Positions 1 to 52,855 of a DNA stretch of 52,855 bases are shown here, one piece after another. The DNA lies in the NCBI GenBank assembly GCA_964544225.1, contig CAZIZK010000001.1, positions 1 through 52,855 on the forward strand. The letters run 5' to 3'. The notes beneath the pieces were generated by a model. It was not told where the DNA came from. It made no database searches and worked only from the letters and a program-made list of their open reading frames with translations. The position numbers and the translations under genes were made by a program. Source of the DNA: an uncultured Candidatus Saccharibacteria bacterium. Its GTDB lineage: Bacteria > Patescibacteriota > Minisyncoccia > Phycocordibacterales > UBA9973. Positions within the stretch are counted from its first letter, which is position 1, and every line of letters starts with the position of its first letter.

Positions 1-714
<714 letters not shown>

Positions 715-938
715 AATAGAACGGAACAAAAGAAAAAATAGTTGTTCACATTTCTGTTATGCCCCGACCGTAGCCGGGGCGCTCTATACTTATTATCTGG
801 ACTTGCATACCCACCAATTTGGATAAAATTTGGTGGGCTCTATTCCCGCATCAATGTGATTAACCTTGATGCGGGGCTTGTACTCTATTTAGTTTTCAAC
901 GAAATTAAAACAGCCGGATATACCAGACTGTGACCCCT

Positions 939-966
939 ATTATATACATATAGAAAAAGAAGTCAA
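939..966 (-). promoter_or_regulatory. sigma70-type rRNA promoter TTGACT-16-TATAAT
   Basis: Reverse complements AGTCAA (961-966) and ATTATA (939-944) lie ~225 nt upstream of the 16S. The leader contains hairpins, e.g. a 10-bp inverted repeat at 845-875. Confidence 0.75.
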
Positions 967-989
967 GTCTTTTATTTACACACCTTTTC

Positions 990-1018
990 TTGCATTGTTG
1001 GGGAATATTTGGTACAGT
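990..1018 (+). promoter_or_regulatory. secG promoter TTGCAT-17-TACAGT
   Basis: -35 at 990-995, -10 at 1013-1018, ATG 7 nt downstream. Confidence 0.55.
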
Positions 1019-1025
1019 AGTTTAC

Positions 1026-1259
1026 ATGATGATTATTGCTAATATTCTACCGTATATACAGATTATCCTATCTGTAATAATAACTGTAGCGATCCTACTC
1101 CAACAGTCTGGCGCTGGTGCCGGAGGTGCATTTGGAGGTGGAGATGGCGGGGCACTATATAATACCCGCAGAGGATTCGAGAAGTTCCTCTTCTATACTA
1201 CTATTGTTGTTGCTATCCTATTTGCCGCATCTGCCTTTGTTGCAATACTCATCAGATAA
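1026..1259 (+). CDS. secG: preprotein translocase subunit SecG
   Basis: Two TM helices flanking LLQQSGAGAGGAFGG...TRRGFEKFL. Start moved from 990 to ATG 1026. Confidence 0.9.
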   Translation: MMIIANILPYIQIILSVIITVAILLQQSGAGAGGAFGGGDGGALYNTRRGFEKFLFYTTIVVAILFAASAFVAILIR

Positions 1260-1351
1260 GTTTACTTTATTTTAGAAAATAACATTTTCTTTTACTTTTT
1301 ATATATACTATATAAGTATATATCTATATAAAATATAAAAGGAATGCATCT

Positions 1352-3154
1352 ATGCAAAAATTTTTACAATTCATAAAAAGTATCAAGTTTCCTCGAAAGA
1401 GTCGATTACAAAAAGGCTTCAATGCGTTAACTCATAAAGAATTAAGCATATTAGTAATATCTATTATTGTGGCTTTTGTATCATTGTTGTCCATACTAGG
1501 CAATCTAAACAAACAAGTATCTGTAGAACTTCCTGAATACGGCGGTTCTATTACCGAAGGTATTATAGGTACACCGACTCTTGTGAACCCAGTGCTTGCA
1601 ATATCTGATGCAGACAAGGACATTACAGCACTTGTCTACTCAGGCCTTATGAGGAAGACTCCGACTGGCGACATCGTTCCAGACTTGGCACAATCCATCG
1701 ACATATCACCAGATGGCACACAATATACTTTTATATTGAAAGATGGTTTAAAGTTCCACAATGGGATGCCACTGACAGTAGATGATGTTATATTTACTAT
1801 TAGCAAAGTTCATGATCCGCTAATAAAGAGCCCTCGCAAGACTCAATGGGAAGGTGTTGAAGTAACAAAGAAAGATGACAATACAGTAGTATTCACCCTA
1901 AAGCAACCATATGCATCATTTATAGACAATACAACTATAGGTATATTGCCCGAGGCTCTATGGTCACCATTATCCCCTGCAGAGTTTGGCCTAAGTGCTA
2001 TGAATGTAAAAGCTATCGGCTCAGGACCATACGTGATAGATAGTGTGTCTCGTGATAATGAAAATGTTCCTACCGATTACCAACTTTCATTATTCAAGAA
2101 TTTTATATTAGGTAAACCATATATAAAGAACATCACTATAGTTTCTTATGCAAATGAAAAAGAATTGGTAAATGCTTTAAAGAAGGGTTACATCGACCAA
2201 GCCGGTGGTATCAGCCCTGCCTACGCACACGAACTATCTAAAGATGATTTTAATATCAATACATCAGTACTGCCTAGAGTATTTGGAATATTTTTTAATA
2301 CAAATGAAAACAAGTTATTGGCTGATCTTGCTGTTCGCAAAGCTATCAGCGTAGCACTGGATCGTGAATCTATAATAGAAAGTGTTTTGTATGGATACGG
2401 CACTCCAATGCAAAGCCCTGTTCCAAAAGGTATGGAGAATGAGATAGGTATTTCAAGTGGCACAAAGGAAGATGGTGATATTGCAAAAGCCCAAAGTATA
2501 TTGGAAAGTGCTGGTTGGAAAAAGGGTGAAGACGGTATTTATGGCAAAGGTGGTGGAACTCGCACTGTGACAACAGGTACAGGTAAAAAGAAGAAGACCA
2601 CAGTGGTGTCCAATGGTCCGGCAAGCAAGCTATCCTTCTCTATAACTACTGGCGACACACCTGAGTTAAAAGATACAGCAGAAAAGATAAAGGAAACAAT
2701 GCTTACGCTCGGTATTAATGTAGATATAAAAGTTTACGAGACAGGCCAGCTGAACCAGATAATCCGCTCACGTAAATACGAGGCATTATTATTCGGACAA
2801 GTTATAAACCATGAGTCTGATCTGTTTGCATTCTGGCACACATCACAACGTACTGATCCAGGGCTCAATATAGCAATGTATAGCAATAAAGGCACAGACT
2901 CTATACTTGAAACAGTTCCCAAAGTTCTAAAACGTGATGACCGTATAAAAAAGTATGCCCAATTCGCAACACTATGGAGTCAGGACCTACCAGCAGTTAT
3001 GATCTACTCACCGTATTACATATATGTTATGTCACAAGATATACATGTAGCGAACGAAAGTACTATCACTGTACCTAGTGAACGCTTCTCTTCTATATAC
3101 TCTTGGTATACAAATGTAAATCTAGTATGGAAGATATTCCAAAAATCAAATTAA
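1352..3154 (+). CDS. family 5 (OppA/DppA-like) ABC substrate-binding protein with N-terminal TM anchor
   Basis: GGSITEGIIG, LVYSGL, IVPDLA, YTFILKDGLKFHNGMPLTVDDVIFT and IGSGPY are SBP_bac_5 motifs. Confidence 0.85.
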   Translation: MQKFLQFIKSIKFPRKSRLQKGFNALTHKELSILVISIIVAFVSLLSILGNLNKQVSVELPEYGGSITEGIIGTPTLVNPVLAISDADKDITALVYSGLMRKTPTGDIVPDLAQSIDISPDGTQYTFILKDGLKFHNGMPLTVDDVIFTISKVHDPLIKSPRKTQWEGVEVTKKDDNTVVFTLKQPYASFIDNTTIGILPEALWSPLSPAEFGLSAMNVKAIGSGPYVIDSVSRDNENVPTDYQLSLFKNFILGKPYIKNITIVSYANEKELVNALKKGYIDQAGGISPAYAHELSKDDFNINTSVLPRVFGIFFNTNENKLLADLAVRKAISVALDRESIIESVLYGYGTPMQSPVPKGMENEIGISSGTKEDGDIAKAQSILESAGWKKGEDGIYGKGGGTRTVTTGTGKKKKTTVVSNGPASKLSFSITTGDTPELKDTAEKIKETMLTLGINVDIKVYETGQLNQIIRSRKYEALLFGQVINHESDLFAFWHTSQRTDPGLNIAMYSNKGTDSILETVPKVLKRDDRIKKYAQFATLWSQDLPAVMIYSPYYIYVMSQDIHVANESTITVPSERFSSIYSWYTNVNLVWKIFQKSN

Positions 3155-3215
3155 AATTATTATTAACAAATTAACAAATAAATACTCTACAGAAAAGAAG
3201 AGGAAGAATTAGAAA

Positions 3216-5261
3216 ATGAATCAAAATACAAACAACCCAGGTCAAAAAACAACAAATACAAACAAAGGTCCTCACAGAGCTTCAGGATACCAACACAGAA
3301 GTGCTGGCGCCCCTGGTCGTCCTGTACGTGTAGTACACAAGCCTACAACACCAAATACAAATGGTGCTCCAACAGCAACATCTGCAACTGGAACAAGCCA
3401 CAAGCCTATACATCCAAGGCAGAATCCAAACAGGCACCCAAAGGACTCTAATCGCAACAAAACAAATAAATCTAGTTACCAATACAGTGCTAAGAGCATG
3501 CGTCGAGGTGCACCACCTGCGGCAAGTCATACAGCAACCCGCAACCCAAAGCCTCATACAACTTCAAAAATCCCAGCTCCTGAGAAAGGTGTTATCCGTA
3601 TAATTCCACTTGGAGGTGTAGAGGAAATAGGTAAGAACATGACCGCTATTGAAATAGGTGACGATATCATCGTTATTGATGCTGGTATGCAGTTCAAGAC
3701 CGAGGATACTCCAGGTATCGACTACATCATACCTAACACAACATACTTAGAGGAGAGAAAGGACAAGATCCGTGCCATGTTCGTAACACACGGTCACCTA
3801 GACCATATTGGTGGTATCCCACTTGTTATGAGTCGTATTGGTAACCCACCTCTTTACTCACGCAACTTATCAATACTTTTGATGAAGAAGCGTCAGGAAG
3901 AGTTCCCTCACCTACCACCTTTGAATGTAAATATAGTGGAGAACGACAGCGTAGTTACAGTAGGCAATATACGTGTCCGTTTCTTTGGAGTTACGCACAC
4001 TGTGCCAGACTCTATGGGTATCATAGTAGAGACTCCATACGGATCTATTGTTACACCTGGTGATTACAAACTCGATCAGATCGACGGTGTAGTAAGTGAT
4101 GAAGAGGAAAAGACTTATAAATTCTTCGACAAAGAAAATGTTCTACTACTTCTAACTGACTCTACAAATATTGAGAACGAGGGCTTCTCACAACCCGAGT
4201 CTCGTGTAAACGAAGGGTTAGGCAAGTTGATACGTACCATTTCTGGTCGTATTATTATTGCCGCTTTTGCTTCACATATCACACGTCTAGTAAAGATAGT
4301 AGAAACAGCTGAACAGCTTGGCAAAAAGGTAGTTCTAGATGGCCGAAGTCTAAAGACAAACATGGAAGTCTGTGAACAAGCCGGCCTCTTCAAGCCAAAG
4401 AAAGGCACTATCATCCCTGTTGAAGATGCCGACAACTACCCTCCTAACAAAGTCATAGTTCTTATGACAGGTGCGCAGGGTGAAGAGTTCGCATCATTGA
4501 ACCGTGCTGCAAACAAGACTCACAAGAAATTCACAATACGCAAAGGTGACACTATTATATTGTCAGCCTCTATTGTGCCAGGTAATGAAATATCGGTTCA
4601 ACACCTAAAGGATAACTTGGCTCGTCATGGGGTAAAGATCATCTCTTATCGTACAAGTGAGGAAACAATCCACGCTACAGGTCACGGTAACCAAGAAGAT
4701 GTAAAGTGGCTACACAGAAAGACTCATCCAAAATTCTTTATCCCTATTCATGGATGGCACTCTATGCTTGTTCGCCACAAGGAACTGGCTATGGAGCTAG
4801 GCATGCCTGAGGAGAATATTGTCGTTCCAGACAACGGATCACTGATCGAGATAACAGACGAAGGTACAAAGATAAGTGTAAGGAAGGAAAAGGCTCCAAG
4901 CGCACCTATGATGGTGGACGGCTTCTCTATCGGTGATGAACAAGAAGTAGTAATCCGTGACCGTGTTATGTTGGCTCAGGATGGTATGTTCGTTATCATA
5001 GCTACAGTTGATACACTCAATGGTAAACTACGTAAATCTCCTGACATTATCTCACGTGGGTTCATCTATTTGAAAGAAAACCAGGACTTATTGCACCAAA
5101 CACGCCTAATAATAAAGAAGAGTATCGAGGATGGCACTCGTGGTATGCACCCTGTAAACTTTGACTCTATAAAGACAGATCTTGGTGACAATGTTTCCAA
5201 GTTCCTATTCCAAAAGACTGCAAAGCGTCCATTAGTAATACCAGTTATATTGAGCGTATAA
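3216..5261 (+). CDS. rnj: ribonuclease J with ~120-aa disordered N-terminal extension
   Basis: IIPLGGVEEIGKNM, IDAG, THGHLDHIGG, THTVPDS, HATGHG, FIPIHG and a C-terminal RPLVIPVI. Confidence 0.95.
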   Translation: MNQNTNNPGQKTTNTNKGPHRASGYQHRSAGAPGRPVRVVHKPTTPNTNGAPTATSATGTSHKPIHPRQNPNRHPKDSNRNKTNKSSYQYSAKSMRRGAPPAASHTATRNPKPHTTSKIPAPEKGVIRIIPLGGVEEIGKNMTAIEIGDDIIVIDAGMQFKTEDTPGIDYIIPNTTYLEERKDKIRAMFVTHGHLDHIGGIPLVMSRIGNPPLYSRNLSILLMKKRQEEFPHLPPLNVNIVENDSVVTVGNIRVRFFGVTHTVPDSMGIIVETPYGSIVTPGDYKLDQIDGVVSDEEEKTYKFFDKENVLLLLTDSTNIENEGFSQPESRVNEGLGKLIRTISGRIIIAAFASHITRLVKIVETAEQLGKKVVLDGRSLKTNMEVCEQAGLFKPKKGTIIPVEDADNYPPNKVIVLMTGAQGEEFASLNRAANKTHKKFTIRKGDTIILSASIVPGNEISVQHLKDNLARHGVKIISYRTSEETIHATGHGNQEDVKWLHRKTHPKFFIPIHGWHSMLVRHKELAMELGMPEENIVVPDNGSLIEITDEGTKISVRKEKAPSAPMMVDGFSIGDEQEVVIRDRVMLAQDGMFVIIATVDTLNGKLRKSPDIISRGFIYLKENQDLLHQTRLIIKKSIEDGTRGMHPVNFDSIKTDLGDNVSKFLFQKTAKRPLVIPVILSV

Positions 5262-5262
5262 C

Positions 5263-6447
5263 ATGTTAAAAAAGAAGTTGTATAGAATATACATAATAGC
5301 ATTCGTATTCACACTACATATTGCTATTTCGGCATATATAAATTCGACATTTATCGGTCAGACTGTTACTGAGAAATATGTGGGATTAATGTATACAGCA
5401 TCTTCTATCCTAACATTGTTATTATTGTCCAATACTCAAGTTATATTGAAATATTTCGGCAATAGACGCCTGACTCTCACCTTCTTACTTATAAACATGG
5501 CATCGTTGGCAACTTTTATTGCTAGTAGTAATCCATTGTATATAGGTATTGCTTTTGTATTATTCCTCACCACGAATACTCTAGTATTGTTCTGTATTGA
5601 TATATTTATCGAGCACTTTGGTGAGCCTAGTACTGTGGGTAAAACACGTGGTATATACCTAACGATTATCAACTTCGCTTGGGTTGCGTCACCGATGATT
5701 GCGAGCTTTCTTATATTGAACAAAGGTGGATACGAAGCTATCTATATATTGGCATTTATTATGACTATCATTATGGCTTTGGGGTTGTTTATGTCTATCC
5801 AATCTTTTGATGACAAGACATATACAAAGACACCTTTCATGGATATATACCGTTTCTTAAAACAAAATAAACACATAATGGCGATAACTATTATCAACTT
5901 TATCCTACAGTTCTTCTTTGCAGTTATGGTTGTATATACACCAATATACTTACACCAGCACATGTATATTGGCTGGGATAAACTAGGTATAATATTTACA
6001 ATCATGCTAGTGCCTTTCGTTCTACTTGGTATACCACTAGGTAAACTAATCGATAAGTACCATGTGTCAAAGAGATTGTTGATAAGTATGGGTATCATAA
6101 TCACTGCAGGGTCTACAATAGCTATATCACAGATACATTCTGTATCAGTGATAACTTGGGGACTAGTATTGTTTATGACACGTTTTGGTGCAGCGATGGT
6201 AGAGACTGTTTCAGAAATATATTTCTTTACACACGTGCGCGAAGAGGATGCCTACTTGCTCAGCTTCTTCCGAGATATGCACCCACTTTCATATATATTG
6301 GCCCCATTACTTGGAACATTGTTCCTATCCATATTTGATTTTAAATATTTATTCCTCGCGCTTGGAATATTTGTACTAGGTGGACTTTATTATATTAATA
6401 GGTTAAAACACAATCATGAACAACGAGTACCCATTACGAATCAATAG
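5263..6447 (+). CDS. MFS transporter
   Basis: About 12 hydrophobic segments, with MFS loop motifs ILKYFGNRR and LGKLIDKYHVSKR. Confidence 0.8.
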   Translation: MLKKKLYRIYIIAFVFTLHIAISAYINSTFIGQTVTEKYVGLMYTASSILTLLLLSNTQVILKYFGNRRLTLTFLLINMASLATFIASSNPLYIGIAFVLFLTTNTLVLFCIDIFIEHFGEPSTVGKTRGIYLTIINFAWVASPMIASFLILNKGGYEAIYILAFIMTIIMALGLFMSIQSFDDKTYTKTPFMDIYRFLKQNKHIMAITIINFILQFFFAVMVVYTPIYLHQHMYIGWDKLGIIFTIMLVPFVLLGIPLGKLIDKYHVSKRLLISMGIIITAGSTIAISQIHSVSVITWGLVLFMTRFGAAMVETVSEIYFFTHVREEDAYLLSFFRDMHPLSYILAPLLGTLFLSIFDFKYLFLALGIFVLGGLYYINRLKHNHEQRVPITNQ

Positions 6448-7117
6448 ATATTTAGCTCTTCATAACTACGCTACCCGCAAAGGTGCTGATGTACTTGTAG
6501 AGAAAGGTCTTGTATATATCAACGGTCACAAAGCAATCCTCGGTGACAAAGTCTTCGAAGGTGACACTGTTGAGGTAAAGACAAAGGAAGTTCCATCTTA
6601 TGTATACTATGCCTACAACAAGAAGAAAGGCATCACCACTAACCCCGAGAAGGATTCCCGAGATATATTGAAGGTTACAAAGTTCCCTACCAAAGTCTTC
6701 CCTATTGGACGACTCGACAAAGACTCTCGTGGATTGATAATCATGACCAACGATGGCCGTATTACTGACCGCCTATTGTCACCTAAATACACCCACGAAA
6801 AGGAGTATGTTGTAACAACCGAAAAGGAAGTTACCGATGGCTTTATAGAGAATATGGGTAACGGTGTACGATTCGACGGGTATGTTAGTAAGCCATGTGA
6901 AGTGTGGAGAAAGAAGAAGAATGTATTCCACATAATCCTTACCGAGGGCAAGAAGCGCCAGATTCGCCGTATGTGTGAAGCACTGTACCACGATGTAACA
7001 GACTTGCGCCGTGTACGCATAGGTAATATCCAAATCGGTAAAATCCCCGAAGGCGAATATCGCGACATAAAAGGCCAGGAACTGACTGACTTCCTAACTG
7101 CTTTAAAAATATTATAA
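6416..7117 (+). CDS. S4-domain rRNA pseudouridine synthase (RsuA/RluB/E/F family, RluF-like)
   Basis: LRINRYLA S4 domain, catalytic FPIGRLDKDSRGL, HEKEYVV and EGKKRQIRRM. Confidence 0.9.
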   Translation: MNNEYPLRINRYLALHNYATRKGADVLVEKGLVYINGHKAILGDKVFEGDTVEVKTKEVPSYVYYAYNKKKGITTNPEKDSRDILKVTKFPTKVFPIGRLDKDSRGLIIMTNDGRITDRLLSPKYTHEKEYVVTTEKEVTDGFIENMGNGVRFDGYVSKPCEVWRKKKNVFHIILTEGKKRQIRRMCEALYHDVTDLRRVRIGNIQIGKIPEGEYRDIKGQELTDFLTALKIL

Positions 7118-8452
7118 GTTATCTGGGGCTTGGCCTATAACTAGGTAGGCATTCTTTGTAACTCCACCCGAAATTATCTTTAATGACATTATAGATCCGA
7201 TCTTTTTTGGTCGGATTATGTTTGCAAATTCAGATTCCGAGTCAATGATCTGACCATCTACTTCTAGTATTATATCCCCCTCTTTCAATCCTGCAGTTTG
7301 TGCAGGTGAGCCTGGTAAAACTGCAGGCTCGGTATCATCTTTACCTTTTACTATCAATACTCCATAATCTACTGGCAACATTTTATCTTCTTGAATATTT
7401 TGATTTATAGTTATATAACGCATACCAATGTATGGGCGGGCAATCTTGCCAGTCTTCTTCACCGAAGTTATTACACCCTTTACACTATTAATAGGTAGTG
7501 CGAATCCTATGTTCTCAGATCCAGAAGCTACCGCTACATTAATACCGATAACTTGCCCAGCTAGGTTCAATAGTGGACCACCCGAGTTACCAGGGTTTAT
7601 AGCTGCATCTGTCTGGATAACCTTATCTAGTTTCTCGGAAAAGCCATTGTCCCCTCCGGCACGTACTGAACGTGATAACCCCGATATAACCCCCACTGAA
7701 ACCGTGTTCTTCAACTCACTCAGGGCATTACCTATAGCTACAACACTCTGCCCTACTTCAATACTGTCAGAGTCGCCCAGTTGTAGGTATGGTAAGTTTG
7801 ATCCAGTAATCTGAAGTATCGCAACATCAAGCACCGGGTCACGAGCTAATACAGAGGCTGCATATTTACGTCCATCATTGAGATACACATTATAATCAAC
7901 ATCAGTTGCCAATACTACATGCCTGTTGGTAACTATCATACCAGTGGAAGATATCAGGAAGCCTGACCCACCACCGAGCTTCTTTTGAGTGGTACCGTTT
8001 TGTGTATACACTGGGGTCTTGAATACTGTCCCAGGAACCTCTTTATAAGTTATTGAGTACTTAGGAACATCCTTTGTAATTATAATAGACACCACTGCTG
8101 GGTTCGCCTTCTTTACGGCAGTTATTACTGTTTCTGGATCCTTCGCTATTTCCGGGTTTGTATTTGCTAAAATTTTTGAATCTATATTGTCTACTGGTAT
8201 AGCAATATTTGTATTATCCAAGATCTGAGTCTTGCTCTCTAGGTATTTAGATGCGAGGATATTTAAAGCCTTATCTTTATATTGGAACAATATAATAAAT
8301 ACAATAGACATCAACACAACAAAAGTTACGATACTTGCAATCACGCTTTTGAACACTGTGCCTCGTGCAAATCTACGCAACTTCTTGCGTAGTATTTGTT
8401 TATTTATCTTTATCTTGATCTTTTTAAACTTCTTTAGGTCAATTTTAAACAT
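7112..8452 (-). CDS. htrA: HtrA/DegP-family serine protease (TM anchor, trypsin domain, PDZ)
   Basis: GGGSGF, IVTNRHV, DVAIL, IQTDAAINPGNSGGPL and a PDZ domain. Start set to 8452 (TATAAT 6 nt upstream). Stop codons overlap the convergent gene at TTATAA 7112-7117. Confidence 0.92.
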   Translation of the reverse strand: MFKIDLKKFKKIKIKINKQILRKKLRRFARGTVFKSVIASIVTFVVLMSIVFIILFQYKDKALNILASKYLESKTQILDNTNIAIPVDNIDSKILANTNPEIAKDPETVITAVKKANPAVVSIIITKDVPKYSITYKEVPGTVFKTPVYTQNGTTQKKLGGGSGFLISSTGMIVTNRHVVLATDVDYNVYLNDGRKYAASVLARDPVLDVAILQITGSNLPYLQLGDSDSIEVGQSVVAIGNALSELKNTVSVGVISGLSRSVRAGGDNGFSEKLDKVIQTDAAINPGNSGGPLLNLAGQVIGINVAVASGSENIGFALPINSVKGVITSVKKTGKIARPYIGMRYITINQNIQEDKMLPVDYGVLIVKGKDDTEPAVLPGSPAQTAGLKEGDIILEVDGQIIDSESEFANIIRPKKIGSIMSLKIISGGVTKNAYLVIGQAPDNL

Positions 8453-8472
8453 AATCATATTATACAATGTAA

Positions 8473-9093
8473 CTATCGCAAGACAAAGAAGCCGAGTATC
8501 ATAGCTACAAAGTTAAATATGGTATGTGATACAGAGATAAGAATCAAGTTTTTATATCGAACATACATCCAGGCAAATGCTATACCACCGATAAACGTTA
8601 GTGGTAATACAAAAGTAGCATTTGTATACATAATATGCAGCACGCAAAAAACTGTCGCATTTATAAATATAGCGACTTCCACTCTCTTTACCGCTTCGAG
8701 CAACATCTTCATAAGTATCCCTCGAAATAAGACTTCTTGCATTACACTAATAGGTATAAAAAGTAATAGGAACCTTCTATTGTCCCACCAATTTAGAAAA
8801 GGTTCGTGTGGAACTACTGTGGCAAGCCAATACAAGAACAATATTCCACACAGTGTAAATATGCTGTATTGCACCCATTCCTTCTTCCAGTTCTTTTTTA
8901 GCCCAATATCGGCATATTTCCACTTGGCTTTGTATATAATACCTAGCAACAATAAAGCAATAGTAAACAAGAATAGTAGACGTAATTGCCCTGGAATTAT
9001 CTTGAAATACAATAACAACACCGGCACAATAAACAGATAGAAAACTTGTATCAATACTAGCTCCTCTTTCTTTATTAGATCTTTATTAATCAT
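8473..9093 (-). CDS. CPBP (CAAX/Abi) intramembrane metalloprotease
   Basis: QEVLFRG, F..LH and SHTIFN motifs in a multi-TM protein. Confidence 0.85.
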   Translation of the reverse strand: MINKDLIKKEELVLIQVFYLFIVPVLLLYFKIIPGQLRLLFLFTIALLLLGIIYKAKWKYADIGLKKNWKKEWVQYSIFTLCGILFLYWLATVVPHEPFLNWWDNRRFLLLFIPISVMQEVLFRGILMKMLLEAVKRVEVAIFINATVFCVLHIMYTNATFVLPLTFIGGIAFAWMYVRYKNLILISVSHTIFNFVAMILGFFVLR

Positions 9094-9094
9094 A

Positions 9095-9466
9095 CTACTT
9101 TAAAATAATTTTAATCCTTTCTATATCACGGGCTATAGCCTCGTTCAAGTCACCAACCTCAAAGAACTTCTTCACGTCTCTTATGCGTTCGACAATATCA
9201 ACTTCGATTAATTTATCCTCACTCTCTGGCACGTCCTCGTCTGATATATCTATCAGATGGACTTCGAGGCTGTTATTCATCTCTCCAAATGTTGGTATGG
9301 GGCCATAGTGAAGTGCACCTTTGTAAGTCTTGTTGTCTATCATAACCCACGCAGCATAGATACCAGGCTCCATATCGAAATCATCTGGAAGTTGCATGTT
9401 GATAGTCGGGAAGCCAACCTCCTTACCACGACCCATACCATGAATTTGTTTACTTTGAAATACCAT
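9095..9466 (-). CDS. monofunctional riboflavin kinase
   Basis: GMGRGKEVGFPTIN, PGIY, GPIPTF, LEVHL and ERIR match the RibF C-terminal kinase domain. There is no FAD-synthetase domain. Confidence 0.88.
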   Translation of the reverse strand: MVFQSKQIHGMGRGKEVGFPTINMQLPDDFDMEPGIYAAWVMIDNKTYKGALHYGPIPTFGEMNNSLEVHLIDISDEDVPESEDKLIEVDIVERIRDVKKFFEVGDLNEAIARDIERIKIILK

Positions 9467-10370
9467 ATTTTTGTTGAATGCGAATGATCTTGTACATACT
9501 AAATACTAACAATAAAGCAGCGAACCATTGAGAAACATAAAGCTGTGTGTGGTACAACTTCATATCGATTAATATTGCGATAAATGGAAAAGTCAGCTCG
9601 AGGATTGTAGCAATATGCACAGGTGTACGCTTTAGCCCTTTGTAATATATTAGCAATCCCACCATACCTGTAGTCACAGCTATTAGGGCGAATAATCCGT
9701 ATTGAGGGATAGTTGGTAGTGATAATGTATTTGAATATCCAAATACAAATAATACAAACAAGGCTATGATACTAGTAAACAAGAAGCGGTAGAATGTAGA
9801 TGCAGTGCTCGATAACTTACCCAAAAGCATCTTTGAGAATGTTGTCGAACTACCCCATGCAAAGGCAGCACCGAGCGCATATAGGGCGGCTATGATAGTC
9901 CCCTCGCCTGTTTGTGTATTTACGATACCACCAGGGAATGTAACAAAGAATGCAGATATTATGGCAACTAGTGCCCACGGTATATAGGCTTTGTTAATCT
10001 TTTCTTTCAAGAAGATTCGAGCCGAGGTTATAGCAAAGAGTGGTTGCAACTTTTGTAATAGAAATACTACAGAGAAAGATATGAAGTGTACCTTTAGAAG
10101 TGCAGTCGTGAACCACAATGTTCCTAGCAATCCTGACAATAATGATATTAATAACAGTATCCAGAAATTGTTCTTTGACAATCTCTCCTTTACTATGTAC
10201 TTCCAAGCAAATGGTAACAATATAACAAGCCCGATTAGGTGTTCGAAGAATATAATAGTAATAGGTGGCAAGCTATACAAGTTACGACGGATAATACCAT
10301 CGAATGCCCACAGTAATGCAGCAATGATTATAAAGACTGGTCCAATAGGAAACTTTTTATTATTATTCAT
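9450..10370 (-). CDS. EamA/DMT family transporter
   Basis: About 10 TM segments in two repeats, with QPLFAI..ARIFLKEK and YYKGLKRTP..A motifs. Confidence 0.85.
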   Translation of the reverse strand: MNNNKKFPIGPVFIIIAALLWAFDGIIRRNLYSLPPITIIFFEHLIGLVILLPFAWKYIVKERLSKNNFWILLLISLLSGLLGTLWFTTALLKVHFISFSVVFLLQKLQPLFAITSARIFLKEKINKAYIPWALVAIISAFFVTFPGGIVNTQTGEGTIIAALYALGAAFAWGSSTTFSKMLLGKLSSTASTFYRFLFTSIIALFVLFVFGYSNTLSLPTIPQYGLFALIAVTTGMVGLLIYYKGLKRTPVHIATILELTFPFIAILIDMKLYHTQLYVSQWFAALLLVFSMYKIIRIQQKYGISK

Positions 10371-10392
10371 ATCAGATTATTATACTACAAAA

Positions 10393-11142
10393 TTATTGCA
10401 GTGCGTCACCGTGGTGAGTGCTCCAAGCGTATAATGCGATAGATGTGGACACGGCTGCATTCATGCTCTCGCACTGTGGGTGCATAGGGATACGAAGCAT
10501 TACGTCACATATTTCCCTAGTCTTTTCCCGTATGCCACGGGCTTCATTGCCTATTATGATAACTGTTGGGGCTTCAAACTTTTCATCATTGAGCAACTGT
10601 TTTGATTCACCATCGAGTCCATATACCCAAAAGCCTTTATCCTTCAAATCACGGATAACATTGTTTATATTGCCTATCTGTACTAGTGGTACGCGGAACG
10701 CCATGCCGGCAGACACCTTTACCACAGCACCTGTAATAGGGGCCTGATTATGCTCGGGGATCAATACGCCAGCTATACCCATAGCAGCAGCCGAGCGGAT
10801 AACCGAGCCCACATTCTGAGGGTCTTGTAGTTCACCAAGTATTACTAGGCATGTGTCTGGAGTAACGTTTAAACCTTTTATAAATGACTCATAAGGGCGA
10901 ACCAACTTGTCGAGCGACAATAGGCCTATGATCCCCTGGTGGTTCGAATTCTTGTCCACATCCCCTGCGCTCTCGCCCGAGCCAAACTTGCCAACAGGGA
11001 TACCTGCCTTGTCGATCAATTTCATTAATTCCTTGTCATCCTCGCGAGCGAGGAATATCTTCTTCAATGCCTGAGGCGAATTGCGCAATGCCTCCATGAG
11101 GGCATGCTTGCCATATATATATACTTTTTCTGTCTTTGCCAT
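10393..11142 (-). CDS. rlmB: TrmH/SpoU 23S rRNA 2'-O-methyltransferase (RlmB-like)
   Basis: IYGKHALMEAL, HQGI, QDPQNVGSVIRSA, GNEARG and ESMNAAVS. Start MAKTEK at 11142. Confidence 0.85.
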   Translation of the reverse strand: MAKTEKVYIYGKHALMEALRNSPQALKKIFLAREDDKELMKLIDKAGIPVGKFGSGESAGDVDKNSNHQGIIGLLSLDKLVRPYESFIKGLNVTPDTCLVILGELQDPQNVGSVIRSAAAMGIAGVLIPEHNQAPITGAVVKVSAGMAFRVPLVQIGNINNVIRDLKDKGFWVYGLDGESKQLLNDEKFEAPTVIIIGNEARGIREKTREICDVMLRIPMHPQCESMNAAVSTSIALYAWSTHHGDALQ

Positions 11143-11220
11143 ATAGATAGAATATATCACAAAAAAGGATTTCTTGCTTATTTGCCAATTACCCAATAGG
11201 CAAGACCTATTGGGTAATTT

Positions 11221-12693
11221 TTATTTATCCAATTCTAGAGTTTCGTCGATGCGGATCTGGTGTACGAATTCCGGCACGTGCGATACGAGTATCATAGCCC
11301 CTTGGTACATATCCAGAGCTTTGGCTATAACTGGTAGGTGGCGGAAATTGATATGGTTCGTAGGCTCATCGAGTATCAATAGGCCTGGCGATTGTATAAC
11401 AAGGCTCGCAAAGGCTACCAACCCCTTCTGCCCTTCGGAAAGGCTACCGATCTTTGTGCGGACCATGTCGCCAGTGATCAGGAATGTGGCTGCAGTGGCA
11501 CGGATCTTCTCCTCATCTATTCTACCTGTCACTTCATTTGCAACTTTTGCAAGTGCCTCATATACAGTGTCGTTGAAGTTAAGGGTGGAGAAATCTTGCC
11601 TATAATACCCTACTCGGACACCTTCCTTTATTACTGCGCCTTCTGCCTCACCTTTGGCAAGTGATTCCAATAGTGTGCTCTTGCCAATACCATTTGGGCC
11701 AGCTAGTAACAAATGTTTATTCTTACGGAGTTTGATATTTACTTTTATATTCTTTGGCTTGCCGTTCTTCAATATACTTACTGATTCAAGCGTTAATATG
11801 TCACCAATGATGCCATCCTGGTACGGGATAGTGAAGTTGCGGATAGTCTTGTCCTCTTTTCTTACATCTACCTTCTCCTCCTCCATCTCTTCGGCAAGTT
11901 CACGCATGCGTTTTGCCACAGCACGCAAGTTACCACCCTTCATGGCAAAGGCATTGGCTTGGTCCTTCTTTGCTTGAATTTCTTTTGACAATAATGCGTT
12001 CTTCCTATTCTCGCGCTCCATGCGGGCCGCTATCTGGTCGCGCACATCGGTATAGTTACCGACATACTGCTCGATCTTTCTGGTATATACATCTAGGTAC
12101 AACACCGCGTCGGTAAATGCATTTAGGAATGTTGCATCGTGGGAAATTACGATAACAGTCTTCTTGTATTTCACTAGAAAGTCTGTCAGGTGTGCAATAC
12201 CTGCTTTGTCTAGGTTGTTTGTCGGCTCGTCGAGTAGCAATATGTCGGGCTCTTGGATAAGTGCAGATGCGAGCAATAGGCGTGCTTGTTGCCCACCAGA
12301 GAAAGTCTTTATTATTCTGTCATGCACCTTTTCGTGCCCCTTCAAATTCACCACCTCCAATACTTCATCGATACGTGGGTCGATATCGTAAACTTTGTCT
12401 TTGAAACATTTTAGGAAGAAGTCACGGACGGAGAGCTCGAGTTCGTCGCGAGGGATTACCTGGCGTGATAGTGCAATAGTTGCCCTCTGAGCTAGGTGGA
12501 TCTGCCCATCTTCAGGTTCGTTTGCCCCTGTAATAAGTGAAAATAAGGTACTCTTACCAGCACCGTTCTGCCCCATGATAGTTACCTTCATACCGCGACG
12601 TATAGAAAAATCCACACTATCTAGTATGGGTTTATTGTGACCGTATTCAAATGAAAGCTTCTCGAACCTTATAACTACTTCTCCGTGTGCCAT
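11221..12693 (-). CDS. ABC-F family ATP-binding protein
   Basis: Two ABC domains (GQNGAGKS/FSGGQ/LLLDEPTNNLD and GPNGIGKS/LSEGQ/LILDEPTNH) with a linker and no TM segments. Confidence 0.92.
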   Translation of the reverse strand: MAHGEVVIRFEKLSFEYGHNKPILDSVDFSIRRGMKVTIMGQNGAGKSTLFSLITGANEPEDGQIHLAQRATIALSRQVIPRDELELSVRDFFLKCFKDKVYDIDPRIDEVLEVVNLKGHEKVHDRIIKTFSGGQQARLLLASALIQEPDILLLDEPTNNLDKAGIAHLTDFLVKYKKTVIVISHDATFLNAFTDAVLYLDVYTRKIEQYVGNYTDVRDQIAARMERENRKNALLSKEIQAKKDQANAFAMKGGNLRAVAKRMRELAEEMEEEKVDVRKEDKTIRNFTIPYQDGIIGDILTLESVSILKNGKPKNIKVNIKLRKNKHLLLAGPNGIGKSTLLESLAKGEAEGAVIKEGVRVGYYRQDFSTLNFNDTVYEALAKVANEVTGRIDEEKIRATAATFLITGDMVRTKIGSLSEGQKGLVAFASLVIQSPGLLILDEPTNHINFRHLPVIAKALDMYQGAMILVSHVPEFVHQIRIDETLELDK

Positions 12694-12806
12694 ATGTGCT
12701 ACTTTACACTATTTTCGCCTAAATGCCTATTAAATAATTAGTATATTATAGATATGTGTAGTATACTCCGTGGGTCGTTTAGTAAATCTAACCCCAATAT
12801 ATCTAT

Positions 12807-12932
12807 ATGTCAGAAGAAGAAACAAAGATAGAAGGAGCGGAAGAAGTAGTAGTAACTGAAGAAACAGCAGCCCCAGAGGAAGTTGTGTCTGAGGAGACTC
12901 CAGCTGAATCTACAGAAGAAGCGGCTGCATAA
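12807..12932 (+). CDS. unannotated 41-aa acidic small protein
   Basis: MSEEETKIEGAEEVVVTEETAAPEEVVSEETPAESTEEAAA*. It fills an intergenic gap and is followed directly by a terminator. It is below the ORF-track size cutoff. Confidence 0.7.
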   Translation: MSEEETKIEGAEEVVVTEETAAPEEVVSEETPAESTEEAAA

Positions 12933-12945
12933 GCCACTTTCTCAC

Positions 12946-12986
12946 AAAAAATCCATACAGAGACTCAGTCTCTGTATGGATTTTTT
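12946..12986. terminator. bidirectional intrinsic terminator, 20-bp perfect arms, 1-nt loop
   Basis: AAAAAATCCATACAGAGACT-C-AGTCTCTGTATGGATTTTTT between convergent genes. Confidence 0.85.
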
Positions 12987-12987
12987 A

Positions 12988-13740
12988 TTACATTATGAAA
13001 TTCTTTAAATCTTCAAAAGAGTTAATTTCCCCATCGGCACTGGTTACCACCGAGTCACGTTTGGCATATTCTGTATAAGCGATGAAAGTCTGGGCTACAC
13101 CCATGTCGCGGATCTCCAGATCTGTAGACCCATCACCCACTACAATACTTGGACCCACAAGATTAAGATTCTTCATAGTATTAGCCTTGCCATATGGCTT
13201 GGTTGTTAGGCGTGATTCATCTACCCCTTTTATACGCCCTTCTTCATCGTATATAAAACGATTCGCATATACATGACCCGGGTCAATGCCAAGCTTGTTC
13301 GTAGCAGGGATTATTACCTCTTCGAATCCACCAGACACTACATACACATGTTCCTTGTGACTGACAAAGAATTCTTTGTTGTCGATAAATGATTTAGATA
13401 GTTTCCCCTCTATATCCTTTGCCACCTGGTCCACATGTTCCTTTGTAGCGCCAGCCTTGATCAGCATTTGTATACGCAATGATAAAGATTGGTCAAAAGG
13501 GATCTTCTCACTCAGGCTCATACCCTTGTTAGTTATGGACTCGAAATCGGCCAATAGTTCTGCCTTATTCGGATTATCCTTTATCACCGAATTGTATAGA
13601 AAATCGAGCGACTCAACAGATGCCACAGTACTGTCGAAATCAAATATAATGTTGTTATATTTCAAATCTTTCTTCTCTATCTTACCCTCCTTCCCATCAC
13701 CGTGTATTTCGTTATTATTTGGTATAAATTTCTCTGGCAT
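12988..13740 (-). CDS. HAD-IB phosphatase (phosphoserine phosphatase-like)
   Basis: IFDFDST, VVSGGF, K and VGDGSTD HAD motifs I-IV. Confidence 0.85.
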   Translation of the reverse strand: MPEKFIPNNNEIHGDGKEGKIEKKDLKYNNIIFDFDSTVASVESLDFLYNSVIKDNPNKAELLADFESITNKGMSLSEKIPFDQSLSLRIQMLIKAGATKEHVDQVAKDIEGKLSKSFIDNKEFFVSHKEHVYVVSGGFEEVIIPATNKLGIDPGHVYANRFIYDEEGRIKGVDESRLTTKPYGKANTMKNLNLVGPSIVVGDGSTDLEIRDMGVAQTFIAYTEYAKRDSVVTSADGEINSFEDLKNFIM

Positions 13741-13747
13741 TGGGGTA

Positions 13748-14281
13748 TTATAACACTTCTTTTACCCTATATCCTGTATACCTATTATCACCAGATACTT
13801 CGGTTATTTTATAAGGGAATTCACTAATATTAAATTTATTTCTCTCTTCTTCTGTTTTTGCATCCACTTCGAGTAATTGAAGTTGACTATCTACAAAATC
13901 ATCATATTTCATATCAAACTCTGTACCCCCTTGTTTGTATTTAAATTCATAACGCTTCTTTTTTATATTTACAGTCGCGCCAGTCAGCATATTTTGATAT
14001 TCCTCCATTGTAATTTTTTCTTTATTTGTCTTCCTCTTTCCATCAGCTATAACCTTTGAAACCAATATGGTCTGAACTTCACCACTATCATCTAACTTTT
14101 TGTAAACCAATTTCTTTTCCAAGTCATCGTCTGTGACAAGGAAGCTTACATCCAAATCAAAAGACACAGCATTATTTGCTTTCAAGAATTCCATATCAAC
14201 CCCCTCTAAAGTAAACTTTCGGGCATTATCATCCACCCCTTCCTTCCCCTCTTTTATTCCTGGTGTATATTTCTCTGGCAT
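13748..14281 (-). CDS. CYTH-like domain protein
   Basis: KKRYEF...MKYDDF...LLEVD...EVSGDNRY resembles the CYTH/TTM pattern. Confidence 0.6.
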   Translation of the reverse strand: MPEKYTPGIKEGKEGVDDNARKFTLEGVDMEFLKANNAVSFDLDVSFLVTDDDLEKKLVYKKLDDSGEVQTILVSKVIADGKRKTNKEKITMEEYQNMLTGATVNIKKKRYEFKYKQGGTEFDMKYDDFVDSQLQLLEVDAKTEEERNKFNISEFPYKITEVSGDNRYTGYRVKEVL

Positions 14282-14282
14282 A

Positions 14283-14753
14283 TTATTTTAAATTAATTTC
14301 CACTTTATAATCTGGAGGATTTTTAGTTTTGTCATATTGATTTACCCAAACTTTTTTAGGAATCAATTTATAGAATCTTTGTGTATTTGGTGACATAAAA
14401 TTTTCTATTGGTTTTGGATTTTTACCACTCTTTGTATAAAAAACATTCATGGCATGTTCTAACTCACTTATATCATTCAACTCCTTTGCAATACAATCCA
14501 TATACACACCAAATCCTGCACCCACAGGCACACTAGTGTCGTACACAACAACGGCAACCTTGCCATTACTTACAATATTCTGAGAATGCGCAGATACACT
14601 AGATGAATTCCAAAAGAAATTGTATTCATCGTCATGCACACCATAAACGGGTGAATTATTTGGCTCCCCCTCTTGCGAAACAGTCGCAAGGGTTAAATAA
14701 GGCACCCTTTCCAATAATTCTTTTGCTTTGTTTATTATATCCTGTTCCATCAT
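14283..14753 (-). CDS. pyridoxamine 5'-phosphate oxidase-family FMN-binding split-barrel protein
   Basis: LTLATVSQEGEPNNSPV, S.HSQNI..NGKVAVVV. True start is probably the second Met (14750). Confidence 0.8.
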   Translation of the reverse strand: MMEQDIINKAKELLERVPYLTLATVSQEGEPNNSPVYGVHDDEYNFFWNSSSVSAHSQNIVSNGKVAVVVYDTSVPVGAGFGVYMDCIAKELNDISELEHAMNVFYTKSGKNPKPIENFMSPNTQRFYKLIPKKVWVNQYDKTKNPPDYKVEINLK

Positions 14754-14794
14754 TGTATTTTAGCATTTTTATGGTAATATAATAAGCGTTATAT

Positions 14795-14865
14795 TGGGAG
14801 ATCGTCTAATGGTAGGACAACCGGTTCTGGTCCGGTTAATTGGGGTTCGAGTCCCTATCTCCCAG
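14795..14865 (+). tRNA. tRNA-Gln(CTG)
   Basis: TGGGAGA/TCTCCCA acceptor stem, ACCGG-TTCTGGT-CCGGT anticodon arm, GGTTCGAGTCC T-arm. CCA is not encoded. Confidence 0.95.
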
Positions 14866-15108
14866 CAAATAAGCCCTGCTTATTTGCTGTAGAGAAGCAA
14901 ACAAAATTTGCTTGCGTTAGGGACGAGAAGACCTTGAGTATATCGCACGGAGCCTTGGCGAGTACGATACGAAAGGCTGAAATGTGAATACTTGGAGCAT
15001 TTCAGAGACGGAGGCTGTCGAGCCGAGTCGGGGTAGCAGAATTTTTCAGTAGAAAAATATCGGTGACTACTGATCCTGTAAGGATCGAGAAGTGTACTCA
15101 CGGTCCCC
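14865..15108. other. structured non-coding element downstream of tRNA-Gln
   Basis: Multiple hairpins plus a long-range helix, 14930-14943 with 15092-15105. Confidence 0.55.
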
Positions 15109-15187
15109 AGAAATTTATGCCTGACCGAGTACCTCAGACAACTTGAATTCAGTTAATTAAACATGATATATCCCACTATGGAGATAA

Positions 15188-15219
15188 ATAAAAAAACTAC
15201 CAATTGGTAGTTTTTTTAT
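15188..15219. terminator. perfect 32-bp palindrome / terminator
   Basis: ATAAAAAAACTACCAATTGGTAGTTTTTTTAT downstream of the DUF378 gene. Confidence 0.8.
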
Positions 15220-15254
15220 GATCTGGATAAAAACAATTATCCTAGATAAAGGAA

Positions 15255-15461
15255 TTATTTCTTAGCGAAATTTCCAAGTTGTGTTAGAAGGTATATAGCT
15301 GACAGACCAACTAATGTGTAAACGATTTTTGATATAGAAGACATATCACCAAAGATCGCAGAAACCAAGTTGAAATTCAATACCCCAACCAATCCCCAAT
15401 TCAATCCACCTACGATAACAAGAACCAATGACAATAAATCCAATGTCTTAAGTTTATTCAT
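15255..15461 (-). CDS. DUF378 family small membrane protein
   Basis: LVIVGGLNWGLVG..FNLV.AIFG...IVYTLVGLSAIY signature. Confidence 0.9.
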   Translation of the reverse strand: MNKLKTLDLLSLVLVIVGGLNWGLVGVLNFNLVSAIFGDMSSISKIVYTLVGLSAIYLLTQLGNFAKK

Positions 15462-15594
15462 ATTTTTAAATAATTAATACTATTAATTCGACACATTAAT
15501 TGATATACCTCCATTATAACATGTATAAAATAAAAAAATACAATTGATCACGAACCCATTTTGAATTTACCCCCTTTTCCTGTAAAATGTACCT

Positions 15595-16320
15595 ATGAGT
15601 AAAGACAACAATAAAGAAGTAAGGCATTTAACAGTCGACGAGATCCGTGATGGATGTATCACCCTTTATGGCGAGAACGACGAGGAATCAAAGGTCTGCA
15701 TGATCCAAGAGGAATTTCGCCAAGGTATCAATATTATCAAAAGCTATGACAAGTCTGTAACATTCTACGGGTCTGCCCAGCTAAAGGAGGATCACGAAGC
15801 TTATAAGAAAGCTCAAAATATTGCATACCGTATAGCAAAGGAATTGAACTTTGCAGTACTTTCAGGTGGTGGTGGCGGTATCATGGAGGCAGCCAACCGT
15901 GGCGCATACGATGCTGGTGGTAAGTCAGTAGGCCTAACTATAAAGCTACCTCATGAACAAATAACTAACAAATACGTGAACGAAGTCGTACCTTTCTACT
16001 TCTTCTTTGCACGCAAGGTATCTATGAGCTACACTACCGATGCCTGCCTGTTCTTCCCTGGTGGATTTGGCACACTCGACGAATTGTTCGAGATGCTAAC
16101 ACTACGCCAAACAAAGAAGATCGGTGAAGTGCCTATCATCCTGGTTGGTACCGAGTTCTGGAAGCCTTTTGAAAAGATATTCCAAGAAAGGCTGGTAGAT
16201 ATATACCAAACAGTCGCCCAAGACGATCTGAAGCTATACACTATTACCGATGATGAAGATGAAATAATAAAGATAGTAGCAAGTAGCCCACACCGCACAG
16301 GCCAAGATTCACTAAGATAA
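15595..16320 (+). CDS. LOG / lysine-decarboxylase-like Rossmann-fold nucleotide phosphoribohydrolase (TIGR00730-type)
   Basis: VTFYGSA, SGGGGGIMEAANRGA, FFARK and PGGFGTLDELFE. Confidence 0.9.
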   Translation: MSKDNNKEVRHLTVDEIRDGCITLYGENDEESKVCMIQEEFRQGINIIKSYDKSVTFYGSAQLKEDHEAYKKAQNIAYRIAKELNFAVLSGGGGGIMEAANRGAYDAGGKSVGLTIKLPHEQITNKYVNEVVPFYFFFARKVSMSYTTDACLFFPGGFGTLDELFEMLTLRQTKKIGEVPIILVGTEFWKPFEKIFQERLVDIYQTVAQDDLKLYTITDDEDEIIKIVASSPHRTGQDSLR

Positions 16321-16324
16321 TAAA

Positions 16325-16356
16325 TAAAAAACCGACATAACAATGTCGGTTTTTTA
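16325..16356. terminator. bidirectional terminator
   Basis: TAAAAAACCGACAT-AACA-ATGTCGGTTTTTTA between convergent LOG and pyrG. Confidence 0.85.
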
Positions 16357-18039
16357 TTTATTTTTATTTATACAAGCCTTTATAAACGCAGTAAACAATT
16401 TGTGTGGGGCAAGAGGTCTGGCCAGGAATTCCGGGTGGAACTGTGTCGCTAGGTAGAACGGGTGCACACTTTGTGGTAACTCGGCTATCTCCATCAGTTT
16501 GCCATCTGGTGACCGCCCAGAGAATACGAGCCCTTTGGCCTCAAGATCCTCTACATAAGCATTGTTCACCTCGTAGCGATGACGGTGGCGCTCTATAACC
16601 TCATTTGACCCATAAGCCTTATTTGCCACACTACCCTTCTTTAGAACGGCCTTGTATGCACCTAGGCGCATACTACCACCGAGTTTATTAGTGGAAATAT
16701 TCTCCTTCTGGGACTCCATAATGTCGATCACAATATTTGCAGATTTGGAAGTTACCTCGCGAGTAGTTGCATCCTTGAGCCCCAACACATTGCGAGCATA
16801 CTCGATAACCATTAGCTGCATTCCATAGCAAAGTCCAAAGTAAGGTATCTTGTGTGTACGTGCGTATGATATGGCCGATATAATACCCTCGATACCGCGT
16901 GAGCCGAAGCCCCCTGGCACCAATATGCCATCATATTTGGAAAGTTCTTTTAACTTCTTTGGATCCTTTTCAAAATCTACTGAATTGATCCATGTTAGTA
17001 CGGGCTTCCTCTTGTTGTAATATGCAGAATATTTTACAGCTTCAATAACTGACAAATACGAGTCAGCCAATACGAAGTCACCAGTATTGAAATATTTACC
17101 TATCACAGCTATACGAACCTCTTCTTTTGAAGTGTGTACTGCGCGGGCGAAAGTCTTCCATTTATTTGCCCTCTCGGTATTGATAGCGTCACACTTCATA
17201 CCCACTACATCACAGATCAAGTTACTCAAGCCCTCCTTTTCAAAATTCATAGGGATATCATAAATACTGTTTACATCTGGTGCAGAGATTATCCTCTCGG
17301 TTGGTACGTTGCAGAATAGGGACAACTTCTCCTTTCTCTTATCATCGAGGGCTACCAAACTACGCGCGATAATCACATCGGGTTGGATACCAGAAGAGTT
17401 CAGTGTGCGTACTGCGTGCTGAGTCGGCTTTGTCTTCATCTCGCCCACCTTTGAAGGTATCGGTAAGTATGACACCATCACGAAGAACACATCCTTTGGG
17501 TGCTGGATCTTTAACATACGAGCGGCTTCTAGGAATAAGATATTTTCATATTCACCAACTGTGCCACCTATCTCGATAACCACTACATCGGCCCCGGCAT
17601 TGTCGCGGGCCTCTTCTATTCTGCGGATAACTTCTAGCGGTATATGTGGCACCACTTGGACACATTTACCACCATACTTCATATTGCGTTCGTTCTCGAT
17701 AACACTCTGGTATACACGGCCTGTGGTCATGTAGTTCGTACGAGTAAGCTCAATTCCCAAGAATCGCTCATAGTTACCCATGTCCTGATCACATTCATCA
17801 CCGTCAGATAATACAAAGACTTCGCCATGCTCGGTCGGGTTCATGGTGCCTGCGTCAATATTGATATATGGGTCTACCTTTATAGCAGTGACTACTTGGC
17901 CCCTGTCTTGCAAGATCTTTGCGATAGATGATGCAGCTACACCCTTACCCACACCCGAGATAACTCCACCGACGACGAAAATATATTTACAATTTGAATT
18001 TACCTTCTCTTTCTTTTTCGGAATATTCTGTTTCTTCAT
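16354..18039 (-). CDS. pyrG: CTP synthase
   Basis: GGVISGVGKG, DPYINIDAGTMNPTEHGEV, KTKPTQH, GLCYGMQ, RHRHRYE and QFHPEF. Confidence 0.98.
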   Translation of the reverse strand: MKKQNIPKKKEKVNSNCKYIFVVGGVISGVGKGVAASSIAKILQDRGQVVTAIKVDPYINIDAGTMNPTEHGEVFVLSDGDECDQDMGNYERFLGIELTRTNYMTTGRVYQSVIENERNMKYGGKCVQVVPHIPLEVIRRIEEARDNAGADVVVIEIGGTVGEYENILFLEAARMLKIQHPKDVFFVMVSYLPIPSKVGEMKTKPTQHAVRTLNSSGIQPDVIIARSLVALDDKRKEKLSLFCNVPTERIISAPDVNSIYDIPMNFEKEGLSNLICDVVGMKCDAINTERANKWKTFARAVHTSKEEVRIAVIGKYFNTGDFVLADSYLSVIEAVKYSAYYNKRKPVLTWINSVDFEKDPKKLKELSKYDGILVPGGFGSRGIEGIISAISYARTHKIPYFGLCYGMQLMVIEYARNVLGLKDATTREVTSKSANIVIDIMESQKENISTNKLGGSMRLGAYKAVLKKGSVANKAYGSNEVIERHRHRYEVNNAYVEDLEAKGLVFSGRSPDGKLMEIAELPQSVHPFYLATQFHPEFLARPLAPHKLFTAFIKACINKNK

Positions 18040-18041
18040 TG

Positions 18042-18965
18042 TTAGCGACGTAGGTATTTATGAATAGCAAAGAAACTAGATATTGTTCCAAGTGTTACCC
18101 CAACAAATAATATAATAAAGAATAATTGGAAGAAGTTGCTTGCATAGTAACTAAGCAGGTTGATACCTAGGAAATCTGTCATCTGACTACCGAGCCAGAT
18201 AGATATAGGCCAGAACAATATGATAGTAATTATAGATGAGAATAGTCCTACTAATACCCCAGACACGATAAACGGTCCACGGATATACCTATTGGCTGCA
18301 CCAACTAGGCGCATAACCGATATCTCTTCACGAGACATGTATATGATGAGCTTAATAGTATTGAAAGTAATAGCAAATGATACAAGAATAAATATAAGTG
18401 TTATGGCAAATCCTAAACGGTGTGCACCATTGAGTATGGCACTGAGCCTGTCTATTACAACTTTGTTCTGGTGGTAGTCTATCTTGTCTATCACTGTCAT
18501 GGCCTCTTTAGACAATGCACTATTCTCCTCGAAATATTTCGAGATAGATTCGTATTGTGAAGGGTCTTTTGCTTTTATATTGAGTGATGATCCGAGAGGG
18601 TTCTCATTTATCAGGTCGATGGCTTGTAAAGTTAGGTAGTCGTTCGCATGACGTTCTTTGAAGTCGGCTAGGGCCTGATCCTGTGAAGTGTATTTAATAT
18701 CGGCAACTTCTGGCAACTTCTTTAATTCATTTTGCACAGAGAATACACTATCCTCGGCTGTACCTGGCAAGAAGTAGACTGTAACGTCGACTTTGTCGCG
18801 TACGTTTGCCAAAGATGTCTGCAATGTCGCCTGTAGGAATAATATGCCGGTTATAACTATCAGTGTAACAGTCATCATAAGGACCGATGTCAGAGATGTA
18901 AAACCACTACGCATGAAATTGCGATACCCGGAACGTATTACTCTTTTTACATCAATCCAAAACAT
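18042..18965 (-). CDS. ftsX: cell division permease FtsX
   Basis: 4-TM FtsX topology, FNTIKL.IY..REEISVMRLVGA..YIRGPF, adjacent to ftsE. Confidence 0.92.
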   Translation of the reverse strand: MFWIDVKRVIRSGYRNFMRSGFTSLTSVLMMTVTLIVITGILFLQATLQTSLANVRDKVDVTVYFLPGTAEDSVFSVQNELKKLPEVADIKYTSQDQALADFKERHANDYLTLQAIDLINENPLGSSLNIKAKDPSQYESISKYFEENSALSKEAMTVIDKIDYHQNKVVIDRLSAILNGAHRLGFAITLIFILVSFAITFNTIKLIIYMSREEISVMRLVGAANRYIRGPFIVSGVLVGLFSSIITIILFWPISIWLGSQMTDFLGINLLSYYASNFFQLFFIILFVGVTLGTISSFFAIHKYLRR

Positions 18966-18969
18966 AATA

Positions 18970-19653
18970 TTATTGTATCATATATTTACCTTTCTTTTCA
19001 TCACGCACGACCTTACCCTTCTCGAGCTCTATAACACGCTTGCCTAGGCTGTCGATAACGCTCTTGTTGTGTGTAGTTAGTATAACTGTTGTACCCAAGT
19101 CATTGATCTTCTTCAATATGTCGATAACCTCCTTTGTACTAACTGGGTCCAGATTGCCAGTAGGCTCGTCTGCAATGATAAGATCAGGATTATTGATGAT
19201 AGCGCGCGCAATAGCAAGGCGCTGCTTCTCCCCACCGGAAAGCTGGTGTGGAAAATGTAGCATCCTGTCTGCCAGGTCAACGAGTGACAATACATGGGGC
19301 ACATCTGAAGCTATCTCTTCATCTGTCTTGCCTGTAGCCTCCATAGCAAATGCAATATTTTCATAAGCATTCTTGTTTGGTAATAGGCGGAAGTCTTGGA
19401 AGACTGTGCCTATCTTTCGGCGTAGTTCTGTCAGCTGTTTTGGTGATAGTGTGTGTATATCTAGTGATTCGAAGAATACTTCACCTTCGGTTGGTTGTTC
19501 TTCAGCGAGTATTAATTTTGTGATAGTTGTTTTACCTGCACCAGAGTGTCCAATAATAGAAACAAACTCTCCTGGGGTGACAGTAATAGTAACACCTTCT
19601 AGTGAAAGTGTGTCATCCTCATACTTTTTGGTTACATTATTAAAATAGATCAT
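18970..19653 (-). CDS. ftsE: cell division ATP-binding protein FtsE
   Basis: [25 protein letters not shown] and ADEPTGNLD. Start MIYFNNV at 19653. Confidence 0.92.
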
Positions 19654-19696
19654 ATTCAACCTCTTAATAGTATCACAAATCCGACTTTGCTTCAAT

Positions 19697-19764
19697 CCCG
19701 TTAGAGAAAAGTCGCCCCAAGGTGACTGAAGCACTCACTTTTAGTGAGGGCGTTCTCTAACGGG
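19697..19764. mobile_element. 68-bp MITE/REP-like element with 12-bp terminal inverted repeats
   Basis: CCCGTTAGAGAA...TTCTCTAACGGG with internal hairpins, flanked by TTCAAT/ATCAAT direct repeats. It overlaps the prfB 3' end. Confidence 0.55.
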
Positions 19765-20631
19765 ATCAATAAAAACATCAAGCTTGCCATCATTTAGCAC
19801 AGAGTCAATATCATGCACCTCTACCCCTGTACGCAAATCCTTGATTAATTTATATGGGTGTAGTATATAATTGCGTATTTGATTGCCCCATTCTATATCG
19901 GTAGTCTTTGCTATCGATAGTCCGGCGGCGATCTTTGCATTATCCTCTTGCAACTTCTTGTACAATTTACCCTTTAGCATATTCATAGCCTTGTCCCTAT
20001 TCTGCTCTTGCGAACGCTCGGTAGCACAAGAAGTGGATATGTTGGTAGGTATGTGGACTATACGAACTGCGGTCTCCCTCTTGTTTACATTCTGGCCACC
20101 TGGGCCACCAGCCTTACTAAACTCAATACGTATATCATCGGGGTTGATATCCACAGGGGCATCGTGCTCAAATACTGGCACCACTTCAACGAGTGAGAAG
20201 CTGGTGCTACGCTTTGCCTTGGCATTAAATGGTGACAGTCGCACGAGGCGGTGCACACCACTCTCGTTCTTCAACATTCCATACGCACCCTTCCCTTTTA
20301 CCTCTACAGATATATTGCGGTATCCACCGTGGTCGTTTACATTCTCGTGCAACAAAGTCACACCGTAACCTTGGCGTTCGAAATATTTATAATACATACG
20401 CAAAAGCATAGCGGAAAAATCCTCGGCATCATCCCCACCTGCACCAGAAAGTATTGATAGTACTGCATTACCCTTGTCGTACTTTGCCTCGCCCAAAAGT
20501 GCGTCTTTGAATTCAGCAATAGTCTTGATCACACTTTGCGCATGAACTTTGTCATTCCAGAAATTTGGGTCCCCCATTTCCGCCTCAAGCTGTTCTATTT
20601 CTTTTTGTATTTCTTCCTTACTCTGTGACAT
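19741..20631 (-). CDS. prfB: peptide chain release factor 2, shortened N-terminal domain, no frameshift
   Basis: ESGVHRLVRLSPF (RF2 SPF tripeptide), GGPGGQNVNK, RSQEQN and WGNQIRNY. Confidence 0.93.
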   Translation of the reverse strand: MSQSKEEIQKEIEQLEAEMGDPNFWNDKVHAQSVIKTIAEFKDALLGEAKYDKGNAVLSILSGAGGDDAEDFSAMLLRMYYKYFERQGYGVTLLHENVNDHGGYRNISVEVKGKGAYGMLKNESGVHRLVRLSPFNAKAKRSTSFSLVEVVPVFEHDAPVDINPDDIRIEFSKAGGPGGQNVNKRETAVRIVHIPTNISTSCATERSQEQNRDKAMNMLKGKLYKKLQEDNAKIAAGLSIAKTTDIEWGNQIRNYILHPYKLIKDLRTGVEVHDIDSVLNDGKLDVFIDPVRERPH

Positions 20632-20743
20632 GGGTGTATTATAGCAAAATTATGTAAAATTTTTATGTTTGAAAAATAGGCCAATTATAGTATTATAGGC
20701 TAATCATATTGCCGTAATAGCTTTTTGGTAAAAAATATAATTA

Positions 20744-20818
20744 GCCGTCATAGCTTAGTGGTAAAGCACTGTCTTGGTAAGACAGAGACCGTGAGTCCGA
20801 TTCTCACTGACGGCTCCA
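20744..20818 (+). tRNA. tRNA-Thr(GGT)
   Basis: GCCGTCA/TGACGGC acceptor stem, CTGTC-TTGGTAA-GACAG anticodon arm, encoded CCA. T-loop is TCCGATT. Confidence 0.95.
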
Positions 20819-20823
20819 AAACT

Positions 20824-20864
20824 AAAATCCCCAGCAAGCGCCTTAGGCGCTTGCTGGGGATTTT
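20824..20864. terminator. bidirectional terminator, 20-bp perfect arms, 1-nt loop
   Basis: AAAATCCCCAGCAAGCGCCT-T-AGGCGCTTGCTGGGGATTTT. Confidence 0.85.
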
Positions 20865-20877
20865 CTTTCTTCAAGTA

Positions 20878-22215
20878 TTAAACGAATGTTAGGGCTTGGC
20901 CTGTACGATTACCGCGACCTGTTCGGCCTATGCGGTGAATGTATGTATCGTATGTAGATGGCACATCGTAGTTTATAACATGAGTGATATCTGGGATATC
21001 AATACCACGGGCCGCTACGTCTGTGGCTATCACTATCTGGGCTTGGCCTAATGCTAGTGACTTTACAGCACGCTCGCGTTCACGATTGCGCATATCACCA
21101 TGAAGTGCCAATGCTTTGAATCCGCGACCTTGCAACTCTTTTGCAAGTTCATCTACAGAGCGCTTCATCTCGCGGAAGATAAGTACCTTTGAACAATTTG
21201 GGTCGATAAGGATATTGTGTAGAGCTTCGAGCTTCATCTTGTAATCACCACGTACACGCACAACGTCTTGTGAGACACTGCTTGCTGTATCGCGAGTCTT
21301 TACTGAAACTGTAACAGGGTTGTTTAGGAATTCACTGCATAGTCGTGTGATCTCCGGTGAGATAGTTGCAGAGAAGAAGAAGCTTTGGCGTTCCTTTGGC
21401 ATAAGGCCTAGGATATAACGCATATCATCTACGAATCCCATATCCAACATGCGGTCAGCTTCGTCGAGCACTATGCTGTGGAAATTTGTAAGTACAAGAG
21501 AACGACGCGCAATGAGGTCCTTTACACGGCCTGGTGTACCAATAACTACATGTACTCCACGACGCAATTCATTCATCTGGCGCATTATAGGTGCACCACC
21601 TACGCAAGACACACTCCATAGCCCCATACCAGCTGTAAACAATTTAAATTCTTGTTCTATCTGCTGGGCAAGCTCGCGAGTAGGAGCAAGTATCAATACT
21701 TTTTTACTTGGATCGGCTACTAATTTATTTATCAATGGTAGTAGGAATGCTGCTGTCTTACCAGTACCTGTACTTGCTATACCTATAACGTCCTGCCCTT
21801 TCATACCCACTGGGATAGATTGGTCCTGGATTGGTGAAGGAGTAATGAACTCTTTCTTTGCAAGGTTTGCAAGAAGCTTTGGGTGCAAGTTGAAGTCTGA
21901 GAATGTATGCTTTGATACATAAGCGACTTCAGTAGTGTTAGTAGCTTTGTTGATAAAAAGGTTCTCATTTATAAAGTCCTTCTTAGAACCACGCTTGCCC
22001 CTGTTACCACCACCTGAGCGACCGCCACCATTTGAACGGCCACCTCTACTGCCTCCACCACTAAATCCGCCTCCACCTGATGGACGTGATGAAAAAGATC
22101 GAGATCCCCCGCCTGAGCGTGAACCTCCACTTCTAAACGAACTATTTGAACCACCATTTGAACTGTGGTTACTTGATTTACTACGCGCACTTGGTGCACG
22201 ACGTGTTGTATTCAT
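20878..22215 (-). CDS. DEAD-box RNA helicase with Gly/Ser/Arg-rich N-terminal extension
   Basis: PSPIQ, ASTGTGKT, PTRELAQQ, TPGR, DEAD, SAT, ARGID and HRIGRTGR. Start MNTTRR at 22215. Confidence 0.95.
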   Translation of the reverse strand: MNTTRRAPSARSKSSNHSSNGGSNSSFRSGGSRSGGGSRSFSSRPSGGGGFSGGGSRGGRSNGGGRSGGGNRGKRGSKKDFINENLFINKATNTTEVAYVSKHTFSDFNLHPKLLANLAKKEFITPSPIQDQSIPVGMKGQDVIGIASTGTGKTAAFLLPLINKLVADPSKKVLILAPTRELAQQIEQEFKLFTAGMGLWSVSCVGGAPIMRQMNELRRGVHVVIGTPGRVKDLIARRSLVLTNFHSIVLDEADRMLDMGFVDDMRYILGLMPKERQSFFFSATISPEITRLCSEFLNNPVTVSVKTRDTASSVSQDVVRVRGDYKMKLEALHNILIDPNCSKVLIFREMKRSVDELAKELQGRGFKALALHGDMRNRERERAVKSLALGQAQIVIATDVAARGIDIPDITHVINYDVPSTYDTYIHRIGRTGRGNRTGQALTFV

Positions 22216-22296
22216 AATGTTGTATTTTGTACTACGCGGGTCATCCCGTGCAGAAATACACAATGACATACATAGAAATTATTTTATTACCCTAAT

Positions 22297-22325
22297 ATAC
22301 TAATATATTTAAAGTAAAATGTCAA
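22297..22325 (-). promoter_or_regulatory. DEAD-box helicase promoter TTGACA-17-TAGTAT
   Basis: Consensus -35 (22320-22325) and -10 (22297-22302), giving a ~75-nt 5' UTR with a small GC hairpin at 22235-22250. Confidence 0.7.
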
Positions 22326-22354
22326 CCCCAACACTCATACATGAGTGTTGGGGT
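22325..22354. terminator. 14-bp inverted repeat after the methyltransferase gene
   Basis: ACCCCAACACTCAT-AC-ATGAGTGTTGGGGT. Confidence 0.6.
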
Positions 22355-22360
22355 GTACCC

Positions 22361-23107
22361 CTACCACCTTTTCTCTAGATATACTGTTATAGAACGGCGT
22401 TTAAAAGCCTTGCCTTTGGATATGTGTTTATGCGACTTTTCTATCTTGTGGATGTCGAAATGTGCACCGTATACCCTCTTTAATTCGGCCTCACTGTACA
22501 CATGTTCGTATACGCCCATCTCGGGGTGGATATATGCGCCCTCTTCATCGGCTGGGTTGTCACGCAGAAGCCTCTTTACATGCAAGTCTTCATCGGCGAG
22601 AAATGTCTTGAAGAAAAGGAACCCTCCAGGCTTTAAAACTCGCAATATTTCACTTATCATTACCTCCCTCTCCTTCTCTTTTAAAAAGTGTGATGTCATC
22701 ATGTCTAGTACTAAATCGCAAGATTCATCGGGAATGTTTGGAAATGTGCCCGCAATAGTTCGAGCCTCGTAAGTCAGCTTTGCACCGCTACTGTTTGTAC
22801 GAGCTTGAGTTATAGCATGCTCTGAAATATCGTACCCTACACCTGACATATTGAAAACTTCAGCAAGGTATATAAGGTTGCGCCCATTACCACAACCCAG
22901 ATCCAATACGTGACTCCATCGATCCAGATTCAATGCTTCATGTTTACGCCTCTCATTCCAGCGTAGAAATTTCTGCAAGTCTCCTGATGGCTCAAGTGAC
23001 ATACGCAAATGCTGTGGGTCATCGTACTCCTTGTCCCAAAAGGCTTTGCCTTTTGACTTTATACTTGTACGGGTATTTGGCTTTTTGTTATTAGTCCTTT
23101 CTCGCAT
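22361..23107 (-). CDS. class I SAM-dependent methyltransferase
   Basis: VLDLGCGNGRN, GYDISEHAI, DLVLD and LRVLKPGG. Confidence 0.9.
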   Translation of the reverse strand: MRERTNNKKPNTRTSIKSKGKAFWDKEYDDPQHLRMSLEPSGDLQKFLRWNERRKHEALNLDRWSHVLDLGCGNGRNLIYLAEVFNMSGVGYDISEHAITQARTNSSGAKLTYEARTIAGTFPNIPDESCDLVLDMMTSHFLKEKEREVMISEILRVLKPGGFLFFKTFLADEDLHVKRLLRDNPADEEGAYIHPEMGVYEHVYSEAELKRVYGAHFDIHKIEKSHKHISKGKAFKRRSITVYLEKRW

Positions 23108-23122
23108 ACGACTACTATAACA

Positions 23123-23157
23123 GAAAAGCCCCTTTAAATGAAATAAAGGGGCTTTTC
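23123..23157. terminator. intrinsic terminator
   Basis: GAAAAGCCCCTTTA-7nt-TAAAGGGGCTTTTC. Confidence 0.75.
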
Positions 23158-23170
23158 ATAATAAATATTT

Positions 23171-23494
23171 TTAACACATTGCCTTGTCTGGGCATGGACC
23201 CGGGGCAAAGCCACTTGATCCATCTGGGATCAATACATCGCCAGATTTCAAACCATCAGGACCAACAGAGCCATCTTTTGTACCTGTAGTGTATTTACCA
23301 GTGGTATCAGTACCTAAATCAGATTTATTGTCTATGATTTTAGTATCTGTATTTGTATTGCTAATAGTTTGAACTGTTGTATTTTGAGTATTGTTCAAAA
23401 TTCTGAGAGCTTCCTCATCGCGCCTTACCTTTATATTGAATGCTATTATCCAAACAACAAACAATACGAATATAATTAGTATAATCTTCTTCAT
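23171..23494 (-). CDS. hypothetical protein with N-terminal TM/signal anchor, T/N-rich linker and C-terminal CPDKAMC
   Basis: MKK plus a hydrophobic stretch, in an isolated ORF with its own terminator. No family recognised. Confidence 0.7.
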   Translation of the reverse strand: MKKIILIIFVLFVVWIIAFNIKVRRDEEALRILNNTQNTTVQTISNTNTDTKIIDNKSDLGTDTTGKYTTGTKDGSVGPDGLKSGDVLIPDGSSGFAPGPCPDKAMC

Positions 23495-23570
23495 TTTATT
23501 TTATATATTTAATAATGTTAATATCCTATTAACCTACAATATATAAGACGGGTGGGTGTATGAAAAATTA

Positions 23571-23611
23571 CAATATAAAAATCACCGATTAAATCGGTGA
23601 TTTTTATATTG
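23571..23611. terminator. terminator after tRNA cluster, 20-bp perfect arms, 1-nt loop
   Basis: CAATATAAAAATCACCGATT-A-AATCGGTGATTTTTATATTG, directly abutting the tRNA-Asp 3' end. Confidence 0.85.
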
Positions 23612-23685
23612 CGCAGTCGACGGGACTCGAACCCGCAACCTCCCACGTGACAGGCGGGTGCTCTAACCAGTTGAGCTACGACTGC
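23612..23685 (-). tRNA. tRNA-Asp(GTC)
   Basis: GCAGTCG/CGACTGC acceptor stem, CCCGC-CTGTCAC-GTGGG anticodon arm, G73. Confidence 0.96.
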
Positions 23686-23710
23686 AATTATATGTCTGCA
23701 AAATGCAGGG

Positions 23711-23784
23711 TGTCGGCGGGGGGAATTGAACCTCCGACCTTGGGCTTATGAGTCCCACGCTCTAACCAACTGAGCTACGCCGAC
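23711..23784 (-). tRNA. tRNA(CAT), elongator Met or Ile2
   Basis: GTCGGCG/CGCCGAC acceptor stem (paired 1:72), TGGGA-CTCATAA-GCCCA anticodon arm. A31:G39 and A51:C63 mismatches. Met versus Ile2 is not resolvable by eye. Confidence 0.9.
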
Positions 23785-23832
23785 ATATTTTCGAATAGTG
23801 ATATGTTTTGAAACCTGTCACATTTCGAATTG

Positions 23833-23903
23833 TTGCGGGGCTGGGAATCGAACCCAGGTCTCAAGGTTATGAGCCTTGCGAGATACCTCTTCTCTACCCC
23901 GCT
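23833..23903 (-). tRNA. initiator tRNA-fMet(CAT)
   Basis: AGCGGGG/CCCCGCA with unpaired 1:72, A11:U24, and CAAGG-CTCATAA-CCTTG anticodon arm. Confidence 0.9.
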
Positions 23904-23972
23904 ATATTATTGTATTGCAAAATAAATTAGAGTGGCTCATAACCTTGGTTATTCGCGCTATATGTCCTTTCG

Positions 23973-23998
23973 GAGATACCTCTTCTCTACCCCGCTAT
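23973..23998 (-). repeat. exact 26-bp copy of the tRNA-fMet 5' end
   Basis: GAGATACCTCTTCTCTACCCCGCTAT occurs at 23880-23905 and 23973-23998. Confidence 0.95.
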
Positions 23999-24070
23999 TT
24001 ATTAAAAGAGTCAATAAAACGCTCTTTTACGAGCATTTAATGATTATACCTAAAATCTAGATTTTTGCAA

Positions 24071-24748
24071 TTATATTGCCTTGAATTCGTCAAAGACTGT
24101 TTCGTATAGGCGTATTGTACGGCGAGCTTCGATCTGCGTTAGGGAGAATTCTGAACCAGCATGGGCTATGCCATTGCGTATATTATGAGCCTCCCAGGCA
24201 TTGTCTATACTTGCAAAAGAGTTGTCCCGAGCCCCCTTTAGCCTATCACCCAGGCTCTCCCCTTCATAACCACGCTCTTGCAATAACTCATCGAGCATAC
24301 TGTCGGCTTCGAGTATTGCAATACGCCAATCATTTGGTGAATCGCTACCTATGAGGCCCAATATATATTTCCATCGTGGGTTCACCTTTGCCTCCTCTTC
24401 AGCATCACGAGCCATGGCAAGTTTGATTTCGTGATCTATCTCCTCCTTCTCATGATTCTGGATTTCACGCATACGCACAAGTGAAAATATAATAATGGCA
24501 ATAAGAAATATAGAAATGATCGCAGAAACATTACCCACTACAACCCAAGTATGTGGATTACCAATACCAGATATTACAGGACCCACACCGTCAGCTATCT
24601 TTCCGAAAATGTATTCGATATTTAAAAATTGTGGATCAAAGAGTGCTGTCGCACCAAAAACAATAGTGGCTAGTATTACTAAGCCCCCTATTATCCAAAT
24701 ACCTGCGTCAGAGGAAGGTGGATGTTCATCATGCTTTGGTCCTGCCAT
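24071..24748 (-). CDS. hypothetical membrane protein (2 TM plus helical cytoplasmic domain)
   Basis: WRIAILEADSMLDELL..RGYEGESLGDRL...AWEAH.IRN.IAH pattern. Function unknown. Confidence 0.75.
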   Translation of the reverse strand: MAGPKHDEHPPSSDAGIWIIGGLVILATIVFGATALFDPQFLNIEYIFGKIADGVGPVISGIGNPHTWVVVGNVSAIISIFLIAIIIFSLVRMREIQNHEKEEIDHEIKLAMARDAEEEAKVNPRWKYILGLIGSDSPNDWRIAILEADSMLDELLQERGYEGESLGDRLKGARDNSFASIDNAWEAHNIRNGIAHAGSEFSLTQIEARRTIRLYETVFDEFKAI

Positions 24749-24760
24749 ATTTATATTATA

Positions 24761-26179
24761 CTATTTCTCAAAGTCTTTTCCAATTTTGAAAAGTGTTTTT
24801 TCGGAAAAAAGTGGTGCCATAATATGCAACCCTAGTGGCAAGCCATCATTGGTATACCCTGAAGGAACAGATATAGCTGGGATATCTGCAATGTTGGCTG
24901 GTGCAAGAAACAAATCGGATAAATACATAGACACAGGGTCCTTCGACTTTGCACCAAATTTAAATGGTGGAAATGGTGATGTGGGTGTAATAATAGCATC
25001 CACATCTTTGAAGACTTCGTTCAATTCATTTTTAATAGAGTCGCGAAGTTTACAAGCATTACCATAGTATGAGTCATAGTGCCCATGTGAAAGTATGTAG
25101 GTACCAAGTATGATACGGCGCTTGATCTCCTTACCTAAACCTTTGCCACGACTCTTCTTATACACATCCAGAAGGTTGGCACCGTCTTCATGATGGCCGT
25201 ATCGTATACCATCATAACGCGCCAAGTTCGAAGATACTTCAGATGGTTGCACAATATAATAAACAGCCAAAGAATATTTAGACAATGGTATTGAAATGTC
25301 TACCAATTCATATCCAGCATTTTTCAATTTATCACACGCTTGGTTAAAATTATCTATAACTTCAGGTGTGATACCCTCGCCTGTTAGAAAGTCACGTGGC
25401 ACACCGATCCTATTCTTTATATTTTTATTTTCCAATCTATCTCGTATTTCTATATCTACAGATGTATTATCCATATGGTCATGCGAGTTAGTAGCATTAA
25501 AAAGTATTTCTACATCTCCTACAGTCTTGCCTATTGGACCCACTTGGTCAAAGGAGCTAGCCATTGATATGATACCTCGGCGTGACACAGCACCATATGT
25601 TGGTTTAAGTCCTACTAGGTTACAAAATGATGCTGGTTGACGTATGGATCCACCAGTGTCAGTTCCGAGTGATACAAGTGCACCATCCATAGCTACAGCT
25701 GCCGCAGGACCCCCTGATGAACCACCCGGAACATAATCTGTATTTATAGGGTTCAATGTTGCACCAAAGGCACTTGTCTCATTCGAACTACCTGCAGCGA
25801 ACTCATCCATATTAGTACGGCCCATAAGTATTGCCCCCACCTTCTTCAGCTCACTTACTACATGAGCGTCATATGTGGCATGATAATTCTCCAACATTTT
25901 CGATGAAGCAGATGCGACGTATCCAGTATTTAGCATGTTATCTTTTAATGCGACAGGTATGCCAGTCATTAAAGTTGCAGTTCCATTAGTAAACATATCT
26001 TGTGCAACCTGTGCTTGGTTTTCCAAATCTGGATACACTTCCAAATACGCATTGATATCTGTATTTTTAGCATTGATATTTTCCAGATACACATTTACAA
26101 GATCAATAACTTTGTATTCACCATTTTTTAATGACTCGTGGGCTTTTTCAATATTTAGTTCTTTTAGATTTATTTGCAT
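24761..26179 (-). CDS. gatA: Asp/Glu-tRNA amidotransferase subunit A
   Basis: GIPVALKDN, GRTNMDEFA, PGGSSGG, GTDTGGSIRQPAS, RYDG and EIKRRIILG. Confidence 0.96.
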   Translation of the reverse strand: MQINLKELNIEKAHESLKNGEYKVIDLVNVYLENINAKNTDINAYLEVYPDLENQAQVAQDMFTNGTATLMTGIPVALKDNMLNTGYVASASSKMLENYHATYDAHVVSELKKVGAILMGRTNMDEFAAGSSNETSAFGATLNPINTDYVPGGSSGGPAAAVAMDGALVSLGTDTGGSIRQPASFCNLVGLKPTYGAVSRRGIISMASSFDQVGPIGKTVGDVEILFNATNSHDHMDNTSVDIEIRDRLENKNIKNRIGVPRDFLTGEGITPEVIDNFNQACDKLKNAGYELVDISIPLSKYSLAVYYIVQPSEVSSNLARYDGIRYGHHEDGANLLDVYKKSRGKGLGKEIKRRIILGTYILSHGHYDSYYGNACKLRDSIKNELNEVFKDVDAIITPTSPFPPFKFGAKSKDPVSMYLSDLFLAPANIADIPAISVPSGYTNDGLPLGLHIMAPLFSEKTLFKIGKDFEK

Positions 26180-26226
26180 TTTATTACTTTATACTTACTA
26201 CATACTACATACTACTTTCTACTTAA

Positions 26227-26505
26227 TTAAAGTATTTGTTTAACTTTCAAATAACCATCTTTTCTATCTGGCATTTCGGCAACAATCCTGTCTGTATATT
26301 CTCCTTCTTTATTTGTGACAATATCTTCACGAACCACATTAGTCTGCACATATTCTGTATCGTGTGCCAGATTTGAAGTCGCCTCTTTTATATGATCCAC
26401 GTACGCAATAATAGGGTCGAATTCGTTCGCCAAATTCGCCATTTCCTCCTCTGTCATATCCAGCCTTGCTAGTTCTGCAAGCTTCTTTATATCGTCTATT
26501 TGCAT
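26227..26505 (-). CDS. gatC: Asp/Glu-tRNA amidotransferase subunit C
   Basis: IKKLAELARL, NVVRED and GYLKV, upstream of gatA. Confidence 0.92.
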   Translation of the reverse strand: MQIDDIKKLAELARLDMTEEEMANLANEFDPIIAYVDHIKEATSNLAHDTEYVQTNVVREDIVTNKEGEYTDRIVAEMPDRKDGYLKVKQIL

Positions 26506-26523
26506 AATGCTAGAATAGCATAT

Positions 26524-28509
26524 TTATAACATTTTTAGAAATTCACTTTCGGAGATTATTGGTACACCTAGAGTCACAGCTTCCTCATATTTCGAGCCGG
26601 CACTAACGCCAGCTAGTACATATGATGTGTTCTTTGACACTGAGCTTGCCACTTTGCCACCCGCACCTTGGATCATCTTCTTTGCATCATCGCGTGCAAG
26701 TGTCTGTAATGTACCAGTAAGGACAAATATCTTTCCAGATAATTTGGTATTTGTAACTTTCTTGTTGGCAATTATCTTTACACCATTGTTTATCAATTTA
26801 TTTACAAAATTAATATTTTCTTTATGTTTGAAATATTCATAAACACTTTCCGACACTACAGGACCTATACCCTCGATACTATTAATATCTTCAAGCGTTG
26901 CTTTTAACAGATTATCTAATTTTATAAATTTATTTGCCAAGTCTTGTGAAGTTACCTCACCCACATGCAATATCCCTAGGCCATAGATAAATCGCCAAAA
27001 CGGAACCTCTTTATGATTTTGGATAGAATTGATTATGTTGAGGGCAGACTTTGCACCAAACCTCTCTAATCCAGACAAATCTGCAGGCTCGAGTGTAAAC
27101 AAATCGGCAGAGTCGCTGATAAGCCCTTCTTCTTTAAGTCTATCGAGTACCTTTGGGCCGATCTCGTATATTTCGTACACATTTACAAAATGTTGCATTC
27201 CACGCCTGTTCTTTGCAGGGCAAGATTTATTATTACAATAATAAAATATATCTTTTTTAATTACATTACTTTCACATACTGGACAAGTGTCTGGCATTTT
27301 GAATTTCTTTTCTTTACCTCCCCTCATATTTATCAAAACTTCAACAACCTCTGGAATCACATCCCCAGCCTTTTGTATCACTACAGTGTCACCCACTCGT
27401 ATATCAAGACGCTCTATCTGATCCATATTATGAAGTGTAGCTTTTGATACAGTAGAACCAGCAACAAGCGTAGGTGTAAAGTGTGCAAGTGGTGTCAGTA
27501 CTCCTGTACGCCCAACATTAACAGTAATACCTGTAACAATAGTTGTGGCTTTCTCGGCTGGGTATTTATAAGCTACAGCATATCTTGGAGCTTTACCCAC
27601 CACACCCAATATATCTTGATCTTTATTGTCATCAACACATACAACTACCCCATCTGTGCCATATGGAAACTTCTCACGGATTGTTGCCACATAGTCAATA
27701 AATTCAAAAACCTCATCTAAGTTGCGAGCTTCTTTGTCATGATTATCTACCACAAACCCCAAATCTTTTAGAAATTTGTGTTTTTGAGAATGCGAATTTA
27801 TATCTTTATACCCTTCTATGGCAGGTATATCGTATGCAAAAAAGTCCAAGCTTCGATCCTTTACTACTTGTGGGTCCAGTTGTCGCAAAGACCCTGCAGC
27901 AGCATTGCGAGTGTTGGCAAAAAGGGGCTTACCGCTCTTCTCATTATCTTTATTTATCTTCTGCCAAACTTTCTTTGCCATTACCACTTCCCCACGCACT
28001 TCGATCATACTTGGGTACGGCTTTTCCAATCGCAAAGGGATGCTCTTTATCATTTTTAAATTCTCAGTTATATCCTCGCCCACAAAGCCATCGCCACGCG
28101 TAGCCCCACGCACAAATACCCCATCCTCATATACAAGTGACACAGCTAAGCCATCGAATTTCAATTCGCAAAAATATTTTAAGTTTTTATTATCTTCGAT
28201 TATTTTATTTATTCTGTTCTCCCAATCTACAACTTCGTCTTTTGAAAATGCATCATTTAAAGAAAGCATGCGTTTACTATGTGTGACTTTCGTAAAGCCA
28301 GAACTGACCGAGCCTGCCACACGGTCAAGAGAATCATTTACCTCTTTAAATTCGGGATATTCCGATTCCAGTTTACGTAATTCACGCATCAAAGATTCGT
28401 AAACATCATCAGTTACGGTAGGGTCATTGTCTACATGGTACTTGTGTCTTAGTTGTGATATCTCTTTACGAAGATTATGTATCCTGTCTTGTATATTTTT
28501 ATTCTGCAT
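26524..28509 (-). CDS. ligA: NAD-dependent DNA ligase
   Basis: MLSLND, ELKFDG, ATRGDG..GED, EVRGEV, VGRTG, CPVC zinc finger, HhH motifs and BRCT. Confidence 0.98.
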   Translation of the reverse strand: MQNKNIQDRIHNLRKEISQLRHKYHVDNDPTVTDDVYESLMRELRKLESEYPEFKEVNDSLDRVAGSVSSGFTKVTHSKRMLSLNDAFSKDEVVDWENRINKIIEDNKNLKYFCELKFDGLAVSLVYEDGVFVRGATRGDGFVGEDITENLKMIKSIPLRLEKPYPSMIEVRGEVVMAKKVWQKINKDNEKSGKPLFANTRNAAAGSLRQLDPQVVKDRSLDFFAYDIPAIEGYKDINSHSQKHKFLKDLGFVVDNHDKEARNLDEVFEFIDYVATIREKFPYGTDGVVVCVDDNKDQDILGVVGKAPRYAVAYKYPAEKATTIVTGITVNVGRTGVLTPLAHFTPTLVAGSTVSKATLHNMDQIERLDIRVGDTVVIQKAGDVIPEVVEVLINMRGGKEKKFKMPDTCPVCESNVIKKDIFYYCNNKSCPAKNRRGMQHFVNVYEIYEIGPKVLDRLKEEGLISDSADLFTLEPADLSGLERFGAKSALNIINSIQNHKEVPFWRFIYGLGILHVGEVTSQDLANKFIKLDNLLKATLEDINSIEGIGPVVSESVYEYFKHKENINFVNKLINNGVKIIANKKVTNTKLSGKIFVLTGTLQTLARDDAKKMIQGAGGKVASSVSKNTSYVLAGVSAGSKYEEAVTLGVPIISESEFLKML

Positions 28510-28513
28510 ATAT

Positions 28514-28996
28514 TTAATAATTTACTTCTATACCACGCTCTACTTGGTGTATATCTGACGAATCACAAACATTATAGCCACGTGCCTTTATGTCGGCAGT
28601 ATATGGTGGTGTTACACCAGTACTCTTGTCTACATCGATACTAAAGCATGGTCCTGCAAATGGTAAATTTACACTAAGCCTATATATATCAGTACCTATA
28701 TTTGCAATATTTAGATCAATAGGGTTACCACTACCATCAAGCCCACACTGCCAAGGTGAAGATAGTATTGCTAAGTTCTGTATTTCAGCTGCGTAGATAG
28801 CACACTCAACAGCTGTGTCCGCTTGGTAGAAGGCTAGTTGTGATTCACGAGCAGTAGAAGACAATAGAAGTTGTTTTAATATTGCATTCGACATACCTGC
28901 CCCCATCGCTAAAATGGCAGATATAATTATAATAGTAAAAAGGATAGCGTAACCCTGATTATAAGTATTTAGTTTTTTCCCATTTATTTTAATCAT
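28514..28996 (-). CDS. PilX/GspK-like minor pilin
   Basis: QG|YAILFTIIII lacking Glu5, and AFYQADTAVECA. Confidence 0.7.
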   Translation of the reverse strand: MIKINGKKLNTYNQGYAILFTIIIISAILAMGAGMSNAILKQLLLSSTARESQLAFYQADTAVECAIYAAEIQNLAILSSPWQCGLDGSGNPIDLNIANIGTDIYRLSVNLPFAGPCFSIDVDKSTGVTPPYTADIKARGYNVCDSSDIHQVERGIEVNY

Positions 28997-29000
28997 GATA

Positions 29001-29609
29001 TTATTGCCACTTTAAAAGACTACTGTGGATAGTTTGTGACTTTACAATCGAACCATTGAGCCACTCAACTGTTACAGTTATGCGAACTTCTTCGTCCGAA
29101 TTGGCCAGGTCCAAATGCACCTGCCTTTTGAAAGGCACTTGTATTGCCCCTAACATATTACTATTGTAATGATAGAAAGCACTCGATGGTAAAGTCTTAT
29201 CCATAAAGAATTGTGGGCATGTTAGTGTGCCATAAAGTGGTATAAAGCCTGGGTCGCAATAAACAATATTTGTAGTATAGGACCAATCCGTAACTTCAAA
29301 TGAACAACCAGTACTGCTATAGCACAAAGTTGCAGTAGCATGGTCACCATAATGGTCAAGGAAACCTGTCCAATTACCATTTTGAAATGCTGTACTATCG
29401 CGGTCATTACGTATATAATCCACAGCTTCTTGGGCAAGATATGTAGCAGTCAATTCGTTCTTTGCGTATTTAGCAGAGAATAAGCTATTGGTAATAATAG
29501 AAAGTAGTGAAGAAAGTGCAAATGTAAGCATCAATATAGCCACTAGTGTTTCCAACAGTGTGAAGCCTGAATTTTTATTATTTATATTTTTAAATAAATT
29601 ATTTTTCAT
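29001..29609 (-). CDS. type IV minor pilin (PilV-like)
   Basis: SG|FTLLETLV prepilin motif, and ATYLAQEAVDYIRN.RD. Confidence 0.85.
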   Translation of the reverse strand: MKNNLFKNINNKNSGFTLLETLVAILMLTFALSSLLSIITNSLFSAKYAKNELTATYLAQEAVDYIRNDRDSTAFQNGNWTGFLDHYGDHATATLCYSSTGCSFEVTDWSYTTNIVYCDPGFIPLYGTLTCPQFFMDKTLPSSAFYHYNSNMLGAIQVPFKRQVHLDLANSDEEVRITVTVEWLNGSIVKSQTIHSSLLKWQ

Positions 29610-29610
29610 A

Positions 29611-30189
29611 TTATTCGCCATTTCTTTGTGATGCTAATGTTTGTAGCGCAAAGTCTGTGATCTCACCATTGACAGTTACTTGACCCTTCATCAATATATA
29701 CACACTTGGCTGTATACCATCGAAATTATCTGTCCCTCGTGTCACAAACCGCAAATGTGTAATATTGACCTCGGATGATGTCATATCGACACAGCCACCA
29801 CTTGTTGTACACTTTTGCAAAGTATATGGAGTAGTTAGTGTATTCCAATAAAACTTCGTATCGCTTGCTGAATGATAAGCAGGGGTAAATGCAAGTTCAG
29901 TGCCACCAGAACAATCAGAAAGTGTTGAAGTCGGCAGTGTAATACCAACACTACAGTTATAATGTGATCCTGTACGTAGTGATCGAGACATGCTCTCCAT
30001 AGCATAATTCACATTATCCATAGCTGCACGCAATGCCTTGGCCTTCTTTGCATAGTTGCTCGATATAAGTAAGCTACCAAGCGCCGCAAGCATAACTATA
30101 GTAAAGACAGCCGAAGCAACAAGCACTTCTATCAAGGTAAAACCTTTTTGATTATTTATATTCGATTGTTTATTTAAAAAATTAAACAT
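29611..30189 (-). CDS. type IV minor pilin (PilW-like)
   Basis: KG|FTLIEVLV prepilin motif. Confidence 0.85.
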   Translation of the reverse strand: MFNFLNKQSNINNQKGFTLIEVLVASAVFTIVMLAALGSLLISSNYAKKAKALRAAMDNVNYAMESMSRSLRTGSHYNCSVGITLPTSTLSDCSGGTELAFTPAYHSASDTKFYWNTLTTPYTLQKCTTSGGCVDMTSSEVNITHLRFVTRGTDNFDGIQPSVYILMKGQVTVNGEITDFALQTLASQRNGE

Positions 30190-30195
30190 ATATTT

Positions 30196-30864
30196 TTAAT
30201 CAATACGTATCTGGCCCGTGTTCCAGATACTTATCACCTTTTCGCGACTATCTGTGGACTGAACTTTAATACTGACGTAAGATGCCAGTGTTGTACATGA
30301 ACCTCCGTTGACTCTAAAGCAGAATGTTGGTTCGGGATTCGGCCGAGTAAATACGATATCAACGCTTGGTGATAAAGTCGAATCCACACACAATGTATCG
30401 ACACATAAAGCAGTTATCCGATCAGAACTATTAATATCTATTATATTCATACACTCGTTGCCATACATAAGATTGTCACATGTGCCTGTCAATTGATTAT
30501 AAGTATGATCACCGAGTAGTCCAGGGGTAAATGGTATATCTGAGAAGAATATAAAGGAACTAGAACTACCGGAAGAAGCGGATCCAGGTAAACTAGGTAA
30601 TGAAAAATGTAGTCCGTACCCAGGGAATTGGCGCCCACCACCACCCACATCAGTCCCCTTTACCCCTATCGCATACACCTGGGCCTTGCGGATAGTTAGT
30701 GCTATATCTTGGGACAAGTTGCCAAGTGATATATTGGATTTGTATTGTGAATAATTGAACAACATTATTGCAGAGATAATAACAAAGATAGACATAACAA
30801 CAACAAGCTCTAACACTGTTAGACCTTGTTGTTTGTTTATGCCTTTTGTTATTAATCTATTCAT
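30196..30864 (-). CDS. type IV minor pilin (FimT/GspH-like)
   Basis: QG|LTVLELVV prepilin motif, IRKAQVYA and C-terminal NTGQI. Confidence 0.82.
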   Translation of the reverse strand: MNRLITKGINKQQGLTVLELVVVMSIFVIISAIMLFNYSQYKSNISLGNLSQDIALTIRKAQVYAIGVKGTDVGGGGRQFPGYGLHFSLPSLPGSASSGSSSSFIFFSDIPFTPGLLGDHTYNQLTGTCDNLMYGNECMNIIDINSSDRITALCVDTLCVDSTLSPSVDIVFTRPNPEPTFCFRVNGGSCTTLASYVSIKVQSTDSREKVISIWNTGQIRID

Positions 30865-31682
30865 TAGATGAAGGTAAACAATTCAATGATGTAAGTTAAA
30901 TTAATATTGAACATTAGTACCAATAAAGCCCCGAGAATGAGAAATGGTGCAAAAGGTATCTCTGTCTTCATCTTTATATTCATCTTGCCGAAGATCATCA
31001 TAACTATACCAAACACTGCTCCTGTCCAGAAAGCAATAATCAATGAAGCAATTCCACCTGATACACCTAGCATCCACCCAATAACCAATATCAACTTTGC
31101 ATCACCGAGGCCCATCAACTTTCCACGAGACAGCAACCATATAAGTGCAAAAGGTAATGCCAAAAGTGGTCCTGCATAAAGCTGATCAATGCTTGGTATG
31201 GTAAATACACTACCAATACCACTTATATTAATAAACATAAAAGCTACAACTATTACAGATAGAAATATTATCAACTTGTCTGGGATAATCTTGTGGCGAA
31301 TATCGTATACACCAATAACAATCATAGTAGCGAATATTACCATAAAATATGTAAGTACTATGATGAATACATGCATAGAAGATAGAGCTAGTAGTGGCAT
31401 AAAACGCAAAGCCAATAACATAAATACAAAACCGGTAACAAACTCTACAACTGGATACTGTTTGGATATCTTAGAACTACAAGTTCTGCACTTACCCTTC
31501 TGAACCATAAACGAGAGTATCGGTATCAATTCATACCAAGACAAACTATGACTACATGACATACAGATAGACCGGCCATCCATAGGTGTACGACCAGTAT
31601 TGAAACGGTAAATAACCACATTAAGGAAACTACCAATAATTGTACCCAGTAAAAACATGAAAGTTAATATAATTATATTCAT
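30864..31682 (-). CDS. pilD: prepilin peptidase
   Basis: GSFLNVVIYR, RSICMSC, GKCRTC, YDIRHKIIPD, MGLGDAKL and IPFAPFL. Start 31682. Confidence 0.95.
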   Translation of the reverse strand: MNIIILTFMFLLGTIIGSFLNVVIYRFNTGRTPMDGRSICMSCSHSLSWYELIPILSFMVQKGKCRTCSSKISKQYPVVEFVTGFVFMLLALRFMPLLALSSMHVFIIVLTYFMVIFATMIVIGVYDIRHKIIPDKLIIFLSVIVVAFMFINISGIGSVFTIPSIDQLYAGPLLALPFALIWLLSRGKLMGLGDAKLILVIGWMLGVSGGIASLIIAFWTGAVFGIVMMIFGKMNIKMKTEIPFAPFLILGALLVLMFNINLTYIIELFTFI

Positions 31683-31712
31683 AAGTCTATTATAACACTC
31701 TGTCACATAAAC

Positions 31713-31747
31713 AAAAACACTCAAACCATTATGGTTTGAGTGTTTTT
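31713..31747. terminator. terminator after pilin, 17-bp arms, 1-nt loop
   Basis: AAAAACACTCAAACCAT-T-ATGGTTTGAGTGTTTTT. Confidence 0.85.
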
Positions 31748-31758
31748 AAAAAATCTAA

Positions 31759-32217
31759 TTATGCACAAGATGCAACGTTGGCAGTGATAGAAGCAGTTGC
31801 CTCTCCTGCAAAACCTTTACTGTCTACACACCAAGATGTTGCTGGGTTAGTCTTCAGTGGCACAGATACTGCCCATGAGTCAGCATTTGCAGAAACACCG
31901 TCAGCTGCATCAGATAAACATACTGGTGTACCACCACTTGAAGCCACAGCCGCTGTTATACCAGCACTAATAGTAGCAGTTCCGAATAATCCTGCTGCAC
32001 AGTCACTTGTAGCAACGTTGGCACCATAGTTGCCCCCATTGTTGTCATAGTAAGTCACAGTATTTGTGCGCATACCACCCAAGTTAGCCTTGATAGCTGC
32101 GTCTGCACCCTTTGCACGAGCACTGTTAACAGCTGCAAGCACTACTGATGCCAATACTCCGATAATAGCGATAACCACTAGCAATTCGATCAATGTAAAA
32201 CCTGAATTCTTTTTCAT
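31759..32217 (-). CDS. type IV major pilin candidate 2
   Basis: SG|FTLIELLVVIAIIGVLASVV, C-terminal cysteines, own terminator. Confidence 0.9.
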   Translation of the reverse strand: MKKNSGFTLIELLVVIAIIGVLASVVLAAVNSARAKGADAAIKANLGGMRTNTVTYYDNNGGNYGANVATSDCAAGLFGTATISAGITAAVASSGGTPVCLSDAADGVSANADSWAVSVPLKTNPATSWCVDSKGFAGEATASITANVASCA

Positions 32218-32316
32218 ATTTTTTAAAAAATAAAAACTAATAATAATTTAACTTATAACGTTAATGTGTATTTATTATACCATGAAATTCAGTGAGTAAA
32301 GATGTAGCCTGTGCAT

Positions 32317-32356
32317 AAATAACAAAATCCCACCATATGGTGGGATTTTGTTATTT
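32317..32356. terminator. perfect 40-bp palindrome / terminator after pilin 1
   Basis: AAATAACAAAATCCCACCAT|ATGGTGGGATTTTGTTATTT. Confidence 0.85.
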
Positions 32357-32385
32357 TTACCAAGATAGAGATTAGGTAAAATATA

Positions 32386-32862
32386 TTATGCGCACACTAC
32401 AGCAGAAGCAGCAAGAACTGCTGTCTCTGTCTTTGATGCACCTGTTGAGTCAACACAGTACATAGAAGGCACAGATACTGTTGAAGCTTTTAGAGGAGCT
32501 TCCGCTGCCCATGCAGTTGCTGTATCATGACAAGTTGCAGTAAGTCCAGCACCAGCTGTTGTCAAAGTATTTGCCACAGCAGATAAACCTGAAGCTCTTG
32601 CAGCACCAAGAACGATATCGTTAACAGTCTTAACACCGTTTACAGCTGTTGTTCCACAAACACCAGAGTAGCTGTTTGCGTTAGCATCGTAGTAAAGCTC
32701 TGCTTGTGCACGAGCGTTTGCCATGTTTGCCTTTACTGCAGCATCGATACCCTTTGTACGAGCGCTGTTAACAGCTGCAAGCACTACTGATGCGAGTACT
32801 CCGATAATAGCGATAACCACTAGCAATTCGATCAATGTAAAACCTTTATTGTTTTTAATCAT
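32386..32862 (-). CDS. type IV major pilin candidate 1
   Basis: KG|FTLIELLVVIAIIGVLASVV. Start MIKNNKG at 32862. Confidence 0.9.
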   Translation of the reverse strand: MIKNNKGFTLIELLVVIAIIGVLASVVLAAVNSARTKGIDAAVKANMANARAQAELYYDANANSYSGVCGTTAVNGVKTVNDIVLGAARASGLSAVANTLTTAGAGLTATCHDTATAWAAEAPLKASTVSVPSMYCVDSTGASKTETAVLAASAVVCA

Positions 32863-32973
32863 ATTAAAAATGTTTATTAATAATTTATCTTTTAGAAAAA
32901 GACACGACCTATTTTCTAATCTACCTATTATATCATACAAATATATAACGCAACACTAATATGTGAATAAGTG

Positions 32974-34179
32974 CTATGAAATACCACCTGCAATATTGTA
33001 AATAGGCATCAAAACAGAGGCTAGGAGTACACCCACTCCCAAACCAAGAGCCACGATCATAACGGGCTCGATAAGGCTTACCAGTGTATCTACCGCATCC
33101 TGAGCTTCACGGTTATAGAAATGTCCAAGAGTTTTCAATATACTACCCATAGAACCTGTCTCTTCACCAACACGGACCATCTGAGACATGATCTTTGGTA
33201 TTTCTTCGTGTTTCGCAAGAGCGTCTGAAAGAGAGCTTCCCGCTTTTACATCGTCCGATGCTTGTTTTAGAACTTGCTGATAAATACGGTTACCCACCAC
33301 ACCAGATGTAACCTCAATAGCGTGGATAATAGGAATACCTGATGAAAGCATTGTATCCATATTGTCGGCAATACGAGAAAGATATAACTTTTTAAATATA
33401 GTTTTGAAAACTGGTATTTTTATTTTTAAACTATCAAGATACCCTTTGCCTTTATCTGAACGAGTAAGTTTATATACATAAAATACTGCAACGACGAGGA
33501 ATATCAATATAAAGATTCCATAATTTACCAACATCTCTGACACCCAGATAACCATCTTTGTATAGAAAGGTATGTCTTGACCAGACTCTTGGATAATTAT
33601 GGTCAATTTTGGAATAATAAATACAAACATAGCTGTCATAACCAGTATAAACACACCCACTACGAATGACGGGTAGATCAATGCGTTCTTTACCTTTGAA
33701 GTCAGTGCGTACTGACGATCCAGATAGTCTGCAAGGTATGTAAATATTTCACTGAGCTTACCAGACTCTTCACCCGCTTTTACCATGTTTACATAAAAGC
33801 TGGAAAAGACGTCGGGGTATTTCGCCAATGCGCCTGATATAGGAGTCCCGGACTGTATGTCGTCTGTAATGCTAGTGAGTATCCTACCGAGTAATTTATT
33901 CTCAGTATTAGCTGCAAGCATATTAAAAGCTTTAAGGGCGGAGACTTGTGCTTCGAAAAGTGTAGACATCTGGCGTGACATCACCACTACGTCTTTCATC
34001 GGAACGCTCTCCATAAAAGCAAAAGAAAGTAGAGACTTCTTCTCCTTCTCTTCATTCATGGACATGACTATCAGGCCACGCCTTTGTAATGCGCCAATAG
34101 CCAAATCACGCGTAGCAGCATCGATGCTACCCTCCTTCTTTTCACCTGTATTGGTTATGGCTTTGTAGGTAAATAACAT
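32974..34179 (-). CDS. pilC: type IV pilus platform protein PilC (GspF family)
   Basis: Two GspF repeats: GEESGKL, KNALIYP, VGEETG and LIEP. Confidence 0.93.
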   Translation of the reverse strand: MLFTYKAITNTGEKKEGSIDAATRDLAIGALQRRGLIVMSMNEEKEKKSLLSFAFMESVPMKDVVVMSRQMSTLFEAQVSALKAFNMLAANTENKLLGRILTSITDDIQSGTPISGALAKYPDVFSSFYVNMVKAGEESGKLSEIFTYLADYLDRQYALTSKVKNALIYPSFVVGVFILVMTAMFVFIIPKLTIIIQESGQDIPFYTKMVIWVSEMLVNYGIFILIFLVVAVFYVYKLTRSDKGKGYLDSLKIKIPVFKTIFKKLYLSRIADNMDTMLSSGIPIIHAIEVTSGVVGNRIYQQVLKQASDDVKAGSSLSDALAKHEEIPKIMSQMVRVGEETGSMGSILKTLGHFYNREAQDAVDTLVSLIEPVMIVALGLGVGVLLASVLMPIYNIAGGIS

Positions 34180-34180
34180 T

Positions 34181-35239
34181 TTATAACATCTGCTCTAATG
34201 CTTTTGGGTTAAGAGAATACTGGTGTGCGCTTTCCATTGTGATCTCCCCTTTTTGAACAAGCTCTATTAGTGACCTGTTCATGTCGATCATACCTTGCTG
34301 AAAACTAGTCTCTATAACAGTGTCGATTTCGTGAGTCCTCTTCTCCCTGATCAGGTTTGCAATAGCGTTGTTGTTGATCATCAACTCATATGCAGGGATG
34401 CGGCCACCAGTTATGCGTGGCACCAACCTCTGTGAGAATACTCCGAGTAGCGATGATGCAAGCTGGATACGGATCTGGTCTTGTTGGCCTGGTGGAAACG
34501 AGTCGATAATACGATCGATAGTCTGTGATGCATTGTTAGTGTGTAGTGTGGATATAACCAGGTGTCCAGTTTCAGCTGCTGTAACAGCAGTCGAGATTGT
34601 TTCTGGGCTACGCATCTCACCTATCAATATTACATTCATATCTTCACGAAATACTGAACGGAGTGCAGTTTCAAAGCTCTTTGTATCAATACCCACTTCA
34701 CGCTGATCAATAATAGACTTGTCTGGTGTATAGATATACTCTACTGGGTCCTCAATAGTTACGATATGTACTGCACGTTCATGGTTAATAGTGTTGACCA
34801 TAGCTGACATAGTTGTTGACTTACCCTGACCTACTGGACCCACTACCAGAAAAAAGCCTTGTCTTTTACTTGCAAAATCCTTCAATACAGGTGGTAGACC
34901 CAGCTCATCGAAATCCTTTGCCTTTGGTATAAGGCGCAATACAATAGATATAAAAGTACGCTGGAAATACGCATTGCCACGTAGACGTGCACCCCCCATC
35001 GATGTGTAGGAGAAGTCGACTTCCTTTTCTTCGATGAATTTCTTTGTTTTGTCTTCACCTATTAATATATTTAGTATCCCTAGCATGTCTTTGTCAGACA
35101 TTTCGTTATTGTTAGCCAGGAAAAGTAGCTCGCCATTTATACGCACTGCAGGTTTACGAAAGGCTGCTAGGTGGATGTCTGATCCACTTTCATTTATAAG
35201 CCCTGTTATTAGATCTTCAACTATTTTTTTATAATCCAT
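34181..35239 (-). CDS. pilT: type IV pilus retraction ATPase
   Basis: SDIHL, GPVGQGKST, TIEDPVE, LREDxxVILIGEMR, AETGHLVISTLH and AIANLIRE. Confidence 0.93.
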   Translation of the reverse strand: MDYKKIVEDLITGLINESGSDIHLAAFRKPAVRINGELLFLANNNEMSDKDMLGILNILIGEDKTKKFIEEKEVDFSYTSMGGARLRGNAYFQRTFISIVLRLIPKAKDFDELGLPPVLKDFASKRQGFFLVVGPVGQGKSTTMSAMVNTINHERAVHIVTIEDPVEYIYTPDKSIIDQREVGIDTKSFETALRSVFREDMNVILIGEMRSPETISTAVTAAETGHLVISTLHTNNASQTIDRIIDSFPPGQQDQIRIQLASSLLGVFSQRLVPRITGGRIPAYELMINNNAIANLIREKRTHEIDTVIETSFQQGMIDMNRSLIELVQKGEITMESAHQYSLNPKALEQML

Positions 35240-35270
35240 TCAATATTAAATTAACCTATTAATAAAAAGA

Positions 35271-35663
35271 TTATTTGTGACTATTGAGCATATCTGCCAC
35301 TTTTGTAATCACTTCGGCTGGAGTCGAGCTTGCCTTTACTATATAACCTGATGCACCTAGAGCTTCCCCACGAGCAATGTCGGATTGTTGTCCACGATTT
35401 GAAAGTATAATACGCAATGTGGTCTGGCACAGATTCTCCTCTTTCATCTTCTCTAGCATTTCGAAGCCATCCATAACAGGCATCATAATGTCGAGCAACA
35501 TTACATCAGGGACTAACCCTCCACGCATCTTCTGCAATGCATCTTCAGAACCAAGTGATATGATCACCTCATAACCAGACTGACTGAACTTCAATGCATA
35601 CATATCTAATAAGAAATTATCATCATCTACTATAAAAATCTTCTTTTTTGTTTCTTCTGCCAT
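35271..35663 (-). CDS. single-domain response regulator (REC)
   Basis: FIVDDD, LLDIMMPVMDGF, ILSN and YIVK. Confidence 0.92.
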   Translation of the reverse strand: MAEETKKKIFIVDDDNFLLDMYALKFSQSGYEVIISLGSEDALQKMRGGLVPDVMLLDIMMPVMDGFEMLEKMKEENLCQTTLRIILSNRGQQSDIARGEALGASGYIVKASSTPAEVITKVADMLNSHK

Positions 35664-35705
35664 ATAAATATATTATACCTCAATTAAAAATAAATAAGAA
35701 ATAGC

Positions 35706-37439
35706 TTACAATGCATACGCGTCTTGAAAAGGGACTTTGCCTTCGATACTCTTTATCATTGCATCCTCGCGCATTATTATCATCCCCTTTGAACGAGCTA
35801 GCTTGTATATCTCGCTCTCAACAGGGCTCTTCAATATAATACTCTGCATTTCTTTGTCTATTTTAAATGCTTCAAATACTGCAACGCGTCCGCGTGTACC
35901 CGAAGGACATTCATTTGAAGGGATAGCCTCGTGCATTTCACCAGTAAGTCCGAGCTTGGCTTTGTATTGTTCTGGAAGGTCTGCGAACTGCTTCTCTATT
36001 ATCATTTTTGTTGCTTCATCAGAAGGTACAGGGTGCTGTGAATCTGGACATATCCTGTGCACTAGGCGCTGAGCCATAGATAGTACAAGTGTCGGTGCTA
36101 TCAAGTAAGGGTCTATACCCATATCTACTAGACGTGGTATTGCCCCCACAGCCGAGTTGGTGTGAAGTGTAGATAGTACAAGGTGACCAGTAAGTGCCGC
36201 CTGGATAGCAAGCTCGGCTGTTTCCTTGTCGCGGATTTCTCCCACCATGATCACATTTGGGTCCTGACGAAGTATCGAGCGCAAGCCCGATGCAAATGTA
36301 TAACCTATCTCAGGCATGACTTGTGACTGGTTGATACCTGGCATCTGGTATTCCACTGGGTCTTCGAGGGAAACAATGTTCTGCTTCTCATGATCGAGCT
36401 CGTTGAGCATCGAATAAAGTGTTGTAGACTTACCAGAACCAGTCGGACCTGTAATCAATATTAGCCCATATGGCTTTGCCAATGCCTCACGAATTAAAGC
36501 TAAATTATCAAGTGACATTTCCAACTGATCAATAGGCTTGACCCCACGAGATGGGTCCAATATACGCATAACCACCTTCTCACCATAATACGATGGCATG
36601 GTAGATACACGGAAGTCTATCTTGCGATTATCGATCTTTGCCGAGAAGCCTCCATCCTGAGGCTTTCTCTTTTCATCTAGGCGTAATTTGGCCAAGATCT
36701 TTATACGAGCAATAACTCCGGCATACACATTCAGTGGTAATACGATAGATGTGTGCAGTTCACCATCTACACGGAAACGAACTTTTACTTTGTCCCCCAC
36801 ATTTTCTATGTGTATATCAGATGCATTGCCTTCGGTAGCATTGCGCAATATAACAGCCACTATCTTTATAATAGGAGCGTCTTCGACTATCTTCTCTTCT
36901 TCACCTGGCTTTAATTTATCTTGTTCTTTTTTATTATCAACTGTTACACCTTCGTCTGCAGATGATTGCATGACGCTATCGAGTTCGGAAAGTGCCTGAT
37001 CCACCTCACCCCCCATACCCTGATACATACCGAGTATCTTCTTGAATGTTGTGTATTTGATCAAGTACACCTTGAAAGGCATGTTTATACGTGAAGCGAT
37101 AAATTGCAGGGCATCCATGGCTTGGATATTCTCGGGATTTGTAATACCGATCTCAAGGACTCCGTCTGTAACCCCAACAGGAACAAAGCTATATATAGAA
37201 GCAGAGTCTATGGGTATATATTTTAAAACATTCGATGCAAAGCTATCAGTGTTTACATTCTTTATTGGCACATTGAAATACGCACTCTTTACATCGAGAA
37301 CTTTTGCTTCGTCTACCTTCTTCTCGATCAAGGCTTCATCAAGATTACCTGCATACTTACTGTCAGCAACAGACATAATGTCAGGGATAGATGTTTCTTG
37401 TATTAAGCCAACTTTTGCTAATTCTTCGAGTAATGCCAT
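35706..37439 (-). CDS. pilB: type IV pilus assembly ATPase (GspE/PulE family)
   Basis: ASDIHIE, RFRVDG, GPTGSGKSTT, LEDPVEY, LRQDP..IMVGEIRD and TLHTN. Confidence 0.93.
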   Translation of the reverse strand: MALLEELAKVGLIQETSIPDIMSVADSKYAGNLDEALIEKKVDEAKVLDVKSAYFNVPIKNVNTDSFASNVLKYIPIDSASIYSFVPVGVTDGVLEIGITNPENIQAMDALQFIASRINMPFKVYLIKYTTFKKILGMYQGMGGEVDQALSELDSVMQSSADEGVTVDNKKEQDKLKPGEEEKIVEDAPIIKIVAVILRNATEGNASDIHIENVGDKVKVRFRVDGELHTSIVLPLNVYAGVIARIKILAKLRLDEKRKPQDGGFSAKIDNRKIDFRVSTMPSYYGEKVVMRILDPSRGVKPIDQLEMSLDNLALIREALAKPYGLILITGPTGSGKSTTLYSMLNELDHEKQNIVSLEDPVEYQMPGINQSQVMPEIGYTFASGLRSILRQDPNVIMVGEIRDKETAELAIQAALTGHLVLSTLHTNSAVGAIPRLVDMGIDPYLIAPTLVLSMAQRLVHRICPDSQHPVPSDEATKMIIEKQFADLPEQYKAKLGLTGEMHEAIPSNECPSGTRGRVAVFEAFKIDKEMQSIILKSPVESEIYKLARSKGMIIMREDAMIKSIEGKVPFQDAYAL

Positions 37440-37440
37440 A

Positions 37441-37884
37441 TTAATTCTTTTTTGTTACTGGAGTGGTAACTTTACTTGTACTTGTCTTGGTGTCTGAGAT
37501 GATTGTTGTAACTGGTGGTATGTTAGTAATCGTATCTGTATTTGGATCAACAGAAGTTGTATCCTCATCTAATGGTGCAAAAGGGTTCTCGCGACCAATA
37601 GTACCATTGTTTACTATCTCGACAGTATTGTCTGATAATGAAGAGAAAGTTTTACTAAAGAATAATTGTGAGTCTATCTTGATACCAGAAAGCCCCAATA
37701 ACGTAGCTAGGAATGCTGTGTCGTTAGCTATTTGTGAATCAATATTTTCAGATGATATACCAGACGATACAGACAAAGATGAATTACTATCAGAAGATGA
37801 GCCCCCGAACAACATGAGGTACCCTACTCCCCCACCAACAACAATGATTGCTACTATTATTATGTTTTTGATATTTTTATTCAT
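37441..37884 (-). CDS. pilus-cluster hypothetical protein (TM anchor, S/T-rich), at the PilP position
   Basis: Sits between pilO and pilB, with a single TM and a GRENPF motif. Confidence 0.65.
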   Translation of the reverse strand: MNKNIKNIIIVAIIVVGGGVGYLMLFGGSSSDSNSSLSVSSGISSENIDSQIANDTAFLATLLGLSGIKIDSQLFFSKTFSSLSDNTVEIVNNGTIGRENPFAPLDEDTTSVDPNTDTITNIPPVTTIISDTKTSTSKVTTPVTKKN

Positions 37885-37888
37885 AATA

Positions 37889-38479
37889 TTAATGTTTAAG
37901 CCAATATGTTTGTAACTTTACATCATAAGTATATACACTCGGATCAGTATCTGGGTTTTGTAATGTTGCCTTCTTTTCAGGAACCACAAAGCTAATCGAC
38001 TTTATATCTATCAGTCTTAGGTTGAGTTCCAGATCTTTTAGGAAAGATAGGAATACAGGGTAGCTTGCCTCTGTTTTAAACTCTAGATTAAATACTCCAT
38101 AAGGTTTGTTTGCATTTGGATCAGAGCCCGGATCCACGTTCTGATCAGTGGTTGTAGGCTTTGGGGCTTCAAAAGCAATATTCTTTAGTGACATGCCGTG
38201 TAGACTTGCTACTTGCTGGATCTCGAGTATGAGCTGGATATTGTCCACAGTATTGGGCATGAATTTGATCAGCCTTTCTTTATCTTCTTTTGGTATTGCG
38301 TTGTAGGACTCGAGTAATGTATCTCGAACTTTTTGTAATTCAGTAGAATGTGCTAAGGCTGTATTATAAGCCGTAACATCAGTACGCAACTTTGAAACAT
38401 CAGAAAACATTGGACCTACGAACAACACCCCTCCGGTGATGGCTAGAATTATAAATATGATTGGAAAAATATTGCGCAT
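37889..38479 (-). CDS. pilO: PilO-like protein
   Basis: TM, coiled coil, F..FLKDLE.NLRLIDI, downstream of pilM/pilN. Confidence 0.75.
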   Translation of the reverse strand: MRNIFPIIFIILAITGGVLFVGPMFSDVSKLRTDVTAYNTALAHSTELQKVRDTLLESYNAIPKEDKERLIKFMPNTVDNIQLILEIQQVASLHGMSLKNIAFEAPKPTTTDQNVDPGSDPNANKPYGVFNLEFKTEASYPVFLSFLKDLELNLRLIDIKSISFVVPEKKATLQNPDTDPSVYTYDVKLQTYWLKH

Positions 38480-38480
38480 A

Positions 38481-39194
38481 TTATTGTGTAGGATTAATTA
38501 TGGTATTATTTGTATTTATATTTATGTCAGTGTTATTAATATTTGTAACTGGATTTGTAACCGGCTTTTTTACTCCTTCTTGTAAAATGAACTTCTCGTA
38601 TGAAAGAAGTGTTGGGTCAACAGAGAAAGATATTTCGAATTTAACATAACCCTTCTTGTCCTTTTCATCAGCCAGACCCAAGTTAGAGAATACTACGTCT
38701 TTGAAATATTTACCTTTGTCCGAGTTGAGTACTTGGGCTTGGAGTGCGATGGATCGATAGTCGCGTGCAGTACCTGTCATATTGATCAAGAAGCTTCGTC
38801 CGTCTGCAGAACTCGTCTGTTCGAACTTTGTAAACTGAACAGCTGGTAGAGTTAATTGATTCATAAGGTCAAAAAGTGGTGAGAATATGATATGACCAGA
38901 TATAACCTGTTTGGATACAGACATACGCTTGTCGAAAAGTTGTAGGTCTTCGATAGTGTCCTTCTCAAAGCTTGCTTGGGAGGATTGTAATGAGGTGTGT
39001 AGATTGTTTAGATTCTTTAAAAGAATATTTTTATAAACAAACAATCCACCATACAGTGCAACAACAATAACAACAGCGAATATGGATAAGAAATTCAAAA
39101 GCCCGATAGGTCTGGAAACAGCCACAGGTACATCGGTACTTGCAACTAATGGCTTCTTTGGTATGAAAGATGTTTGAAAAGAATTATTTTCCAT
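38481..39194 (-). CDS. pilN: PilN-like protein
   Basis: TM, coiled coil, LTLPAVQF, ...GTARDY and VKFEISF, downstream of pilM. Confidence 0.65.
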   Translation of the reverse strand: MENNSFQTSFIPKKPLVASTDVPVAVSRPIGLLNFLSIFAVVIVVALYGGLFVYKNILLKNLNNLHTSLQSSQASFEKDTIEDLQLFDKRMSVSKQVISGHIIFSPLFDLMNQLTLPAVQFTKFEQTSSADGRSFLINMTGTARDYRSIALQAQVLNSDKGKYFKDVVFSNLGLADEKDKKGYVKFEISFSVDPTLLSYEKFILQEGVKKPVTNPVTNINNTDININTNNTIINPTQ

Positions 39195-39203
39195 ATTTAT
39201 AAA

Positions 39204-40331
39204 TTATGACAATTGTCGCAATGCAAGACCCACAGCTACGGCAAATTCTGGACCGCTGGTTTCAAGTATAGGCGCTAGGAATGCTGGGGCCTCAGTCTTT
39301 CCAAACGGGTCTGCATACACCACCTCAGCACCGAACACTTTTGTCCCCTTCTCTAACAATCCGCGAAGCATAGCACCACCACCAGTAAATATAACTTTAC
39401 TTATAGCTTTATTATACTTCTTCTCATACGCAAGTACAATACTGTTTGTCTCGGAAAAGATGTAGTCGATAGATACAGCCACAATGTTTGCAACATTTGG
39501 GTTCTGATTCGTGTCGAGGCCTACATCACGCTTGATCTGTTCGGCTTGTTTGAATGGTGCATTCATAGAGGTAGCTATGGCTTTGGTTATGTCTTGTCCA
39601 CCACGAGGTATCACATGGAATGTACGAACAATTCCACGCTCGACAATAGATAATTTGGTCCTAGATGCACCAAAGTCGATCAACAATACCGGTGCCAGCT
39701 CGTGCCCAAATGATGAGCGCACCGATGAGAACACTTCCATCTCGAAAAAGTTCGAGTTTATATTCGCCGCTTTTAGTAAATCACGATATTTAGTCAGAGT
39801 ATCATTGTGTATAGCTACTGTTAAGACTTCGGTTTTTGCATCACGAATAGTCGATGCATTTTCATTGTCCTCGCCCACAGATTCGGCCTCGCGAGGGATC
39901 ATCCACCAGTCGAGAGTTACTTCAGTTATAGGTACAGGAATATATTTGCGAGCTTCGTTGGGGATAATAGCACCGAGATCTGCCTCAGATATAGCACCTG
40001 GGAGTGTAATCAGGAATATAAGGCTCGCAGATGATGGTATAGCCAGAGCACCTGTGGTAGTAGTAGTGTTGGACTCCTTCAATACATCAAATAATGCTGT
40101 GGTCAGAGCCTCGGCTGGCAAGTTCACAGAGGCACCAACATCAGTCTTGTCATATGGTCCCAGTGCGAGTGCGCCGTATGTCTCCAGTACCGCCTTGCCA
40201 CCCTTCTTCTTCAGTTGAACAACTTTTATTGAAGATGCTCCAATATCAATACCCAATACACTCTCGTCTTTCTTAGAGTTAAACATAGATGAAAAAGTGT
40301 CACCAAAAATTTGTTGGAAAATATTGCTCAT
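39204..40331 (-). CDS. pilM: type IV pilus assembly protein PilM
   Basis: LGIDIGASSIKVVQL, LIDFGAS, GG.DIT, TGGGA and AVGLALR. Start 40331. Confidence 0.93.
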   Translation of the reverse strand: MSNIFQQIFGDTFSSMFNSKKDESVLGIDIGASSIKVVQLKKKGGKAVLETYGALALGPYDKTDVGASVNLPAEALTTALFDVLKESNTTTTTGALAIPSSASLIFLITLPGAISEADLGAIIPNEARKYIPVPITEVTLDWWMIPREAESVGEDNENASTIRDAKTEVLTVAIHNDTLTKYRDLLKAANINSNFFEMEVFSSVRSSFGHELAPVLLIDFGASRTKLSIVERGIVRTFHVIPRGGQDITKAIATSMNAPFKQAEQIKRDVGLDTNQNPNVANIVAVSIDYIFSETNSIVLAYEKKYNKAISKVIFTGGGAMLRGLLEKGTKVFGAEVVYADPFGKTEAPAFLAPILETSGPEFAVAVGLALRQLS

Positions 40332-40376
40332 ATTATATACATAATTATAGCATATTTGTAGTAAAATAAATGTTAT

Positions 40377-41051
40377 ATGGGCAACTTTATACACAATATT
40401 TATAAAAATATATTGGCAATATTATTACCCATGTCTTGTATTGGGTGTAAAAAGAAGAATGAGGCTATTTGTGAACTTTGTTTATCTAAAATATGTACAG
40501 CCGAGCGTGAACCAGCCCGTCATATTAGTGCCGTATTTGATTATCGCGATCCATTAATAAAGAAGATGATCTGGGAGCTGAAATACAATAATAAAAAGGT
40601 GTATGCAGATATATTAGGGAAATATCTATACGAAGAAATGCTGGAAGAAATATCGACTCTTAATATGTTCTCGCGGGGTAGCCCTATCGTCGTTATCCCT
40701 GTACCTTTGTCTAAAAATCGTTTGAAGAAAAGGGGTTATAACCAAAGCCTTTTGATAGCACAAGCTTTGGTTGAAAATTCAGGCGGTAATATCATGAGTC
40801 TGAACAATAATTTAATAATAAAGGTAAAAGACACCCCACCCCAAGCCCGCATTATAAACAGGAATAAACGCCTTGCTAACATAAAGGGTGCTTTTGCTTT
40901 TACAAATCCTGATGCAAAAGATTTCGTAAAAGGTAAAACCATAATAATCCTCGATGATGTCACAACTACAGGTGGCACCATACACGAGATAATGATTATG
41001 TTAAAACACGCCGGCGCCAAGAAAGTCACCGGACTTGCCGTAGCACACTGA
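40377..41051 (+). CDS. comF: ComF family competence protein (Zn ribbon plus PRTase)
   Basis: CIGC...ICELC, PVPLSK.R..KRGYNQS, ILDDVTTTGGT. Ends in TGA. Confidence 0.92.
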   Translation: MGNFIHNIYKNILAILLPMSCIGCKKKNEAICELCLSKICTAEREPARHISAVFDYRDPLIKKMIWELKYNNKKVYADILGKYLYEEMLEEISTLNMFSRGSPIVVIPVPLSKNRLKKRGYNQSLLIAQALVENSGGNIMSLNNNLIIKVKDTPPQARIINRNKRLANIKGAFAFTNPDAKDFVKGKTIIILDDVTTTGGTIHEIMIMLKHAGAKKVTGLAVAH

Positions 41052-41062
41052 TAATAAAAAGA

Positions 41063-42256
41063 TTATTTATTCCACATGTCCCATACTGCGCCGGCAATAT
41101 TACGAGGCTTACCTTCGAGTGCGTAGTAGTGTAGGTCAATAAAAGGCAAAGTATTGCATTCGATAATACCCCATTTTTGTGTACTCTGATCTTTGGTCGG
41201 GTCAGGAATAATGCAGTCAAAGCCAGCAATAGCCAAGCCTACAACTCTACCTGCTTTTTCTAAAATCGGAATAAAGCTTGGGTGAAGCTCGTCTATCATC
41301 TCTTTTGTGCTTCCACCAAATAGCCTTCCGACACGGTGATATAGATTTATGGACACTTTGTCTGGCAAAATGTCATCAATCCCAAAACCTGCCCGAACAA
41401 GACAAGCATTCAACTCTTCACCCATTCTGACTGGTTCAATGCGATTATTCCTATTTTCATCCTTTTCTTTTATTAGAGTCCTAATTGTCTTTGTACCATC
41501 ACCCACAATAAAAGGCGCTTGCCCCCTATAAAAGCCTAAGAGGACTCCGTCGACAACAGTTGCCCTGCACACATAACCATGCAGATGTTCCTCTACGACA
41601 AGATGTGTAGATATTTGACTAGTTATAGCTACCCCCTCTTTGAAATCTTTTAGTGTATTTATATTAGTGATAGTGTGTCTGGATCTAGAACCTATTTCTG
41701 GTTTTACAATAACAGGTTTTTTAAATTTATTAAAAATACTTTCTAAATTATTAAATTTAGAACTTGATATACCTATACACTGTGGTACGGGAATATTGTG
41801 TTTAGATAGTTCTTTTTTTAAAAGAATTTTATTATCCCAATTATTACTAAATACTCTTTTAGGTGGTATAGGTATACTTTCAAAATATTCGAATTTACCA
41901 TTTATAATAGCCCTGTATTGGTCTATAGGCCTTTTGCCAACTATCACTTGCTCCATGTATATACCGCGCCGTTTAGCCTCCTCCCATATAACACGAGATC
42001 GGAAAGAACTTGCTTTATCTATATCATTTGAAAAATGAGATACTTTGAGGAATGACAAGAAACTAAAAAGATATTTTGGTATCAACTCAACCATTTGCTC
42101 CATCCAAGATGGAGCAAACTTCGAAAGCTTGCCGATTGTGTGATCGACAATATATAAAACGTGGTTCTCTATTTTATGGAGATTATGATTGATAGGTGCA
42201 TCACCACAATACGAGCATGCCCCCTGACGGACTTTTGGTTCAGAAGTATTTTGCAT
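41063..42256 (-). CDS. standalone ATP-grasp ligase (cyanophycin synthetase/GshF-type domain)
   Basis: IPVP, VIVKP, VEEHLHG, IVGDG..TI..LI, AGFDCII and IIECNTLP. Confidence 0.75.
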   Translation of the reverse strand: MQNTSEPKVRQGACSYCGDAPINHNLHKIENHVLYIVDHTIGKLSKFAPSWMEQMVELIPKYLFSFLSFLKVSHFSNDIDKASSFRSRVIWEEAKRRGIYMEQVIVGKRPIDQYRAIINGKFEYFESIPIPPKRVFSNNWDNKILLKKELSKHNIPVPQCIGISSSKFNNLESIFNKFKKPVIVKPEIGSRSRHTITNINTLKDFKEGVAITSQISTHLVVEEHLHGYVCRATVVDGVLLGFYRGQAPFIVGDGTKTIRTLIKEKDENRNNRIEPVRMGEELNACLVRAGFGIDDILPDKVSINLYHRVGRLFGGSTKEMIDELHPSFIPILEKAGRVVGLAIAGFDCIIPDPTKDQSTQKWGIIECNTLPFIDLHYYALEGKPRNIAGAVWDMWNK

Positions 42257-42270
42257 ATTTAATAAGACAC

Positions 42271-42301
42271 ACAAAAGAGGCAAGAAGCTTGCCTCTTTTG
42301 T
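42271..42301. terminator. intrinsic terminator
   Basis: ACAAAAGAGGCAAG-AAG-CTTGCCTCTTTTGT. Confidence 0.7.
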
Positions 42302-42453
42302 AGAAAAAATAAATTCTTAGTGTTCTCCTTTTATCATAAAAATAATATAACATTAAAGCCTTATTAAATCGACTATGTATAAGATGTATTATATCATGTA
42401 CATATTTAAATGCTAGTTTTTCCAAAATACATTAATATTACACAATAAAATGC

Positions 42454-43491
42454 CTAATCTTCGATTGTTTGTGCAGTACATATTGCATGTAATATTGTAC
42501 CTTTTGAGTCAAATTTGAACTTGCATATTGACGATACCTTCTTCTTTTGATCACCATTCATAATATTGTATTTCAATTTTATGAATTCTTGATCTTTGTA
42601 TGAATTAACAGTATCTTTCTTTATCCTCTCTATATCTTCGTGGCTTACAAATGCCATAAATTCTTCTAGTGAAAGTTTCGTATGCTCTGTATTCAATATC
42701 TTCATCATTGTCTTGTTTAGAACGACAATATTATTATTGGAATTCCATGTAAAGTGTCCCAGACCCGCCAACTCTTCAGACAATGTTAAAAAGTCTTTGC
42801 TTTGTTGCAAGTCCTGATTAACAGTCTCGAGATTACGTGCGTATTCAAACGAACGTAATATTATTGATATCAACAATAATACAGATATAAATACTAATAA
42901 AGACATGGCGACTACAACATATTGGGCAGTATGAACTCTATTAATAAAATCTCTCGCGGAAATATCAATACCGAGCATCGCCTCCACTTTACCACTCTCA
43001 CCAAATATCGGTGTATAAGCCGATATCCAGCTACCCCATGCGTCTGTATATGGACCACTAGTATAAGCTATACCATTCCTATGATTGTACAAATCCTCCT
43101 CGGTACTTTCGGTATAGGCTTGGCCTGGTGGTGAGTAATCTTTTGAACTTGGATCTTCCGAGTCAACAAGGAAGAACTCTTGGCCATCGTGCAGACCCAT
43201 CAGATATGAAAAGTGTATATCAAAATTCACATCATTCGCCCTCTTTAGAGTTTGCTTAAGTTTCTGGTATTGTGAATTGTCGATATCAGACTCATTGCCA
43301 GACAATACCTTTATATCATTTGGATCGATAGCTACTGAAATATTCTGGACTTGTTGCAATAGATTCTTCCGCTCAACATCAGACACCTTCTTGCCAACAT
43401 ATATAACGCTACTGATAGATACGATAACAACAATAACTGAGGCAAGTATGACTATAAACAAACCACTTTTATTATATTTTAAATCTTTCAT
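42454..43491 (-). CDS. membrane sensor: TM-Cache-like-TM-PAS-like, no output domain
   Basis: FLVDSE...YSPPGQ.Y...GPYTDAWGSWISAYTPI extracytoplasmic module and a C-terminal AGLGHFTWN PAS-like fold. Confidence 0.7.
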   Translation of the reverse strand: MKDLKYNKSGLFIVILASVIVVIVSISSVIYVGKKVSDVERKNLLQQVQNISVAIDPNDIKVLSGNESDIDNSQYQKLKQTLKRANDVNFDIHFSYLMGLHDGQEFFLVDSEDPSSKDYSPPGQAYTESTEEDLYNHRNGIAYTSGPYTDAWGSWISAYTPIFGESGKVEAMLGIDISARDFINRVHTAQYVVVAMSLLVFISVLLLISIILRSFEYARNLETVNQDLQQSKDFLTLSEELAGLGHFTWNSNNNIVVLNKTMMKILNTEHTKLSLEEFMAFVSHEDIERIKKDTVNSYKDQEFIKLKYNIMNGDQKKKVSSICKFKFDSKGTILHAICTAQTIED

Positions 43492-43495
43492 AATA

Positions 43496-44008
43496 TTATT
43501 GTATGTTATCTATAGTAATTTCAGATTCAGGAGCAGTGTGTACGTCAGGTACTAAGTGTGAAATATGTTTATAGAAAACAACGTATTCACCTAAAAATTT
43601 CTTGAAATGTGCATAATGTGGCACTTCACCAATTTCCTGCATGTGGGCTAGTGGCTTGCTCTCGGGAGTGTATTCATAATGTCCACGTAACTCCCCCTCT
43701 TTAAATACACGTATATGATACTGATTATCGAAGTCCACAAGCTTGCGCCATGATAGGACTTGACCTTCGTCTTTCCATGCTACGAAATGATTACCAAAAC
43801 CCCATTTGGTATGCAAATGATCCTCGAGTTGTTTTAGATTTTTATGTGGCGCAAGCCAGCCTAGGTGGTAATGTTGACGCCCTTTATCATGGCGAACTAT
43901 ATGCCATTTTAACAAATGAACTTGGAACCAAGGAAAAACATAATATATTTTATGCCAAAACCAGTTCTTGAATCTCTGCCAAGGTGTTAAATGTATTGTC
44001 TTCTTCAT
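43496..44008 (-). CDS. hypothetical His/Trp-rich protein
   Basis: 170-aa ORF with a TGTTATAAT promoter 6 nt upstream. No family recognised. Confidence 0.75.
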   Translation of the reverse strand: MKKTIHLTPWQRFKNWFWHKIYYVFPWFQVHLLKWHIVRHDKGRQHYHLGWLAPHKNLKQLEDHLHTKWGFGNHFVAWKDEGQVLSWRKLVDFDNQYHIRVFKEGELRGHYEYTPESKPLAHMQEIGEVPHYAHFKKFLGEYVVFYKHISHLVPDVHTAPESEITIDNIQ

Positions 44009-44024
44009 TCACACATTATAACAC

Positions 44025-44621
44025 CTAATTATCCACTTTGTCAGCGAATACTACCAGGCGGCTTGAGTGACTCTTATTTATACTATCCCATATACCATTG
44101 CAAGTGATCAGGTTCAAATGTGCCTTGCCATCAGATGTTTTAAATACACTTGTTGAATCTTGCCCTTCTTCATAAGTCTTCAGTTTTCGTACTATAAATA
44201 CAGTAGTTAAACCATTACTATTTTTTACATATATTTTGTCACCTATTTTTATTTTATATAAATTATCAAATACAGCCTTTATGCCGTCTTTCCACCCAGA
44301 GTGACCATCTATAACCGAACTACCTACCGTACCAGGCCTCGGACCCATATAAAACCATCCAACATTAATAGGGCCCTCTGGTGCATCCATGGCACCACCC
44401 TTTGTAATACCAACATGTTCAATGTTGGTATTTATACTAAGTGATGGGATAGAGATAGAAACAGGAAGACCGATATCAACATCTAAAGATGTATCGGATA
44501 ATATTGTAGATTTTTTAATATCAACATTTTTTGCACCATTTACATACTGCATAATAAATGCCGATGATATCATTACTAAGATAGATACTATAAAGAATTT
44601 TAATATTCTTCCTTTTTTCAT
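44025..44621 (-). CDS. class F sortase
   Basis: TM anchor, P..I.IPSL.I, VGW, PG..GS.VIDGH, LNLITC and RLVVFA (His/Cys/Arg triad). Confidence 0.88.
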   Translation of the reverse strand: MKKGRILKFFIVSILVMISSAFIMQYVNGAKNVDIKKSTILSDTSLDVDIGLPVSISIPSLSINTNIEHVGITKGGAMDAPEGPINVGWFYMGPRPGTVGSSVIDGHSGWKDGIKAVFDNLYKIKIGDKIYVKNSNGLTTVFIVRKLKTYEEGQDSTSVFKTSDGKAHLNLITCNGIWDSINKSHSSRLVVFADKVDN

Positions 44622-44622
44622 A

Positions 44623-44841
44623 TTATTTTATTATTTTCTTTACTTTGTTTACAACATGCTTTACTTTCTTTACATCTTTCTTTACTTCGTTCTTTGCATT
44701 CAAGATAAGACCCTTCATCTTATCCTGATGTTCCTTGCTATTTGGCCCTAGTAGGTAGTACGCCCCTGCCCCTACAGCAGCGATACCAGCACCGACAGCT
44801 ACAGCCTTGCCCACTGACATACCCTTTTTATGTTTAGTCAT
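44623..44841 (-). CDS. YtxH-like small protein
   Basis: Gly/Ala hydrophobic N-terminus ending YYLLGP, then a basic amphipathic helix. Confidence 0.55.
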   Translation of the reverse strand: MTKHKKGMSVGKAVAVGAGIAAVGAGAYYLLGPNSKEHQDKMKGLILNAKNEVKKDVKKVKHVVNKVKKIIK

Positions 44842-44870
44842 ATATTTTTATTCGTTTAAACTGATAAATC

Positions 44871-45134
44871 CTAGCTACTTTTTTTATTTTTTTTAGATCT
44901 TTTTTTATTTTTAAAAAATAATTTAAAAATAAAACTATCTTTTATATCCTCAAACGTTTCTTTGATTACCTCTTCTACTGAATCTATATTCTTCTCCAAT
45001 TTATTTATCAATTTTGCAAACAAATTTAAAATATGAAGAATGCGTATCAAGATAAGCACTGCCAATACACCCATGATGATGAATCCCACAGAAGAGATAA
45101 AGAAAAAAACTTGTGATTGTAATAAGGAATTCAT
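44871..45134 (-). CDS. DUF948 (YtxG/YoxC)-like small membrane protein
   Basis: TM followed by a coiled coil and a basic tail, paired with a YtxH-like gene. Confidence 0.5.
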   Translation of the reverse strand: MNSLLQSQVFFFISSVGFIIMGVLAVLILIRILHILNLFAKLINKLEKNIDSVEEVIKETFEDIKDSFIFKLFFKNKKRSKKNKKSS

Positions 45135-45158
45135 AAAATAAATTAATACAATTATCTA

Positions 45159-46133
45159 TTACTTTAGTTTACGATTCTTCCTTGCTACCAATACACTTGC
45201 AGATACAACTGCGATAGTACTTAGTACTAACACTATTATTGAAGTATTAGTTGATTCCTTTGGAGCAAAGCCTGTCGCAGGTAATGTTGGAACATAAGAA
45301 ATTGGATTACTAGTTACTACTGTAACAGTTGTAACTGTTTTTGGGAGATTTGATAAAGGCATACTACCTGTAACATTGCTACTGCCACCGCCTGAATTAC
45401 TTGGTTCTACGATGATAACTGGGTCTGTACAAACAGATGTGGTTATAGTATTGGTATCAGAAGTAATAGTACCTCCGTATGCTAATGCTCTTCCATTCCA
45501 TATTGTGTTTGCTCCTATGGTAATACCTGCATCATCTATCGCAGTTCCTATAAATGTTGTGTTCGCGGCAAGAGTAATAGCAGATGATGGTGTCCAGAAG
45601 ACATCACATTCTGATGCACCGTTGAGTGTGATTACAGAACCTACTGTTGATGTCAATGCGCCAGTTGGTCGGAATATATAAGTTCCACTTCCTTGTAGTG
45701 TTAATGGTCCCCCTATGTTCATAGCGCCATTACTACAATACACACCTGGTGTATAAACAGCGACTGTTCCATGAGTAATATCTGTAGATAGATCTATTGC
45801 CCCTGGCGCAAATGTGAATGTACAAGCTTGTCCATTCAAAGAAGTAAGTGCTGTGCCTTGTATAGTGCCTGCTTGGGTAAATATTCCAGTATTTACATAA
45901 GTGGTACCGCTGACTGTTGGGTTCACTGCAGGCGCAGTTATATAACCCAAGTCACCATTGATTGTTGTTGGTGTTGTATTTGTATAAGTACTAGCTAAAA
46001 CACTAAAACTATTAGCGAGTCCCAATACTGGAGTCGTGGCTGCATACGCAACATTGACACCATTTAATACAAAAACTAAACTAAGTGCTACTGCGAATGA
46101 TACGTATCTAGTTTTGTTTTTATAAGATTTCAT
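45159..46133 (-). CDS. DUF3494 ice-binding-like protein with signal peptide and LPATG sorting signal
   Basis: LG.A.SFSVLA, TINGDLG, YTPGVY, YIF, DVFW..SSA.TL...T.F.G...I...GRAL, then LPATG-TM-RKNRKLK. Confidence 0.85.
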   Translation of the reverse strand: MKSYKNKTRYVSFAVALSLVFVLNGVNVAYAATTPVLGLANSFSVLASTYTNTTPTTINGDLGYITAPAVNPTVSGTTYVNTGIFTQAGTIQGTALTSLNGQACTFTFAPGAIDLSTDITHGTVAVYTPGVYCSNGAMNIGGPLTLQGSGTYIFRPTGALTSTVGSVITLNGASECDVFWTPSSAITLAANTTFIGTAIDDAGITIGANTIWNGRALAYGGTITSDTNTITTSVCTDPVIIVEPSNSGGGSSNVTGSMPLSNLPKTVTTVTVVTSNPISYVPTLPATGFAPKESTNTSIIVLVLSTIAVVSASVLVARKNRKLK

Positions 46134-46416
46134 TTTGATTTATTTTTATTTAATTATTAGTTAATATTTTCGAATTATTACATATTATAAATATAAGATT
46201 CGGCACGTTGAAATACATCTTTGTGCAGATTTCTAAACTAGACTTGGCATATTTTAACCAAAGTCAGCTATATAAGTATTTATAATAAAGAGAGTTCTCT
46301 TTCGTGGCCGACCTATATCACACATCTTTGTAGAAGAAGTAATAAGCTAATATAAGTATATCACTTCCACATAAATATAGATAGCAGTCAATAGCATTAC
46401 ACCACATATGACTTTT

Positions 46417-46506
46417 TGGCGGAGCCGGACGGATTCGAACCGTCGAGGGCTTTTACACCCTGCCTCTTTAGCAAAGAGGTACGTTAGACCACTCTGACAC
46501 GGCTCC
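46417..46506 (-). tRNA. tRNA-Ser(GCT)
   Basis: GGAGCCG/CGGCTCC acceptor stem, CCTCT-TTGCTAA-AGAGG anticodon arm, long variable arm, G73, encoded CCA. Confidence 0.95.
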
Positions 46507-46512
46507 ATATTA

Positions 46513-46577
46513 AATTTAACTAAAGGACCAATAACACACGGATCCATGTTAATTTAACTAAAGGACCAATAACACAC
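46513..46577. repeat. tandem 27-bp exact direct repeat (period 38)
   Basis: AATTTAACTAAAGGACCAATAACACAC at 46513-46539 and 46551-46577. Confidence 0.95.
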
Positions 46578-46672
46578 ATCTCCATATTGGTTACAGATGC
46601 ATATTAGCATATAAAAAACATAAATAAAATAAGGCTTTTATAATTCTTAAAATATAGTATAATGCCTGTTAC

Positions 46673-46759
46673 GGAGGCGTGGATGAGTGGTTTAAATCAA
46701 CGGTTTACTAAACCGTCGAACCTTAATCGGTTCCGTGAGTTCGAATCTCACCGCCTCCG
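46673..46759 (+). tRNA. tRNA-Ser with ACT anticodon (A34)
   Basis: GGAGGCG/CGCCTCC acceptor stem, ACGGT-TTACTAA-ACCGT anticodon arm, long variable arm GAACC/GGTTC, GTGAG-TTCGAAT-CTCAC T-arm, G73. Confidence 0.9.
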
Positions 46760-46787
46760 CAGAGTCGTGATAGCACGAGATACATCG

Positions 46788-46818
46788 AAATCCAGTCTTA
46801 AAATTAGACTGGATTTTT
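46788..46818. terminator. terminator after tRNA-Ser(ACT)
   Basis: AAATCCAGTCT-7nt-AGACTGGATTTTT. Confidence 0.75.
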
Positions 46819-46832
46819 GATATAATATACTT

Positions 46833-47393
46833 ATGAAAAAAGAGATTGGTCTTAAAAAAGGCTTTGTTAAGGTAGAAAAATATAATCCCGAATGGAAAGA
46901 AGAGTTTAATAAAGAGAAAAAGAACTTGAAAAAGATTTTTGGTGATGTTGCTCTATCAATAGAACATGTAGGATCTACTTCGGTTGTAGGCTTGTCTGCA
47001 AAACCAATAATTGATATTGCTATTGGGGTTAACTCGCTAGAAGACATAGCCAAGGTTAAAGAGAAAATATTAAAGTTCTCTCATTATTCGATTAAGGAAA
47101 ATAATGCAGATGGCGAAATCCTTATGAGAAGAGGTGTGCCTATCAAGCAAGGTGAAGATAAGCCAAGTTTTATAACTCATTTTATTCATATTGTGGAAAT
47201 AGACGGCATAAAATATAAGGAAACATTAATGTACCGTGATTATTTAAGAAAAAATAAAGAAGTCCTAAAAGAATATAATGATCTAAAGCAAAAGTTAGCT
47301 ATTAAATACCAGAATGACAGAAAAGCTTATACTAAAGCAAAAGATGACTTCATTAAAAGTATTTTAAGTAAGTGTAATAGTTCGAATTTTTAG
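46833..47393 (+). CDS. GrpB (UPF0157) family protein
   Basis: YNPEW...F, IEHVGSTSV.GL.AKPIIDI, RDYLR...Y..LK and YT.AK..FI. Confidence 0.92.
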   Translation: MKKEIGLKKGFVKVEKYNPEWKEEFNKEKKNLKKIFGDVALSIEHVGSTSVVGLSAKPIIDIAIGVNSLEDIAKVKEKILKFSHYSIKENNADGEILMRRGVPIKQGEDKPSFITHFIHIVEIDGIKYKETLMYRDYLRKNKEVLKEYNDLKQKLAIKYQNDRKAYTKAKDDFIKSILSKCNSSNF

Positions 47394-47432
47394 CACGAAA
47401 TCGCCAGCAAATTATGGTATAATAAAACAATT

Positions 47433-47951
47433 ATGAAAGAAAATTTTATTTGTTTCATCACTGGACCAGCTGGTTCAGGTAAATCGTCAACATCAAAAGC
47501 GTTAGCAGAAAAATTTGAACGAAGTGCTGTAATAGAAGTAGATACTCTTCGTGGAATGATAAAGGGTGGTTATGTAAGGCCTTGGCCTTATAACGAAGAA
47601 GTGGAATTGCAAGCTTCACTTATTGTAAAAAATGCTTGTGATATGGCTAATAATTTTCTAGAAAAAGGTTTTAGTGTTTTTATTGAGGGTACTGCAGGAA
47701 GAAAAATGCTAGAACAGTATTCAAGTTTCTTTAAGGATAAAAACTTCAAAGCATTCTTGCTTTTGCCTTCTGTTGATTCTCTCTTGAAACGGTTTGATGA
47801 TAGAGGCGTTAATGAAGAACTTCGCAAGAGAACAGTTGACCTTCATAAGCAATTTTTAGAAAAGAAAGATGAGTTAAATTGTCAAATTATAAATTCTAGC
47901 GATCAAACATTAGAAGAAACTGTTGATGAGATTTATAAAGCAATTATATGA
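47433..47951 (+). CDS. P-loop small-molecule kinase (AAA_33 / CPT-like)
   Basis: ITGPAGSGKSS, EVDTLR, VFIEG, LLPSVDSLLKR. Ends in TGA. Confidence 0.8.
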   Translation: MKENFICFITGPAGSGKSSTSKALAEKFERSAVIEVDTLRGMIKGGYVRPWPYNEEVELQASLIVKNACDMANNFLEKGFSVFIEGTAGRKMLEQYSSFFKDKNFKAFLLLPSVDSLLKRFDDRGVNEELRKRTVDLHKQFLEKKDELNCQIINSSDQTLEETVDEIYKAII

Positions 47952-48484
47952 CTTCCGCTGAAAATATATTTATATTCGGAACAATTATCCTACTTTTAAT
48001 TTTGTCATTTTTTGTTAGAAATATTCCCTGGAAGAAATTGGGTCTAATACCAAAAAATTTGTTTCAAGGTTGGTGGCAAGTAGTTTTGTTTAATGTAAGT
48101 GTTTTCATATTAGTGCAATTTACTATTTTTTATAAACTCATAGACCTTCCAAATTGGATAACAGATAAAGACCCGCTATTACCCTTGCTCGTAATAATAC
48201 TACTTCAGGAATTGATATTTAGAGGATTACTAATAACTTGGCTAGAGAAATTGGGAAAACAAAAAGCCCTTTGGATAAGTGTTCTTGTCTTCGTATTATT
48301 TCATCTAGTAGCTCCATATTCGTGGTCTGTGGCTGGTCTTAGTTTTGCTGTTCTTACTTTGATTGGAGGATATTTCTGGGGTTGGCATTTCTTGAAATTT
48401 AGGAATATATACCTGCTTACTATTTCACATTTCCTTGTTAATTTGAGTTTCAATTATTTTATTTTTCAATTTCTTCTAAAATAG
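47948..48484 (+). CDS. CPBP (CAAX/Abi) intramembrane metalloprotease
   Basis: LQELIFRG, FVLFH and ISHFLVN. Confidence 0.85.
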   Translation: MTSAENIFIFGTIILLLILSFFVRNIPWKKLGLIPKNLFQGWWQVVLFNVSVFILVQFTIFYKLIDLPNWITDKDPLLPLLVIILLQELIFRGLLITWLEKLGKQKALWISVLVFVLFHLVAPYSWSVAGLSFAVLTLIGGYFWGWHFLKFRNIYLLTISHFLVNLSFNYFIFQFLLK

Positions 48485-48589
48485 TTATTCAAACATCACC
48501 CCTGGTTCGTAGCAAAATTTTAAGCCATAATTTATAATGGTTATTTTTCGGAGGTTAGTAGAAGTTCGAACCTATGATATAATTTTATT

Positions 48590-48988
48590 ATGATAGAAAA
48601 TATTTATCCAGAAGATTGGCAACAAACAAGAGGTTTCTATTCCCCAGCAAAAAAAATTGATATGGGAAATTTTTATATGATCTATGTATCTGGTCAACAG
48701 GTTGGTAAGAATGAAAACAACGAAGCTATAACAGATGATATAGAAGAACAAACAGAGCTTGTTTTTCAGTCAATTGAAAGTATATTAAAATCTGCTGATG
48801 CTTCAATGAAAGATGTTGTTAAAGCTCAAATATTTTTGACTGATATAAATGATTTCTCAAAAGTTTCTGCTATTAGAGATAAATGGTTTGCTGAAAGTAA
48901 GCCAGTTAGTACCTTGCTTGAAGTTAATGCTATGACTCGCAAAGGTGCGAAGATTGAAATAGAAGTAACTGCGATTATTAAGAAATAA
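48590..48988 (+). CDS. RidA/YjgF/YER057c family protein
   Basis: YSPA, IYVSGQ, EQT..VF..I..IL..A......VVK, P.STL.EV, IEIEVTA. Confidence 0.92.
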   Translation: MIENIYPEDWQQTRGFYSPAKKIDMGNFYMIYVSGQQVGKNENNEAITDDIEEQTELVFQSIESILKSADASMKDVVKAQIFLTDINDFSKVSAIRDKWFAESKPVSTLLEVNAMTRKGAKIEIEVTAIIKK

Positions 48989-48995
48989 TAAAATC

Positions 48996-49334
48996 ATGAA
49001 AATCATAAAAAAATCAAATGAAACTTTTATACGTGAAGATGCTCATGGTGGTAGTGGTGGACGTAAATTATTATTATCAGAAAATGAGATAAATAATGTT
49101 CAAGGTATGACATATGGGTTTTTGCCAGCAAATTCTAAATTTGCATGGCATATGCATGAAAAAATGAACGAGGTAATGATTGTTTTAAAAGGTCAAGGAA
49201 ATGTCCGAGACGAGGATGGTGTGTATTATTATTCCGTAGGAGACGTATTTATATTTCCAAAAAATATTTTTCATGAAATTGAAAATGTATCTAACGAAGA
49301 AAACGAATATATTTTTGTTCGAGTTTATGAATAA
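48996..49334 (+). CDS. cupin domain protein
   Basis: WHMHEKMNEVMIVLKG...GD.FIFP.N.FHEIEN. Confidence 0.9.
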   Translation: MKIIKKSNETFIREDAHGGSGGRKLLLSENEINNVQGMTYGFLPANSKFAWHMHEKMNEVMIVLKGQGNVRDEDGVYYYSVGDVFIFPKNIFHEIENVSNEENEYIFVRVYE

Positions 49335-49353
49335 AAAAAATTAGTATATAACT

Positions 49354-50040
49354 ATGGGAGAAATAACAAAATTTTACAAAGGAGAAGAAATAGCCAAAAA
49401 AGTAGTAGATTTTTGTCTAAAAAAATATAAATTTATCTATATTTCTGGTAATGGAGGATCAGGAAAAACAACTCTGAGCAAACAATTAGTAAAAGAGGTT
49501 AATTCACGTGGTTTAAATGCTAACTGTATTGATATGGATGATTTTATGATTGATTCCAAGATACGCAAAAGTATCCAAAAAGAATGGATTGACGCTAAGG
49601 GCAATAAAAGAGTTGGTTATATGGGGTGGGCGTTTAAAGAGTCTTATCATTTAGCTGAATTAGAAACAATAATTCATTCTTCAATATATGGAAAAGATTC
49701 TTTTTACAAGCCCAAGAAAGACGATAACGTTGCAGAAGTAAAAGCAGAATTTCCAATAACAATAATTGAGGGTGTGGGTACAGCATTTCTTAAAAAAGAA
49801 GAAACTGTGTTTGGTATTTTTGCTATGTGTGATTTTAAATCTGAAATAGATAGACGCATAAAAAGAGCTCGTGATGGAGAAGATAATTTATCTCGTCAAG
49901 AAGTTGAAGAAAAAGCTATAGAAAGAAATGAGCAATTCGAGATGACAATTTTACCTGAGAAAAATAAATTTGATTTGGAGCTCTGGAGTTTAGAAGACCA
50001 CTCATTCAGAGTGGAACGAGATAATTTTAGTATATTATAA
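49354..50040 (+). CDS. uridine kinase-like P-loop kinase
   Basis: ISGNGGSGKTT, IDMDDF, IIEGVG and RRIKR. Confidence 0.75.
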   Translation: MGEITKFYKGEEIAKKVVDFCLKKYKFIYISGNGGSGKTTLSKQLVKEVNSRGLNANCIDMDDFMIDSKIRKSIQKEWIDAKGNKRVGYMGWAFKESYHLAELETIIHSSIYGKDSFYKPKKDDNVAEVKAEFPITIIEGVGTAFLKKEETVFGIFAMCDFKSEIDRRIKRARDGEDNLSRQEVEEKAIERNEQFEMTILPEKNKFDLELWSLEDHSFRVERDNFSIL

Positions 50041-50054
50041 ATTATAGTAAAATT

Positions 50055-50501
50055 ATGGAAAATTTAATCAAAAACATAGTTAAAAATGCTGAATCTTTAA
50101 AAGATAAATATACTGATCAAAAAAATGTTCCAGTTAACTATGCCTGTATATTTTGCCAATCTGAAGAAGAACAAACTAATTTTTTAAAGGAAGCACATAA
50201 GTTAGGTGCAATAATACAAGAAACACCAAGTGGTCCGCTGTTTAAAATATCCCTAGATACAATCTCTGGTAAATTACAATTATTAAAAATTAGAAAACCA
50301 GACCCAACTAGACCAGAACGTGGAGATGCTGATTTCACCATTTCAGATTATCCTTCCTTTAAAGAAAAGTATTTAAATCAAGCTGGATTTTCACTTATAC
50401 AAAAAGAAAATTTTGAGATGATTGAACTATACGAAAAAGACAATAGAGTGAGAGTATATTTTTCATTTCCTCCTTTAGATAAACAATTAAATTTAATATA
50501 A
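50055..50501 (+). CDS. hypothetical protein (possible VOC/YecM-like fold)
   Basis: 148-aa ORF with a TATAGT box 6 nt upstream. Fold assignment is tentative. Confidence 0.65.
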   Translation: MENLIKNIVKNAESLKDKYTDQKNVPVNYACIFCQSEEEQTNFLKEAHKLGAIIQETPSGPLFKISLDTISGKLQLLKIRKPDPTRPERGDADFTISDYPSFKEKYLNQAGFSLIQKENFEMIELYEKDNRVRVYFSFPPLDKQLNLI

Positions 50502-50508
50502 TCAATTT

Positions 50509-51969
50509 ATGGGTTGGATAATTTTTATCATTTTCATAATCTACGTCGTATACAGTTCTTCTAAAAAGAATGCTACTTATAAAACCCCAACAAGAAATAC
50601 TACTTATAATTCCTATACAAAGAAACCCTATCGTTCTCCTGTTGTTAATAGAAAACTTAATGAGGATCAAGTATTTATAGAGAAAATAATATTAAGTGAA
50701 GAACAACAAAAACTTTTTGATAAAATAGAAAATAGTAATGACCACTTTTTTATTACAGGAAAAGCAGGAACAGGTAAATCTGTATTACTCCAATATTTAA
50801 AATACAAATCAAACAAAAAAATTGTTGTGGGTGCTTTTACTGGAGTCGCAGCTTTAAATGTTGGTGGTCAAACATTGAACTCTCTTTTTAATATCCCTAC
50901 AGGTTTTATTGATATGTCTCAACTTAGAGTTAACACAAGAGTTGCTACACTAGTTAGACATGTTGATTCAATAGTCATTGATGAAATATCTATGGTAAGA
51001 GTAGACATGATGGAAGCCATTAATGTCTTACTTCAACAAGCAAAAGGTAATCGGCTTCCATTTGGTGGTATACAAATGGTTATGTTTGGTGATCTTTATC
51101 AACTTCCACCTGTAGTTTCAGATGATGGGTTGCATGAATATTTTGCACATAATTATGGTGGTCAATATTTTTTTAATGCTCCCGTATGGAGAAATACAAA
51201 AATAAACATATTTGAGCTTATTCATAATTTTAGACAAAAAGATGATGAGGTATTCAGGAATGTTTTAAATGCTGTTAGGAAAAATCAGATTGAAGATACA
51301 ATTTTAGAAACACTAAATCAAAGATGTGTTGTTGATATTCCAACAGAGGGAGTTGTCACATTAGCTACTCGGAATGATATTGTTAATGAAATTAATAGTA
51401 CTAGATTAGATCATATTGATAGTCCAGAATTTGTGTATAAAGCAGAAATTTCAGGTAGTCTTGAAAGAAGTTATTTTCCTGCAGAAGAATTTTTAAGACT
51501 TAAAAAAGGGGCTCAAGTTATGCTATTAAAAAATGATCCTGAAAAAAGGTGGGTAAATGGAACGGTTGGAGTTGTTGAATCTTTATCTCAAACAGAAATA
51601 AAAGTTAAAATTAATGGAGAAATTATTTATTCAATTCCACAAGCTTCTTGGACAAAGATAAGATATTACTATGATCAAGGAACAAGAAAAATTGAAGAAG
51701 AGGTGTTAAGTACTTTCACACAATTCCCATTAAGGCTTGCTTGGGCATTTACAATTCATAAATCCCAAGGAAAAACTTATAATTCAGTTATAGTAAATAT
51801 GGAAGGAGGAGCTTTCGCTCATGGACAAACTTATGTTGCTCTAAGTCGTTGTACATCCCTTGATGGATTATATTTAACTCAACCTATTCTAAGAGAAGAT
51901 ATTCAAGTTGATCCATTAGTTACTACTTTCATGGAACAAATAATTATTGAGGATATTGAGACAAAGTAA
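50509..51969 (+). CDS. Pif1-family SF1B DNA helicase with N-terminal TM anchor
   Basis: TGKAGTGKS, FTGVAALN.GG.T, IDEISMV, PFGGIQ..MFGDLYQLPPV, FRQ, QFPLRLAWAFTIHKSQG and YVALSR. Confidence 0.92.
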   Translation: MGWIIFIIFIIYVVYSSSKKNATYKTPTRNTTYNSYTKKPYRSPVVNRKLNEDQVFIEKIILSEEQQKLFDKIENSNDHFFITGKAGTGKSVLLQYLKYKSNKKIVVGAFTGVAALNVGGQTLNSLFNIPTGFIDMSQLRVNTRVATLVRHVDSIVIDEISMVRVDMMEAINVLLQQAKGNRLPFGGIQMVMFGDLYQLPPVVSDDGLHEYFAHNYGGQYFFNAPVWRNTKINIFELIHNFRQKDDEVFRNVLNAVRKNQIEDTILETLNQRCVVDIPTEGVVTLATRNDIVNEINSTRLDHIDSPEFVYKAEISGSLERSYFPAEEFLRLKKGAQVMLLKNDPEKRWVNGTVGVVESLSQTEIKVKINGEIIYSIPQASWTKIRYYYDQGTRKIEEEVLSTFTQFPLRLAWAFTIHKSQGKTYNSVIVNMEGGAFAHGQTYVALSRCTSLDGLYLTQPILREDIQVDPLVTTFMEQIIIEDIETK

Positions 51970-52855
51970 TCTTTTTATTTGATAAGCAAATTTTACTTTT
52001 TAAACATCCCAATAGTTCTCTTTTCTCAATATCACTTCCTTCCCTTAATACATATCTAGCATATCCTCGTATATCTACACTTGGTATACTGACTTTTTCT
52101 TTAGTTCCTAAAAAGAAATTCTGTAAGTTAGTGAATTTCTCAACATCTGCTTTAATTTTTTCTTTAATTTGAATTTCATTGATGTCTATTTTTTCAATTA
52201 ATTCCTCAAACTGTTTGAGAATGTCTTTCTCTTCCGTATATCCACATTTACAATCAGCTCCTCTGGCTTTAGTACAGCCATAATATACATATCTTGTAAT
52301 TGTTCCGTTTTTGTATTTCTTAAACTTCTCATCTGCACATATACCTGATCCACAAAGTCCACAGGTCATCATTTTGGTGAAAGCAAATTCTTTGTTTTCA
52401 ATTCTAAGCACATTACTTTTAATTTGATCTTGGACCAAATTAAATAACTCTTTAGTAATTAATGGTTCATGTTTTCCTGTATACCAATTGCCTGATTTTT
52501 TAGGATATTCAAATACTCCATAGTAATAGGGGTTATCTAATATCTTGTATATATTACCGAGACTTAAATGTTTTTTTCCATTAGAAGTTCTAAAGTTTAA
52601 ATCAAATCTAAGCCAGTTATATATCTTTCTTCCACTCCAATGCTCATATGCTACTTTCTCAAACATCTTCTTGATAGCTGGTGATCTTTCTGGGTCTAAA
52701 ATAGCTTGGCATTTTCTGTCGGTCCTTTTCTCATTTAAATAACCAGTAGGTGCTACACCTGGTCTTAATCCCATTTCACATCTTGTCCTTAATCCTCGTC
52801 TAACATTTACACTTTTGTTATCATTTTCAAGTTTTGCCTGAGAACATAAAATCAT
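51944..52855 (-). CDS. large serine recombinase, C-terminal part (catalytic N-terminus beyond window)
   Basis: S..V.RG......G..P..AP.GY, IKKMFE, I...L.NPYY.G, G.HEPLI..ELF..VQ, and a zinc ribbon CGLCG...YY.C. Confidence 0.88.
   Translation of the reverse strand: MILCSQAKLENDNKSVNVRRGLRTRCEMGLRPGVAPTGYLNEKRTDRKCQAILDPERSPAIKKMFEKVAYEHWSGRKIYNWLRFDLNFRTSNGKKHLSLGNIYKILDNPYYYGVFEYPKKSGNWYTGKHEPLITKELFNLVQDQIKSNVLRIENKEFAFTKMMTCGLCGSGICADEKFKKYKNGTITRYVYYGCTKARGADCKCGYTEEKDILKQFEELIEKIDINEIQIKEKIKADVEKFTNLQNFFLGTKEKVSIPSVDIRGYARYVLREGSDIEKRELLGCLKSKICLSNKKITLSQYPQ

What the first reader, a model, noticed from the sequence alone, without database searches (positions are those of the whole stretch)
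20711..46583. Recurring pattern: three tRNA genes each have upstream copies of their own 5' end (acceptor strand to D-loop)
Seen at three of the seven tRNAs: Thr (one copy, offset 33), fMet (exact copy, offset 93) and Ser-GCT (two copies, offsets 39 and 77). The copied part is always the 5' ~20-24 nt and never the 3' end. Established: tRNA-targeting integrases normally duplicate the 3' portion downstream of the gene, so this polarity is atypical. Inference: a process that repeatedly duplicates tRNA 5' ends. Candidates are an element or recombinase targeting the D-arm, slippage at the RNase P junction, or selected tandem leader units that yield tRNA 5'-fragment RNAs or decoy processing sites.
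Basis: partly seen in the sequence, partly recalled or inferred. Interest (0 to 1): 0.62.

Follow-up and report, generated by a model that had tools for sequence, protein, structure and literature searches.

The report
tRNA leader repeats copying 5' ends
About a quarter of the tRNA genes in this tiny Paceibacteria (CPR) genome are preceded by one or more dead copies of their own first ~22 bases; these most probably sit inside the transcribed leader, and across the whole bacterial order such copies carry one fixed rewrite of the D-loop, a tRNA-linked repeat family I could not find described and whose job is unknown.

Summary
All three in-window cases are at the stated places. Genome-wide, 9-10 of 37 tRNAs carry an upstream copy of their own 5' end (0.2% in shuffled flanks, P~7e-17). 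No tRNA has a copy of its 3' end or middle upstream, or of its 5' end downstream.

The copies lie downstream of sigma70-like promoters, so they are probably pre-tRNA leader. They form in-register tandem units of two sizes, ~39 nt and ~73 nt (tRNA length). Some long units are visibly decayed whole-tRNA copies.

In this order (Nomura-, Kaiser-, Taylor-, Yonathbacteria and relatives), 63 of 223 sampled genera have units reading [cognate acceptor strand]-TAGCT-GTYTT-GGTAG. Every copy of a GCTCAG-type tRNA that runs through the D-loop has CAG replaced by GTY (22 of 22). The acceptor part tracks the cognate tRNA but otherwise decays with AT bias. The rewritten D-loop is nearly invariant while spacers are saturated.

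I found no general hairpin, no leader-trailer pairing, no integrase, no phage link and no Rfam match.

Best reading: tandem-duplication-born leader repeats, kept like the tRNA by copying, whose altered D-loop is a selected cis signal with an unknown reader. The closest thing in print is the mirror-image E. coli tRNA-linked repeats.

The parts
20669..20696 (+). sigma70-like promoter (TTGAAA-16-TATTAT) of the tRNA-Thr(GGT) unit; it lies upstream of the 5'-end copy
   Evidence: 10 of 12 consensus matches; sequence. A consensus match only, not shown to be used.
20711..20743 (+). Thr(GGT) leader unit, 33 nt. Positions 20711-20732 copy tRNA positions 1-22 (19 of 22 identical). D-loop A14 G15 are replaced by TT (GCTTAGTGG becomes GCTTTTTGG).
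   Evidence: The relative G010 has two 70-nt units at the same locus that are decayed full-length tRNA copies (L183).
20744..20818 (+). tRNA-Thr(GGT)
   Evidence: ARAGORN; Rfam RF00005, 69.7 bits
20824..20864 (+). terminator-like hairpin closing the Thr unit
24043..24070 (-). sigma70-like promoter (TTGCAA-16-TATAAT) of the Met-Met-Asp tRNA operon. It is conserved in relatives whether or not they carry the leader unit.
24021..24034 (-). small hairpin GCTCGTAAAAGAGC near the 5' end of the predicted transcript, conserved in relatives
   Evidence: sequence; relatives
23904..23996 (-). initiator-tRNA leader unit, 93 nt. It holds an exact copy of tRNA positions 1-24 (acceptor strand plus intact D-arm). 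The exact repeat, with 2 leader bases added, is 23973-23998. A rearranged anticodon arm follows, holding the inverted repeat ATAACC/GGTTAT (23939-23952).
   Evidence: Orthologous units occur in 8 or more species of the genus, with 2-3 tandem copies in G018 and G014. MFE z-score -3.5, but no covariation.
23832..23903 (-). initiator-type tRNA-Met(CAT), with an A1xA72 mismatch
23570..23785 (-). rest of the operon: second tRNA(CAT) at 23708-23785, tRNA-Asp at 23611-23685 and a terminator-like hairpin at 23570-23612. None of these has a 5'-end copy.
46546..46583 (-). Ser(GCT) distal leader unit, 38 nt, starting GGAGATG. The D-loop CAGAG is replaced by GTTAT.
46507..46545 (-). Ser(GCT) proximal leader unit, 39 nt, starting GGATCCG, with the same GTTAT replacement
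   Evidence: The units are absent from the otherwise co-linear leader of the closest relative G010 (L157).
46417..46506 (-). tRNA-Ser(GCT)

Best explanation
These are members of an order-wide family of leader repeats in front of tRNA genes.

**Origin.** The 5' part of a tRNA gene is duplicated head-to-tail, in register with the mature 5' end. Units are either about one tRNA long (~73 nt) or about half a tRNA long (~39 nt). The upstream copy lacks the T-arm and the 3' acceptor strand, so it cannot form a tRNA.

**Location.** The copies lie between the predicted promoter and the mature 5' end. They would be transcribed as pre-tRNA leader and cut off when RNase P makes the 5' end. An RNase P RNA gene is present in the genome.

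**Maintenance.** The acceptor-strand part stays like the cognate tRNA through copying (array turnover or gene conversion). Between such events it decays with AT bias.

**Selected part.** In tRNAs with a GCTCAG-type D-arm, D-loop positions 13-15 (often 13-17) are always rewritten from CAG(NN) to GUY(UU). This removes C13, A14 and G15, which established tRNA structure places in the D-stem and the tertiary core. G18 and G19 are kept. This motif, UAGCU-GUYUU-GGUAG, is the conserved part of the unit.

**Function (inferred, not shown).** The motif is a single-stranded, C-poor cis signal in the leader, read by an unknown factor of pre-tRNA processing or folding. My favoured specific version resembles the tRNA-like domain of tmRNA. 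The unit's acceptor copy and its stemless GG loop can transiently take the place of the real 5' part against the tRNA's 3' strand and T-loop. That would make each unit boundary an RNase P site. I give this specific version about 0.2.
For: **Recurrence and polarity**
- 9-10 of 37 tRNAs here carry a 5'-end copy, and only 5' ends upstream are copied.
- In a set of 287 tRNA genes of the order not chosen by the motif, 42 genes have such a copy.

**Leader position**
- The promoter-like sites TTGAAA-16-TATTAT and TTGCAA-16-TATAAT lie upstream of the copies.
- The same promoter and 5' hairpin serve the initiator tRNA in species with and without the unit.
- Some arrays contain no -10-like sequence at all, for example L040.

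**Duplication origin**
- Arrays hold 2-6 units; in the arrays inspected the units are identical or nearly so.
- The period is bimodal: 35-44 nt (59 units) and 70-79 nt (54 units) among 142 units.
- The G010 Thr(GGT) units match the tRNA to about position 58. The G002 Val copy matches to position 44. Co-linear anticodon-arm and T-arm remnants survive in several long units.

**Copying rather than pairing selection**
- The initiator-tRNA unit matches its own tRNA at position 1, which is unpaired (A or C opposite A72), in 7 of 8 species.
- Of 88 acceptor-copy differences, 65 run from G or C to A or T. Pairing with the 3' strand is preserved no more than that bias predicts.

**Selected motif**
- For TAGCTNNNTTGGTAGB in 401 genomes, by my reading of the table about 122 of the 150 listed hits have NNN = GTT or GTC. 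Nine have CAG and about 19 are scattered, which is about the level of the reversed control.
- 22 of 22 unbiased copies that run through the D-loop have GTY. CAG survives only in copies cut off at position 15-17.
- Identity to the cognate tRNA per position is 0.88-0.94 at 1-7, 0.99 at 8-12, 0.00 at 13-15 and 0.85-1.0 at 16-22. From position 26 on it is 0.16-0.30, about chance; positions 23-25 are biased by the search pattern used.
- Phe units of G000, G010 and G009 keep the motif while their spacers diverge strongly.
- The motif ignores some cognate D-loop variants (C16, C17, C20, A15) but keeps type-specific GGTTAG.

**Distribution**
- 86 of 401 genomes and 63 of 223 genera of the order have the motif.
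- Elsewhere in the phylum the count is at background level, and the 12 loci inspected are not tRNA-linked.

**RNase P**
- An RNase P RNA gene is present.
Against: - No transcript data could be obtained. Leader status rests on promoter consensus and on conservation of promoter position.
- No reader of the motif was found. It is not complementary to RNase P RNA beyond chance or to the trailers. It only loosely resembles the local rRNA boxA.
- The units have no conserved fold. Unit MFE z-scores are near 0, there is no excess of acceptor-complement in the spacers, and three GTY array sequences fold worse than their shuffles.
- The initiator-tRNA units keep an intact D-arm, and the G010 Thr units keep A14 in one copy. 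The D-loop rewrite is therefore not universal to all 5' copies.
- Presence is patchy even within the genus, and loss looks scarless. The units are therefore dispensable.
- Why exactly GTY arises each time is not explained.
Confidence: 0.5

Rival explanations
1. The units are functionless by-products. Tandem slippage or unequal crossing-over at heavily transcribed tRNA genes keeps producing partial 5' duplicates. These are tolerated only once their D-arm is crippled. The conserved look of the motif reflects youth, repeated refreshing from the tRNA, and survival of only those copies whose homology is interrupted.
For: - The acceptor copies decay with plain AT bias.
- Units are gained and lost between close species, apparently without scars.
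- There is no conserved structure and no identified partner.
- Only 3 of 45 tRNAs carry units in G117, against 10 of 37 here.
- Fresh-looking copies exist without the rewrite (G009 Ser, G010 Thr, G117 Ile).
Against: - A neutral or 'any disabling change' model does not predict the same three transversions (C13 to G, A14 to U, G15 to Y) in 22 of 22 unbiased copies and in about 122 of 150 order-wide hits, with no intermediates seen.
- The motif stays fixed while spacers are saturated.
- D-loop length is preserved.
- Only 5' copies upstream are seen, although 3' partial duplicates should arise equally often.
- These genomes are small (about 0.4-1.4 Mb), and genomes of that size are generally taken to shed neutral DNA quickly (my inference, not tested); yet the initiator-tRNA unit persists in 8 or more species.
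Confidence: 0.28
2. The units are footprints of a small mobile element or a site-specific recombinase. It enters tRNA genes in or near the D-loop and restores the gene by duplicating its 5' part. The old 5' part is left behind, joined to an element end that reads GTYTT....
For: - Earlier notes of this scan describe gene-less structured elements sitting inside truncated duplicate tRNA genes in Patescibacteria. The G002 Val copy (L022) carries such a hairpin insert after position 44.
- GC-rich hairpins are inserted in the D-loop of the initiator-tRNA units of G004 and G020.
- Ser tRNAs of relatives have exact 12-18-nt copies followed by a shared hairpin element.
Against: - In GTY units the copy continues past the changed bases and follows the cognate D-loop type (GGTAG or GGTTAG). 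The changed piece is therefore only 3-5 nt, not an element end.
- Spacers are unrelated between loci.
- Units are 33-97 nt and carry no gene.
- Units within an array are identical, which fits amplification rather than repeated insertion.
- 0 of 68 viral-contig hits are tRNA-linked.
- A target duplication running exactly from +1 to position 12-22 fits no known transposase or integrase (from my own knowledge).
Confidence: 0.1
3. The units are DNA-level operator or enhancer sites. Arrays of binding sites for a protein that controls tRNA transcription would have evolved from the D-arm-coding DNA, with spacing set relative to the gene start.
For: - The motif is conserved as sequence rather than as structure.
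- Spacing to the gene is bimodal and tight, ~39 and ~73 bp.
- The sites occur in tandem arrays.
Against: - The best promoters lie upstream of the units, not downstream.
- The units themselves give no consistent -35/-10 reading, and several arrays lack any AT-rich -10-like hexamer (worked through by eye).
- Units also sit between tRNAs inside operons, for example in the Cys-Leu-[unit]-Lys-Leu cluster.
- The motif is strictly on the tRNA sense strand.
Confidence: 0.07
4. The copies are chance similarity or an assembly artefact.
For: tRNA D-arm sequences are common words, and short repeats can be mis-assembled.
Against: - P~7e-17 against shuffled flanks.
- Cognate-specific acceptor copies: among 50 units 28 match 7 of 7, against a mean of 2.9 of 7 for non-cognate tRNAs.
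- The same architecture appears in more than 100 independent assemblies.
Confidence: 0.01

Closest known systems
tRNA-linked repeats (TLRs) of E. coli tRNA and rRNA operons (Egan & Landy 1978; described in PMC8144298)
   Same: Both are short repeated units inside stable-RNA operons that carry an exact copy of one end of the neighbouring tRNA. Both are often tandem, form a family of many loci per genome, and have a largely unknown function. The copied end is thought to borrow the tRNA's processing signals.
   Different: TLRs lie downstream and end with the last 18-19 bp of the tRNA or rRNA (PMC8144298). Here the units lie upstream and begin with the first ~22 nt, a mirror image. They also carry a fixed D-loop rewrite (CAG to GTY) and come in two sizes (~39 and ~73 nt). 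They are confined to one order of Paceibacteria.
Partial tRNA gene copies left by integrative elements (att duplications; Williams 2002, as cited in PMC9897764)
   Same: [quoted passage not shown]
   Different: Integration duplicates the part of the tRNA gene that overlaps the att site, and the two copies flank kilobases of element DNA (9-23 kb in the examples of PMC9897764). From my own knowledge, an integrase gene lies between them and in bacteria the duplicated part is normally the 3' part. Here the 5' part is duplicated, the copies are 33-97 nt apart with no gene between them, and arrays of identical units occur.
tRNA-like domain of tmRNA and external-guide-sequence substrates of RNase P (from my own knowledge)
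   Same: In both, an acceptor 5' strand followed by a stemless, pyrimidine-rich loop ending in GG is paired with a distant 3' strand and T-arm. This is the topology the units could adopt with the downstream tRNA's 3' part. RNase P cuts such substrates.
   Different: This is a resemblance of architecture only. The local tmRNA has no GTYTT motif, no cleavage data exist, and no sequence homology is claimed.
Leader modules that mimic tRNA 5' ends, noted by earlier agents of this scan in Patescibacteria, Omnitrophota, Bacteroidales and Alphaproteobacteria (unpublished AI notes)
   Same: These are also copies of the tRNA's first 8-30 bases in the leader, often tandem and often before Thr, Lys or Val tRNAs.
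   Different: Those notes stress fold-back hairpins or antisense clamps. In the GTY family tested here, acceptor-complement or hairpin content is not above control. The defining feature is the D-loop rewrite.

Membership tests
E. coli-type tRNA-linked repeats (TLR) | Unit lies in a tRNA or rRNA operon transcript | tested here: inconclusive
   Promoter-like sites lie upstream of the units and terminators lie after the tRNAs. No RNA data were available.
E. coli-type tRNA-linked repeats (TLR) | [quoted passage not shown] | tested here: not met
   All units lie upstream of the cognate tRNA.
E. coli-type tRNA-linked repeats (TLR) | The last 18-19 bp of the unit are identical to the 3' end of that gene (PMC8144298) | tested here: not met
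   The first ~22 nt copy the 5' end. The 3' end scored 0 of 37 upstream and gave one weak direct hit downstream.
att-site duplication by tRNA-targeting integrative elements | The two copies flank an element that encodes an integrase or recombinase | tested here: not met
   Copies are 33-97 nt apart with no room for an ORF, and arrays consist of identical units.
att-site duplication by tRNA-targeting integrative elements | The duplicated part is the 3' portion of the tRNA (anticodon loop, T-loop or 3' end) | tested here: not met
   Only 5' portions are duplicated.
Tandem tRNA gene duplicates or tRNA pseudogenes | Similarity to the tRNA along its whole length, with a cloverleaf at least in part | tested here: inconclusive
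   This holds for a few long units: G010 Thr to about position 58, G002 Val to position 44, and remnants in L050, L214 and L259. For most units, similarity stops at position 22, and the tails are no closer to the cognate tRNA than to others (P=0.24 for long units; no excess for short units). Rfam tRNA model does not hit the units in the 6 loci searched.
Curated leader or cis-regulatory RNA families (T-box and other Rfam 15 families) | Match to a covariance model at or near the gathering score | tested here: not met
   Only tRNAs reach the threshold. Nothing credible lies over the units even at E values up to 5.
rrn-type boxA (NusB/NusE) antitermination element | Sequence like the organism's own rRNA-leader boxA, placed after a boxB hairpin | tested here: not met
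   In this genus the rRNA-leader boxA is ATTTCTTTGAAA, after a hairpin. The shared GCTGTTTT is the 3' strand of that hairpin and varies between species.

The most novel reading that the evidence does not exclude
The arrays are a natural RNase P dicing device. The downstream tRNA's own 3' three-quarters (3' acceptor strand, T-arm, D-stem 3' strand) would act as a built-in external guide sequence. It would pair in turn with each unit's acceptor copy and dock on that unit's stemless GG loop. RNase P would then cut at every unit boundary and release defined 39-nt or 73-nt RNAs that begin like a tRNA 5' half. These would be either a timing and quality gate for tRNA maturation or a new class of leader-derived small RNAs carrying the GUYUUGGUAG handle for an order-specific binding protein.
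Probability: 0.1. Interest if true: 0.85.

Novelty: new variant of a known kind. Interest (0 to 1): 0.64.

Why it matters
- Bacterial pre-tRNA leaders are usually treated as short throw-away sequence. Here a whole order of ultra-small bacteria places copies of the tRNA's own 5' end there, at up to a quarter of its tRNA genes, with a rewritten D-loop that behaves like a selected signal.
- If the signal has a reader, this is an undescribed layer of tRNA maturation or expression control in organisms with one gene per tRNA.
- If it has no reader, the family is a clean natural case of concerted evolution and directional partial duplication at tRNA genes. It would be the 5' counterpart of the still unexplained E. 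coli tRNA-linked repeats.
- Practically, the units may mislead tRNA annotation and repeat finders in CPR genomes.
- The motif TAGCTGTYTTGGTAG is a simple marker for the lineage.

Tried and rejected
- **Promoter reading of the units.** I tried TTGGTA as a -35, TAG.TA as a -10, extended -10, sigma54-type GG/GC spacing and an antisense promoter. No consistent spacing emerged, and several arrays have no AT-rich hexamer (by eye).
- **boxA antitermination.** The rRNA-leader boxA of the genus is a different sequence.
- **General hairpin pairing the acceptor copy with the spacer.** Striking single cases exist (L059, L057, L044, L047, L050). Over 64 long and 51 short units there is no excess over swapped-acceptor controls.
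- **Leader-trailer pairing.** Own trailers score no better than foreign ones.
- **Complementarity of the motif to RNase P RNA.** Not significant, p=0.11-0.38.
- **tmRNA as the source of the motif.** No similarity.
- **Conserved fold of the units.** z-scores are near 0, and three GTY array sequences fold worse than their shuffles.
- **Covariation in the initiator-tRNA unit.** All predicted pairs are invariant, so this is uninformative.
- **Selection for pairing of the acceptor copy with the 3' strand.** The differences are ordinary AT-biased decay.
- **Residual homology of unit tails to the cognate tRNA as a general rule.** Not significant, and clear only in some units.
- **Phage origin.** 0 of 68 viral hits are tRNA-linked.
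- **Shared spacer motif between loci.** Only A/T-rich words recur.
- **Reverse-transcription signatures.** DGR-type A-specific changes or modified-base misreads do not fit C to G, A to T, G to T, and leader bases are included in the units.
- **Mini-ORF CTG/ATG-TTT-TGG-TAG.** No ribosome-binding site was evident, and array periods are not multiples of three.
- **Literature.** Five full-text searches found no description of the family.

Full report
**1. What is in the window**

ARAGORN finds seven tRNAs.

- **Thr(GGT), 20744-20818 (+).** It is preceded at 20711-20732 by GCCGTAATAGCTTTTTGGTAAA, against the tRNA's GCCGTCATAGCTTAGTGGTAAA (19 of 22 identical, offset 33).
- **Initiator-type Met(CAT), 23832-23903 (-).** It is preceded by an exact 26-nt repeat at 23973-23998, which is two leader bases plus tRNA positions 1-24, at offset 93.
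- **Ser(GCT), 46417-46506 (-).** It is the last member of a 38/39-nt tandem array with units at 46546-46583 and 46507-46545.

The window is C1:1-52855 of a 770-kb, four-contig, 39% GC genome. Earlier notes of this scan place it in Paceibacteria.

**2. More than chance, and more than three**

I scored the first 24 nt of each of the genome's 37 tRNAs against its own upstream 150 nt, with other tRNAs masked.

- Nine tRNAs reach a local-alignment score of at least 19: Thr-GGT, Met-CAT, Lys-TTT, Val-TAC, Ile-GAT, Phe-GAA, Ala-TGC, Thr-TGT and Lys-CTT.
- Ser-GCT falls just below that score because its units are more diverged.
- The same score is reached by 0.2% of shuffled flanks and 0.75% of non-self flanks (binomial P~7e-17).
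- The same test gives 0 of 37 for the 5' end downstream, the 3' end upstream, the middle upstream, and the reverse complement of the 5' end upstream. The 3' end has one weak direct hit downstream (ungapped version).

**3. Anatomy in this genome**

Outside the window the copies sit 70-75 nt upstream of the tRNA start, which is one tRNA length. These are Val-TAC (C1:259710-259785), Ala-TGC, Thr-TGT, Lys-CTT, Ile-GAT and Lys-TTT. Phe has two tandem units of 73 and 70 nt.

Several copies share a sequence that is not the tRNA's. GCTCAGTTGGTAGAGC becomes GCTGT(T/C)TTGGTAG(G/A)TA. The exact word GCTGTTTTGGTAG occurs in the genome only in front of tRNAs.

**4. The copies are probably in the transcribed leader**

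- Consensus scans place TTGAAA-16-TATTAT at 20669-20696, upstream of the Thr copy. They place TTGCAA-16-TATAAT at 24070-24043, upstream of the initiator copy. Terminator-like hairpins follow the tRNAs.
- In 29 relatives the initiator tRNA uses the same promoter and the same small 5' hairpin, whether or not a unit lies between them and the tRNA.
- Some arrays contain nothing resembling a -10 box, for example L040.
- Units also occur between tRNAs inside operons, as in Cys-Leu-[unit]-Lys-Leu.
- An RNase P RNA gene is present.

**5. Relatives of the three in-window loci**

*Initiator tRNA.*
- A 90-114-nt unit is present in G000, G024, G017, G016, G003 and G004. It is present twice in G018 and three times in G014, is degenerate in G009, G011 and G020, and is absent from about ten other species of the genus.
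- The unit holds tRNA positions 1-24 with an intact D-arm. It then holds a rearranged anticodon arm turned into an inverted repeat (CTCATAACC..GGTTATGAG).
- Across species, tRNA position 1 is A or C. It is unpaired, opposite A72. Position 7 is G or A. The unit matches its own tRNA in 7 of 8 species. That argues for copying rather than selection for pairing.
- The unit folds better than its shuffles (z=-3.5), but its predicted pairs never vary.

*Ser(GCT).*
- The 38/39-nt units are unique to this genome. The closest relative, G010, has the same leader without them.
- G009 has a different, exact 18-nt copy at offset 106.

*Thr(GGT).*
- G010 has two 70-nt units that match the tRNA to about position 58 and then run into 12 AT-rich bases.
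- Long units therefore begin as nearly whole-tRNA, head-to-tail duplicates. The 33-nt unit in this window looks like an internally deleted one.

**6. An order-wide family with a fixed signature**

- The pattern TAGYTGTYTTGGTA occurs in 86 of 401 sampled genomes of the order, in 63 of 223 genera. It is several-fold more frequent than its reversed control, and is often found in tandem.
- Of 30 loci fetched, 24 have a same-strand tRNA 30-70 nt downstream, and 2 more are cut off by contig ends.
- Elsewhere in the phylum the pattern is at background level, and none of the 12 inspected loci is tRNA-linked.
The record titles name Nomura-, Kaiser-, Taylor- and Yonathbacteria, Parcubacteria and Paceibacterota, plus about a dozen hits in other phyla, the number expected by chance.
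- Of those 120 loci, 88 have a tRNA downstream: Val, Thr, Lys, Phe, Ala, Asn, Ile or Met. In 71 of the 88 the acceptor copy matches 6 or 7 of 7.
- None of 68 viral-contig hits is tRNA-linked.

With the three D-loop positions left open (TAGCTNNNTTGGTAGB), by my reading of the table about 122 of the 150 listed hits read GTT or GTC. Nine read CAG, and these look like odd real tRNAs. About 19 are scattered, which is about the level of the reversed control.

**7. Quantitative anatomy**

The set is 142 units at 107 loci.

| tRNA positions | Identity of unit to cognate tRNA |
|---|---|
| 1-7 | 0.88-0.94 |
| 8-12 | 0.99 |
| 13-15 | 0.00 |
| 16-22 | 0.85-1.0 |
| 26 and beyond | 0.16-0.30, about chance (23-25 are biased by the search pattern) |

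- Periods are bimodal: 59 units at 35-44 nt and 54 units at 70-79 nt. Single units are mostly ~73 nt and array units are mostly ~39 nt.
- In a set of 287 tRNA genes that was not chosen by the motif, 42 genes have an upstream 5' copy.
- In that set, all 22 copies of GCTCAG-type tRNAs that run through the D-loop carry GTY.
- CAG survives only in copies truncated at position 15-17.
- The changed stretch is really 13-17 (CAGNN to GTYTT). It ignores cognate variants at positions 16, 17 and 20, while the rest of the loop follows the tRNA type, GGTAG or GGTTAG.
- The Ser units in the window show the same kind of change (CAGAG to GTTAT). The Thr unit shows AG to TT.

**8. What is selected and what is not**

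- The acceptor copies differ from their tRNAs at 88 paired positions. Of these, 65 run from G or C to A or T (C to T 28, G to A 17, C to A 13, G to T 7).
- Pairing with the 3' strand is kept no more often than that bias gives.
- Together with the position-1 result, this says the acceptor copy is kept similar by copying (array turnover or gene conversion) and otherwise drifts.
- By contrast, positions 13-22 are almost invariant in copies anchored on the acceptor part, while spacers are saturated even within the genus.
- I take the rewritten D-loop as the part under purifying selection. This is an inference. I could not remove ascertainment completely, and I have no population data.

**9. What the units are not**

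- They have no general hairpin. Acceptor-complement in the spacer is not above swapped controls.
- Unit MFE z-scores are near 0.
- In three of the four GTY-type sequences folded, 196-200 of 200 shuffles fold at least as well; the fourth (L039) is indistinguishable from its shuffles.
- They do not pair with trailers or with RNase P RNA.
- They do not match Rfam.
- They are not boxA.
- They give no consistent promoter reading.
- They carry no genes and are not phage-linked, so the integrase or att model fails.
- The changed piece is 3-5 nt inside a continuous copy, so an 'element end' model fits poorly.
- Other small inserts do exist in some units: the G002 Val copy and the G004 and G020 initiator units.

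**10. Explanation**

*Shown.*
- Recurrent, in-register, 5'-only partial duplication.
- Concerted change of acceptor copy and tRNA.
- A fixed D-loop rewrite with order-wide distribution.
- Frequent gain and loss.

*Supported only by consensus and conservation.*
- Position of the units downstream of the promoters.

*Inferred.*
- The units are pre-tRNA leader removed by RNase P.
- The rewritten, stemless D-loop keeps G18 and G19, loses C13, A14 and G15, preserves loop length, and lies in units that are C-poor overall (about 13% C). I read it as a cis signal in the leader.
- My favoured mechanism has each unit transiently replacing the real 5' part. The unit would pair with the tRNA's 3' strand and dock on the T-loop. 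This is the topology of the tmRNA tRNA-like domain and of external-guide substrates, and it would make unit boundaries RNase P sites. I give this mechanism about 0.2.

The main rival is that the units are tolerated junk whose D-arm had to be crippled. It explains the drift and the patchiness. It does not explain why the same three transversions appear every time, or why only 5' copies exist.

**11. Comparison with what is known**

The closest thing in print is the set of tRNA-linked repeats of E. coli. There are 22 such units, lying downstream of tRNA or rRNA genes. Each ends in the last 18-19 bp of that gene, and their function is largely unknown (PMC8144298). The present family is their mirror image, and it fails two of the three defining features I listed for TLRs.

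Five full-text searches found no description of 5'-end leader repeats.

Earlier AI notes of this scan report related leader modules in other genomes, and the Phe repeats of this same genome as a 'local curiosity'. My data contradict 'local'. For this family they also do not support the fold-back or antisense features that several of those notes stress.

**12. Limits**

- No RNA evidence was available.
- The control in other phyla was limited to a motif scan.
- The counts read from the long tables are my own tallies.
- The reader of the motif, and the reason for GTY in particular, remain unknown.

Noticed in passing
window 46673-46760 (+): A well-formed tRNA-Ser with anticodon ACT (A34) lies divergent from tRNA-Ser(GCT). 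An earlier agent has already reported it. In relatives its upstream region carries 12-18-nt exact copies of its 5' end, followed by a shared AT-rich hairpin (AAATATAAACTGCTTTATATTT).
   Followed up: partly
G000 C1:251734-251821 (Ser-TGA), C2:195220-195292 (Glu-TTC), C2:231831-231902 (Trp-CCA); downstream flanks: The reverse complement of the last 24 nt of these three tRNAs recurs in their own downstream 150 nt (scores 19-27). This may be inverted 3'-end copies or terminator-like hairpins built from the tRNA tail. It may relate to the 3'-end hairpin elements noted earlier in this genome (item 3).
   Followed up: no
L141 (G004) and L134 (G020), initiator-tRNA leader units: GC-rich hairpins of about 26-32 nt are inserted inside the D-loop of the dead 5' copy. 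They read CTGCCCGCCCTCACGGAGGGAGCAGG and CCGCCTTCGCATTTGCTTCGGCGAGGCAAAGG. The copies may be landing sites for tiny hairpin elements.
   Followed up: no
L022 (G002), about 169 nt upstream of tRNA-Val(GAC): The upstream copy is identical to the tRNA over positions 1-44 except GCTCAG to GTTGTT. It then continues into the hairpin CTCGGGAGAAAGGGACCCGAG. An older, degenerate unit lies further upstream.
   Followed up: partly
window 23832-23903 (-) and relatives L126-L154: The initiator-type tRNA starts with A1 opposite A72 here. Relatives have A1, C1 or T1, always mismatched with A72. From my own knowledge, bacterial initiators usually have C1xA72, and the anticodon stem here has only two of the three usual G-C pairs.
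   Followed up: no
window 715-960 (-), 16S rRNA leader: A strong promoter (TTGACT..TATAAT) is followed by a boxB-like hairpin (ACAGTCTGG..CCGGCTGT) and a boxA-like ATTTCGTTGAAAA. These are conserved across the genus, with hairpin variation.
   Followed up: partly
G117 C1:425040-425113 (-), tRNA-Ile(GAT) upstream region: There are two upstream units, one with GTC and one that keeps CAG but stops at position 15. A good promoter-like site (TTGACA..TTAATT) lies between the units and the tRNA. At this locus the units may therefore lie upstream of a promoter.
   Followed up: no
G000 C3:22753-22827 (Thr-TGT unit) and C4:7271-7343 (Lys-CTT unit): These two units read TATGCTGTTTTGG, with one extra T after position 9. 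This creates ATG-CTG-TTT-TGG-TAG, a four-codon mini-ORF. It is probably meaningless, but the same variant recurs in L269.
   Followed up: no

Follow-up and report, generated by a model that had tools for sequence, protein, structure and literature searches.

A conserved tRNA-derived unit upstream of the initiator tRNA gene in Patescibacteria, with a proposed role as a cis-acting leader

Introduction

In Escherichia coli, the tyrT repeats are tandem repeats of variable copy number that contain a tRNA end fragment; they lie downstream of the tRNA and copy its 3' end. To our knowledge, no antisense tract occurs in tRNA-linked repeats of this type. T-box riboswitch leaders are 5' leaders complementary to the anticodon of the cognate tRNA; they read it with a 3-nt specifier, pair with the tRNA NCCA end in an antiterminator bulge, carry a terminator or an SD-sequestering helix and adopt two alternative folds. 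In synthetic RNase P riboswitches (Ender et al. 2022, PMC8925977), which are designed and ligand-gated, the leader is masked. Genomic islands in tRNA genes, as defined by Islander (PMC4383910), require an integrase and a length of 2-200 kb. Among the eukaryotic LTR elements encoding a reverse transcriptase (RT), Ty5 primes from the initiator tRNA cut in its anticodon loop (PMC5371799).

The element analysed here is a 93-nt unit upstream of the tRNA-fMet gene of an uncultured Candidatus Saccharibacteria bacterium (GTDB order Phycocordibacterales, UBA9973). It was studied in the window, i.e. the whole stretch of 52,855 nt (contig CAZIZK010000001.1 of assembly GCA_964544225.1), and in the source genome (770 kb, 98% complete). 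With the tyrT repeats it shares tandem tRNA-fragment repeats, but it lies upstream of the tRNA, copies the 5' end and carries an antisense tract. As in T-box leaders, a 5' leader is complementary to the anticodon of its cognate tRNA and two alternative folds are predicted. However, an 11-14-nt Watson-Crick tract faces the whole loop and the stem here, the element has no antiterminator or terminator, and it is built from tRNA copies and precedes the tRNA itself. With the T-box covariance model (stem I carrying the specifier loop, an AG bulge and T-loops), neither the gathering score nor a cut-off of E<=10 yielded a match, no antiterminator bulge was present in an alignment of 59 sequences, the 93-nt unit contained no terminator, and Rfam 15 gave no covariance-model match over the leader. 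The RNase P riboswitches (PMC8925977) demonstrate that leader structure can control the 5' maturation of a tRNA, so that the mode proposed below is feasible; by contrast, the present element occurs naturally, lacks an aptamer, and would exchange an acceptor strand and mask an anticodon.

With tRNA-gene islands (PMC4383910) the element has in common a displaced tRNA end fragment on an allowed side and in an allowed orientation (a 5' fragment, upstream, on the same strand), an exact empty site in the form of a deletion allele, and tandem arrays. It differs in its size (93 bp, outside the 2-200 kb range), in carrying neither an integrase nor cargo, and in the conserved antisense hairpin that comes after the fragment. 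The likeness to Ty5/copia elements (PMC5371799) is one of sequence only, namely a 14-nt complementarity to the initiator anticodon stem-loop; the element has no RT, no LTR and no dispersal. No description of it was found in the literature covered, which took in few of the subscription journals, and it failed every family test that was run. Judged from sequence, the element is real, conserved, undescribed and outside every family tested, and its function is a proposal.

Organization of the locus

All features of the locus are on the (-) strand. The intact tRNA-fMet gene (23832..23903) is of the initiator type, with an A1:A72 mismatch, two of the three G-C pairs of the anticodon stem and the anticodon CAT at 23869-23871. 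Downstream lie an elongator-type tRNA-Met (23708-23785) and a tRNA-Asp (23611-23685), both probably co-transcribed with tRNA-fMet, and a terminator-like hairpin (23570-23612) 3' of tRNA-Asp. The reading of the second CAT tRNA as elongator Met is supported by the presence of a tRNA-Ile with a TAT anticodon elsewhere in the source genome (C1:91549-91623). The spacer between tRNA-fMet and tRNA-Met (23786-23831) contains a hairpin, and the complement of the tRNA-Asp anticodon loop lies inside it; in relatives this spacer starts with a copy of the first 6 bases of the elongator tRNA. Directly 5' of the tRNA cluster is the gene of a conserved, uncharacterized membrane protein of 225 aa (24071-24748), apparently in the same place in many relatives.

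The removable unit (23906..23998) is of the form designated type A. It begins with a copy of tRNA-fMet positions -2 to 25, i.e. the acceptor 5' strand and the D arm (23973..23998), which repeats 23880-23905 exactly over 26 nt with a spacing of 93. This copy, flank included, had been noted in the preliminary description and was correct at every coordinate. It carries a second RNase P-like +1 at 23996. Hairpin H1 (23961..23978) competes with the D stem of the copy; the GAAA hairpin reported earlier was present at this locus, but its 3-bp core is weak when folded alone (-2.6 kcal/mol) and the loops of its homologues have no conserved GNRA. Hairpin H2 (23934..23961) consists of a conserved 5' arm of non-tRNA sequence, with a tandem G-A mismatch, paired with the antisense tract (23934..23947). 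This tract forms a perfect 14-nt inverted repeat with 23862-23875, which would arise by chance in a stretch of ~100 nt with a probability near 100 x 4^-14 = 4e-7. It is an exact reverse complement, as first described, and covers G30-G43 in standard numbering, whole anticodon loop included, rather than the complete arm (27-43). A 'third tRNA start' had also been proposed between these features. It is part of the conserved block and is unchanged in species whose tRNA begins with C; since this start does not follow changes of the tRNA, it is not a third tRNA copy. The unit ends with an AT-rich spacer (23906..23933) that is free in sequence and constrained in length. The 26-nt and 14-nt strings were found at this locus alone in the 770-kb genome, and a covariance model likewise found this one locus, with 90 bits (the locus sequence was among those used to build the model).

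A sigma-70-type promoter-like site (24043..24070; 10/12 match, 16-nt spacer) lies upstream of the entire module, with an inferred start at ~24036, and the promoter scan found none inside the unit or its spacer. A similar motif was present 5' of the first copy or of the tRNA at 68 element-bearing and 56 other loci. The small 5' hairpin at 24021..24034, followed by a U run, is considered to be outside the module because module-free relatives carry it too. At the loci examined the unit is about 79-129 nt long and contains no ORF. It has no complete cloverleaf (neither T arm nor 3' acceptor strand), and ARAGORN and Rfam called the downstream gene only; the unit is thus not a second functional tRNA-fMet gene. 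RNase P RNA and protein are both encoded in the source genome.

Assembly check and empty site

Misassembly was ruled out by single contigs from two independent studies that span the module (23867-24400 and 23860-24400) with 0 differences, one of them possibly derived from the source sample and the other from another study, and by the recurrence of the module in other records. In a strain of ~98% identity (third study), the contig omits exactly 93 nt, the 26 repeated letters fit both sides of the junction, and 9 differences are seen over 428 flanking bases. Near-identical strains thus include one with a precise empty site, which is compatible with either gain or loss of the unit. The unit is real, conserved, tRNA-derived and removable precisely at the 26-nt direct repeat.

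Distribution and copy number

A conservation check had been proposed with the preliminary description; the module recurs across genus, family, order and class. In the genus, the tRNA 5' pattern was matched in 78 of 93 genomes and 76 loci were typed by pattern: 18 were type A, 18 type S, 4 remnants, and the rest had none, so that the module stands between promoter and tRNA-fMet in about 36/76 species. Type S is more tRNA-like, the 5' arm of its hairpin being the sense anticodon loop. Tandem copies ranged from 1 to at least 4. Some copies had decayed to remnants or were interrupted by palindromes. GC-rich palindromic inserts break the D-arm region of the pseudo-copy at nine loci (L021, L072, L079, L105, L125, L135, L173, L183 and L484), and the downstream block of palindrome-bearing elements is often intact.

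Beyond the genus, the element was found at lower frequency in the family, order and class, and in none of the other sets searched. When the type-A block alone was searched (control 1), it was recovered in 23/200 family genomes and 12/45 genera; 22 of the 23 matches lay between a 5' copy and tRNA-fMet, the last being at a contig end, and the blocks sit 34-52 nt upstream of tRNA-fMet where the contig permits. The strict antisense-plus-tRNA pattern matched 10/401 genomes of the order, in five further families, and 94 metagenome stretches; it matched 0/400 other genomes of the phylum, a pattern that misses type S elements without exact antisense. Two type-S elements were found by the covariance model in another order of the class; the type-S pair L163 and L186 is possibly distant. 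Most of the named records with the element carry the label Paceibacterota, Nomurabacteria or another Patescibacteria name. Carriage by phages was rejected: viral contigs gave 0 matches for the combined pattern (and 9 block-only matches outside a tRNA context), and 0/117 phage tRNA-Met-like genes had the unit.

On a tree of a single marker (FastTree, N-terminal part of LigA), presence of the element required 21 changes against 24.2 when shuffled (p=0.11), a patchy distribution not distinguishable from random. Types A and S required 7 changes against 11.6 (p=0.008) and hence follow the host tree. Together with the randomized spacer, this argues for vertical descent; the sequences suggest an old, vertically inherited element that would be polymorphic within species through recombination at the repeat.

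Conservation

The 14-nt 5' arm of H2 showed 93% pairwise identity among 66 type-A elements, against 55% in the adjacent spacer (54% when shuffled), and this contrast indicates that the core is under selection. Gene conversion cannot maintain the block because part of it is absent from the tRNA. The unit was found only upstream of tRNA-fMet, with a spacer of 30-54 nt to the tRNA +1. The 5' copy was exact in 59/80 cases and, at six polymorphic sites, agreed with the tRNA of its own host in 97% of comparisons (56% for a random tRNA), which could be explained by conversion or by selection.

The antisense tract pairs with tRNA position 31 in 77/85 elements and with position 30 in 71/85 (G-U allowed), and the base facing position 42 is Watson-Crick in 55/85, against 43 expected, with G facing C42 in 7/9; the permutation tests behind this tracking and these pairing counts ignore relatedness. 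In the module generally, the 3' arm of H2 is antisense to tRNA nt 30-42, and pairing fades beyond tRNA 29 and 43. The apparent conservation of the antisense core is inflated, because most type-A elements were found by requiring its 9 nt; in the unbiased genus set the exact core was present in 17 of 36 elements, about half, and it was absent from 14/18 type-S elements. Two elements of another order match the variant stem of their own tRNA beyond the local hairpin.

Predicted RNA structure

In 59 homologues, H1 was paired in 82% of cells, with weak covariation. The local fold of H2 has -6.7 kcal/mol, and in 66/73 elements the transcribed strand gave the more stable hairpin; the variants in its core are G-U wobbles, and no compensatory change was seen there. 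A K-turn in H2 was considered and rejected, since the tandem G-A is present but no 3-nt bulge is in register.

When the unit and the tRNA were folded together, as had been suggested earlier, the antisense tract was predicted to pair with the anticodon arm (duplex of -23.1 kcal/mol). In this minimum free energy (MFE) fold the 5' strand of the copy pairs with the 3' acceptor strand of the tRNA and the T arm is kept (MFE z -6.5 at this locus). This alternative fold (fold 2 below) was favoured over a constrained cloverleaf by 9 kcal/mol at this locus and by a median of 8.5 kcal/mol in type A, values that overstate it because nearest-neighbour energies leave out the tertiary contacts and modifications of the tRNA, which favour the cloverleaf. 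The anticodon was masked in 53/56 type-A folds. Type S without exact antisense gave the alternative fold almost no advantage (median 0.7 kcal/mol). Among successively truncated forms, the predicted change to the alternative fold came once the anticodon arm was complete.

The 5' half of the real tRNA-fMet can form a strong non-native self-hairpin (-9.8 kcal/mol). In 52/59 type-A copies position 26 is changed to C, which weakens this hairpin in the copy to -5.4 kcal/mol, and in 47/59 the acceptor strand of the copy showed less self-pairing than that of the real tRNA. Pairing of the spacer with the real 5' strand was seen at this locus and was rejected as a general feature, as it is not conserved (mean z -0.02). 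One RNA run gave coverage of tRNA bodies only, not of the leader, with no sign of the organism's presence.

Proposed function and alternative explanations

We propose that the unit is an accessory cis leader that partitions the folding of pre-tRNA-fMet and damps or delays its output in a copy-number-tuned manner, a model to which we give a probability of roughly 0.45. The leader would be transcribed from the upstream promoter, and the precursor would have two folds. In fold 1, H1 and H2 would form locally, the true cloverleaf would form as well, and RNase P would cut at its genuine +1. Fold 2 would arise when the nascent anticodon arm displaces a metastable H2 and the 5' strand of the copy pairs with the 3' acceptor strand of the tRNA, giving a tRNA-shaped RNA with a masked anticodon that would be held back, refolded or degraded. 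The change at position 26 in type A would free the spare strand by weakening the self-hairpin of the copy. The net effect would be a damped or delayed output of initiator tRNA, and recombination at the repeat (0 to 4+ copies) would tune this output within populations.

A cis-antisense leader sequestering the initiator anticodon was one of the two readings in the preliminary description. The evidence in its favour is circumstantial: the promoter upstream is conserved, the anticodon is masked in nearly all predicted type-A folds and the antisense tract follows stem variants of the tRNA. On the other side, only about half of the unbiased set keeps the exact core, the tract has a local hairpin partner, and the unit is dispensable, as roughly half of the genus and one near-identical strain do without it. 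More tentative is the wider model of a natural riboregulator, in which a leader made of tRNA pieces would swap the 5' strand, mask the anticodon and gate the supply of fMet-tRNA, dialled by copy number (0-4+) within populations; it would then belong to a broader class, with 5'-copy leaders on many tRNAs of Patescibacteria. In the literature covered, no report was found of a natural leader that controls bacterial tRNA supply through the tRNA's own folding, but only engineered switches (PMC8925977). Because every start of translation is limited by the initiator tRNA, gating at this point, if true, would give the genome-reduced Patescibacteria a compact control of growth or dormancy. The question is directly testable, as a near-identical pair of strains with and without the exact unit exists in nature and the RNA is only 165 nt long.

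A selfish, non-autonomous DNA micro-element with the 5' part of the tRNA gene as its insertion site, or the minimal remnant of such an element, is rather unlikely; the 26-nt repeat would be the attachment core, and a trans-acting recombinase or homing machinery would recognize the conserved hairpin. The precise empty site, the tandem arrays, the lack of significant phylogenetic signal in presence, the configuration accepted by Islander (PMC4383910) and the 5' copies at other tRNAs of the source genome all fit such an element, which would be an unusually small tRNA-targeting mobile unit. However, it has no cargo or integrase and is far below island size, all its occurrences were next to tRNA-fMet and none was in a viral contig, its spacer is randomized while types A and S follow the host tree, and no RT was found in the source genome. 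An association with GIY-YIG genes was rejected, as their motifs lie near only 3/157 loci. The absence of an RT match (PF00078) in the 98% complete genome also bears on a primer-binding site for a retroelement primed by a tRNA half, as in Ty5/copia; although the tract complements the initiator anticodon region and follows the host tRNA, the unit occupies a single locus without dispersed copies and has no coding capacity, and we consider this explanation scarcely credible.

That RNase P frees the leader to act in trans, either as a small RNA or as a protein-binding hairpin, was judged improbable. The freed leader could serve as a sponge for the CAU anticodon loop or as a decoy for anticodon nucleases or tRNA-binding proteins. 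Both arms of H2 are invariant rather than covarying, as in a recognized motif, type S keeps a sense anticodon loop in its hairpin without exact antisense, and the duplex predicted in trans has -23 kcal/mol. The distribution is accessory, as is typical of defence traits. The strict position and the constrained spacer length, however, point to action in cis, and no gene of the PIN/VapC family was found in the source genome. The other early reading was a template-switch or integration scar. As a one-off event it finds no support as a description of the present state, since the module recurs in dozens of species of several families and its near-invariant core stands beside a randomized spacer; an origin by fold-back or duplication is plausible. 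A neutral duplication or fold-back scar sustained by gene conversion and slippage would account for the construction from tRNA pieces (type S can be read as tRNA 1-30 followed by an insert, 32-44 and a fold-back), for the many decayed copies and losses and, through conversion, for a 5' copy that follows the host tRNA. It is nevertheless very unlikely: the block of non-tRNA sequence hardly varies between genera or between families, next to a spacer that cannot be aligned, and this contrast in the alignments largely refutes it.

5' copies upstream of other tRNA genes

For 6/37 tRNAs of the source genome, the first 12 bases recur upstream with 10/12 or more positions matching, against 0/37 downstream. 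Weaker 5' copies precede several other tRNAs, and the fMet element is the only one among the 5' copies with an antisense tract. Pseudo-copies of the 5' end lie at about -73 upstream of tRNA-Val, Phe (two copies), Ile, Thr, Lys and Ala (C1:259786-259935, C2:201144-201290, C2:85855-85930, C3:22750-22827, C4:7268-7343 and C3:7815-7890), and five of them have a shared or near-shared motif in place of the D loop. Within the window, a degenerate copy of the tRNA-Thr(GGT) 5' end (20711-20732, (+) strand, 11/12 match) lies 33 nt upstream of its gene, and two tandem degenerate copies of the tRNA-Ser(GCT) 5' end, of ~38 nt each, lie upstream of theirs (46507-46585, (-) strand). A tRNA-Ser with an ACT anticodon, which is very rare in bacteria, is present at 46673-46760 on the (+) strand.

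What the first reader, a model, noticed from the sequence alone, without database searches (positions are those of the whole stretch)
44025..46133. Sortase F operon displaying an LPxTG-anchored ice-binding-like (DUF3494) protein on a CPR cell
Seen: four co-oriented genes with gaps of 24, 29 and 1 nt. They encode a signal peptide + DUF3494 beta-solenoid with Thr-rich rows + S/T/P stalk + LPATG-TM-basic tail, a DUF948-like protein, a YtxH-like protein and a class F sortase with intact H/C/R. Established: DUF3494 domains bind ice, sortases attach LPxTG proteins to peptidoglycan, and ytxG/ytxH are general-stress genes in Bacillus. Inference: a dedicated sortase-substrate pair giving an ultrasmall symbiont a covalently anchored ice adhesin or antifreeze coat, or a repurposed solenoid adhesin for host attachment.
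Basis: partly seen in the sequence, partly recalled or inferred. Interest (0 to 1): 0.65.

Follow-up and report, generated by a model that had tools for sequence, protein, structure and literature searches.

The report
Wall-anchored ice-binding-like protein with own sortase
A tiny-genome (CPR/Patescibacteria) bacterium carries a mobile gene pair: a secreted "ice-binding-type" beta-solenoid protein ending in LPATG, and its own class-F-like sortase that most likely fixes it to the cell wall. The pairing is real and widespread but apparently undescribed in print, and nothing here shows the protein binds ice.

Summary
Four co-oriented minus-strand genes with gaps of 24, 29 and 1 nt encode:
- a signal-peptide / DUF3494 / disordered stalk / LPATG-TM-basic protein
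- two small membrane proteins
- a sortase with invariant His107, Cys174 and Arg188

The sortase–substrate reading is strongly supported.
- This 770-kb genome has one sortase, one DUF3494 protein and one canonical LPxTG signal.
- In 66 of 80 related loci from nearly all CPR lineages, a sortase homolog lies directly downstream of the DUF3494 gene.
- These sortases form their own clade (SH-aLRT 100), apart from ordinary CPR sortases. They are class-F-like but score below NCBIfam's cut-off.
- Actinomycetota show the same pairing with bona fide class F sortases.
- Both phyla hold natural DUF3494–LPxTG–TM–TM–sortase fusion proteins.

The cassette is accessory. It occurs in 11% of sampled CPR genomes, its gene tree is scrambled across CPR lineages, and it is absent from the closest relative, where synteny ends exactly at the sortase stop.

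The two small genes (DUF948-like, YtxH-like) are not a conserved part of the cassette.

Ice binding is neither shown nor excluded. Many carriers come from aquifers that I understand never freeze, so a general surface-adhesin or coat role is more likely. This is an ordinary kind of system in a new, apparently unpublished pairing. This scan has already met the pairing many times.

The parts
45159..46133 (-). [quoted passage not shown] It is the predicted sortase substrate.
   Evidence: ORF. Pfam PF11999 E 2.4e-21. PDB profile hits 5uyt 2.8e-28, 4nu2 and 3wp9. Model and Foldseek results.
46038..46133 (-). Sec-type signal peptide, residues 1-32 (MKSYKNKTRYVSFAVALSLVFVLNGVNVAYA|A).
   Evidence: By inspection of the translation. 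Predicted helix 7-25. No signal-peptide predictor was available.
45429..46037 (-). DUF3494 right-handed beta-solenoid with a flanking alpha-helix (residues 33-235). It is 20.7% Thr, has no Lys, and has Cys104, Cys133, Cys176 and Cys235, which are invariant or nearly so in the family.
   Evidence: pLDDT above 90. Foldseek TM up to 0.89 to solved DUF3494 ice-binding proteins. Invariant columns. Composition.
45285..45428 (-). Disordered S/T/V/P-rich stalk (residues 236-283). In many homologs it is replaced or extended by SpaA_2 (PF19403) or DUF7507 (PF24346) stalk domains.
   Evidence: pLDDT 44-47. Composition. Homolog domain lists.
45162..45284 (-). Cell-wall sorting signal: LPATG (45270-45284), polar spacer FAPKESTNTS, hydrophobic helix, basic tail ARKNRKLK.
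   Evidence: The family-wide extended motif [LF]P[N/x][T/A]G[FILV][AP]P occurs in 178 of 211 members.
44871..45134 (-). 87-aa single-pass membrane protein with a coiled-coil tail, DUF948/YtxG-like. It is not a conserved member of the cassette.
   Evidence: Pfam DUF948 19.7 bits, below the cut-off of 37.2. Homologs lie beside the cassette only in G013/L084, L042 and L072.
44623..44841 (-). 72-aa glycine-zipper membrane protein, a short YtxH-like form. It is a lineage-resident small gene, not a conserved cassette member.
   Evidence: Direct Pfam YtxH E 0.7. Jackhmmer links it to a bona fide YtxH in L058. Present in 95 of 301 CPR genomes, usually far from DUF3494.
44025..44621 (-). 198-aa membrane-anchored, class-F-like sortase. 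Catalytic His107 is at 44301-44303, Cys174 at 44100-44102 and Arg188 at 44058-44060. Clade signature: Trp89, T-C-x-G176-x-Trp178.
   Evidence: Pfam Sortase E 2.9e-20. NCBIfam class F 107 bits, below the cut-off of 166. Residue conservation. Clade.
46184..46212 (-). Candidate promoter of the cluster: TTCAAC, 17 nt, TATAAT, about 50 nt upstream of the start codon. Weak evidence, found by eye.
   Evidence: Sequence. The consensus scan did not list it because the -35 hexamer matches only 3 of 6. No terminator-like site was found in 43300-46900.
44009..44024 (.). Right-hand boundary of the variable region. Synteny with the closest relative (G010, 79% nucleotide identity over window 38593-44008) ends here, just beyond the sortase stop codon.
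   Evidence: G010 has neither DUF3494 nor a sortase.

Best explanation
This is a horizontally mobile, self-contained surface-display cassette. It consists of a DUF3494 beta-solenoid protein and a dedicated class-F-like sortase.

**Inferred mechanism, by analogy with characterised sortases.**
1. The precursor is exported through Sec.
2. It is held in the membrane by its C-terminal helix and basic tail.
3. The neighbouring membrane-anchored sortase (His107/Cys174/Arg188) cleaves it between Thr and Gly of LPATG.
4. The sortase transfers it as a thioacyl intermediate to a lipid II or peptidoglycan amine.
5. The solenoid head then stands on a roughly 50-residue disordered stalk, covalently bound to the wall of this monoderm-like cell.

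**Shown here.**
- The gene pair and its motifs.
- Its conservation and its separate sortase clade.
- Natural fusion proteins of substrate and enzyme.
- Its patchy, lineage-scrambled distribution.

**Inferred.**
- Cleavage, the wall acceptor, and what the head binds.

My reading of the head's role is a general adhesin or surface-coat function, with the ligand unknown (a host envelope or some other surface), rather than a specifically ice-directed one. The two small genes between substrate and sortase are a resident ytxG/ytxH-like pair caught inside the cassette. They are not part of the machine.
For: **Within this genome.**
- One PF11999 match and one PF04203 match in a 98%-complete, 770-kb genome.
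- Only one canonical LPxTG+TM+basic tail among all ORFs.
- Peptidoglycan synthesis genes are present: 3 PBP transpeptidase matches and at least 4 Mur ligase genes.

**Conservation of the pair.**
- 178 of 211 family members carry [LF]PxTG[FILV][AP]P + TM + K/R.
- 66 of 80 loci from Gracili-, Peregrini-, Sacchari-, Berkel-, Wirth- and Doudnabacteria, Microgenomates and many Parcubacteria groups have a sortase homolog co-oriented directly downstream. Most of the other loci are cut by contig ends.

**A distinct sortase clade.**
- The window's sortase hits cassette-adjacent sortases mostly at E 1e-30 to 2e-64 (weakest 1e-4). It hits 20 other CPR sortases no better than 7e-11.
- One branch with SH-aLRT 100 separates the two sets.
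- All four other cassette sortases tested score best as class F (97-133 bits). The three others tested score best as class C/D/E-like.

**Outside CPR.**
- Of 20 DUF3494 loci from Actinomycetota, 3 have a bona fide class F sortase (171-196 bits, cut-off 166) immediately downstream. Another 3 are single-ORF DUF3494+sortase fusions.
- CPR fusions also exist (L085, L016). L113 and L016 keep LPxTG and two membrane helices between the domains.

**Mobility.**
- DUF3494 is in 34 of 301 sampled CPR genomes and in 5 of 41 close relatives.
- The DUF3494 tree does not follow CPR lineages: the Parcubacteria group needs 17 changes for 19 rows, against a shuffled mean of 17.9.
- The closest relative lacks the cassette, and synteny ends at the sortase stop.

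**Literature.**
- Sortases are known to be common in CPR (PMC6744442).
- Pfam Ice_binding is already treated as a head domain of fibrillar adhesins with SpaA_2-type stalks (PMC8286594).
- The physiological role of class F sortases is called unknown (PMC13251363).
Against: - No experiment and no expression data.
- The sortase does not reach NCBIfam's class F cut-off, and Pfam's LPXTG anchor model is just below threshold.
- The wall acceptor in CPR is unknown.
- Two other proteins of this genome end in LPDTV or FPNTF + TM + basic tail. They could also be substrates, so 'dedicated' may be too strong.
- Nothing measured here says what the solenoid binds. Its closest solved relatives are all real ice binders.
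- The argument from habitat rests on my reading of isolate names in record titles, not on temperature metadata.
Confidence: 0.68

Rival explanations
1. Ice-binding coat. The wall-anchored DUF3494 head binds ice. It would protect the cell from recrystallisation damage or tether it to ice, as shown for secreted or anchored DUF3494 proteins of polar bacteria.
For: - The fold and sequence belong to the family whose solved members are all ice binders: 5uyt E 2.8e-28, and TM up to 0.89 to 7bwx.
- The domain is 20.7% Thr and has the flat-solenoid architecture.
- The Cys pairs align with those of IBPv and with the FfIBP capping region.
- Some carriers seem to come from glacier-fed streams, boreal lakes and perhaps the Dry Valleys, judging by isolate names.
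Against: - The NCBIfam ice-binding equivalog scores 28 bits against a cut-off of 400.
- By my reading of isolate names, many records of the family come from aquifers, a deep mine and soils. [quoted passage not shown]
- The sequence is unusually conserved (50-67% identity) across very distant CPR lineages, with many invariant residues.
- No activity can be computed.
Confidence: 0.17
2. Release rather than anchoring. The sortase acts mainly as a processing protease or transfers the head to water or a soluble acceptor. The solenoid would then be shed into the medium or onto a host cell instead of staying on the wall.
For: - Sortases can hydrolyse their acyl intermediate (general knowledge of the enzyme family).
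- Some fusion proteins lack detectable membrane helices between head and sortase (L109, L085). That would allow a freely diffusing enzyme-substrate unit.
Against: - The sorting signal has the full retention architecture (TM + basic tail) in 84% of members.
- Peptidoglycan synthesis genes are present.
- Some cassette sortases carry PG_binding_1, which points to the wall as the place of action.
Confidence: 0.07
3. Fibre assembly. The sortase polymerises DUF3494 subunits into a pilus-like fibre, as class C sortases do with pilins.
For: - One sortase with one substrate resembles a minimal pilus island.
- Many homologs carry SpaA-like stalk domains.
- Tandem DUF3494 paralogs are frequent.
Against: - The solenoid domain has no lysine at all, and the only Lys of the mature protein lies in the variable stalk. 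No invariant Lys exists in the family alignment, so there is no conserved pilin-motif nucleophile.
- The sortase is class-F-like, and its class C score is only 33 bits.
Confidence: 0.04
4. Housekeeping sortase with incidental adjacency. The enzyme serves several surface proteins of this genome, for example the LPDTV and FPNTF tails, and merely lies next to one of them.
For: - It is the only sortase in the genome.
Against: - The adjacency and the separate sortase clade hold across 66 of 80 loci, including genomes that also have ordinary sortases.
- Fusion proteins tie this enzyme type to this substrate type.
- 27 of 41 close relatives have no sortase at all. If they also carry such tails, which I did not check, that would fit an earlier agent's judgement that those tails are sortase-independent.
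Confidence: 0.04

Closest known systems
Dedicated sortase-substrate gene pairs of monoderm bacteria (S. aureus SrtB-IsdC; B. anthracis class D sortase with BasH/BasI)
   Same: One specialised sortase is encoded beside the one protein it anchors. The substrate has a signal peptide, a pentapeptide motif, a hydrophobic helix and a basic tail. The enzyme has the His-Cys-Arg triad.
   Different: The enzyme is class-F-like and the substrate is a DUF3494 solenoid. The pair lies in Patescibacteria, moves between lineages and also occurs as single-polypeptide fusions. I found no paper that describes this pairing.
Class F sortases of Actinomycetota (Cutibacterium/Propionibacterium acnes SrtF; Actinoplanes missouriensis SrtF1-4)
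   Same: Class F is the best-scoring class model, aligned end to end. It has an LPXTG-type motif like the one P. acnes SrtF recognises (PMC8225981). Actinobacterial DUF3494 genes are followed by, or fused to, bona fide class F sortases. A. missouriensis SrtF1 and SrtF4 also have candidate substrates next door (PMC13251363).
   Different: The score is 107 bits against a cut-off of 166, so by the curated test this is not a member. The CPR clade has its own signature (Trp89, TCxGxW). P. acnes SrtF is a housekeeping enzyme, whereas this one looks substrate-specific.
DUF3494 / IBP-1 ice-binding proteins (IBPv 5UYT, FfIBP 4NU2, ColAFP 3WP9, AnpIBP 7BWX, Ca. Cryosericum IBP 9LHN)
   Same: Same Pfam family and same fold: a beta-solenoid braced by one long helix. 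The Cys residues align with those of IBPv and with the disulfide-stapled capping region of FfIBP.
   Different: Identity is about 18-28%. The protein is covalently wall-anchored through LPATG instead of being secreted, lipid-anchored or PEP-CTERM-tagged. The subfamily has an insert with invariant D118-x-x-H121-G. By their record titles, many carriers come from aquifer, mine, soil and lake samples. No activity is known.
Fibrillar adhesins with an Ice_binding head and SpaA_2-type stalks (Monzon et al. 2021, PMC8286594)
   Same: The layout is head domain + stalk + LPXTG anchor. Many close homologs carry PF19403 (SpaA_2) or PF24346 stalk domains.
   Different: The window's protein has only a short disordered stalk and no folded stalk domain. 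That study did not link these proteins to a particular sortase class or to CPR.
SafA, the small membrane protein genetically linked to the actinobacterial housekeeping sortase (PMC9282373)
   Same: Small single-pass membrane proteins are encoded beside a sortase gene.
   Different: I found no homology, and the FPW motif is absent. The window's two small genes are DUF948-like and YtxH-like and are usually unlinked to the cassette. This is an analogy only.

Membership tests
DUF3494 / Ice_binding (Pfam PF11999) | Match to the family HMM above the gathering score | tested here: met
   76.8 bits against a cut-off of 28.7, E 2.4e-21, covering profile positions 5-208 of 208. 78.6 bits in the six-frame genome search.
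DUF3494 / Ice_binding (Pfam PF11999) | Right-handed triangular beta-solenoid with one long alpha-helix alongside | tested here: met
   AF2 model with mean pLDDT 83.8 and core above 90, helix 83-100 plus stacked strands. Foldseek probability 1.00 to 31 DUF3494 structures, with a best TM of 0.89.
DUF3494 / Ice_binding (Pfam PF11999) | Ice-binding activity (thermal hysteresis, recrystallisation inhibition) | not testable with these tools
   Needs purified protein.
NCBIfam NF045625 IBP_CFB (ice-binding protein equivalog) | Score above the curated cut-off | tested here: not met
   28.1 bits against a cut-off of 400.
LPXTG cell-wall sorting signal (sortase substrate) | LPXTG pentapeptide, then a hydrophobic helix, then a basic tail at the extreme C-terminus, with an N-terminal signal peptide | tested here: met
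   LPATG at 284-288, hydrophobic 299-316, ARKNRKLK at the end, and an AYA|A-type leader. It is the only such tail in the genome.
LPXTG cell-wall sorting signal (sortase substrate) | Pfam Gram_pos_anchor (PF00746) above the gathering score | tested here: not met
   18.3 bits against a cut-off of 20, E 0.0022. This is a near miss. The roughly 10-residue polar spacer after the motif may contribute.
Sortase superfamily (Pfam PF04203) | HMM match above the cut-off and the catalytic His-Cys-Arg triad | tested here: met
   72.7 bits against a cut-off of 26.6. His107, Cys174 and Arg188 are invariant in 96 of 96 aligned sortases.
Class F sortase (NCBIfam NF033748) | Score above the curated subfamily cut-off | tested here: not met
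   107 bits against a cut-off of 166. Six other cassette-linked CPR sortases score 97-133 bits. Actinobacterial sortases beside DUF3494 score 171-196 bits and pass.
Class F sortase (NCBIfam NF033748) | Class F is the best-matching class, aligned over the whole model | tested here: met
   Class F at E 6.9e-31 over positions 10-154 of 155. The next class model (class C) scores 33 bits.
Class F sortase (NCBIfam NF033748) | Cleavage of LPXTG and transpeptidation | not testable with these tools
   Needs an enzyme assay.
Class C (pilus-polymerising) sortase system | Pilin-motif lysine in the substrate, and a class C sortase | tested here: not met
   No Lys in the solenoid domain, one in the variable stalk, and no invariant Lys in 45 homologs. 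Class C score 32.9 bits against a cut-off of 160.
YtxH (Pfam PF12732), for the 72-aa protein | HMM match above the gathering score | tested here: not met
   10.8 bits against a cut-off of 37.5, E 0.7. Jackhmmer links it to L058's protein, which scores 70.6 bits. It is therefore YtxH-like by transitive homology only.
DUF948 / YtxG (Pfam PF06103), for the 87-aa protein | HMM match above the gathering score | tested here: not met
   19.7 bits against a cut-off of 37.2, E 1e-3. Two of its three homologs score similarly weakly (13.6-15.9 bits), and L072's is not listed.

The most novel reading that the evidence does not exclude
DUF3494 'ice-binding-like' proteins would be the cognate, co-inherited substrates of the class F sortase lineage in monoderm-type bacteria (Actinomycetota and Patescibacteria). 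The pair moves as a unit and repeatedly fuses into a self-sorting polyprotein (head, LPxTG, two membrane helices, sortase).

That would give class F sortases, whose physiological role is still called unknown, a natural substrate. It would also imply that a large share of the DUF3494 family consists of wall-anchored surface proteins with a job other than ice binding, in habitats that never freeze. In ultra-small episymbionts that job could be attachment to a host envelope.
Probability: 0.5. Interest if true: 0.55.

Novelty: new member of a known kind. Interest (0 to 1): 0.4.

Why it matters
- **Sortase biology.** The physiological role and natural substrates of class F sortases are still open (PMC13251363). 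A conserved gene pair, with fusions, names a concrete substrate and an extended motif ([LF]PxTG[FILV][AP]P) that can be tested with peptides.
- **Ice-binding proteins.** Many DUF3494 proteins sit covalently on cell walls of organisms sampled from aquifers and soils. This cautions against reading 'ice-binding family protein' annotations as function.
- **CPR biology.** The cassette adds one more mobile, strain-variable surface module to organisms that live by surface contact.
- **This window specifically.** It is a clean minimal case: one sortase and one substrate in a 770-kb genome from an order where most genomes have no sortase.

The same pairing has already been met many times in this scan, so this window adds confirmation rather than discovery.

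Tried and rejected
1. **Four-gene operon as a functional unit: rejected.**
   - Homologs of the 87-aa and 72-aa genes lie near the cassette in only a few loci and in different orders (window: ibp-p87-p72-srt; G013 and L072: ibp-srt-p87-p72; Berkelbacteria: p72-ibp-srt).
   - YtxH-like genes occur in 95 of 301 CPR genomes. They are adjacent to DUF3494 in only 2 of the roughly 17 that have both.
   - Relatives without the cassette keep them.
2. **The downstream 170-aa gene (43496-44008) as part of the cassette: rejected.**
   - It has no homolog in the 80 loci.
   - It is conserved in G010, which lacks the cassette.
   - A strong promoter-like site lies just upstream of it.
3. **Pilus polymerisation: rejected**, for lack of any conserved lysine.
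4. **A published description of DUF3494 with sortase: not found.** There were 0 papers with both 'DUF3494' and 'sortase'. The 6 papers with 'ice-binding' and 'sortase' do not describe the pairing; the two most relevant, which I read, do not. The CPR pilus preprint PMC13278184 concerns unrelated Ig-like pilins.
5. **Habitat and expression: not obtained.** The sample accessions SRR13208906 and JGI 3300048672 were not in the paper library.
6. **Ice-binding-face analysis: not possible**, because model coordinates are not exposed to the script box.
7. **The consensus promoter/terminator scan gave nothing above shuffled expectation**.
8. **A first attempt to centre a phylum search on a locus id failed**. 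It worked through a genome handle.
Full report
**1. What is in the sequence**

- 46133..45159 (324 aa)
- 45134..44871 (87 aa)
- 44841..44623 (72 aa)
- 44621..44025 (198 aa)

The intergenic gaps are 24, 29 and 1 nt.

The 324-aa protein:
- It matches Pfam Ice_binding/DUF3494 at E 2.4e-21, 76.8 bits against a cut-off of 28.7.
- A profile of 45 close homologs hits the solved ice-binding proteins 5UYT (2.8e-28), 4NU2, 3WP9 and 20 or so others.
- An AlphaFold2 model built on that alignment has pLDDT above 90 over about residues 31-240.
- In Foldseek the model matches 31 DUF3494 chains (TM up to 0.89, rmsd 1.9 to 7BWX) and nothing else of note.
- The N-terminus is a Sec-type leader.
- The domain is 20.7% Thr, has no Lys and has four Cys (104, 133, 176, 235).
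- Residues 236-283 are an S/T/V/P-rich stretch that the model leaves disordered.
- The end reads LPATG-FAPKESTNTS-(18 hydrophobic residues)-ARKNRKLK.

The 198-aa protein:
- It matches Pfam Sortase at E 2.9e-20.
- It has an N-terminal membrane helix.
- It carries His107, Cys174 and Arg188, which are invariant in all 96 sortases I aligned.

The two small proteins are less securely named. DUF948 is a sub-threshold match for the 87-aa protein. Pfam YtxH does not match the 72-aa protein directly (E 0.7). An iterative search does connect it to a bona fide YtxH protein of a Berkelbacteria genome.

**2. One sortase, one canonical substrate, and a wall to attach it to**

- The window lies in a 770-kb, four-contig, 98%-complete genome.
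- That genome's phylum sample includes the published Berkelbacteria genome CP011213. The organism is therefore a Patescibacteria (CPR) bacterium. Earlier notes of this scan call it Paceibacteria/Nomurabacteria-like (not tested by me).
- The whole genome holds one DUF3494 match and one sortase match, which are these two genes.
- A scan of every stop-to-stop ORF for a pentapeptide + hydrophobic helix + basic tail finds only this protein as a canonical LPxTG substrate.
- A looser scan adds two proteins ending in LPDTV or FPNTF directly followed by a helix. An earlier agent judged these to be retained membrane anchors (e1-1553844).
- Peptidoglycan synthesis is encoded: three PBP transpeptidase matches and a cluster of Mur ligases.

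**3. The pair is conserved across the radiation**

- The protein has more than 800 relatives in the big protein collection. Sources name them 'ice-binding family protein' of Gracilibacteria, Peregrinibacteria, Paceibacterota, Wirthbacteria and others.
- Among 211 family members, 178 end in the sorting signal. The extended consensus is [LF]-P-[N>S,D,K]-[T>A]-G-[FILV]-[AP]-P.
- I fetched 80 loci from species-representative genomes. In 66 of them a homolog of the window's sortase lies co-oriented immediately downstream of the DUF3494 gene. Most of the rest are cut by contig ends.
- Within the window's own genus and order the cassette is patchy: DUF3494 in 5 of 41 genomes and any sortase in 14 of 41. 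Where both exist they lie within about 1.5 kb.
- Phylum-wide, 34 of 301 sampled genomes have DUF3494 and 271 of 301 have some sortase.

**4. The linked sortase is its own lineage**

- The window's sortase hits cassette-adjacent sortases of very distant CPR groups mostly at E 1e-30 to 2e-64 (weakest 1e-4).
- It hits 20 sortases taken from other places in CPR genomes no better than 7e-11.
- In a maximum-likelihood tree, those 20 lie on one side of a single branch (SH-aLRT 100). All 77 DUF3494-linked sortases lie on the other side.
- Of those run through NCBIfam, the six other linked CPR sortases score best as class F (97-133 bits; the window's scores 107). All are below the curated cut-off of 166.
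- The three ordinary CPR sortases tested look class C/D/E-like.
- The linked clade has diagnostic residues: Trp89 and T-C-x-Gly176-x-Trp178. The others have His89 and T-C-x-Pro176.

**5. The same pairing outside CPR, and fusions**

- In a sample of 251 Actinomycetota genomes, 28 have DUF3494.
- Of 20 loci fetched, three have a sortase immediately downstream that passes the class F cut-off (171-196 bits).
- Another three are single ORFs with an N-terminal DUF3494 domain and a C-terminal sortase domain.
- CPR genomes hold such fusions too (L085, 775 aa; L016, 861 aa with an added PG_binding_1 domain).
- In L113 and L016, the LPxTG motif and two membrane helices sit between the two domains. This is the substrate's sorting signal joined to the sortase's own anchor.
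- Fusion of two proteins into one is classical evidence that they work together. Here it fits an enzyme and its substrate.

**6. Accessory and mobile**

- A tree of the DUF3494 domains does not follow CPR lineages. The Parcubacteria-type group needs 17 changes for 19 rows (shuffled mean 17.9). Saccharibacteria need 15 changes for 19 rows. The actinobacterial sample is nearly one clade.
- The closest relative in the collection (G010) is 79% identical in DNA over window 38593-44008.
- G010 has neither gene. Its synteny with the window stops exactly at the start of the 170-aa gene, 16 nt beyond the sortase stop codon. Beyond that point G010 carries unrelated genes.
- On the other side the cassette abuts two tRNA-Ser genes and a low-GC island ending in a recombinase.
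- The nearest homolog (77% identity) lies on a short metagenome contig as two tandem DUF3494 genes followed by an 85-aa ORF in the position the 87-aa gene holds in the window; its homology was not tested.

**7. The two small genes**

- Homologs of the 87-aa and 72-aa genes lie near the cassette in a same-genus genome and in a Liptonbacteria genome, in both cases after the sortase.
- In a Berkelbacteria genome the YtxH-like gene lies before the substrate. In a Doudnabacteria genome only the 87-aa type is present, and it is divergent in orientation.
- A profile of the 72-aa family finds it in 95 of 301 CPR genomes, usually once.
- Of the roughly 17 sampled genomes that have both it and DUF3494, only the window's genome and the Berkelbacteria genome have them adjacent.
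- Close relatives without any DUF3494 (G323, G035) keep a strong homolog.
- I therefore read the pair as a resident ytxG/ytxH-like pair beside which the cassette sits in this genus. It is not part of the machine. A role like that of SafA, the small membrane protein that protects an actinobacterial sortase (PMC9282373), is only an analogy.

**8. Does it bind ice?**

This cannot be decided here.

For ice binding:
- Family and fold membership.
- A Thr-rich solenoid.
- Cys positions shared with IBPv and with the FfIBP capping region.

Against ice binding as the general function:
- The curated ice-binding equivalog scores 28 of the 400 bits required.
- Conservation is high (50-67% identity across very distant CPR groups), with many invariant residues. 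These include a subfamily-specific D118-x-x-H121-G loop.
- Record titles point, by my own knowledge of these isolate names, to the Rifle and Crystal Geyser aquifers, New Zealand groundwater, a deep mine, soils and lakes, along with a few cold sites.
[quoted passage not shown] It also treats Pfam Ice_binding as a head domain of fibrillar adhesins with SpaA_2-type stalks (PMC8286594), which many close homologs carry.

**9. Comparison with what is known, and novelty**

- Sortases are known to be frequent in CPR (PMC6744442).
- Dedicated sortase-substrate pairs are a familiar kind of system.
- What I could not find in the paper library is any description of DUF3494 proteins as substrates of a sortase. 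No paper holds both 'DUF3494' and 'sortase'. The six papers holding 'ice-binding' and 'sortase' do not describe it; the two most relevant, which I read, do not.
- A 2026 paper still calls the physiological role of class F sortases unknown. It does note possible substrates next to two of them (PMC13251363).
- Earlier notes of this scan report the same pairing, its spread to Actinomycetota and the fusions in many other genomes. These are AI notes and not independent evidence. My own searches reproduce their main claims. They also mean that this window is one more instance rather than a first sighting.

**10. Verdict**

- The 'dedicated sortase-substrate pair' is well supported by comparative evidence.
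- 'Class F' should read 'class-F-like'.
- The four-gene operon is really a two-gene cassette with two resident small genes inside it.
- The ice function is unproven and, in my judgement, the less likely reading.
- This is a new member of a known kind of system and is moderately interesting. Its main value is that it gives class F-type sortases a testable natural substrate.

Noticed in passing
L109:3161-5020(-), L113:3291-5249(-), L127:3275-5167(-) (Actinomycetota); L085:2050-4377(-), L016:7531-10113(+) (CPR): These are single ORFs that join an N-terminal DUF3494 domain to a C-terminal sortase domain. L113 and L016 keep LPxTG and two membrane helices in between. L016 adds a PG_binding_1 domain and a second and third LPxxG motif.
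   Followed up: partly
L116, L117, L125 (Actinomycetota loci): Actinobacterial DUF3494 proteins are followed by bona fide class F sortases. They end in a membrane helix and basic tail but have no recognisable LPxTG (for example ...PIDTGGGSTSG..., ...PSGGVPAGGGPAAP...). These sortases may read a different signal.
   Followed up: no
L114, L118, L122 (Actinomycetota loci): Some actinobacterial DUF3494 proteins end in an Arg/Ala-rich basic repeat followed by a bare ...GGFTG or ...SFTG at the very C-terminus, with no sortase nearby.
   Followed up: no
window 46673-46760 (+) and 46417-46506 (-): Two tRNA-Ser genes lie just upstream of the cassette. ARAGORN reads one as anticodon ACT, which is unusual. 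An earlier agent of this scan has already followed this up.
   Followed up: no
window 44015-44044 (-): This is the best promoter-like site of the region (CTGACA, 18 nt, TG-TATAAT, 11 of 12). It lies inside the last codons of the sortase gene, just upstream of the 170-aa gene. That gene probably has its own promoter.
   Followed up: no
window 43496-44008 (-): A 170-aa His/Trp-rich protein with no Pfam or NCBIfam match. It is 87% identical in the closest relative G010 and absent from the 80 cassette loci.
   Followed up: partly
L130 (JGI 3300048672 contig, 2608 bp): The nearest homolog (77% identity) lies in tandem with a second DUF3494-LPSTG gene, whose sorting tail is almost identical to the window's. 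An 85-aa ORF follows. This suggests duplication and loss within the cassette.
   Followed up: no
versus 47/48 (genome samples): Sortases are present in 90% of a phylum-wide CPR sample but in only 14 of 41 genomes of the window's genus and order. The two samples are drawn differently and overlap.
   Followed up: no
(Pfam scores of DUF3494 matches): CPR DUF3494 domains fall into two score classes against PF11999: about 150-260 bits, and about 70-100 bits (the window's subfamily). Both are linked to the same sortase clade.
   Followed up: partly

What the first reader, a model, noticed from the sequence alone, without database searches (positions are those of the whole stretch)
46673..46759. Intact tRNA-Ser with an ACT anticodon (A34 in the split Ser/Arg codon box) beside a normal tRNA-Ser(GCT)
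Seen: a well-paired type II cloverleaf with Ser identity elements (G1:C72, G2:C71, A3:U70, G73, long variable arm), loop TT-ACT-AA (anticodon 46707-46709) and an upstream TATAAT. It is divergent from tRNA-Ser(GCT), whose loop TT-GCT-AA differs only at base 34 while the bodies are very different. Established: bacterial A34 tRNAs are essentially limited to Arg(ACG), edited to inosine by TadA, with sporadic cases in four-fold boxes. I34 here would read AGA (Arg) as Ser, so A34 is normally avoided in split boxes. AGA still encodes Arg at conserved sites here (e.g. RNase J EERKDK). Inference: either an unmodified-A34 AGU-dedicated decoder (implying tadA loss or discrimination), a regulated Ser-for-Arg mistranslation or recoding device, or a tRNA kept for a non-ribosomal role or as the island attachment site.
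Basis: partly seen in the sequence, partly recalled or inferred. Interest (0 to 1): 0.75.

Follow-up and report, generated by a model that had tools for sequence, protein, structure and literature searches.

The report
Serine tRNA with "missing" ACU anticodon
This is a real, well-formed serine tRNA gene with an ACU anticodon, a type that reviews call universally absent; it is conserved across many ultra-small CPR (Patescibacteria) bacteria and also occurs in many phage contigs, most likely as a dedicated reader of the AGU serine codon.

Summary
Positions 46673-46759 (+) encode a canonical long-arm tRNA-Ser with loop TT-ACT-AA, next to a divergently oriented tRNA-Ser(GCT). A second assembly also reads A at position 34.

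It is not a one-off. Of those loci, 118 carry a called tRNA-Ser(ACT), and most are Patescibacteria/CPR. In all 48 loci where a Ser(GCT) lies within 600 nt, it lies upstream, as it does here.

The 113 distinct genes keep 98.9% of stem positions paired, with many compensatory changes. In a scan that left the anticodon free, every tRNA at least 90% identical to this one (35 of 35) carried ACT.

Viral contigs also carry Ser(ACT), mostly in tRNA arrays and never with Ser(GCT).

The best reading is a translating, AGU-specialised tRNA-Ser whose A34 stays unmodified:
- CPR lacks tRNA-Arg(ACG).
- An ACU anticodon is not edited by TadA in E. coli and reads essentially only AGU there.
- AGA is the commonest Arg codon in genomes that carry this tRNA.

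Recoding, error and pseudogene readings are not supported. The papers I could search call this anticodon "universally missing", so the lineage-wide conservation appears unreported. Modification state and charging remain untested.

The parts
46673..46759 (+). tRNA-Ser(ACU) gene, positions 1-73; type II (long variable arm); no encoded CCA
   Evidence: ARAGORN; Rfam tRNA 56.3 bits; cloverleaf fold; orthologues and covariation
46707..46709 (+). anticodon ACT (A34 C35 U36) in loop TTACTAA
   Evidence: sequence; the same bases in the independent Logan contig L001
46658..46663 (+). promoter-like -10 box TATAAT, 9 nt upstream of the mature 5' end (a second TATAAT lies at 46639-46644); function inferred
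   Evidence: sequence; 30-50 nt upstream of the tRNA are conserved at DNA level in relatives L144, L226, L284, L289, L306, L326
46784..46821 (+). terminator-like hairpin (about 14 bp) ending in a T-run; closes the tRNA transcription unit (inferred)
   Evidence: fold, -22.2 kcal/mol for 46761-46825, z = -5.7; not found by the simple terminator scan
46417..46506 (-). tRNA-Ser(GCU), divergently oriented partner; encodes CCA; reads AGC (and AGU by G:U wobble)
   Evidence: ARAGORN; Rfam 45 bits; Ser(GCT) lies upstream of Ser(ACT) in 48 of 48 loci where the two are within 600 nt
46513..46588 (.). two tandem 38-nt repeats in the spacer between the two tRNA genes, with a third degenerate copy overlapping the 5' end of tRNA-Ser(GCT) at 46487-46511; role unknown
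   Evidence: the repeat finder
46833..52855 (.). low-GC (30.5%) accessory block directly 3' of the tRNA: GrpB, zeta-like kinase, CPBP protease, RidA, cupin, PRK-like NTPase, hypothetical, PIF1 helicase, and a large serine recombinase (51944-52855, minus strand, cut by the window end). Probably an integrated island; context, not part of the tRNA's function
   Evidence: Pfam; composition and codon usage; recombinase homologues near Ser(ACT) in L308 and L148

Best explanation
This is a functional elongator tRNA-Ser with anticodon ACU. It belongs to the core genome of a Patescibacteria (CPR) bacterium, probably Paceibacteria or Nomurabacteria, and forms a conserved pair with tRNA-Ser(GCU). It is transcribed from its own promoter and receives CCA after transcription. 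SerRS should charge it through the usual anticodon-independent identity set (G1:C72, G2:C71, A3:U70, G73, long variable arm). A34 stays unmodified, so the tRNA reads AGU by Watson-Crick pairing, while tRNA-Ser(GCU) covers AGC. It does not read AGA or AGG to any harmful extent. A34 escapes deamination because the lineage has given up the Arg(ACG)/TadA inosine system, and because U36 replaces the G36 that TadA needs. Shown here: the gene, its fold, its conservation, its covariation, its fixed anticodon, its synteny and standard codon meaning. Inferred: expression, charging, the unmodified state of A34 and AGU-only decoding.
For: 1. Real gene. Searches confirm the tRNA, and an independent assembly has the same anticodon.

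2. Lineage-wide. Of those loci, 118 have a called tRNA-Ser(act), and about 89 titles are CPR groups: Saccharibacteria, Paceibacteria, Nomurabacteria, Levyibacteriota, Gottesman-, Woese-, Microgenomates and Minisyncoccia. The closest are 92-97% identical (L151, L155, L157, L142).

3. Structural selection. Among 113 distinct sequences, 98.9% of stem cells are paired, against 34-61% for slid controls. 16 of 25 pairs show double-sided changes. The covariation score is 0.569, against 0.16 shuffled and 0.07-0.09 slid. G1, G2, A3, U70, C71, C72 and G73 are invariant.

4. The anticodon is a fixed trait. In a scan that left the anticodon arm free, 35 of 35 tRNAs at least 90% identical to this one, and 41 of 45 at 80-90%, carry ACT. 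The other 4 are TGA and none is GCT.

5. Conserved synteny. Ser(GCT) lies upstream of Ser(ACT) in 48 of 48 close pairs. L311 also shares PilM and ComF-like neighbours with the window.

6. No inosine system. CPR loci hold Arg(gcg) x7, Arg(ccg) x2 and Arg(acg) x0, as reported in PMC8629427. No deaminase lies in the window.

7. Experimental precedent. An ACU anticodon in E. coli read AGU at 9.4%, AGC and AGA were below detection, AGG was 0.36%, and no A-to-I editing was seen (PMC11066159).

8. AGA is not avoided. It makes up 29.9% of Arg codons in 157,943 codons from loci carrying Ser(ACT). AGA/AGG sit at conserved Arg and AGT at Ser/Thr in CTP synthase.

9. Viral arrays. Viral tRNA arrays carry Ser(ACT) as their only AGY reader, next to readers of A/U-ending codons.
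Against: No direct evidence exists for expression, charging or the modification state of A34.

A TadA/GuaD-family deaminase lies beside the tRNA pair in one syntenic relative, L311. It scores 73.8 bits on the TadA model against a cut-off of 150, and it was the only such hit in 1.57 Mb. So a deaminase in CPR cannot be excluded.

A recent preprint found that a two-fold-box A34 tRNA (Phe-AAA) was deaminated in E. coli.

Codon usage shows no special AGU enrichment: AGT/AGY is 0.685, against 0.687 for AAY and 0.695 for GAY. Loci carrying the tRNA span 26-60% GC. So a simple 'AT-rich genomes need an AGU reader' benefit is not demonstrated, and the selective advantage over G:U wobble by tRNA-Ser(GCU) is unexplained.

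Both large scans were cut at 120 rows and were ascertained by sequence patterns, so the fraction of CPR genomes with this tRNA is unknown.
Confidence: 0.7

Rival explanations
1. A34 is deaminated to inosine by a TadA-like or other CDA-fold deaminase, giving anticodon ICU. That would read AGU, AGC and AGA, so the tRNA would cause constitutive or regulated Ser-for-Arg mistranslation at AGA, or a partial recoding.
For: A34 is nearly always converted to I34 where it occurs (PMC8007984). A two-fold-box A34 tRNA was deaminated in E. coli (preprint). A TadA/GuaD-family deaminase sits next to the tRNA pair in L311.
Against: AGA is the most used Arg codon in genomes carrying the tRNA, at 29.9% of Arg and 11.9 per thousand codons. 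AGA and AGG code conserved Arg in CTP synthase. U36 replaces the G36 of the TadA substrate, and E. coli TadA did not edit an ACU anticodon. CPR loci have Arg(GCG), not Arg(ACG) (PMC8629427). The L311 deaminase fails the TadA cut-off and is not linked to the tRNA in about 240 other loci.
Confidence: 0.07
2. A34 carries some other, unknown modification that tunes decoding, for example by restricting it to U or extending it to C. The tRNA would still be a translating Ser tRNA, but not one with a plain adenosine.
For: Nothing direct. Wobble bases are commonly modified, CPR modification enzymes are poorly known, and the retention of the tRNA across 26-60% GC hints at a benefit beyond simple A:U pairing.
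Against: No A34 modification other than inosine is established in bacteria (my own knowledge, consistent with PMC8007984). Plain A34 in an ACU anticodon already discriminates well.
Confidence: 0.12
3. The tRNA is kept mainly for a role outside ribosomal decoding. It might be an integration target for mobile elements, a Ser donor for cell-envelope or lipid aminoacylation, or a regulatory RNA.
For: A foreign-looking, low-GC block with a large serine recombinase begins just 3' of the gene. DNA homology with relatives ends exactly at the tRNA 3' end. Recombinase homologues lie 1-2 kb from Ser(ACT) in L308 and L148.
Against: The T-loop, D-loop, acceptor stem and anticodon loop are fully canonical and under covariation. 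The anticodon itself is invariant in the clade, which a mere attachment site would not require. Phage arrays carry it as their only AGY reader. No repeat of the tRNA 3' end occurs in the window. Being an integration hot spot is compatible with, not an alternative to, a decoding role.
Confidence: 0.08
4. It is a sequencing or assembly error, or a recently mutated, decaying copy (G34A) of a normal Ser tRNA.
For: It is one point mutation away from GCT. Logan contigs break inside this repeat-rich region.
Against: An independent assembly has the same base. More than 110 distinct orthologues carry ACT, with compensatory stem changes. The body is only 61% identical to the resident Ser(GCT). No GCT-bearing tRNA occurs among tRNAs at least 80% identical to it.
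Confidence: 0.01

Closest known systems
Bacterial tRNA-Ser(GCU) (E. coli serV type), the standard reader of AGC/AGU
   Same: Same amino acid, same codon box, same loop apart from base 34 (UUGCUAA vs UUACUAA), same type II architecture and Ser identity set. It is co-resident and adjacent here.
   Different: G34 versus A34. The body is only 61% identical. The ACU tRNA's acceptor, D and T arms resemble the lineage's Ser(UGA) more (median 0.83) than its Ser(GCU) (0.69).
tRNA-Arg(ACG) with TadA (I34), the one widespread A34-encoded bacterial tRNA
   Same: A34 is encoded in the gene, with C35 next to it and U33 before it.
   Different: Arg(ACG) has G36, sits in a four-fold box and is obligatorily deaminated. 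Here position 36 is U, the box is split, and the lineage lacks Arg(ACG) (PMC8629427). E. coli TadA does not edit ACU.
Mycoplasma tRNA-Thr(AGU) with unmodified A34 (Andachi 1987, Inagaki 1995, as cited in PMC11066159)
   Same: A natural, apparently unmodified A34 tRNA in a reduced-genome bacterium that has lost or does not use the inosine system.
   Different: That tRNA serves a four-fold box where misreading is harmless. Ser(ACU) sits in a split Ser/Arg box and coexists with its GNN partner.
Leu(AAG) and Thr(AGU) of Lactobacillales/Leuconostocaceae (PMC8007984; preprint 10.64898/2026.05.15.725136)
   Same: Lineage-wide retention of a non-Arg A34 tRNA in AT-rich bacteria.
   Different: Those are four-fold-box tRNAs that replace the GNN isoacceptor and are (or are thought to be) deaminated by TadA. 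Ser(ACU) is a two-fold-box tRNA kept alongside GNN, probably unedited.
Engineered ACU-anticodon tRNAs in E. coli (PMC11066159; preprint 10.64898/2026.05.15.725136)
   Same: Same anticodon. The experiments show AGU-specific reading and no inosine.
   Different: These are artificial constructs on a heterologous tRNA-Tyr body (the first paper) or on E. coli backbones (the preprint). The CPR gene is a natural, conserved Ser tRNA.
Virus-borne tRNA-Ser(ACU), listed for chlorovirus ATCV-1 in PMC4810235
   Same: Same anticodon on a mobile genome. My IMG/VR scan finds 25 such genes, usually in tRNA arrays.
   Different: The viral genes have different bodies (at most about 80% identical to the window tRNA; for isolated phages) and come without Ser(GCU). 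The window gene is chromosomal and paired with Ser(GCU).

Membership tests
Bacterial elongator tRNA-Ser (type II) | Cloverleaf with 7-bp acceptor stem, D arm with G18G19, 5-bp anticodon stem and 7-nt loop with U33, and a T arm with a GTTCRAN-type loop | tested here: met
   ARAGORN, Rfam tRNA 56.3 bits and the fold; these features are conserved in 113 sequences
Bacterial elongator tRNA-Ser (type II) | Long variable arm with a paired stem | tested here: met
   5-bp stem at 46718-46733; all five pairs covary, 95.4% of cells paired
Bacterial elongator tRNA-Ser (type II) | SerRS identity elements G1:C72, G2:C71, A3:U70 and discriminator G73. SerRS does not read the anticodon (established knowledge). 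| tested here: met
   Present in the window gene and invariant in all 113 sequences
Bacterial elongator tRNA-Ser (type II) | Actually aminoacylated with serine and used on the ribosome | not testable with these tools
   Needs charging assays, tRNA-seq or proteomics
TadA substrate (I34 tRNA) | Anticodon loop with U33-A34-C35-G36, as in tRNA-Arg(ACG) | tested here: not met
   Position 36 is U. E. coli TadA left an ACU anticodon unedited (PMC11066159).
TadA substrate (I34 tRNA) | A TadA enzyme encoded in the same genome | tested here: inconclusive
   No deaminase in the 52.9-kb window. CPR loci have Arg(GCG), not Arg(ACG) (PMC8629427). One TadA/GuaD-family gene below the TadA cut-off lies in L311. 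The whole genome was not available.
Codon reassignment / recoding tRNA | The codon read by the tRNA aligns with a different amino acid at conserved positions than the standard code predicts | tested here: not met
   AGT aligns with Ser/Thr and AGA/AGG with Arg in CTP synthase. This is a spot check on one protein, not a genome-wide screen.
tRNA pseudogene or assembly artefact | Singleton occurrence, broken stems, no conservation of the odd base | tested here: not met
tRNA gene used as attachment site of an integrative element | A recombinase-bearing, compositionally foreign block abutting the tRNA 3' end | tested here: met
   GC 30.5% against 39.6% for the rest; AGA-dominated Arg codons; large serine recombinase at 51944-52855. 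Homology with relatives stops at 46760/61.
tRNA gene used as attachment site of an integrative element | A second boundary with a repeat of the tRNA 3' segment (for tyrosine integrases), or a defined attL/attR pair | tested here: inconclusive
   No repeat in the window. The far end lies beyond the window, and serine recombinases need only a very short core.

The most novel reading that the evidence does not exclude
Patescibacteria as a group, and independently a broad set of viruses, have fixed a plain-adenosine-34 tRNA in a split codon box. Current reviews and a 2026 survey of 4,047 bacterial genomes describe that isoacceptor as universally or nearly absent. If so, CPR bacteria are a natural, ancient exception to the rule against A-starting anticodons. 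They would offer a direct way to test why A34 is avoided elsewhere, for example through dependence on loss of the TadA/Arg(ACG) system, ribosome or EF-Tu adaptations, or a fitness gain from Watson-Crick reading of AGU.
Probability: 0.55. Interest if true: 0.8.

Novelty: new variant of a known kind. Interest (0 to 1): 0.72.

Why it matters
Why tRNAs with unmodified A at the wobble position are almost never used is a long-standing puzzle of the genetic code. A 2021 review states that A34 is "universally missing" in the Ser-Arg split box. A 2026 experimental preprint builds such tRNAs artificially because natural, stably inherited two-fold-box examples were not known.

A conserved, covarying, syntenic tRNA-Ser(ACU) across many CPR lineages, with a parallel set in viral tRNA arrays, supplies natural material for that question. 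It also bears on how CPR bacteria decode with a reduced modification toolkit.

There is a practical side too. Annotation pipelines and codon-adaptation models that assume AGU is read only by G:U wobble would be wrong for this large part of bacterial diversity.

Tried and rejected
1. Error or pseudogene. Rejected by the independent assembly, by more than 110 orthologues and by covariation.

2. Recent G34A mutant of the neighbouring Ser(GCT). Rejected, because the bodies are 61% identical and no GCT occurs among close relatives.

3. Phage origin of the window gene. The best isolated-phage match is 79.5% identical, and the gene sits in conserved chromosomal synteny. IMG/VR Ser(ACT) genes have different bodies.

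4. AT-richness as the driver. Support is weak. Viral ACT loci are slightly more AT-rich than GCT loci (0.390 vs 0.415 GC, p = 0.02). The metagenome set shows no difference (p = 0.66). ACT loci span 26-60% GC. AGT/AGY equals AAY and GAY.

5. Direct repeat of the tRNA 3' end, to define an island. None found in the window.

6. TadA in the DNA I hold. There was one sub-threshold TadA/GuaD-family hit (L311), and the test has low power (about 1.6 Mb).

7. Literature. Eight full-text searches found no description of bacterial or CPR Ser(ACU). Rafels-Ybern et al. 2019 is not held in the library.

8. A suspected prfB frameshift upstream of the short release-factor ORF. Not there.

Full report
**The observation**

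The window holds seven tRNA genes by ARAGORN. Two of them are tRNA-Ser(gct) at 46417-46506 (-) and tRNA-Ser(act) at 46673-46760 (+). Both pass the Rfam tRNA model, at 45 and 56.3 bits against a gathering score of 29.

The sequence gives the following:
- a 7-bp acceptor stem (GGAGGCG/CGCCTCC) with G1:C72, G2:C71 and A3:U70
- discriminator G73, U8 and G18G19
- anticodon stem ACGGT/ACCGT with loop TTACTAA, so the anticodon is at 46707-46709
- a 5-bp variable-arm stem and T-loop GTTCGAATC

CCA is not encoded. The minimum-energy fold is the cloverleaf (z = -3.4). TATAAT boxes lie at 46639-46644 and 46658-46663. A strong hairpin plus T-run follows at 46784-46821 (z = -5.7). So the gene looks like its own transcription unit, although that is an inference.

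The neighbouring Ser(GCT) has the same loop apart from base 34, but it is only 53/87 identical overall. A Logan assembly of run SRR13208906 (L001) begins inside the tRNA and reads the same TTACTAA.

**Not a singleton**

I first scanned for the anticodon stem, T-loop and a free anticodon in IMG/VR viral contigs.

ARAGORN calls tRNA-Ser(act) in 118 of those 120 loci, giving 112 distinct sequences. About 89 record titles name CPR/Patescibacteria groups: Saccharibacteria, Paceibacteria/-ota, Nomurabacteria, Levyibacteriota, Gottesman-, Woese-, Zambryski- and Taylorbacteria, Microgenomates and Minisyncoccia.

The closest relatives are a Paceibacteria MAG (L151, identical from position 1 to 73), L155, Nomurabacteria GW2011_GWE2_34_25 (L157) and L142, at 92-97% identity. 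The window is therefore most likely from Paceibacteria or Nomurabacteria. The rest of the window is ordinary CPR chromosome: partial 16S, RNase J, CTP synthase, FtsEX, a release factor, GatA, LigA, a type IV pilus cluster and a sortase.

**A gene under selection, with a fixed anticodon**

I aligned 113 distinct Ser(ACT) genes (A1) and counted pairs on the cloverleaf.
- 98.9% of cells are paired, against 34-61% when partners are slid.
- 16 of 25 pairs have changes on both sides, amounting to 602 cells.
- The covariation score is 0.569, against 0.16 for shuffles and 0.07-0.09 for slid controls.

Four pairs of the anticodon stem are invariant only because my pattern fixed them. The acceptor, D, variable and T stems were free, and they covary. 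G1, G2, A3, U70, C71, C72 and G73, which form the Ser identity set, are invariant.

To remove ascertainment on the anticodon, I scanned metagenome contigs for this tRNA's D-arm plus T-loop and left the whole anticodon arm free. Of 120 tRNAs found, 85 are ACT, 26 GCT, 7 TGA, 1 AGA and 1 Leu(AAG). Split by similarity to the window tRNA:
- at least 90% identical: 35 of 35 are ACT
- 80-90% identical: 41 ACT and 4 TGA
- GCT appears only at 80% identity or below, mostly inside large tRNA arrays

So ACT is a stable property of this tRNA clade, not a recurrent slip from GCT. The four TGA tRNAs share almost the same acceptor, D and T arms (for example L307). In loci with both genes, the ACT body is closer to Ser(TGA) (median 0.83, n = 9) than to Ser(GCT) (0.69, n = 124). 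That comparison is ungapped, so I treat it as indicative only.

**Synteny**

Wherever Ser(GCT) lies within 600 nt of Ser(ACT), it lies upstream. That holds in 48 of 48 cases: 32 divergent, as in the window, and 16 co-oriented. L311 also shares PilM and ComF-like genes with the window on that side. The pair is core genome.

**Would A34 be edited?**

Three lines argue that it would not.

- The lineage seems to lack the inosine system. Shulgina and Eddy (PMC8629427) report that the Arg(ACG) gene appears to be lacking in CPR, which uses Arg(GCG) instead. In my 120 GTDB loci the Arg tRNAs are GCG x7, CCG x2 and ACG x0. The window has no deaminase.
- Position 36 is U, not the G of TadA's natural substrate. 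In E. coli, an orthogonal tRNA with anticodon ACU showed no inosine. It read AGU at 9.4%, AGC and AGA were below detection, and AGG was 0.36% (PMC11066159).
- An ICU anticodon would read AGA as Ser, yet genomes carrying this tRNA do not avoid AGA. In 157,943 codons from about 100 such loci, AGA is the commonest Arg codon (29.9% of Arg; 11.9 per thousand). In the window's CTP synthase, AGG-coded R46 aligns with Arg in 3 of 3 solved homologues. AGA-coded R140 and R541 align with Arg in 2 of 3. AGT-coded S258 and S456 align with Ser or Thr.

There are caveats.
It is a 156-189 aa CDA-fold deaminase directly beside the tRNA pair in L311.
- That protein scores 73.8 bits on NCBI's TadA equivalog model, against a cut-off of 150. 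It matches solved TadA (66 bits) and guanine deaminase (63 bits) equally well. It cannot be called TadA, and it is not linked to the tRNA in the other roughly 240 loci. Still, it shows that I cannot claim absence of all such enzymes.
- A 2026 preprint reports that a two-fold-box A34 tRNA (Phe-AAA) was deaminated in E. coli.

**Why keep it?**

The obvious idea is better reading of AGU in AT-rich genomes, and support for it is only partial. In the window, AGT is 70% of AGY, similar to AAY at 69% and TGY at 75%. Across loci carrying Ser(ACT), AGT/AGY is 0.685, against 0.687 for AAY and 0.695 for GAY. Those loci span 26-60% GC.

The viral data fit a U-ending-codon specialist better. All 25 viral Ser(ACT) genes come without Ser(GCT). 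Most sit in arrays with Lys(UUU), Glu(UUC), Ile(UAU), Gln(UUG), Thr(UGU) and Arg(UCU). Their loci are slightly more AT-rich than those with GCT (0.390 vs 0.415 GC; p = 0.02). The selective benefit in CPR therefore remains an inference.

**The flank**

From 46833 to the window end, the DNA is 30.5% GC against 39.6% for the rest. Arg usage switches from CGN-dominated (399 CGN to 57 AGA) to AGA-dominated (48 AGA to 23 CGN). The block encodes GrpB, a zeta-like kinase, a CPBP protease, RidA, a cupin, a PRK-like NTPase, a PIF1 helicase and a large serine recombinase that runs off the window.

DNA homology with several relatives covers the tRNA and 30-50 nt upstream and stops at 46760/61. Recombinase homologues lie 1-2 kb from Ser(ACT) in L308 (88% identity) and L148. 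No repeat of the tRNA 3' end occurs in the window.

So an island probably sits next to the tRNA, but its far boundary is not in view. This does not explain why the tRNA or its anticodon is conserved.

**What is known**

Ehrlich et al. [quoted passage not shown]

Raval et al. (bioRxiv 10.64898/2026.05.15.725136) surveyed GtRNAdb (4,047 bacteria). They found two-fold-box A34 tRNAs only sporadically, always with the GNN partner, and no lineage-wide retention.

Schmitt et al. 2024 call unmodified A34 tRNAs extremely rare.

The only natural Ser(ACU) I found in print is a table entry for chlorovirus ATCV-1 (PMC4810235).

Eight full-text searches found no description for CPR or for bacteria in general. 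The library does not hold every journal, so prior mention elsewhere cannot be excluded.

**Verdict**

The finding is real and more interesting than a single odd gene. The window holds one member of a conserved CPR family of tRNA-Ser(ACU). It is most likely a translating, AGU-specific reader with plain A34 (confidence 0.7). Recoding, artefact and pseudogene readings are not supported. I rate it a new variant of a known kind: a tRNA-Ser isoacceptor with an anticodon thought to be unused. Interest is 0.72.

Noticed in passing
window 46487-46588 (also 46310-46327): Two tandem 38-nt repeats fill the spacer between the two Ser tRNA genes. A third, degenerate copy overlaps the 5' end of tRNA-Ser(GCT), and a partial copy lies downstream of that gene. 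Logan contigs of SRR13208906 break in this region (L002 ends near 46473, L001 starts at 46695).
   Followed up: partly
window 46833-52855: Low-GC (30.5% vs 39.6%) accessory block with AGA-dominated Arg codons. It encodes GrpB, a zeta-like kinase, a CPBP protease, RidA, a cupin, a PRK-like NTPase, a PIF1 helicase and a large serine recombinase cut by the window end. Recombinase homologues lie 1-2 kb from Ser(ACT) in L308 and L148, which suggests a recurrent integration hot spot.
   Followed up: partly
IMG/VR loci L005-L121 (e.g. L019, L027, L040, L086, L103): 25 of 120 viral long-arm tRNAs with this anticodon stem are Ser(ACT). Most sit in tRNA arrays of A/U-ending-codon readers (Lys UUU, Glu UUC, Ile UAU, Gln UUG, Thr UGU, Arg UCU) and never with Ser(GCT). 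Other non-Arg A34 tRNAs also occur in these loci: Thr AGT x4, Ser AGA x3, Leu AAG x3, His ATG x1, Phe AAA x1.
   Followed up: partly
L311 5929-6498 (-): A TadA/guanine-deaminase-family protein (HAE...PCxxC) lies directly beside the Ser(GCT)/Ser(ACT) pair in a locus syntenic with the window. It scores 73.8 bits against a cut-off of 150 on the TadA model, and it is the only such gene in 1.57 Mb searched.
   Followed up: yes
GTDB loci L157, L176, L235 and others; metagenome loci L243-L362: tRNA-Ile with anticodon TAT recurs in CPR loci (6 in the GTDB set, 14 in the metagenome set). This suggests AUA is read by a UAU-anticodon tRNA rather than by the usual lysidine-modified CAU tRNA.
   Followed up: no
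L307 3377-3441; L125 1640-1828; L282, L342, L273: Ser(TGA) tRNAs of the same lineages share almost identical acceptor, D and T arms with Ser(ACT) and differ mainly in the anticodon and variable arms. This hints at common origin or concerted evolution of the two isoacceptors.
   Followed up: partly
GTDB loci L126, L130, L138, L145, L147, L153, L160, L164, L191, L217, L219, L224, L234: Records titled 'uncultured Gammaproteobacteria' or 'Pseudomonadales' carry a Ser(ACT) gene, in most of them with the body type seen in Levyibacteriota, Gottesmanbacteria and Microgenomates. Two are contigs of about 1 Mb. The taxonomic labels look doubtful.
   Followed up: no
GTDB loci L128, L129, L149, L156, L187, L225: Ser(ACT) genes in MAGs labelled Verrucomicrobia, Planctomycetes or Flavobacteriales have virus-like bodies (the L156 gene is identical to viral L039). 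These are probably phage or prophage contigs binned with the MAGs.
   Followed up: no
window, all long ORFs: TGA ends only 2 of 54 long ORFs (TAA 42, TAG 10). A short 296-aa release factor with PCRF and RF-1 domains (19741-20631, -) starts at its own ATG with no upstream frameshift site.
   Followed up: partly
window 46708-46759 (-): The reverse strand of the tRNA gives a sub-threshold match (39 bits vs 68) to Rfam 'Plastid-psbI-rps4 3'UTR'. This seems to reflect only sequence shared with the tRNA (the match spans its T arm, GATTCGAAC) and is not a separate feature.
   Followed up: no
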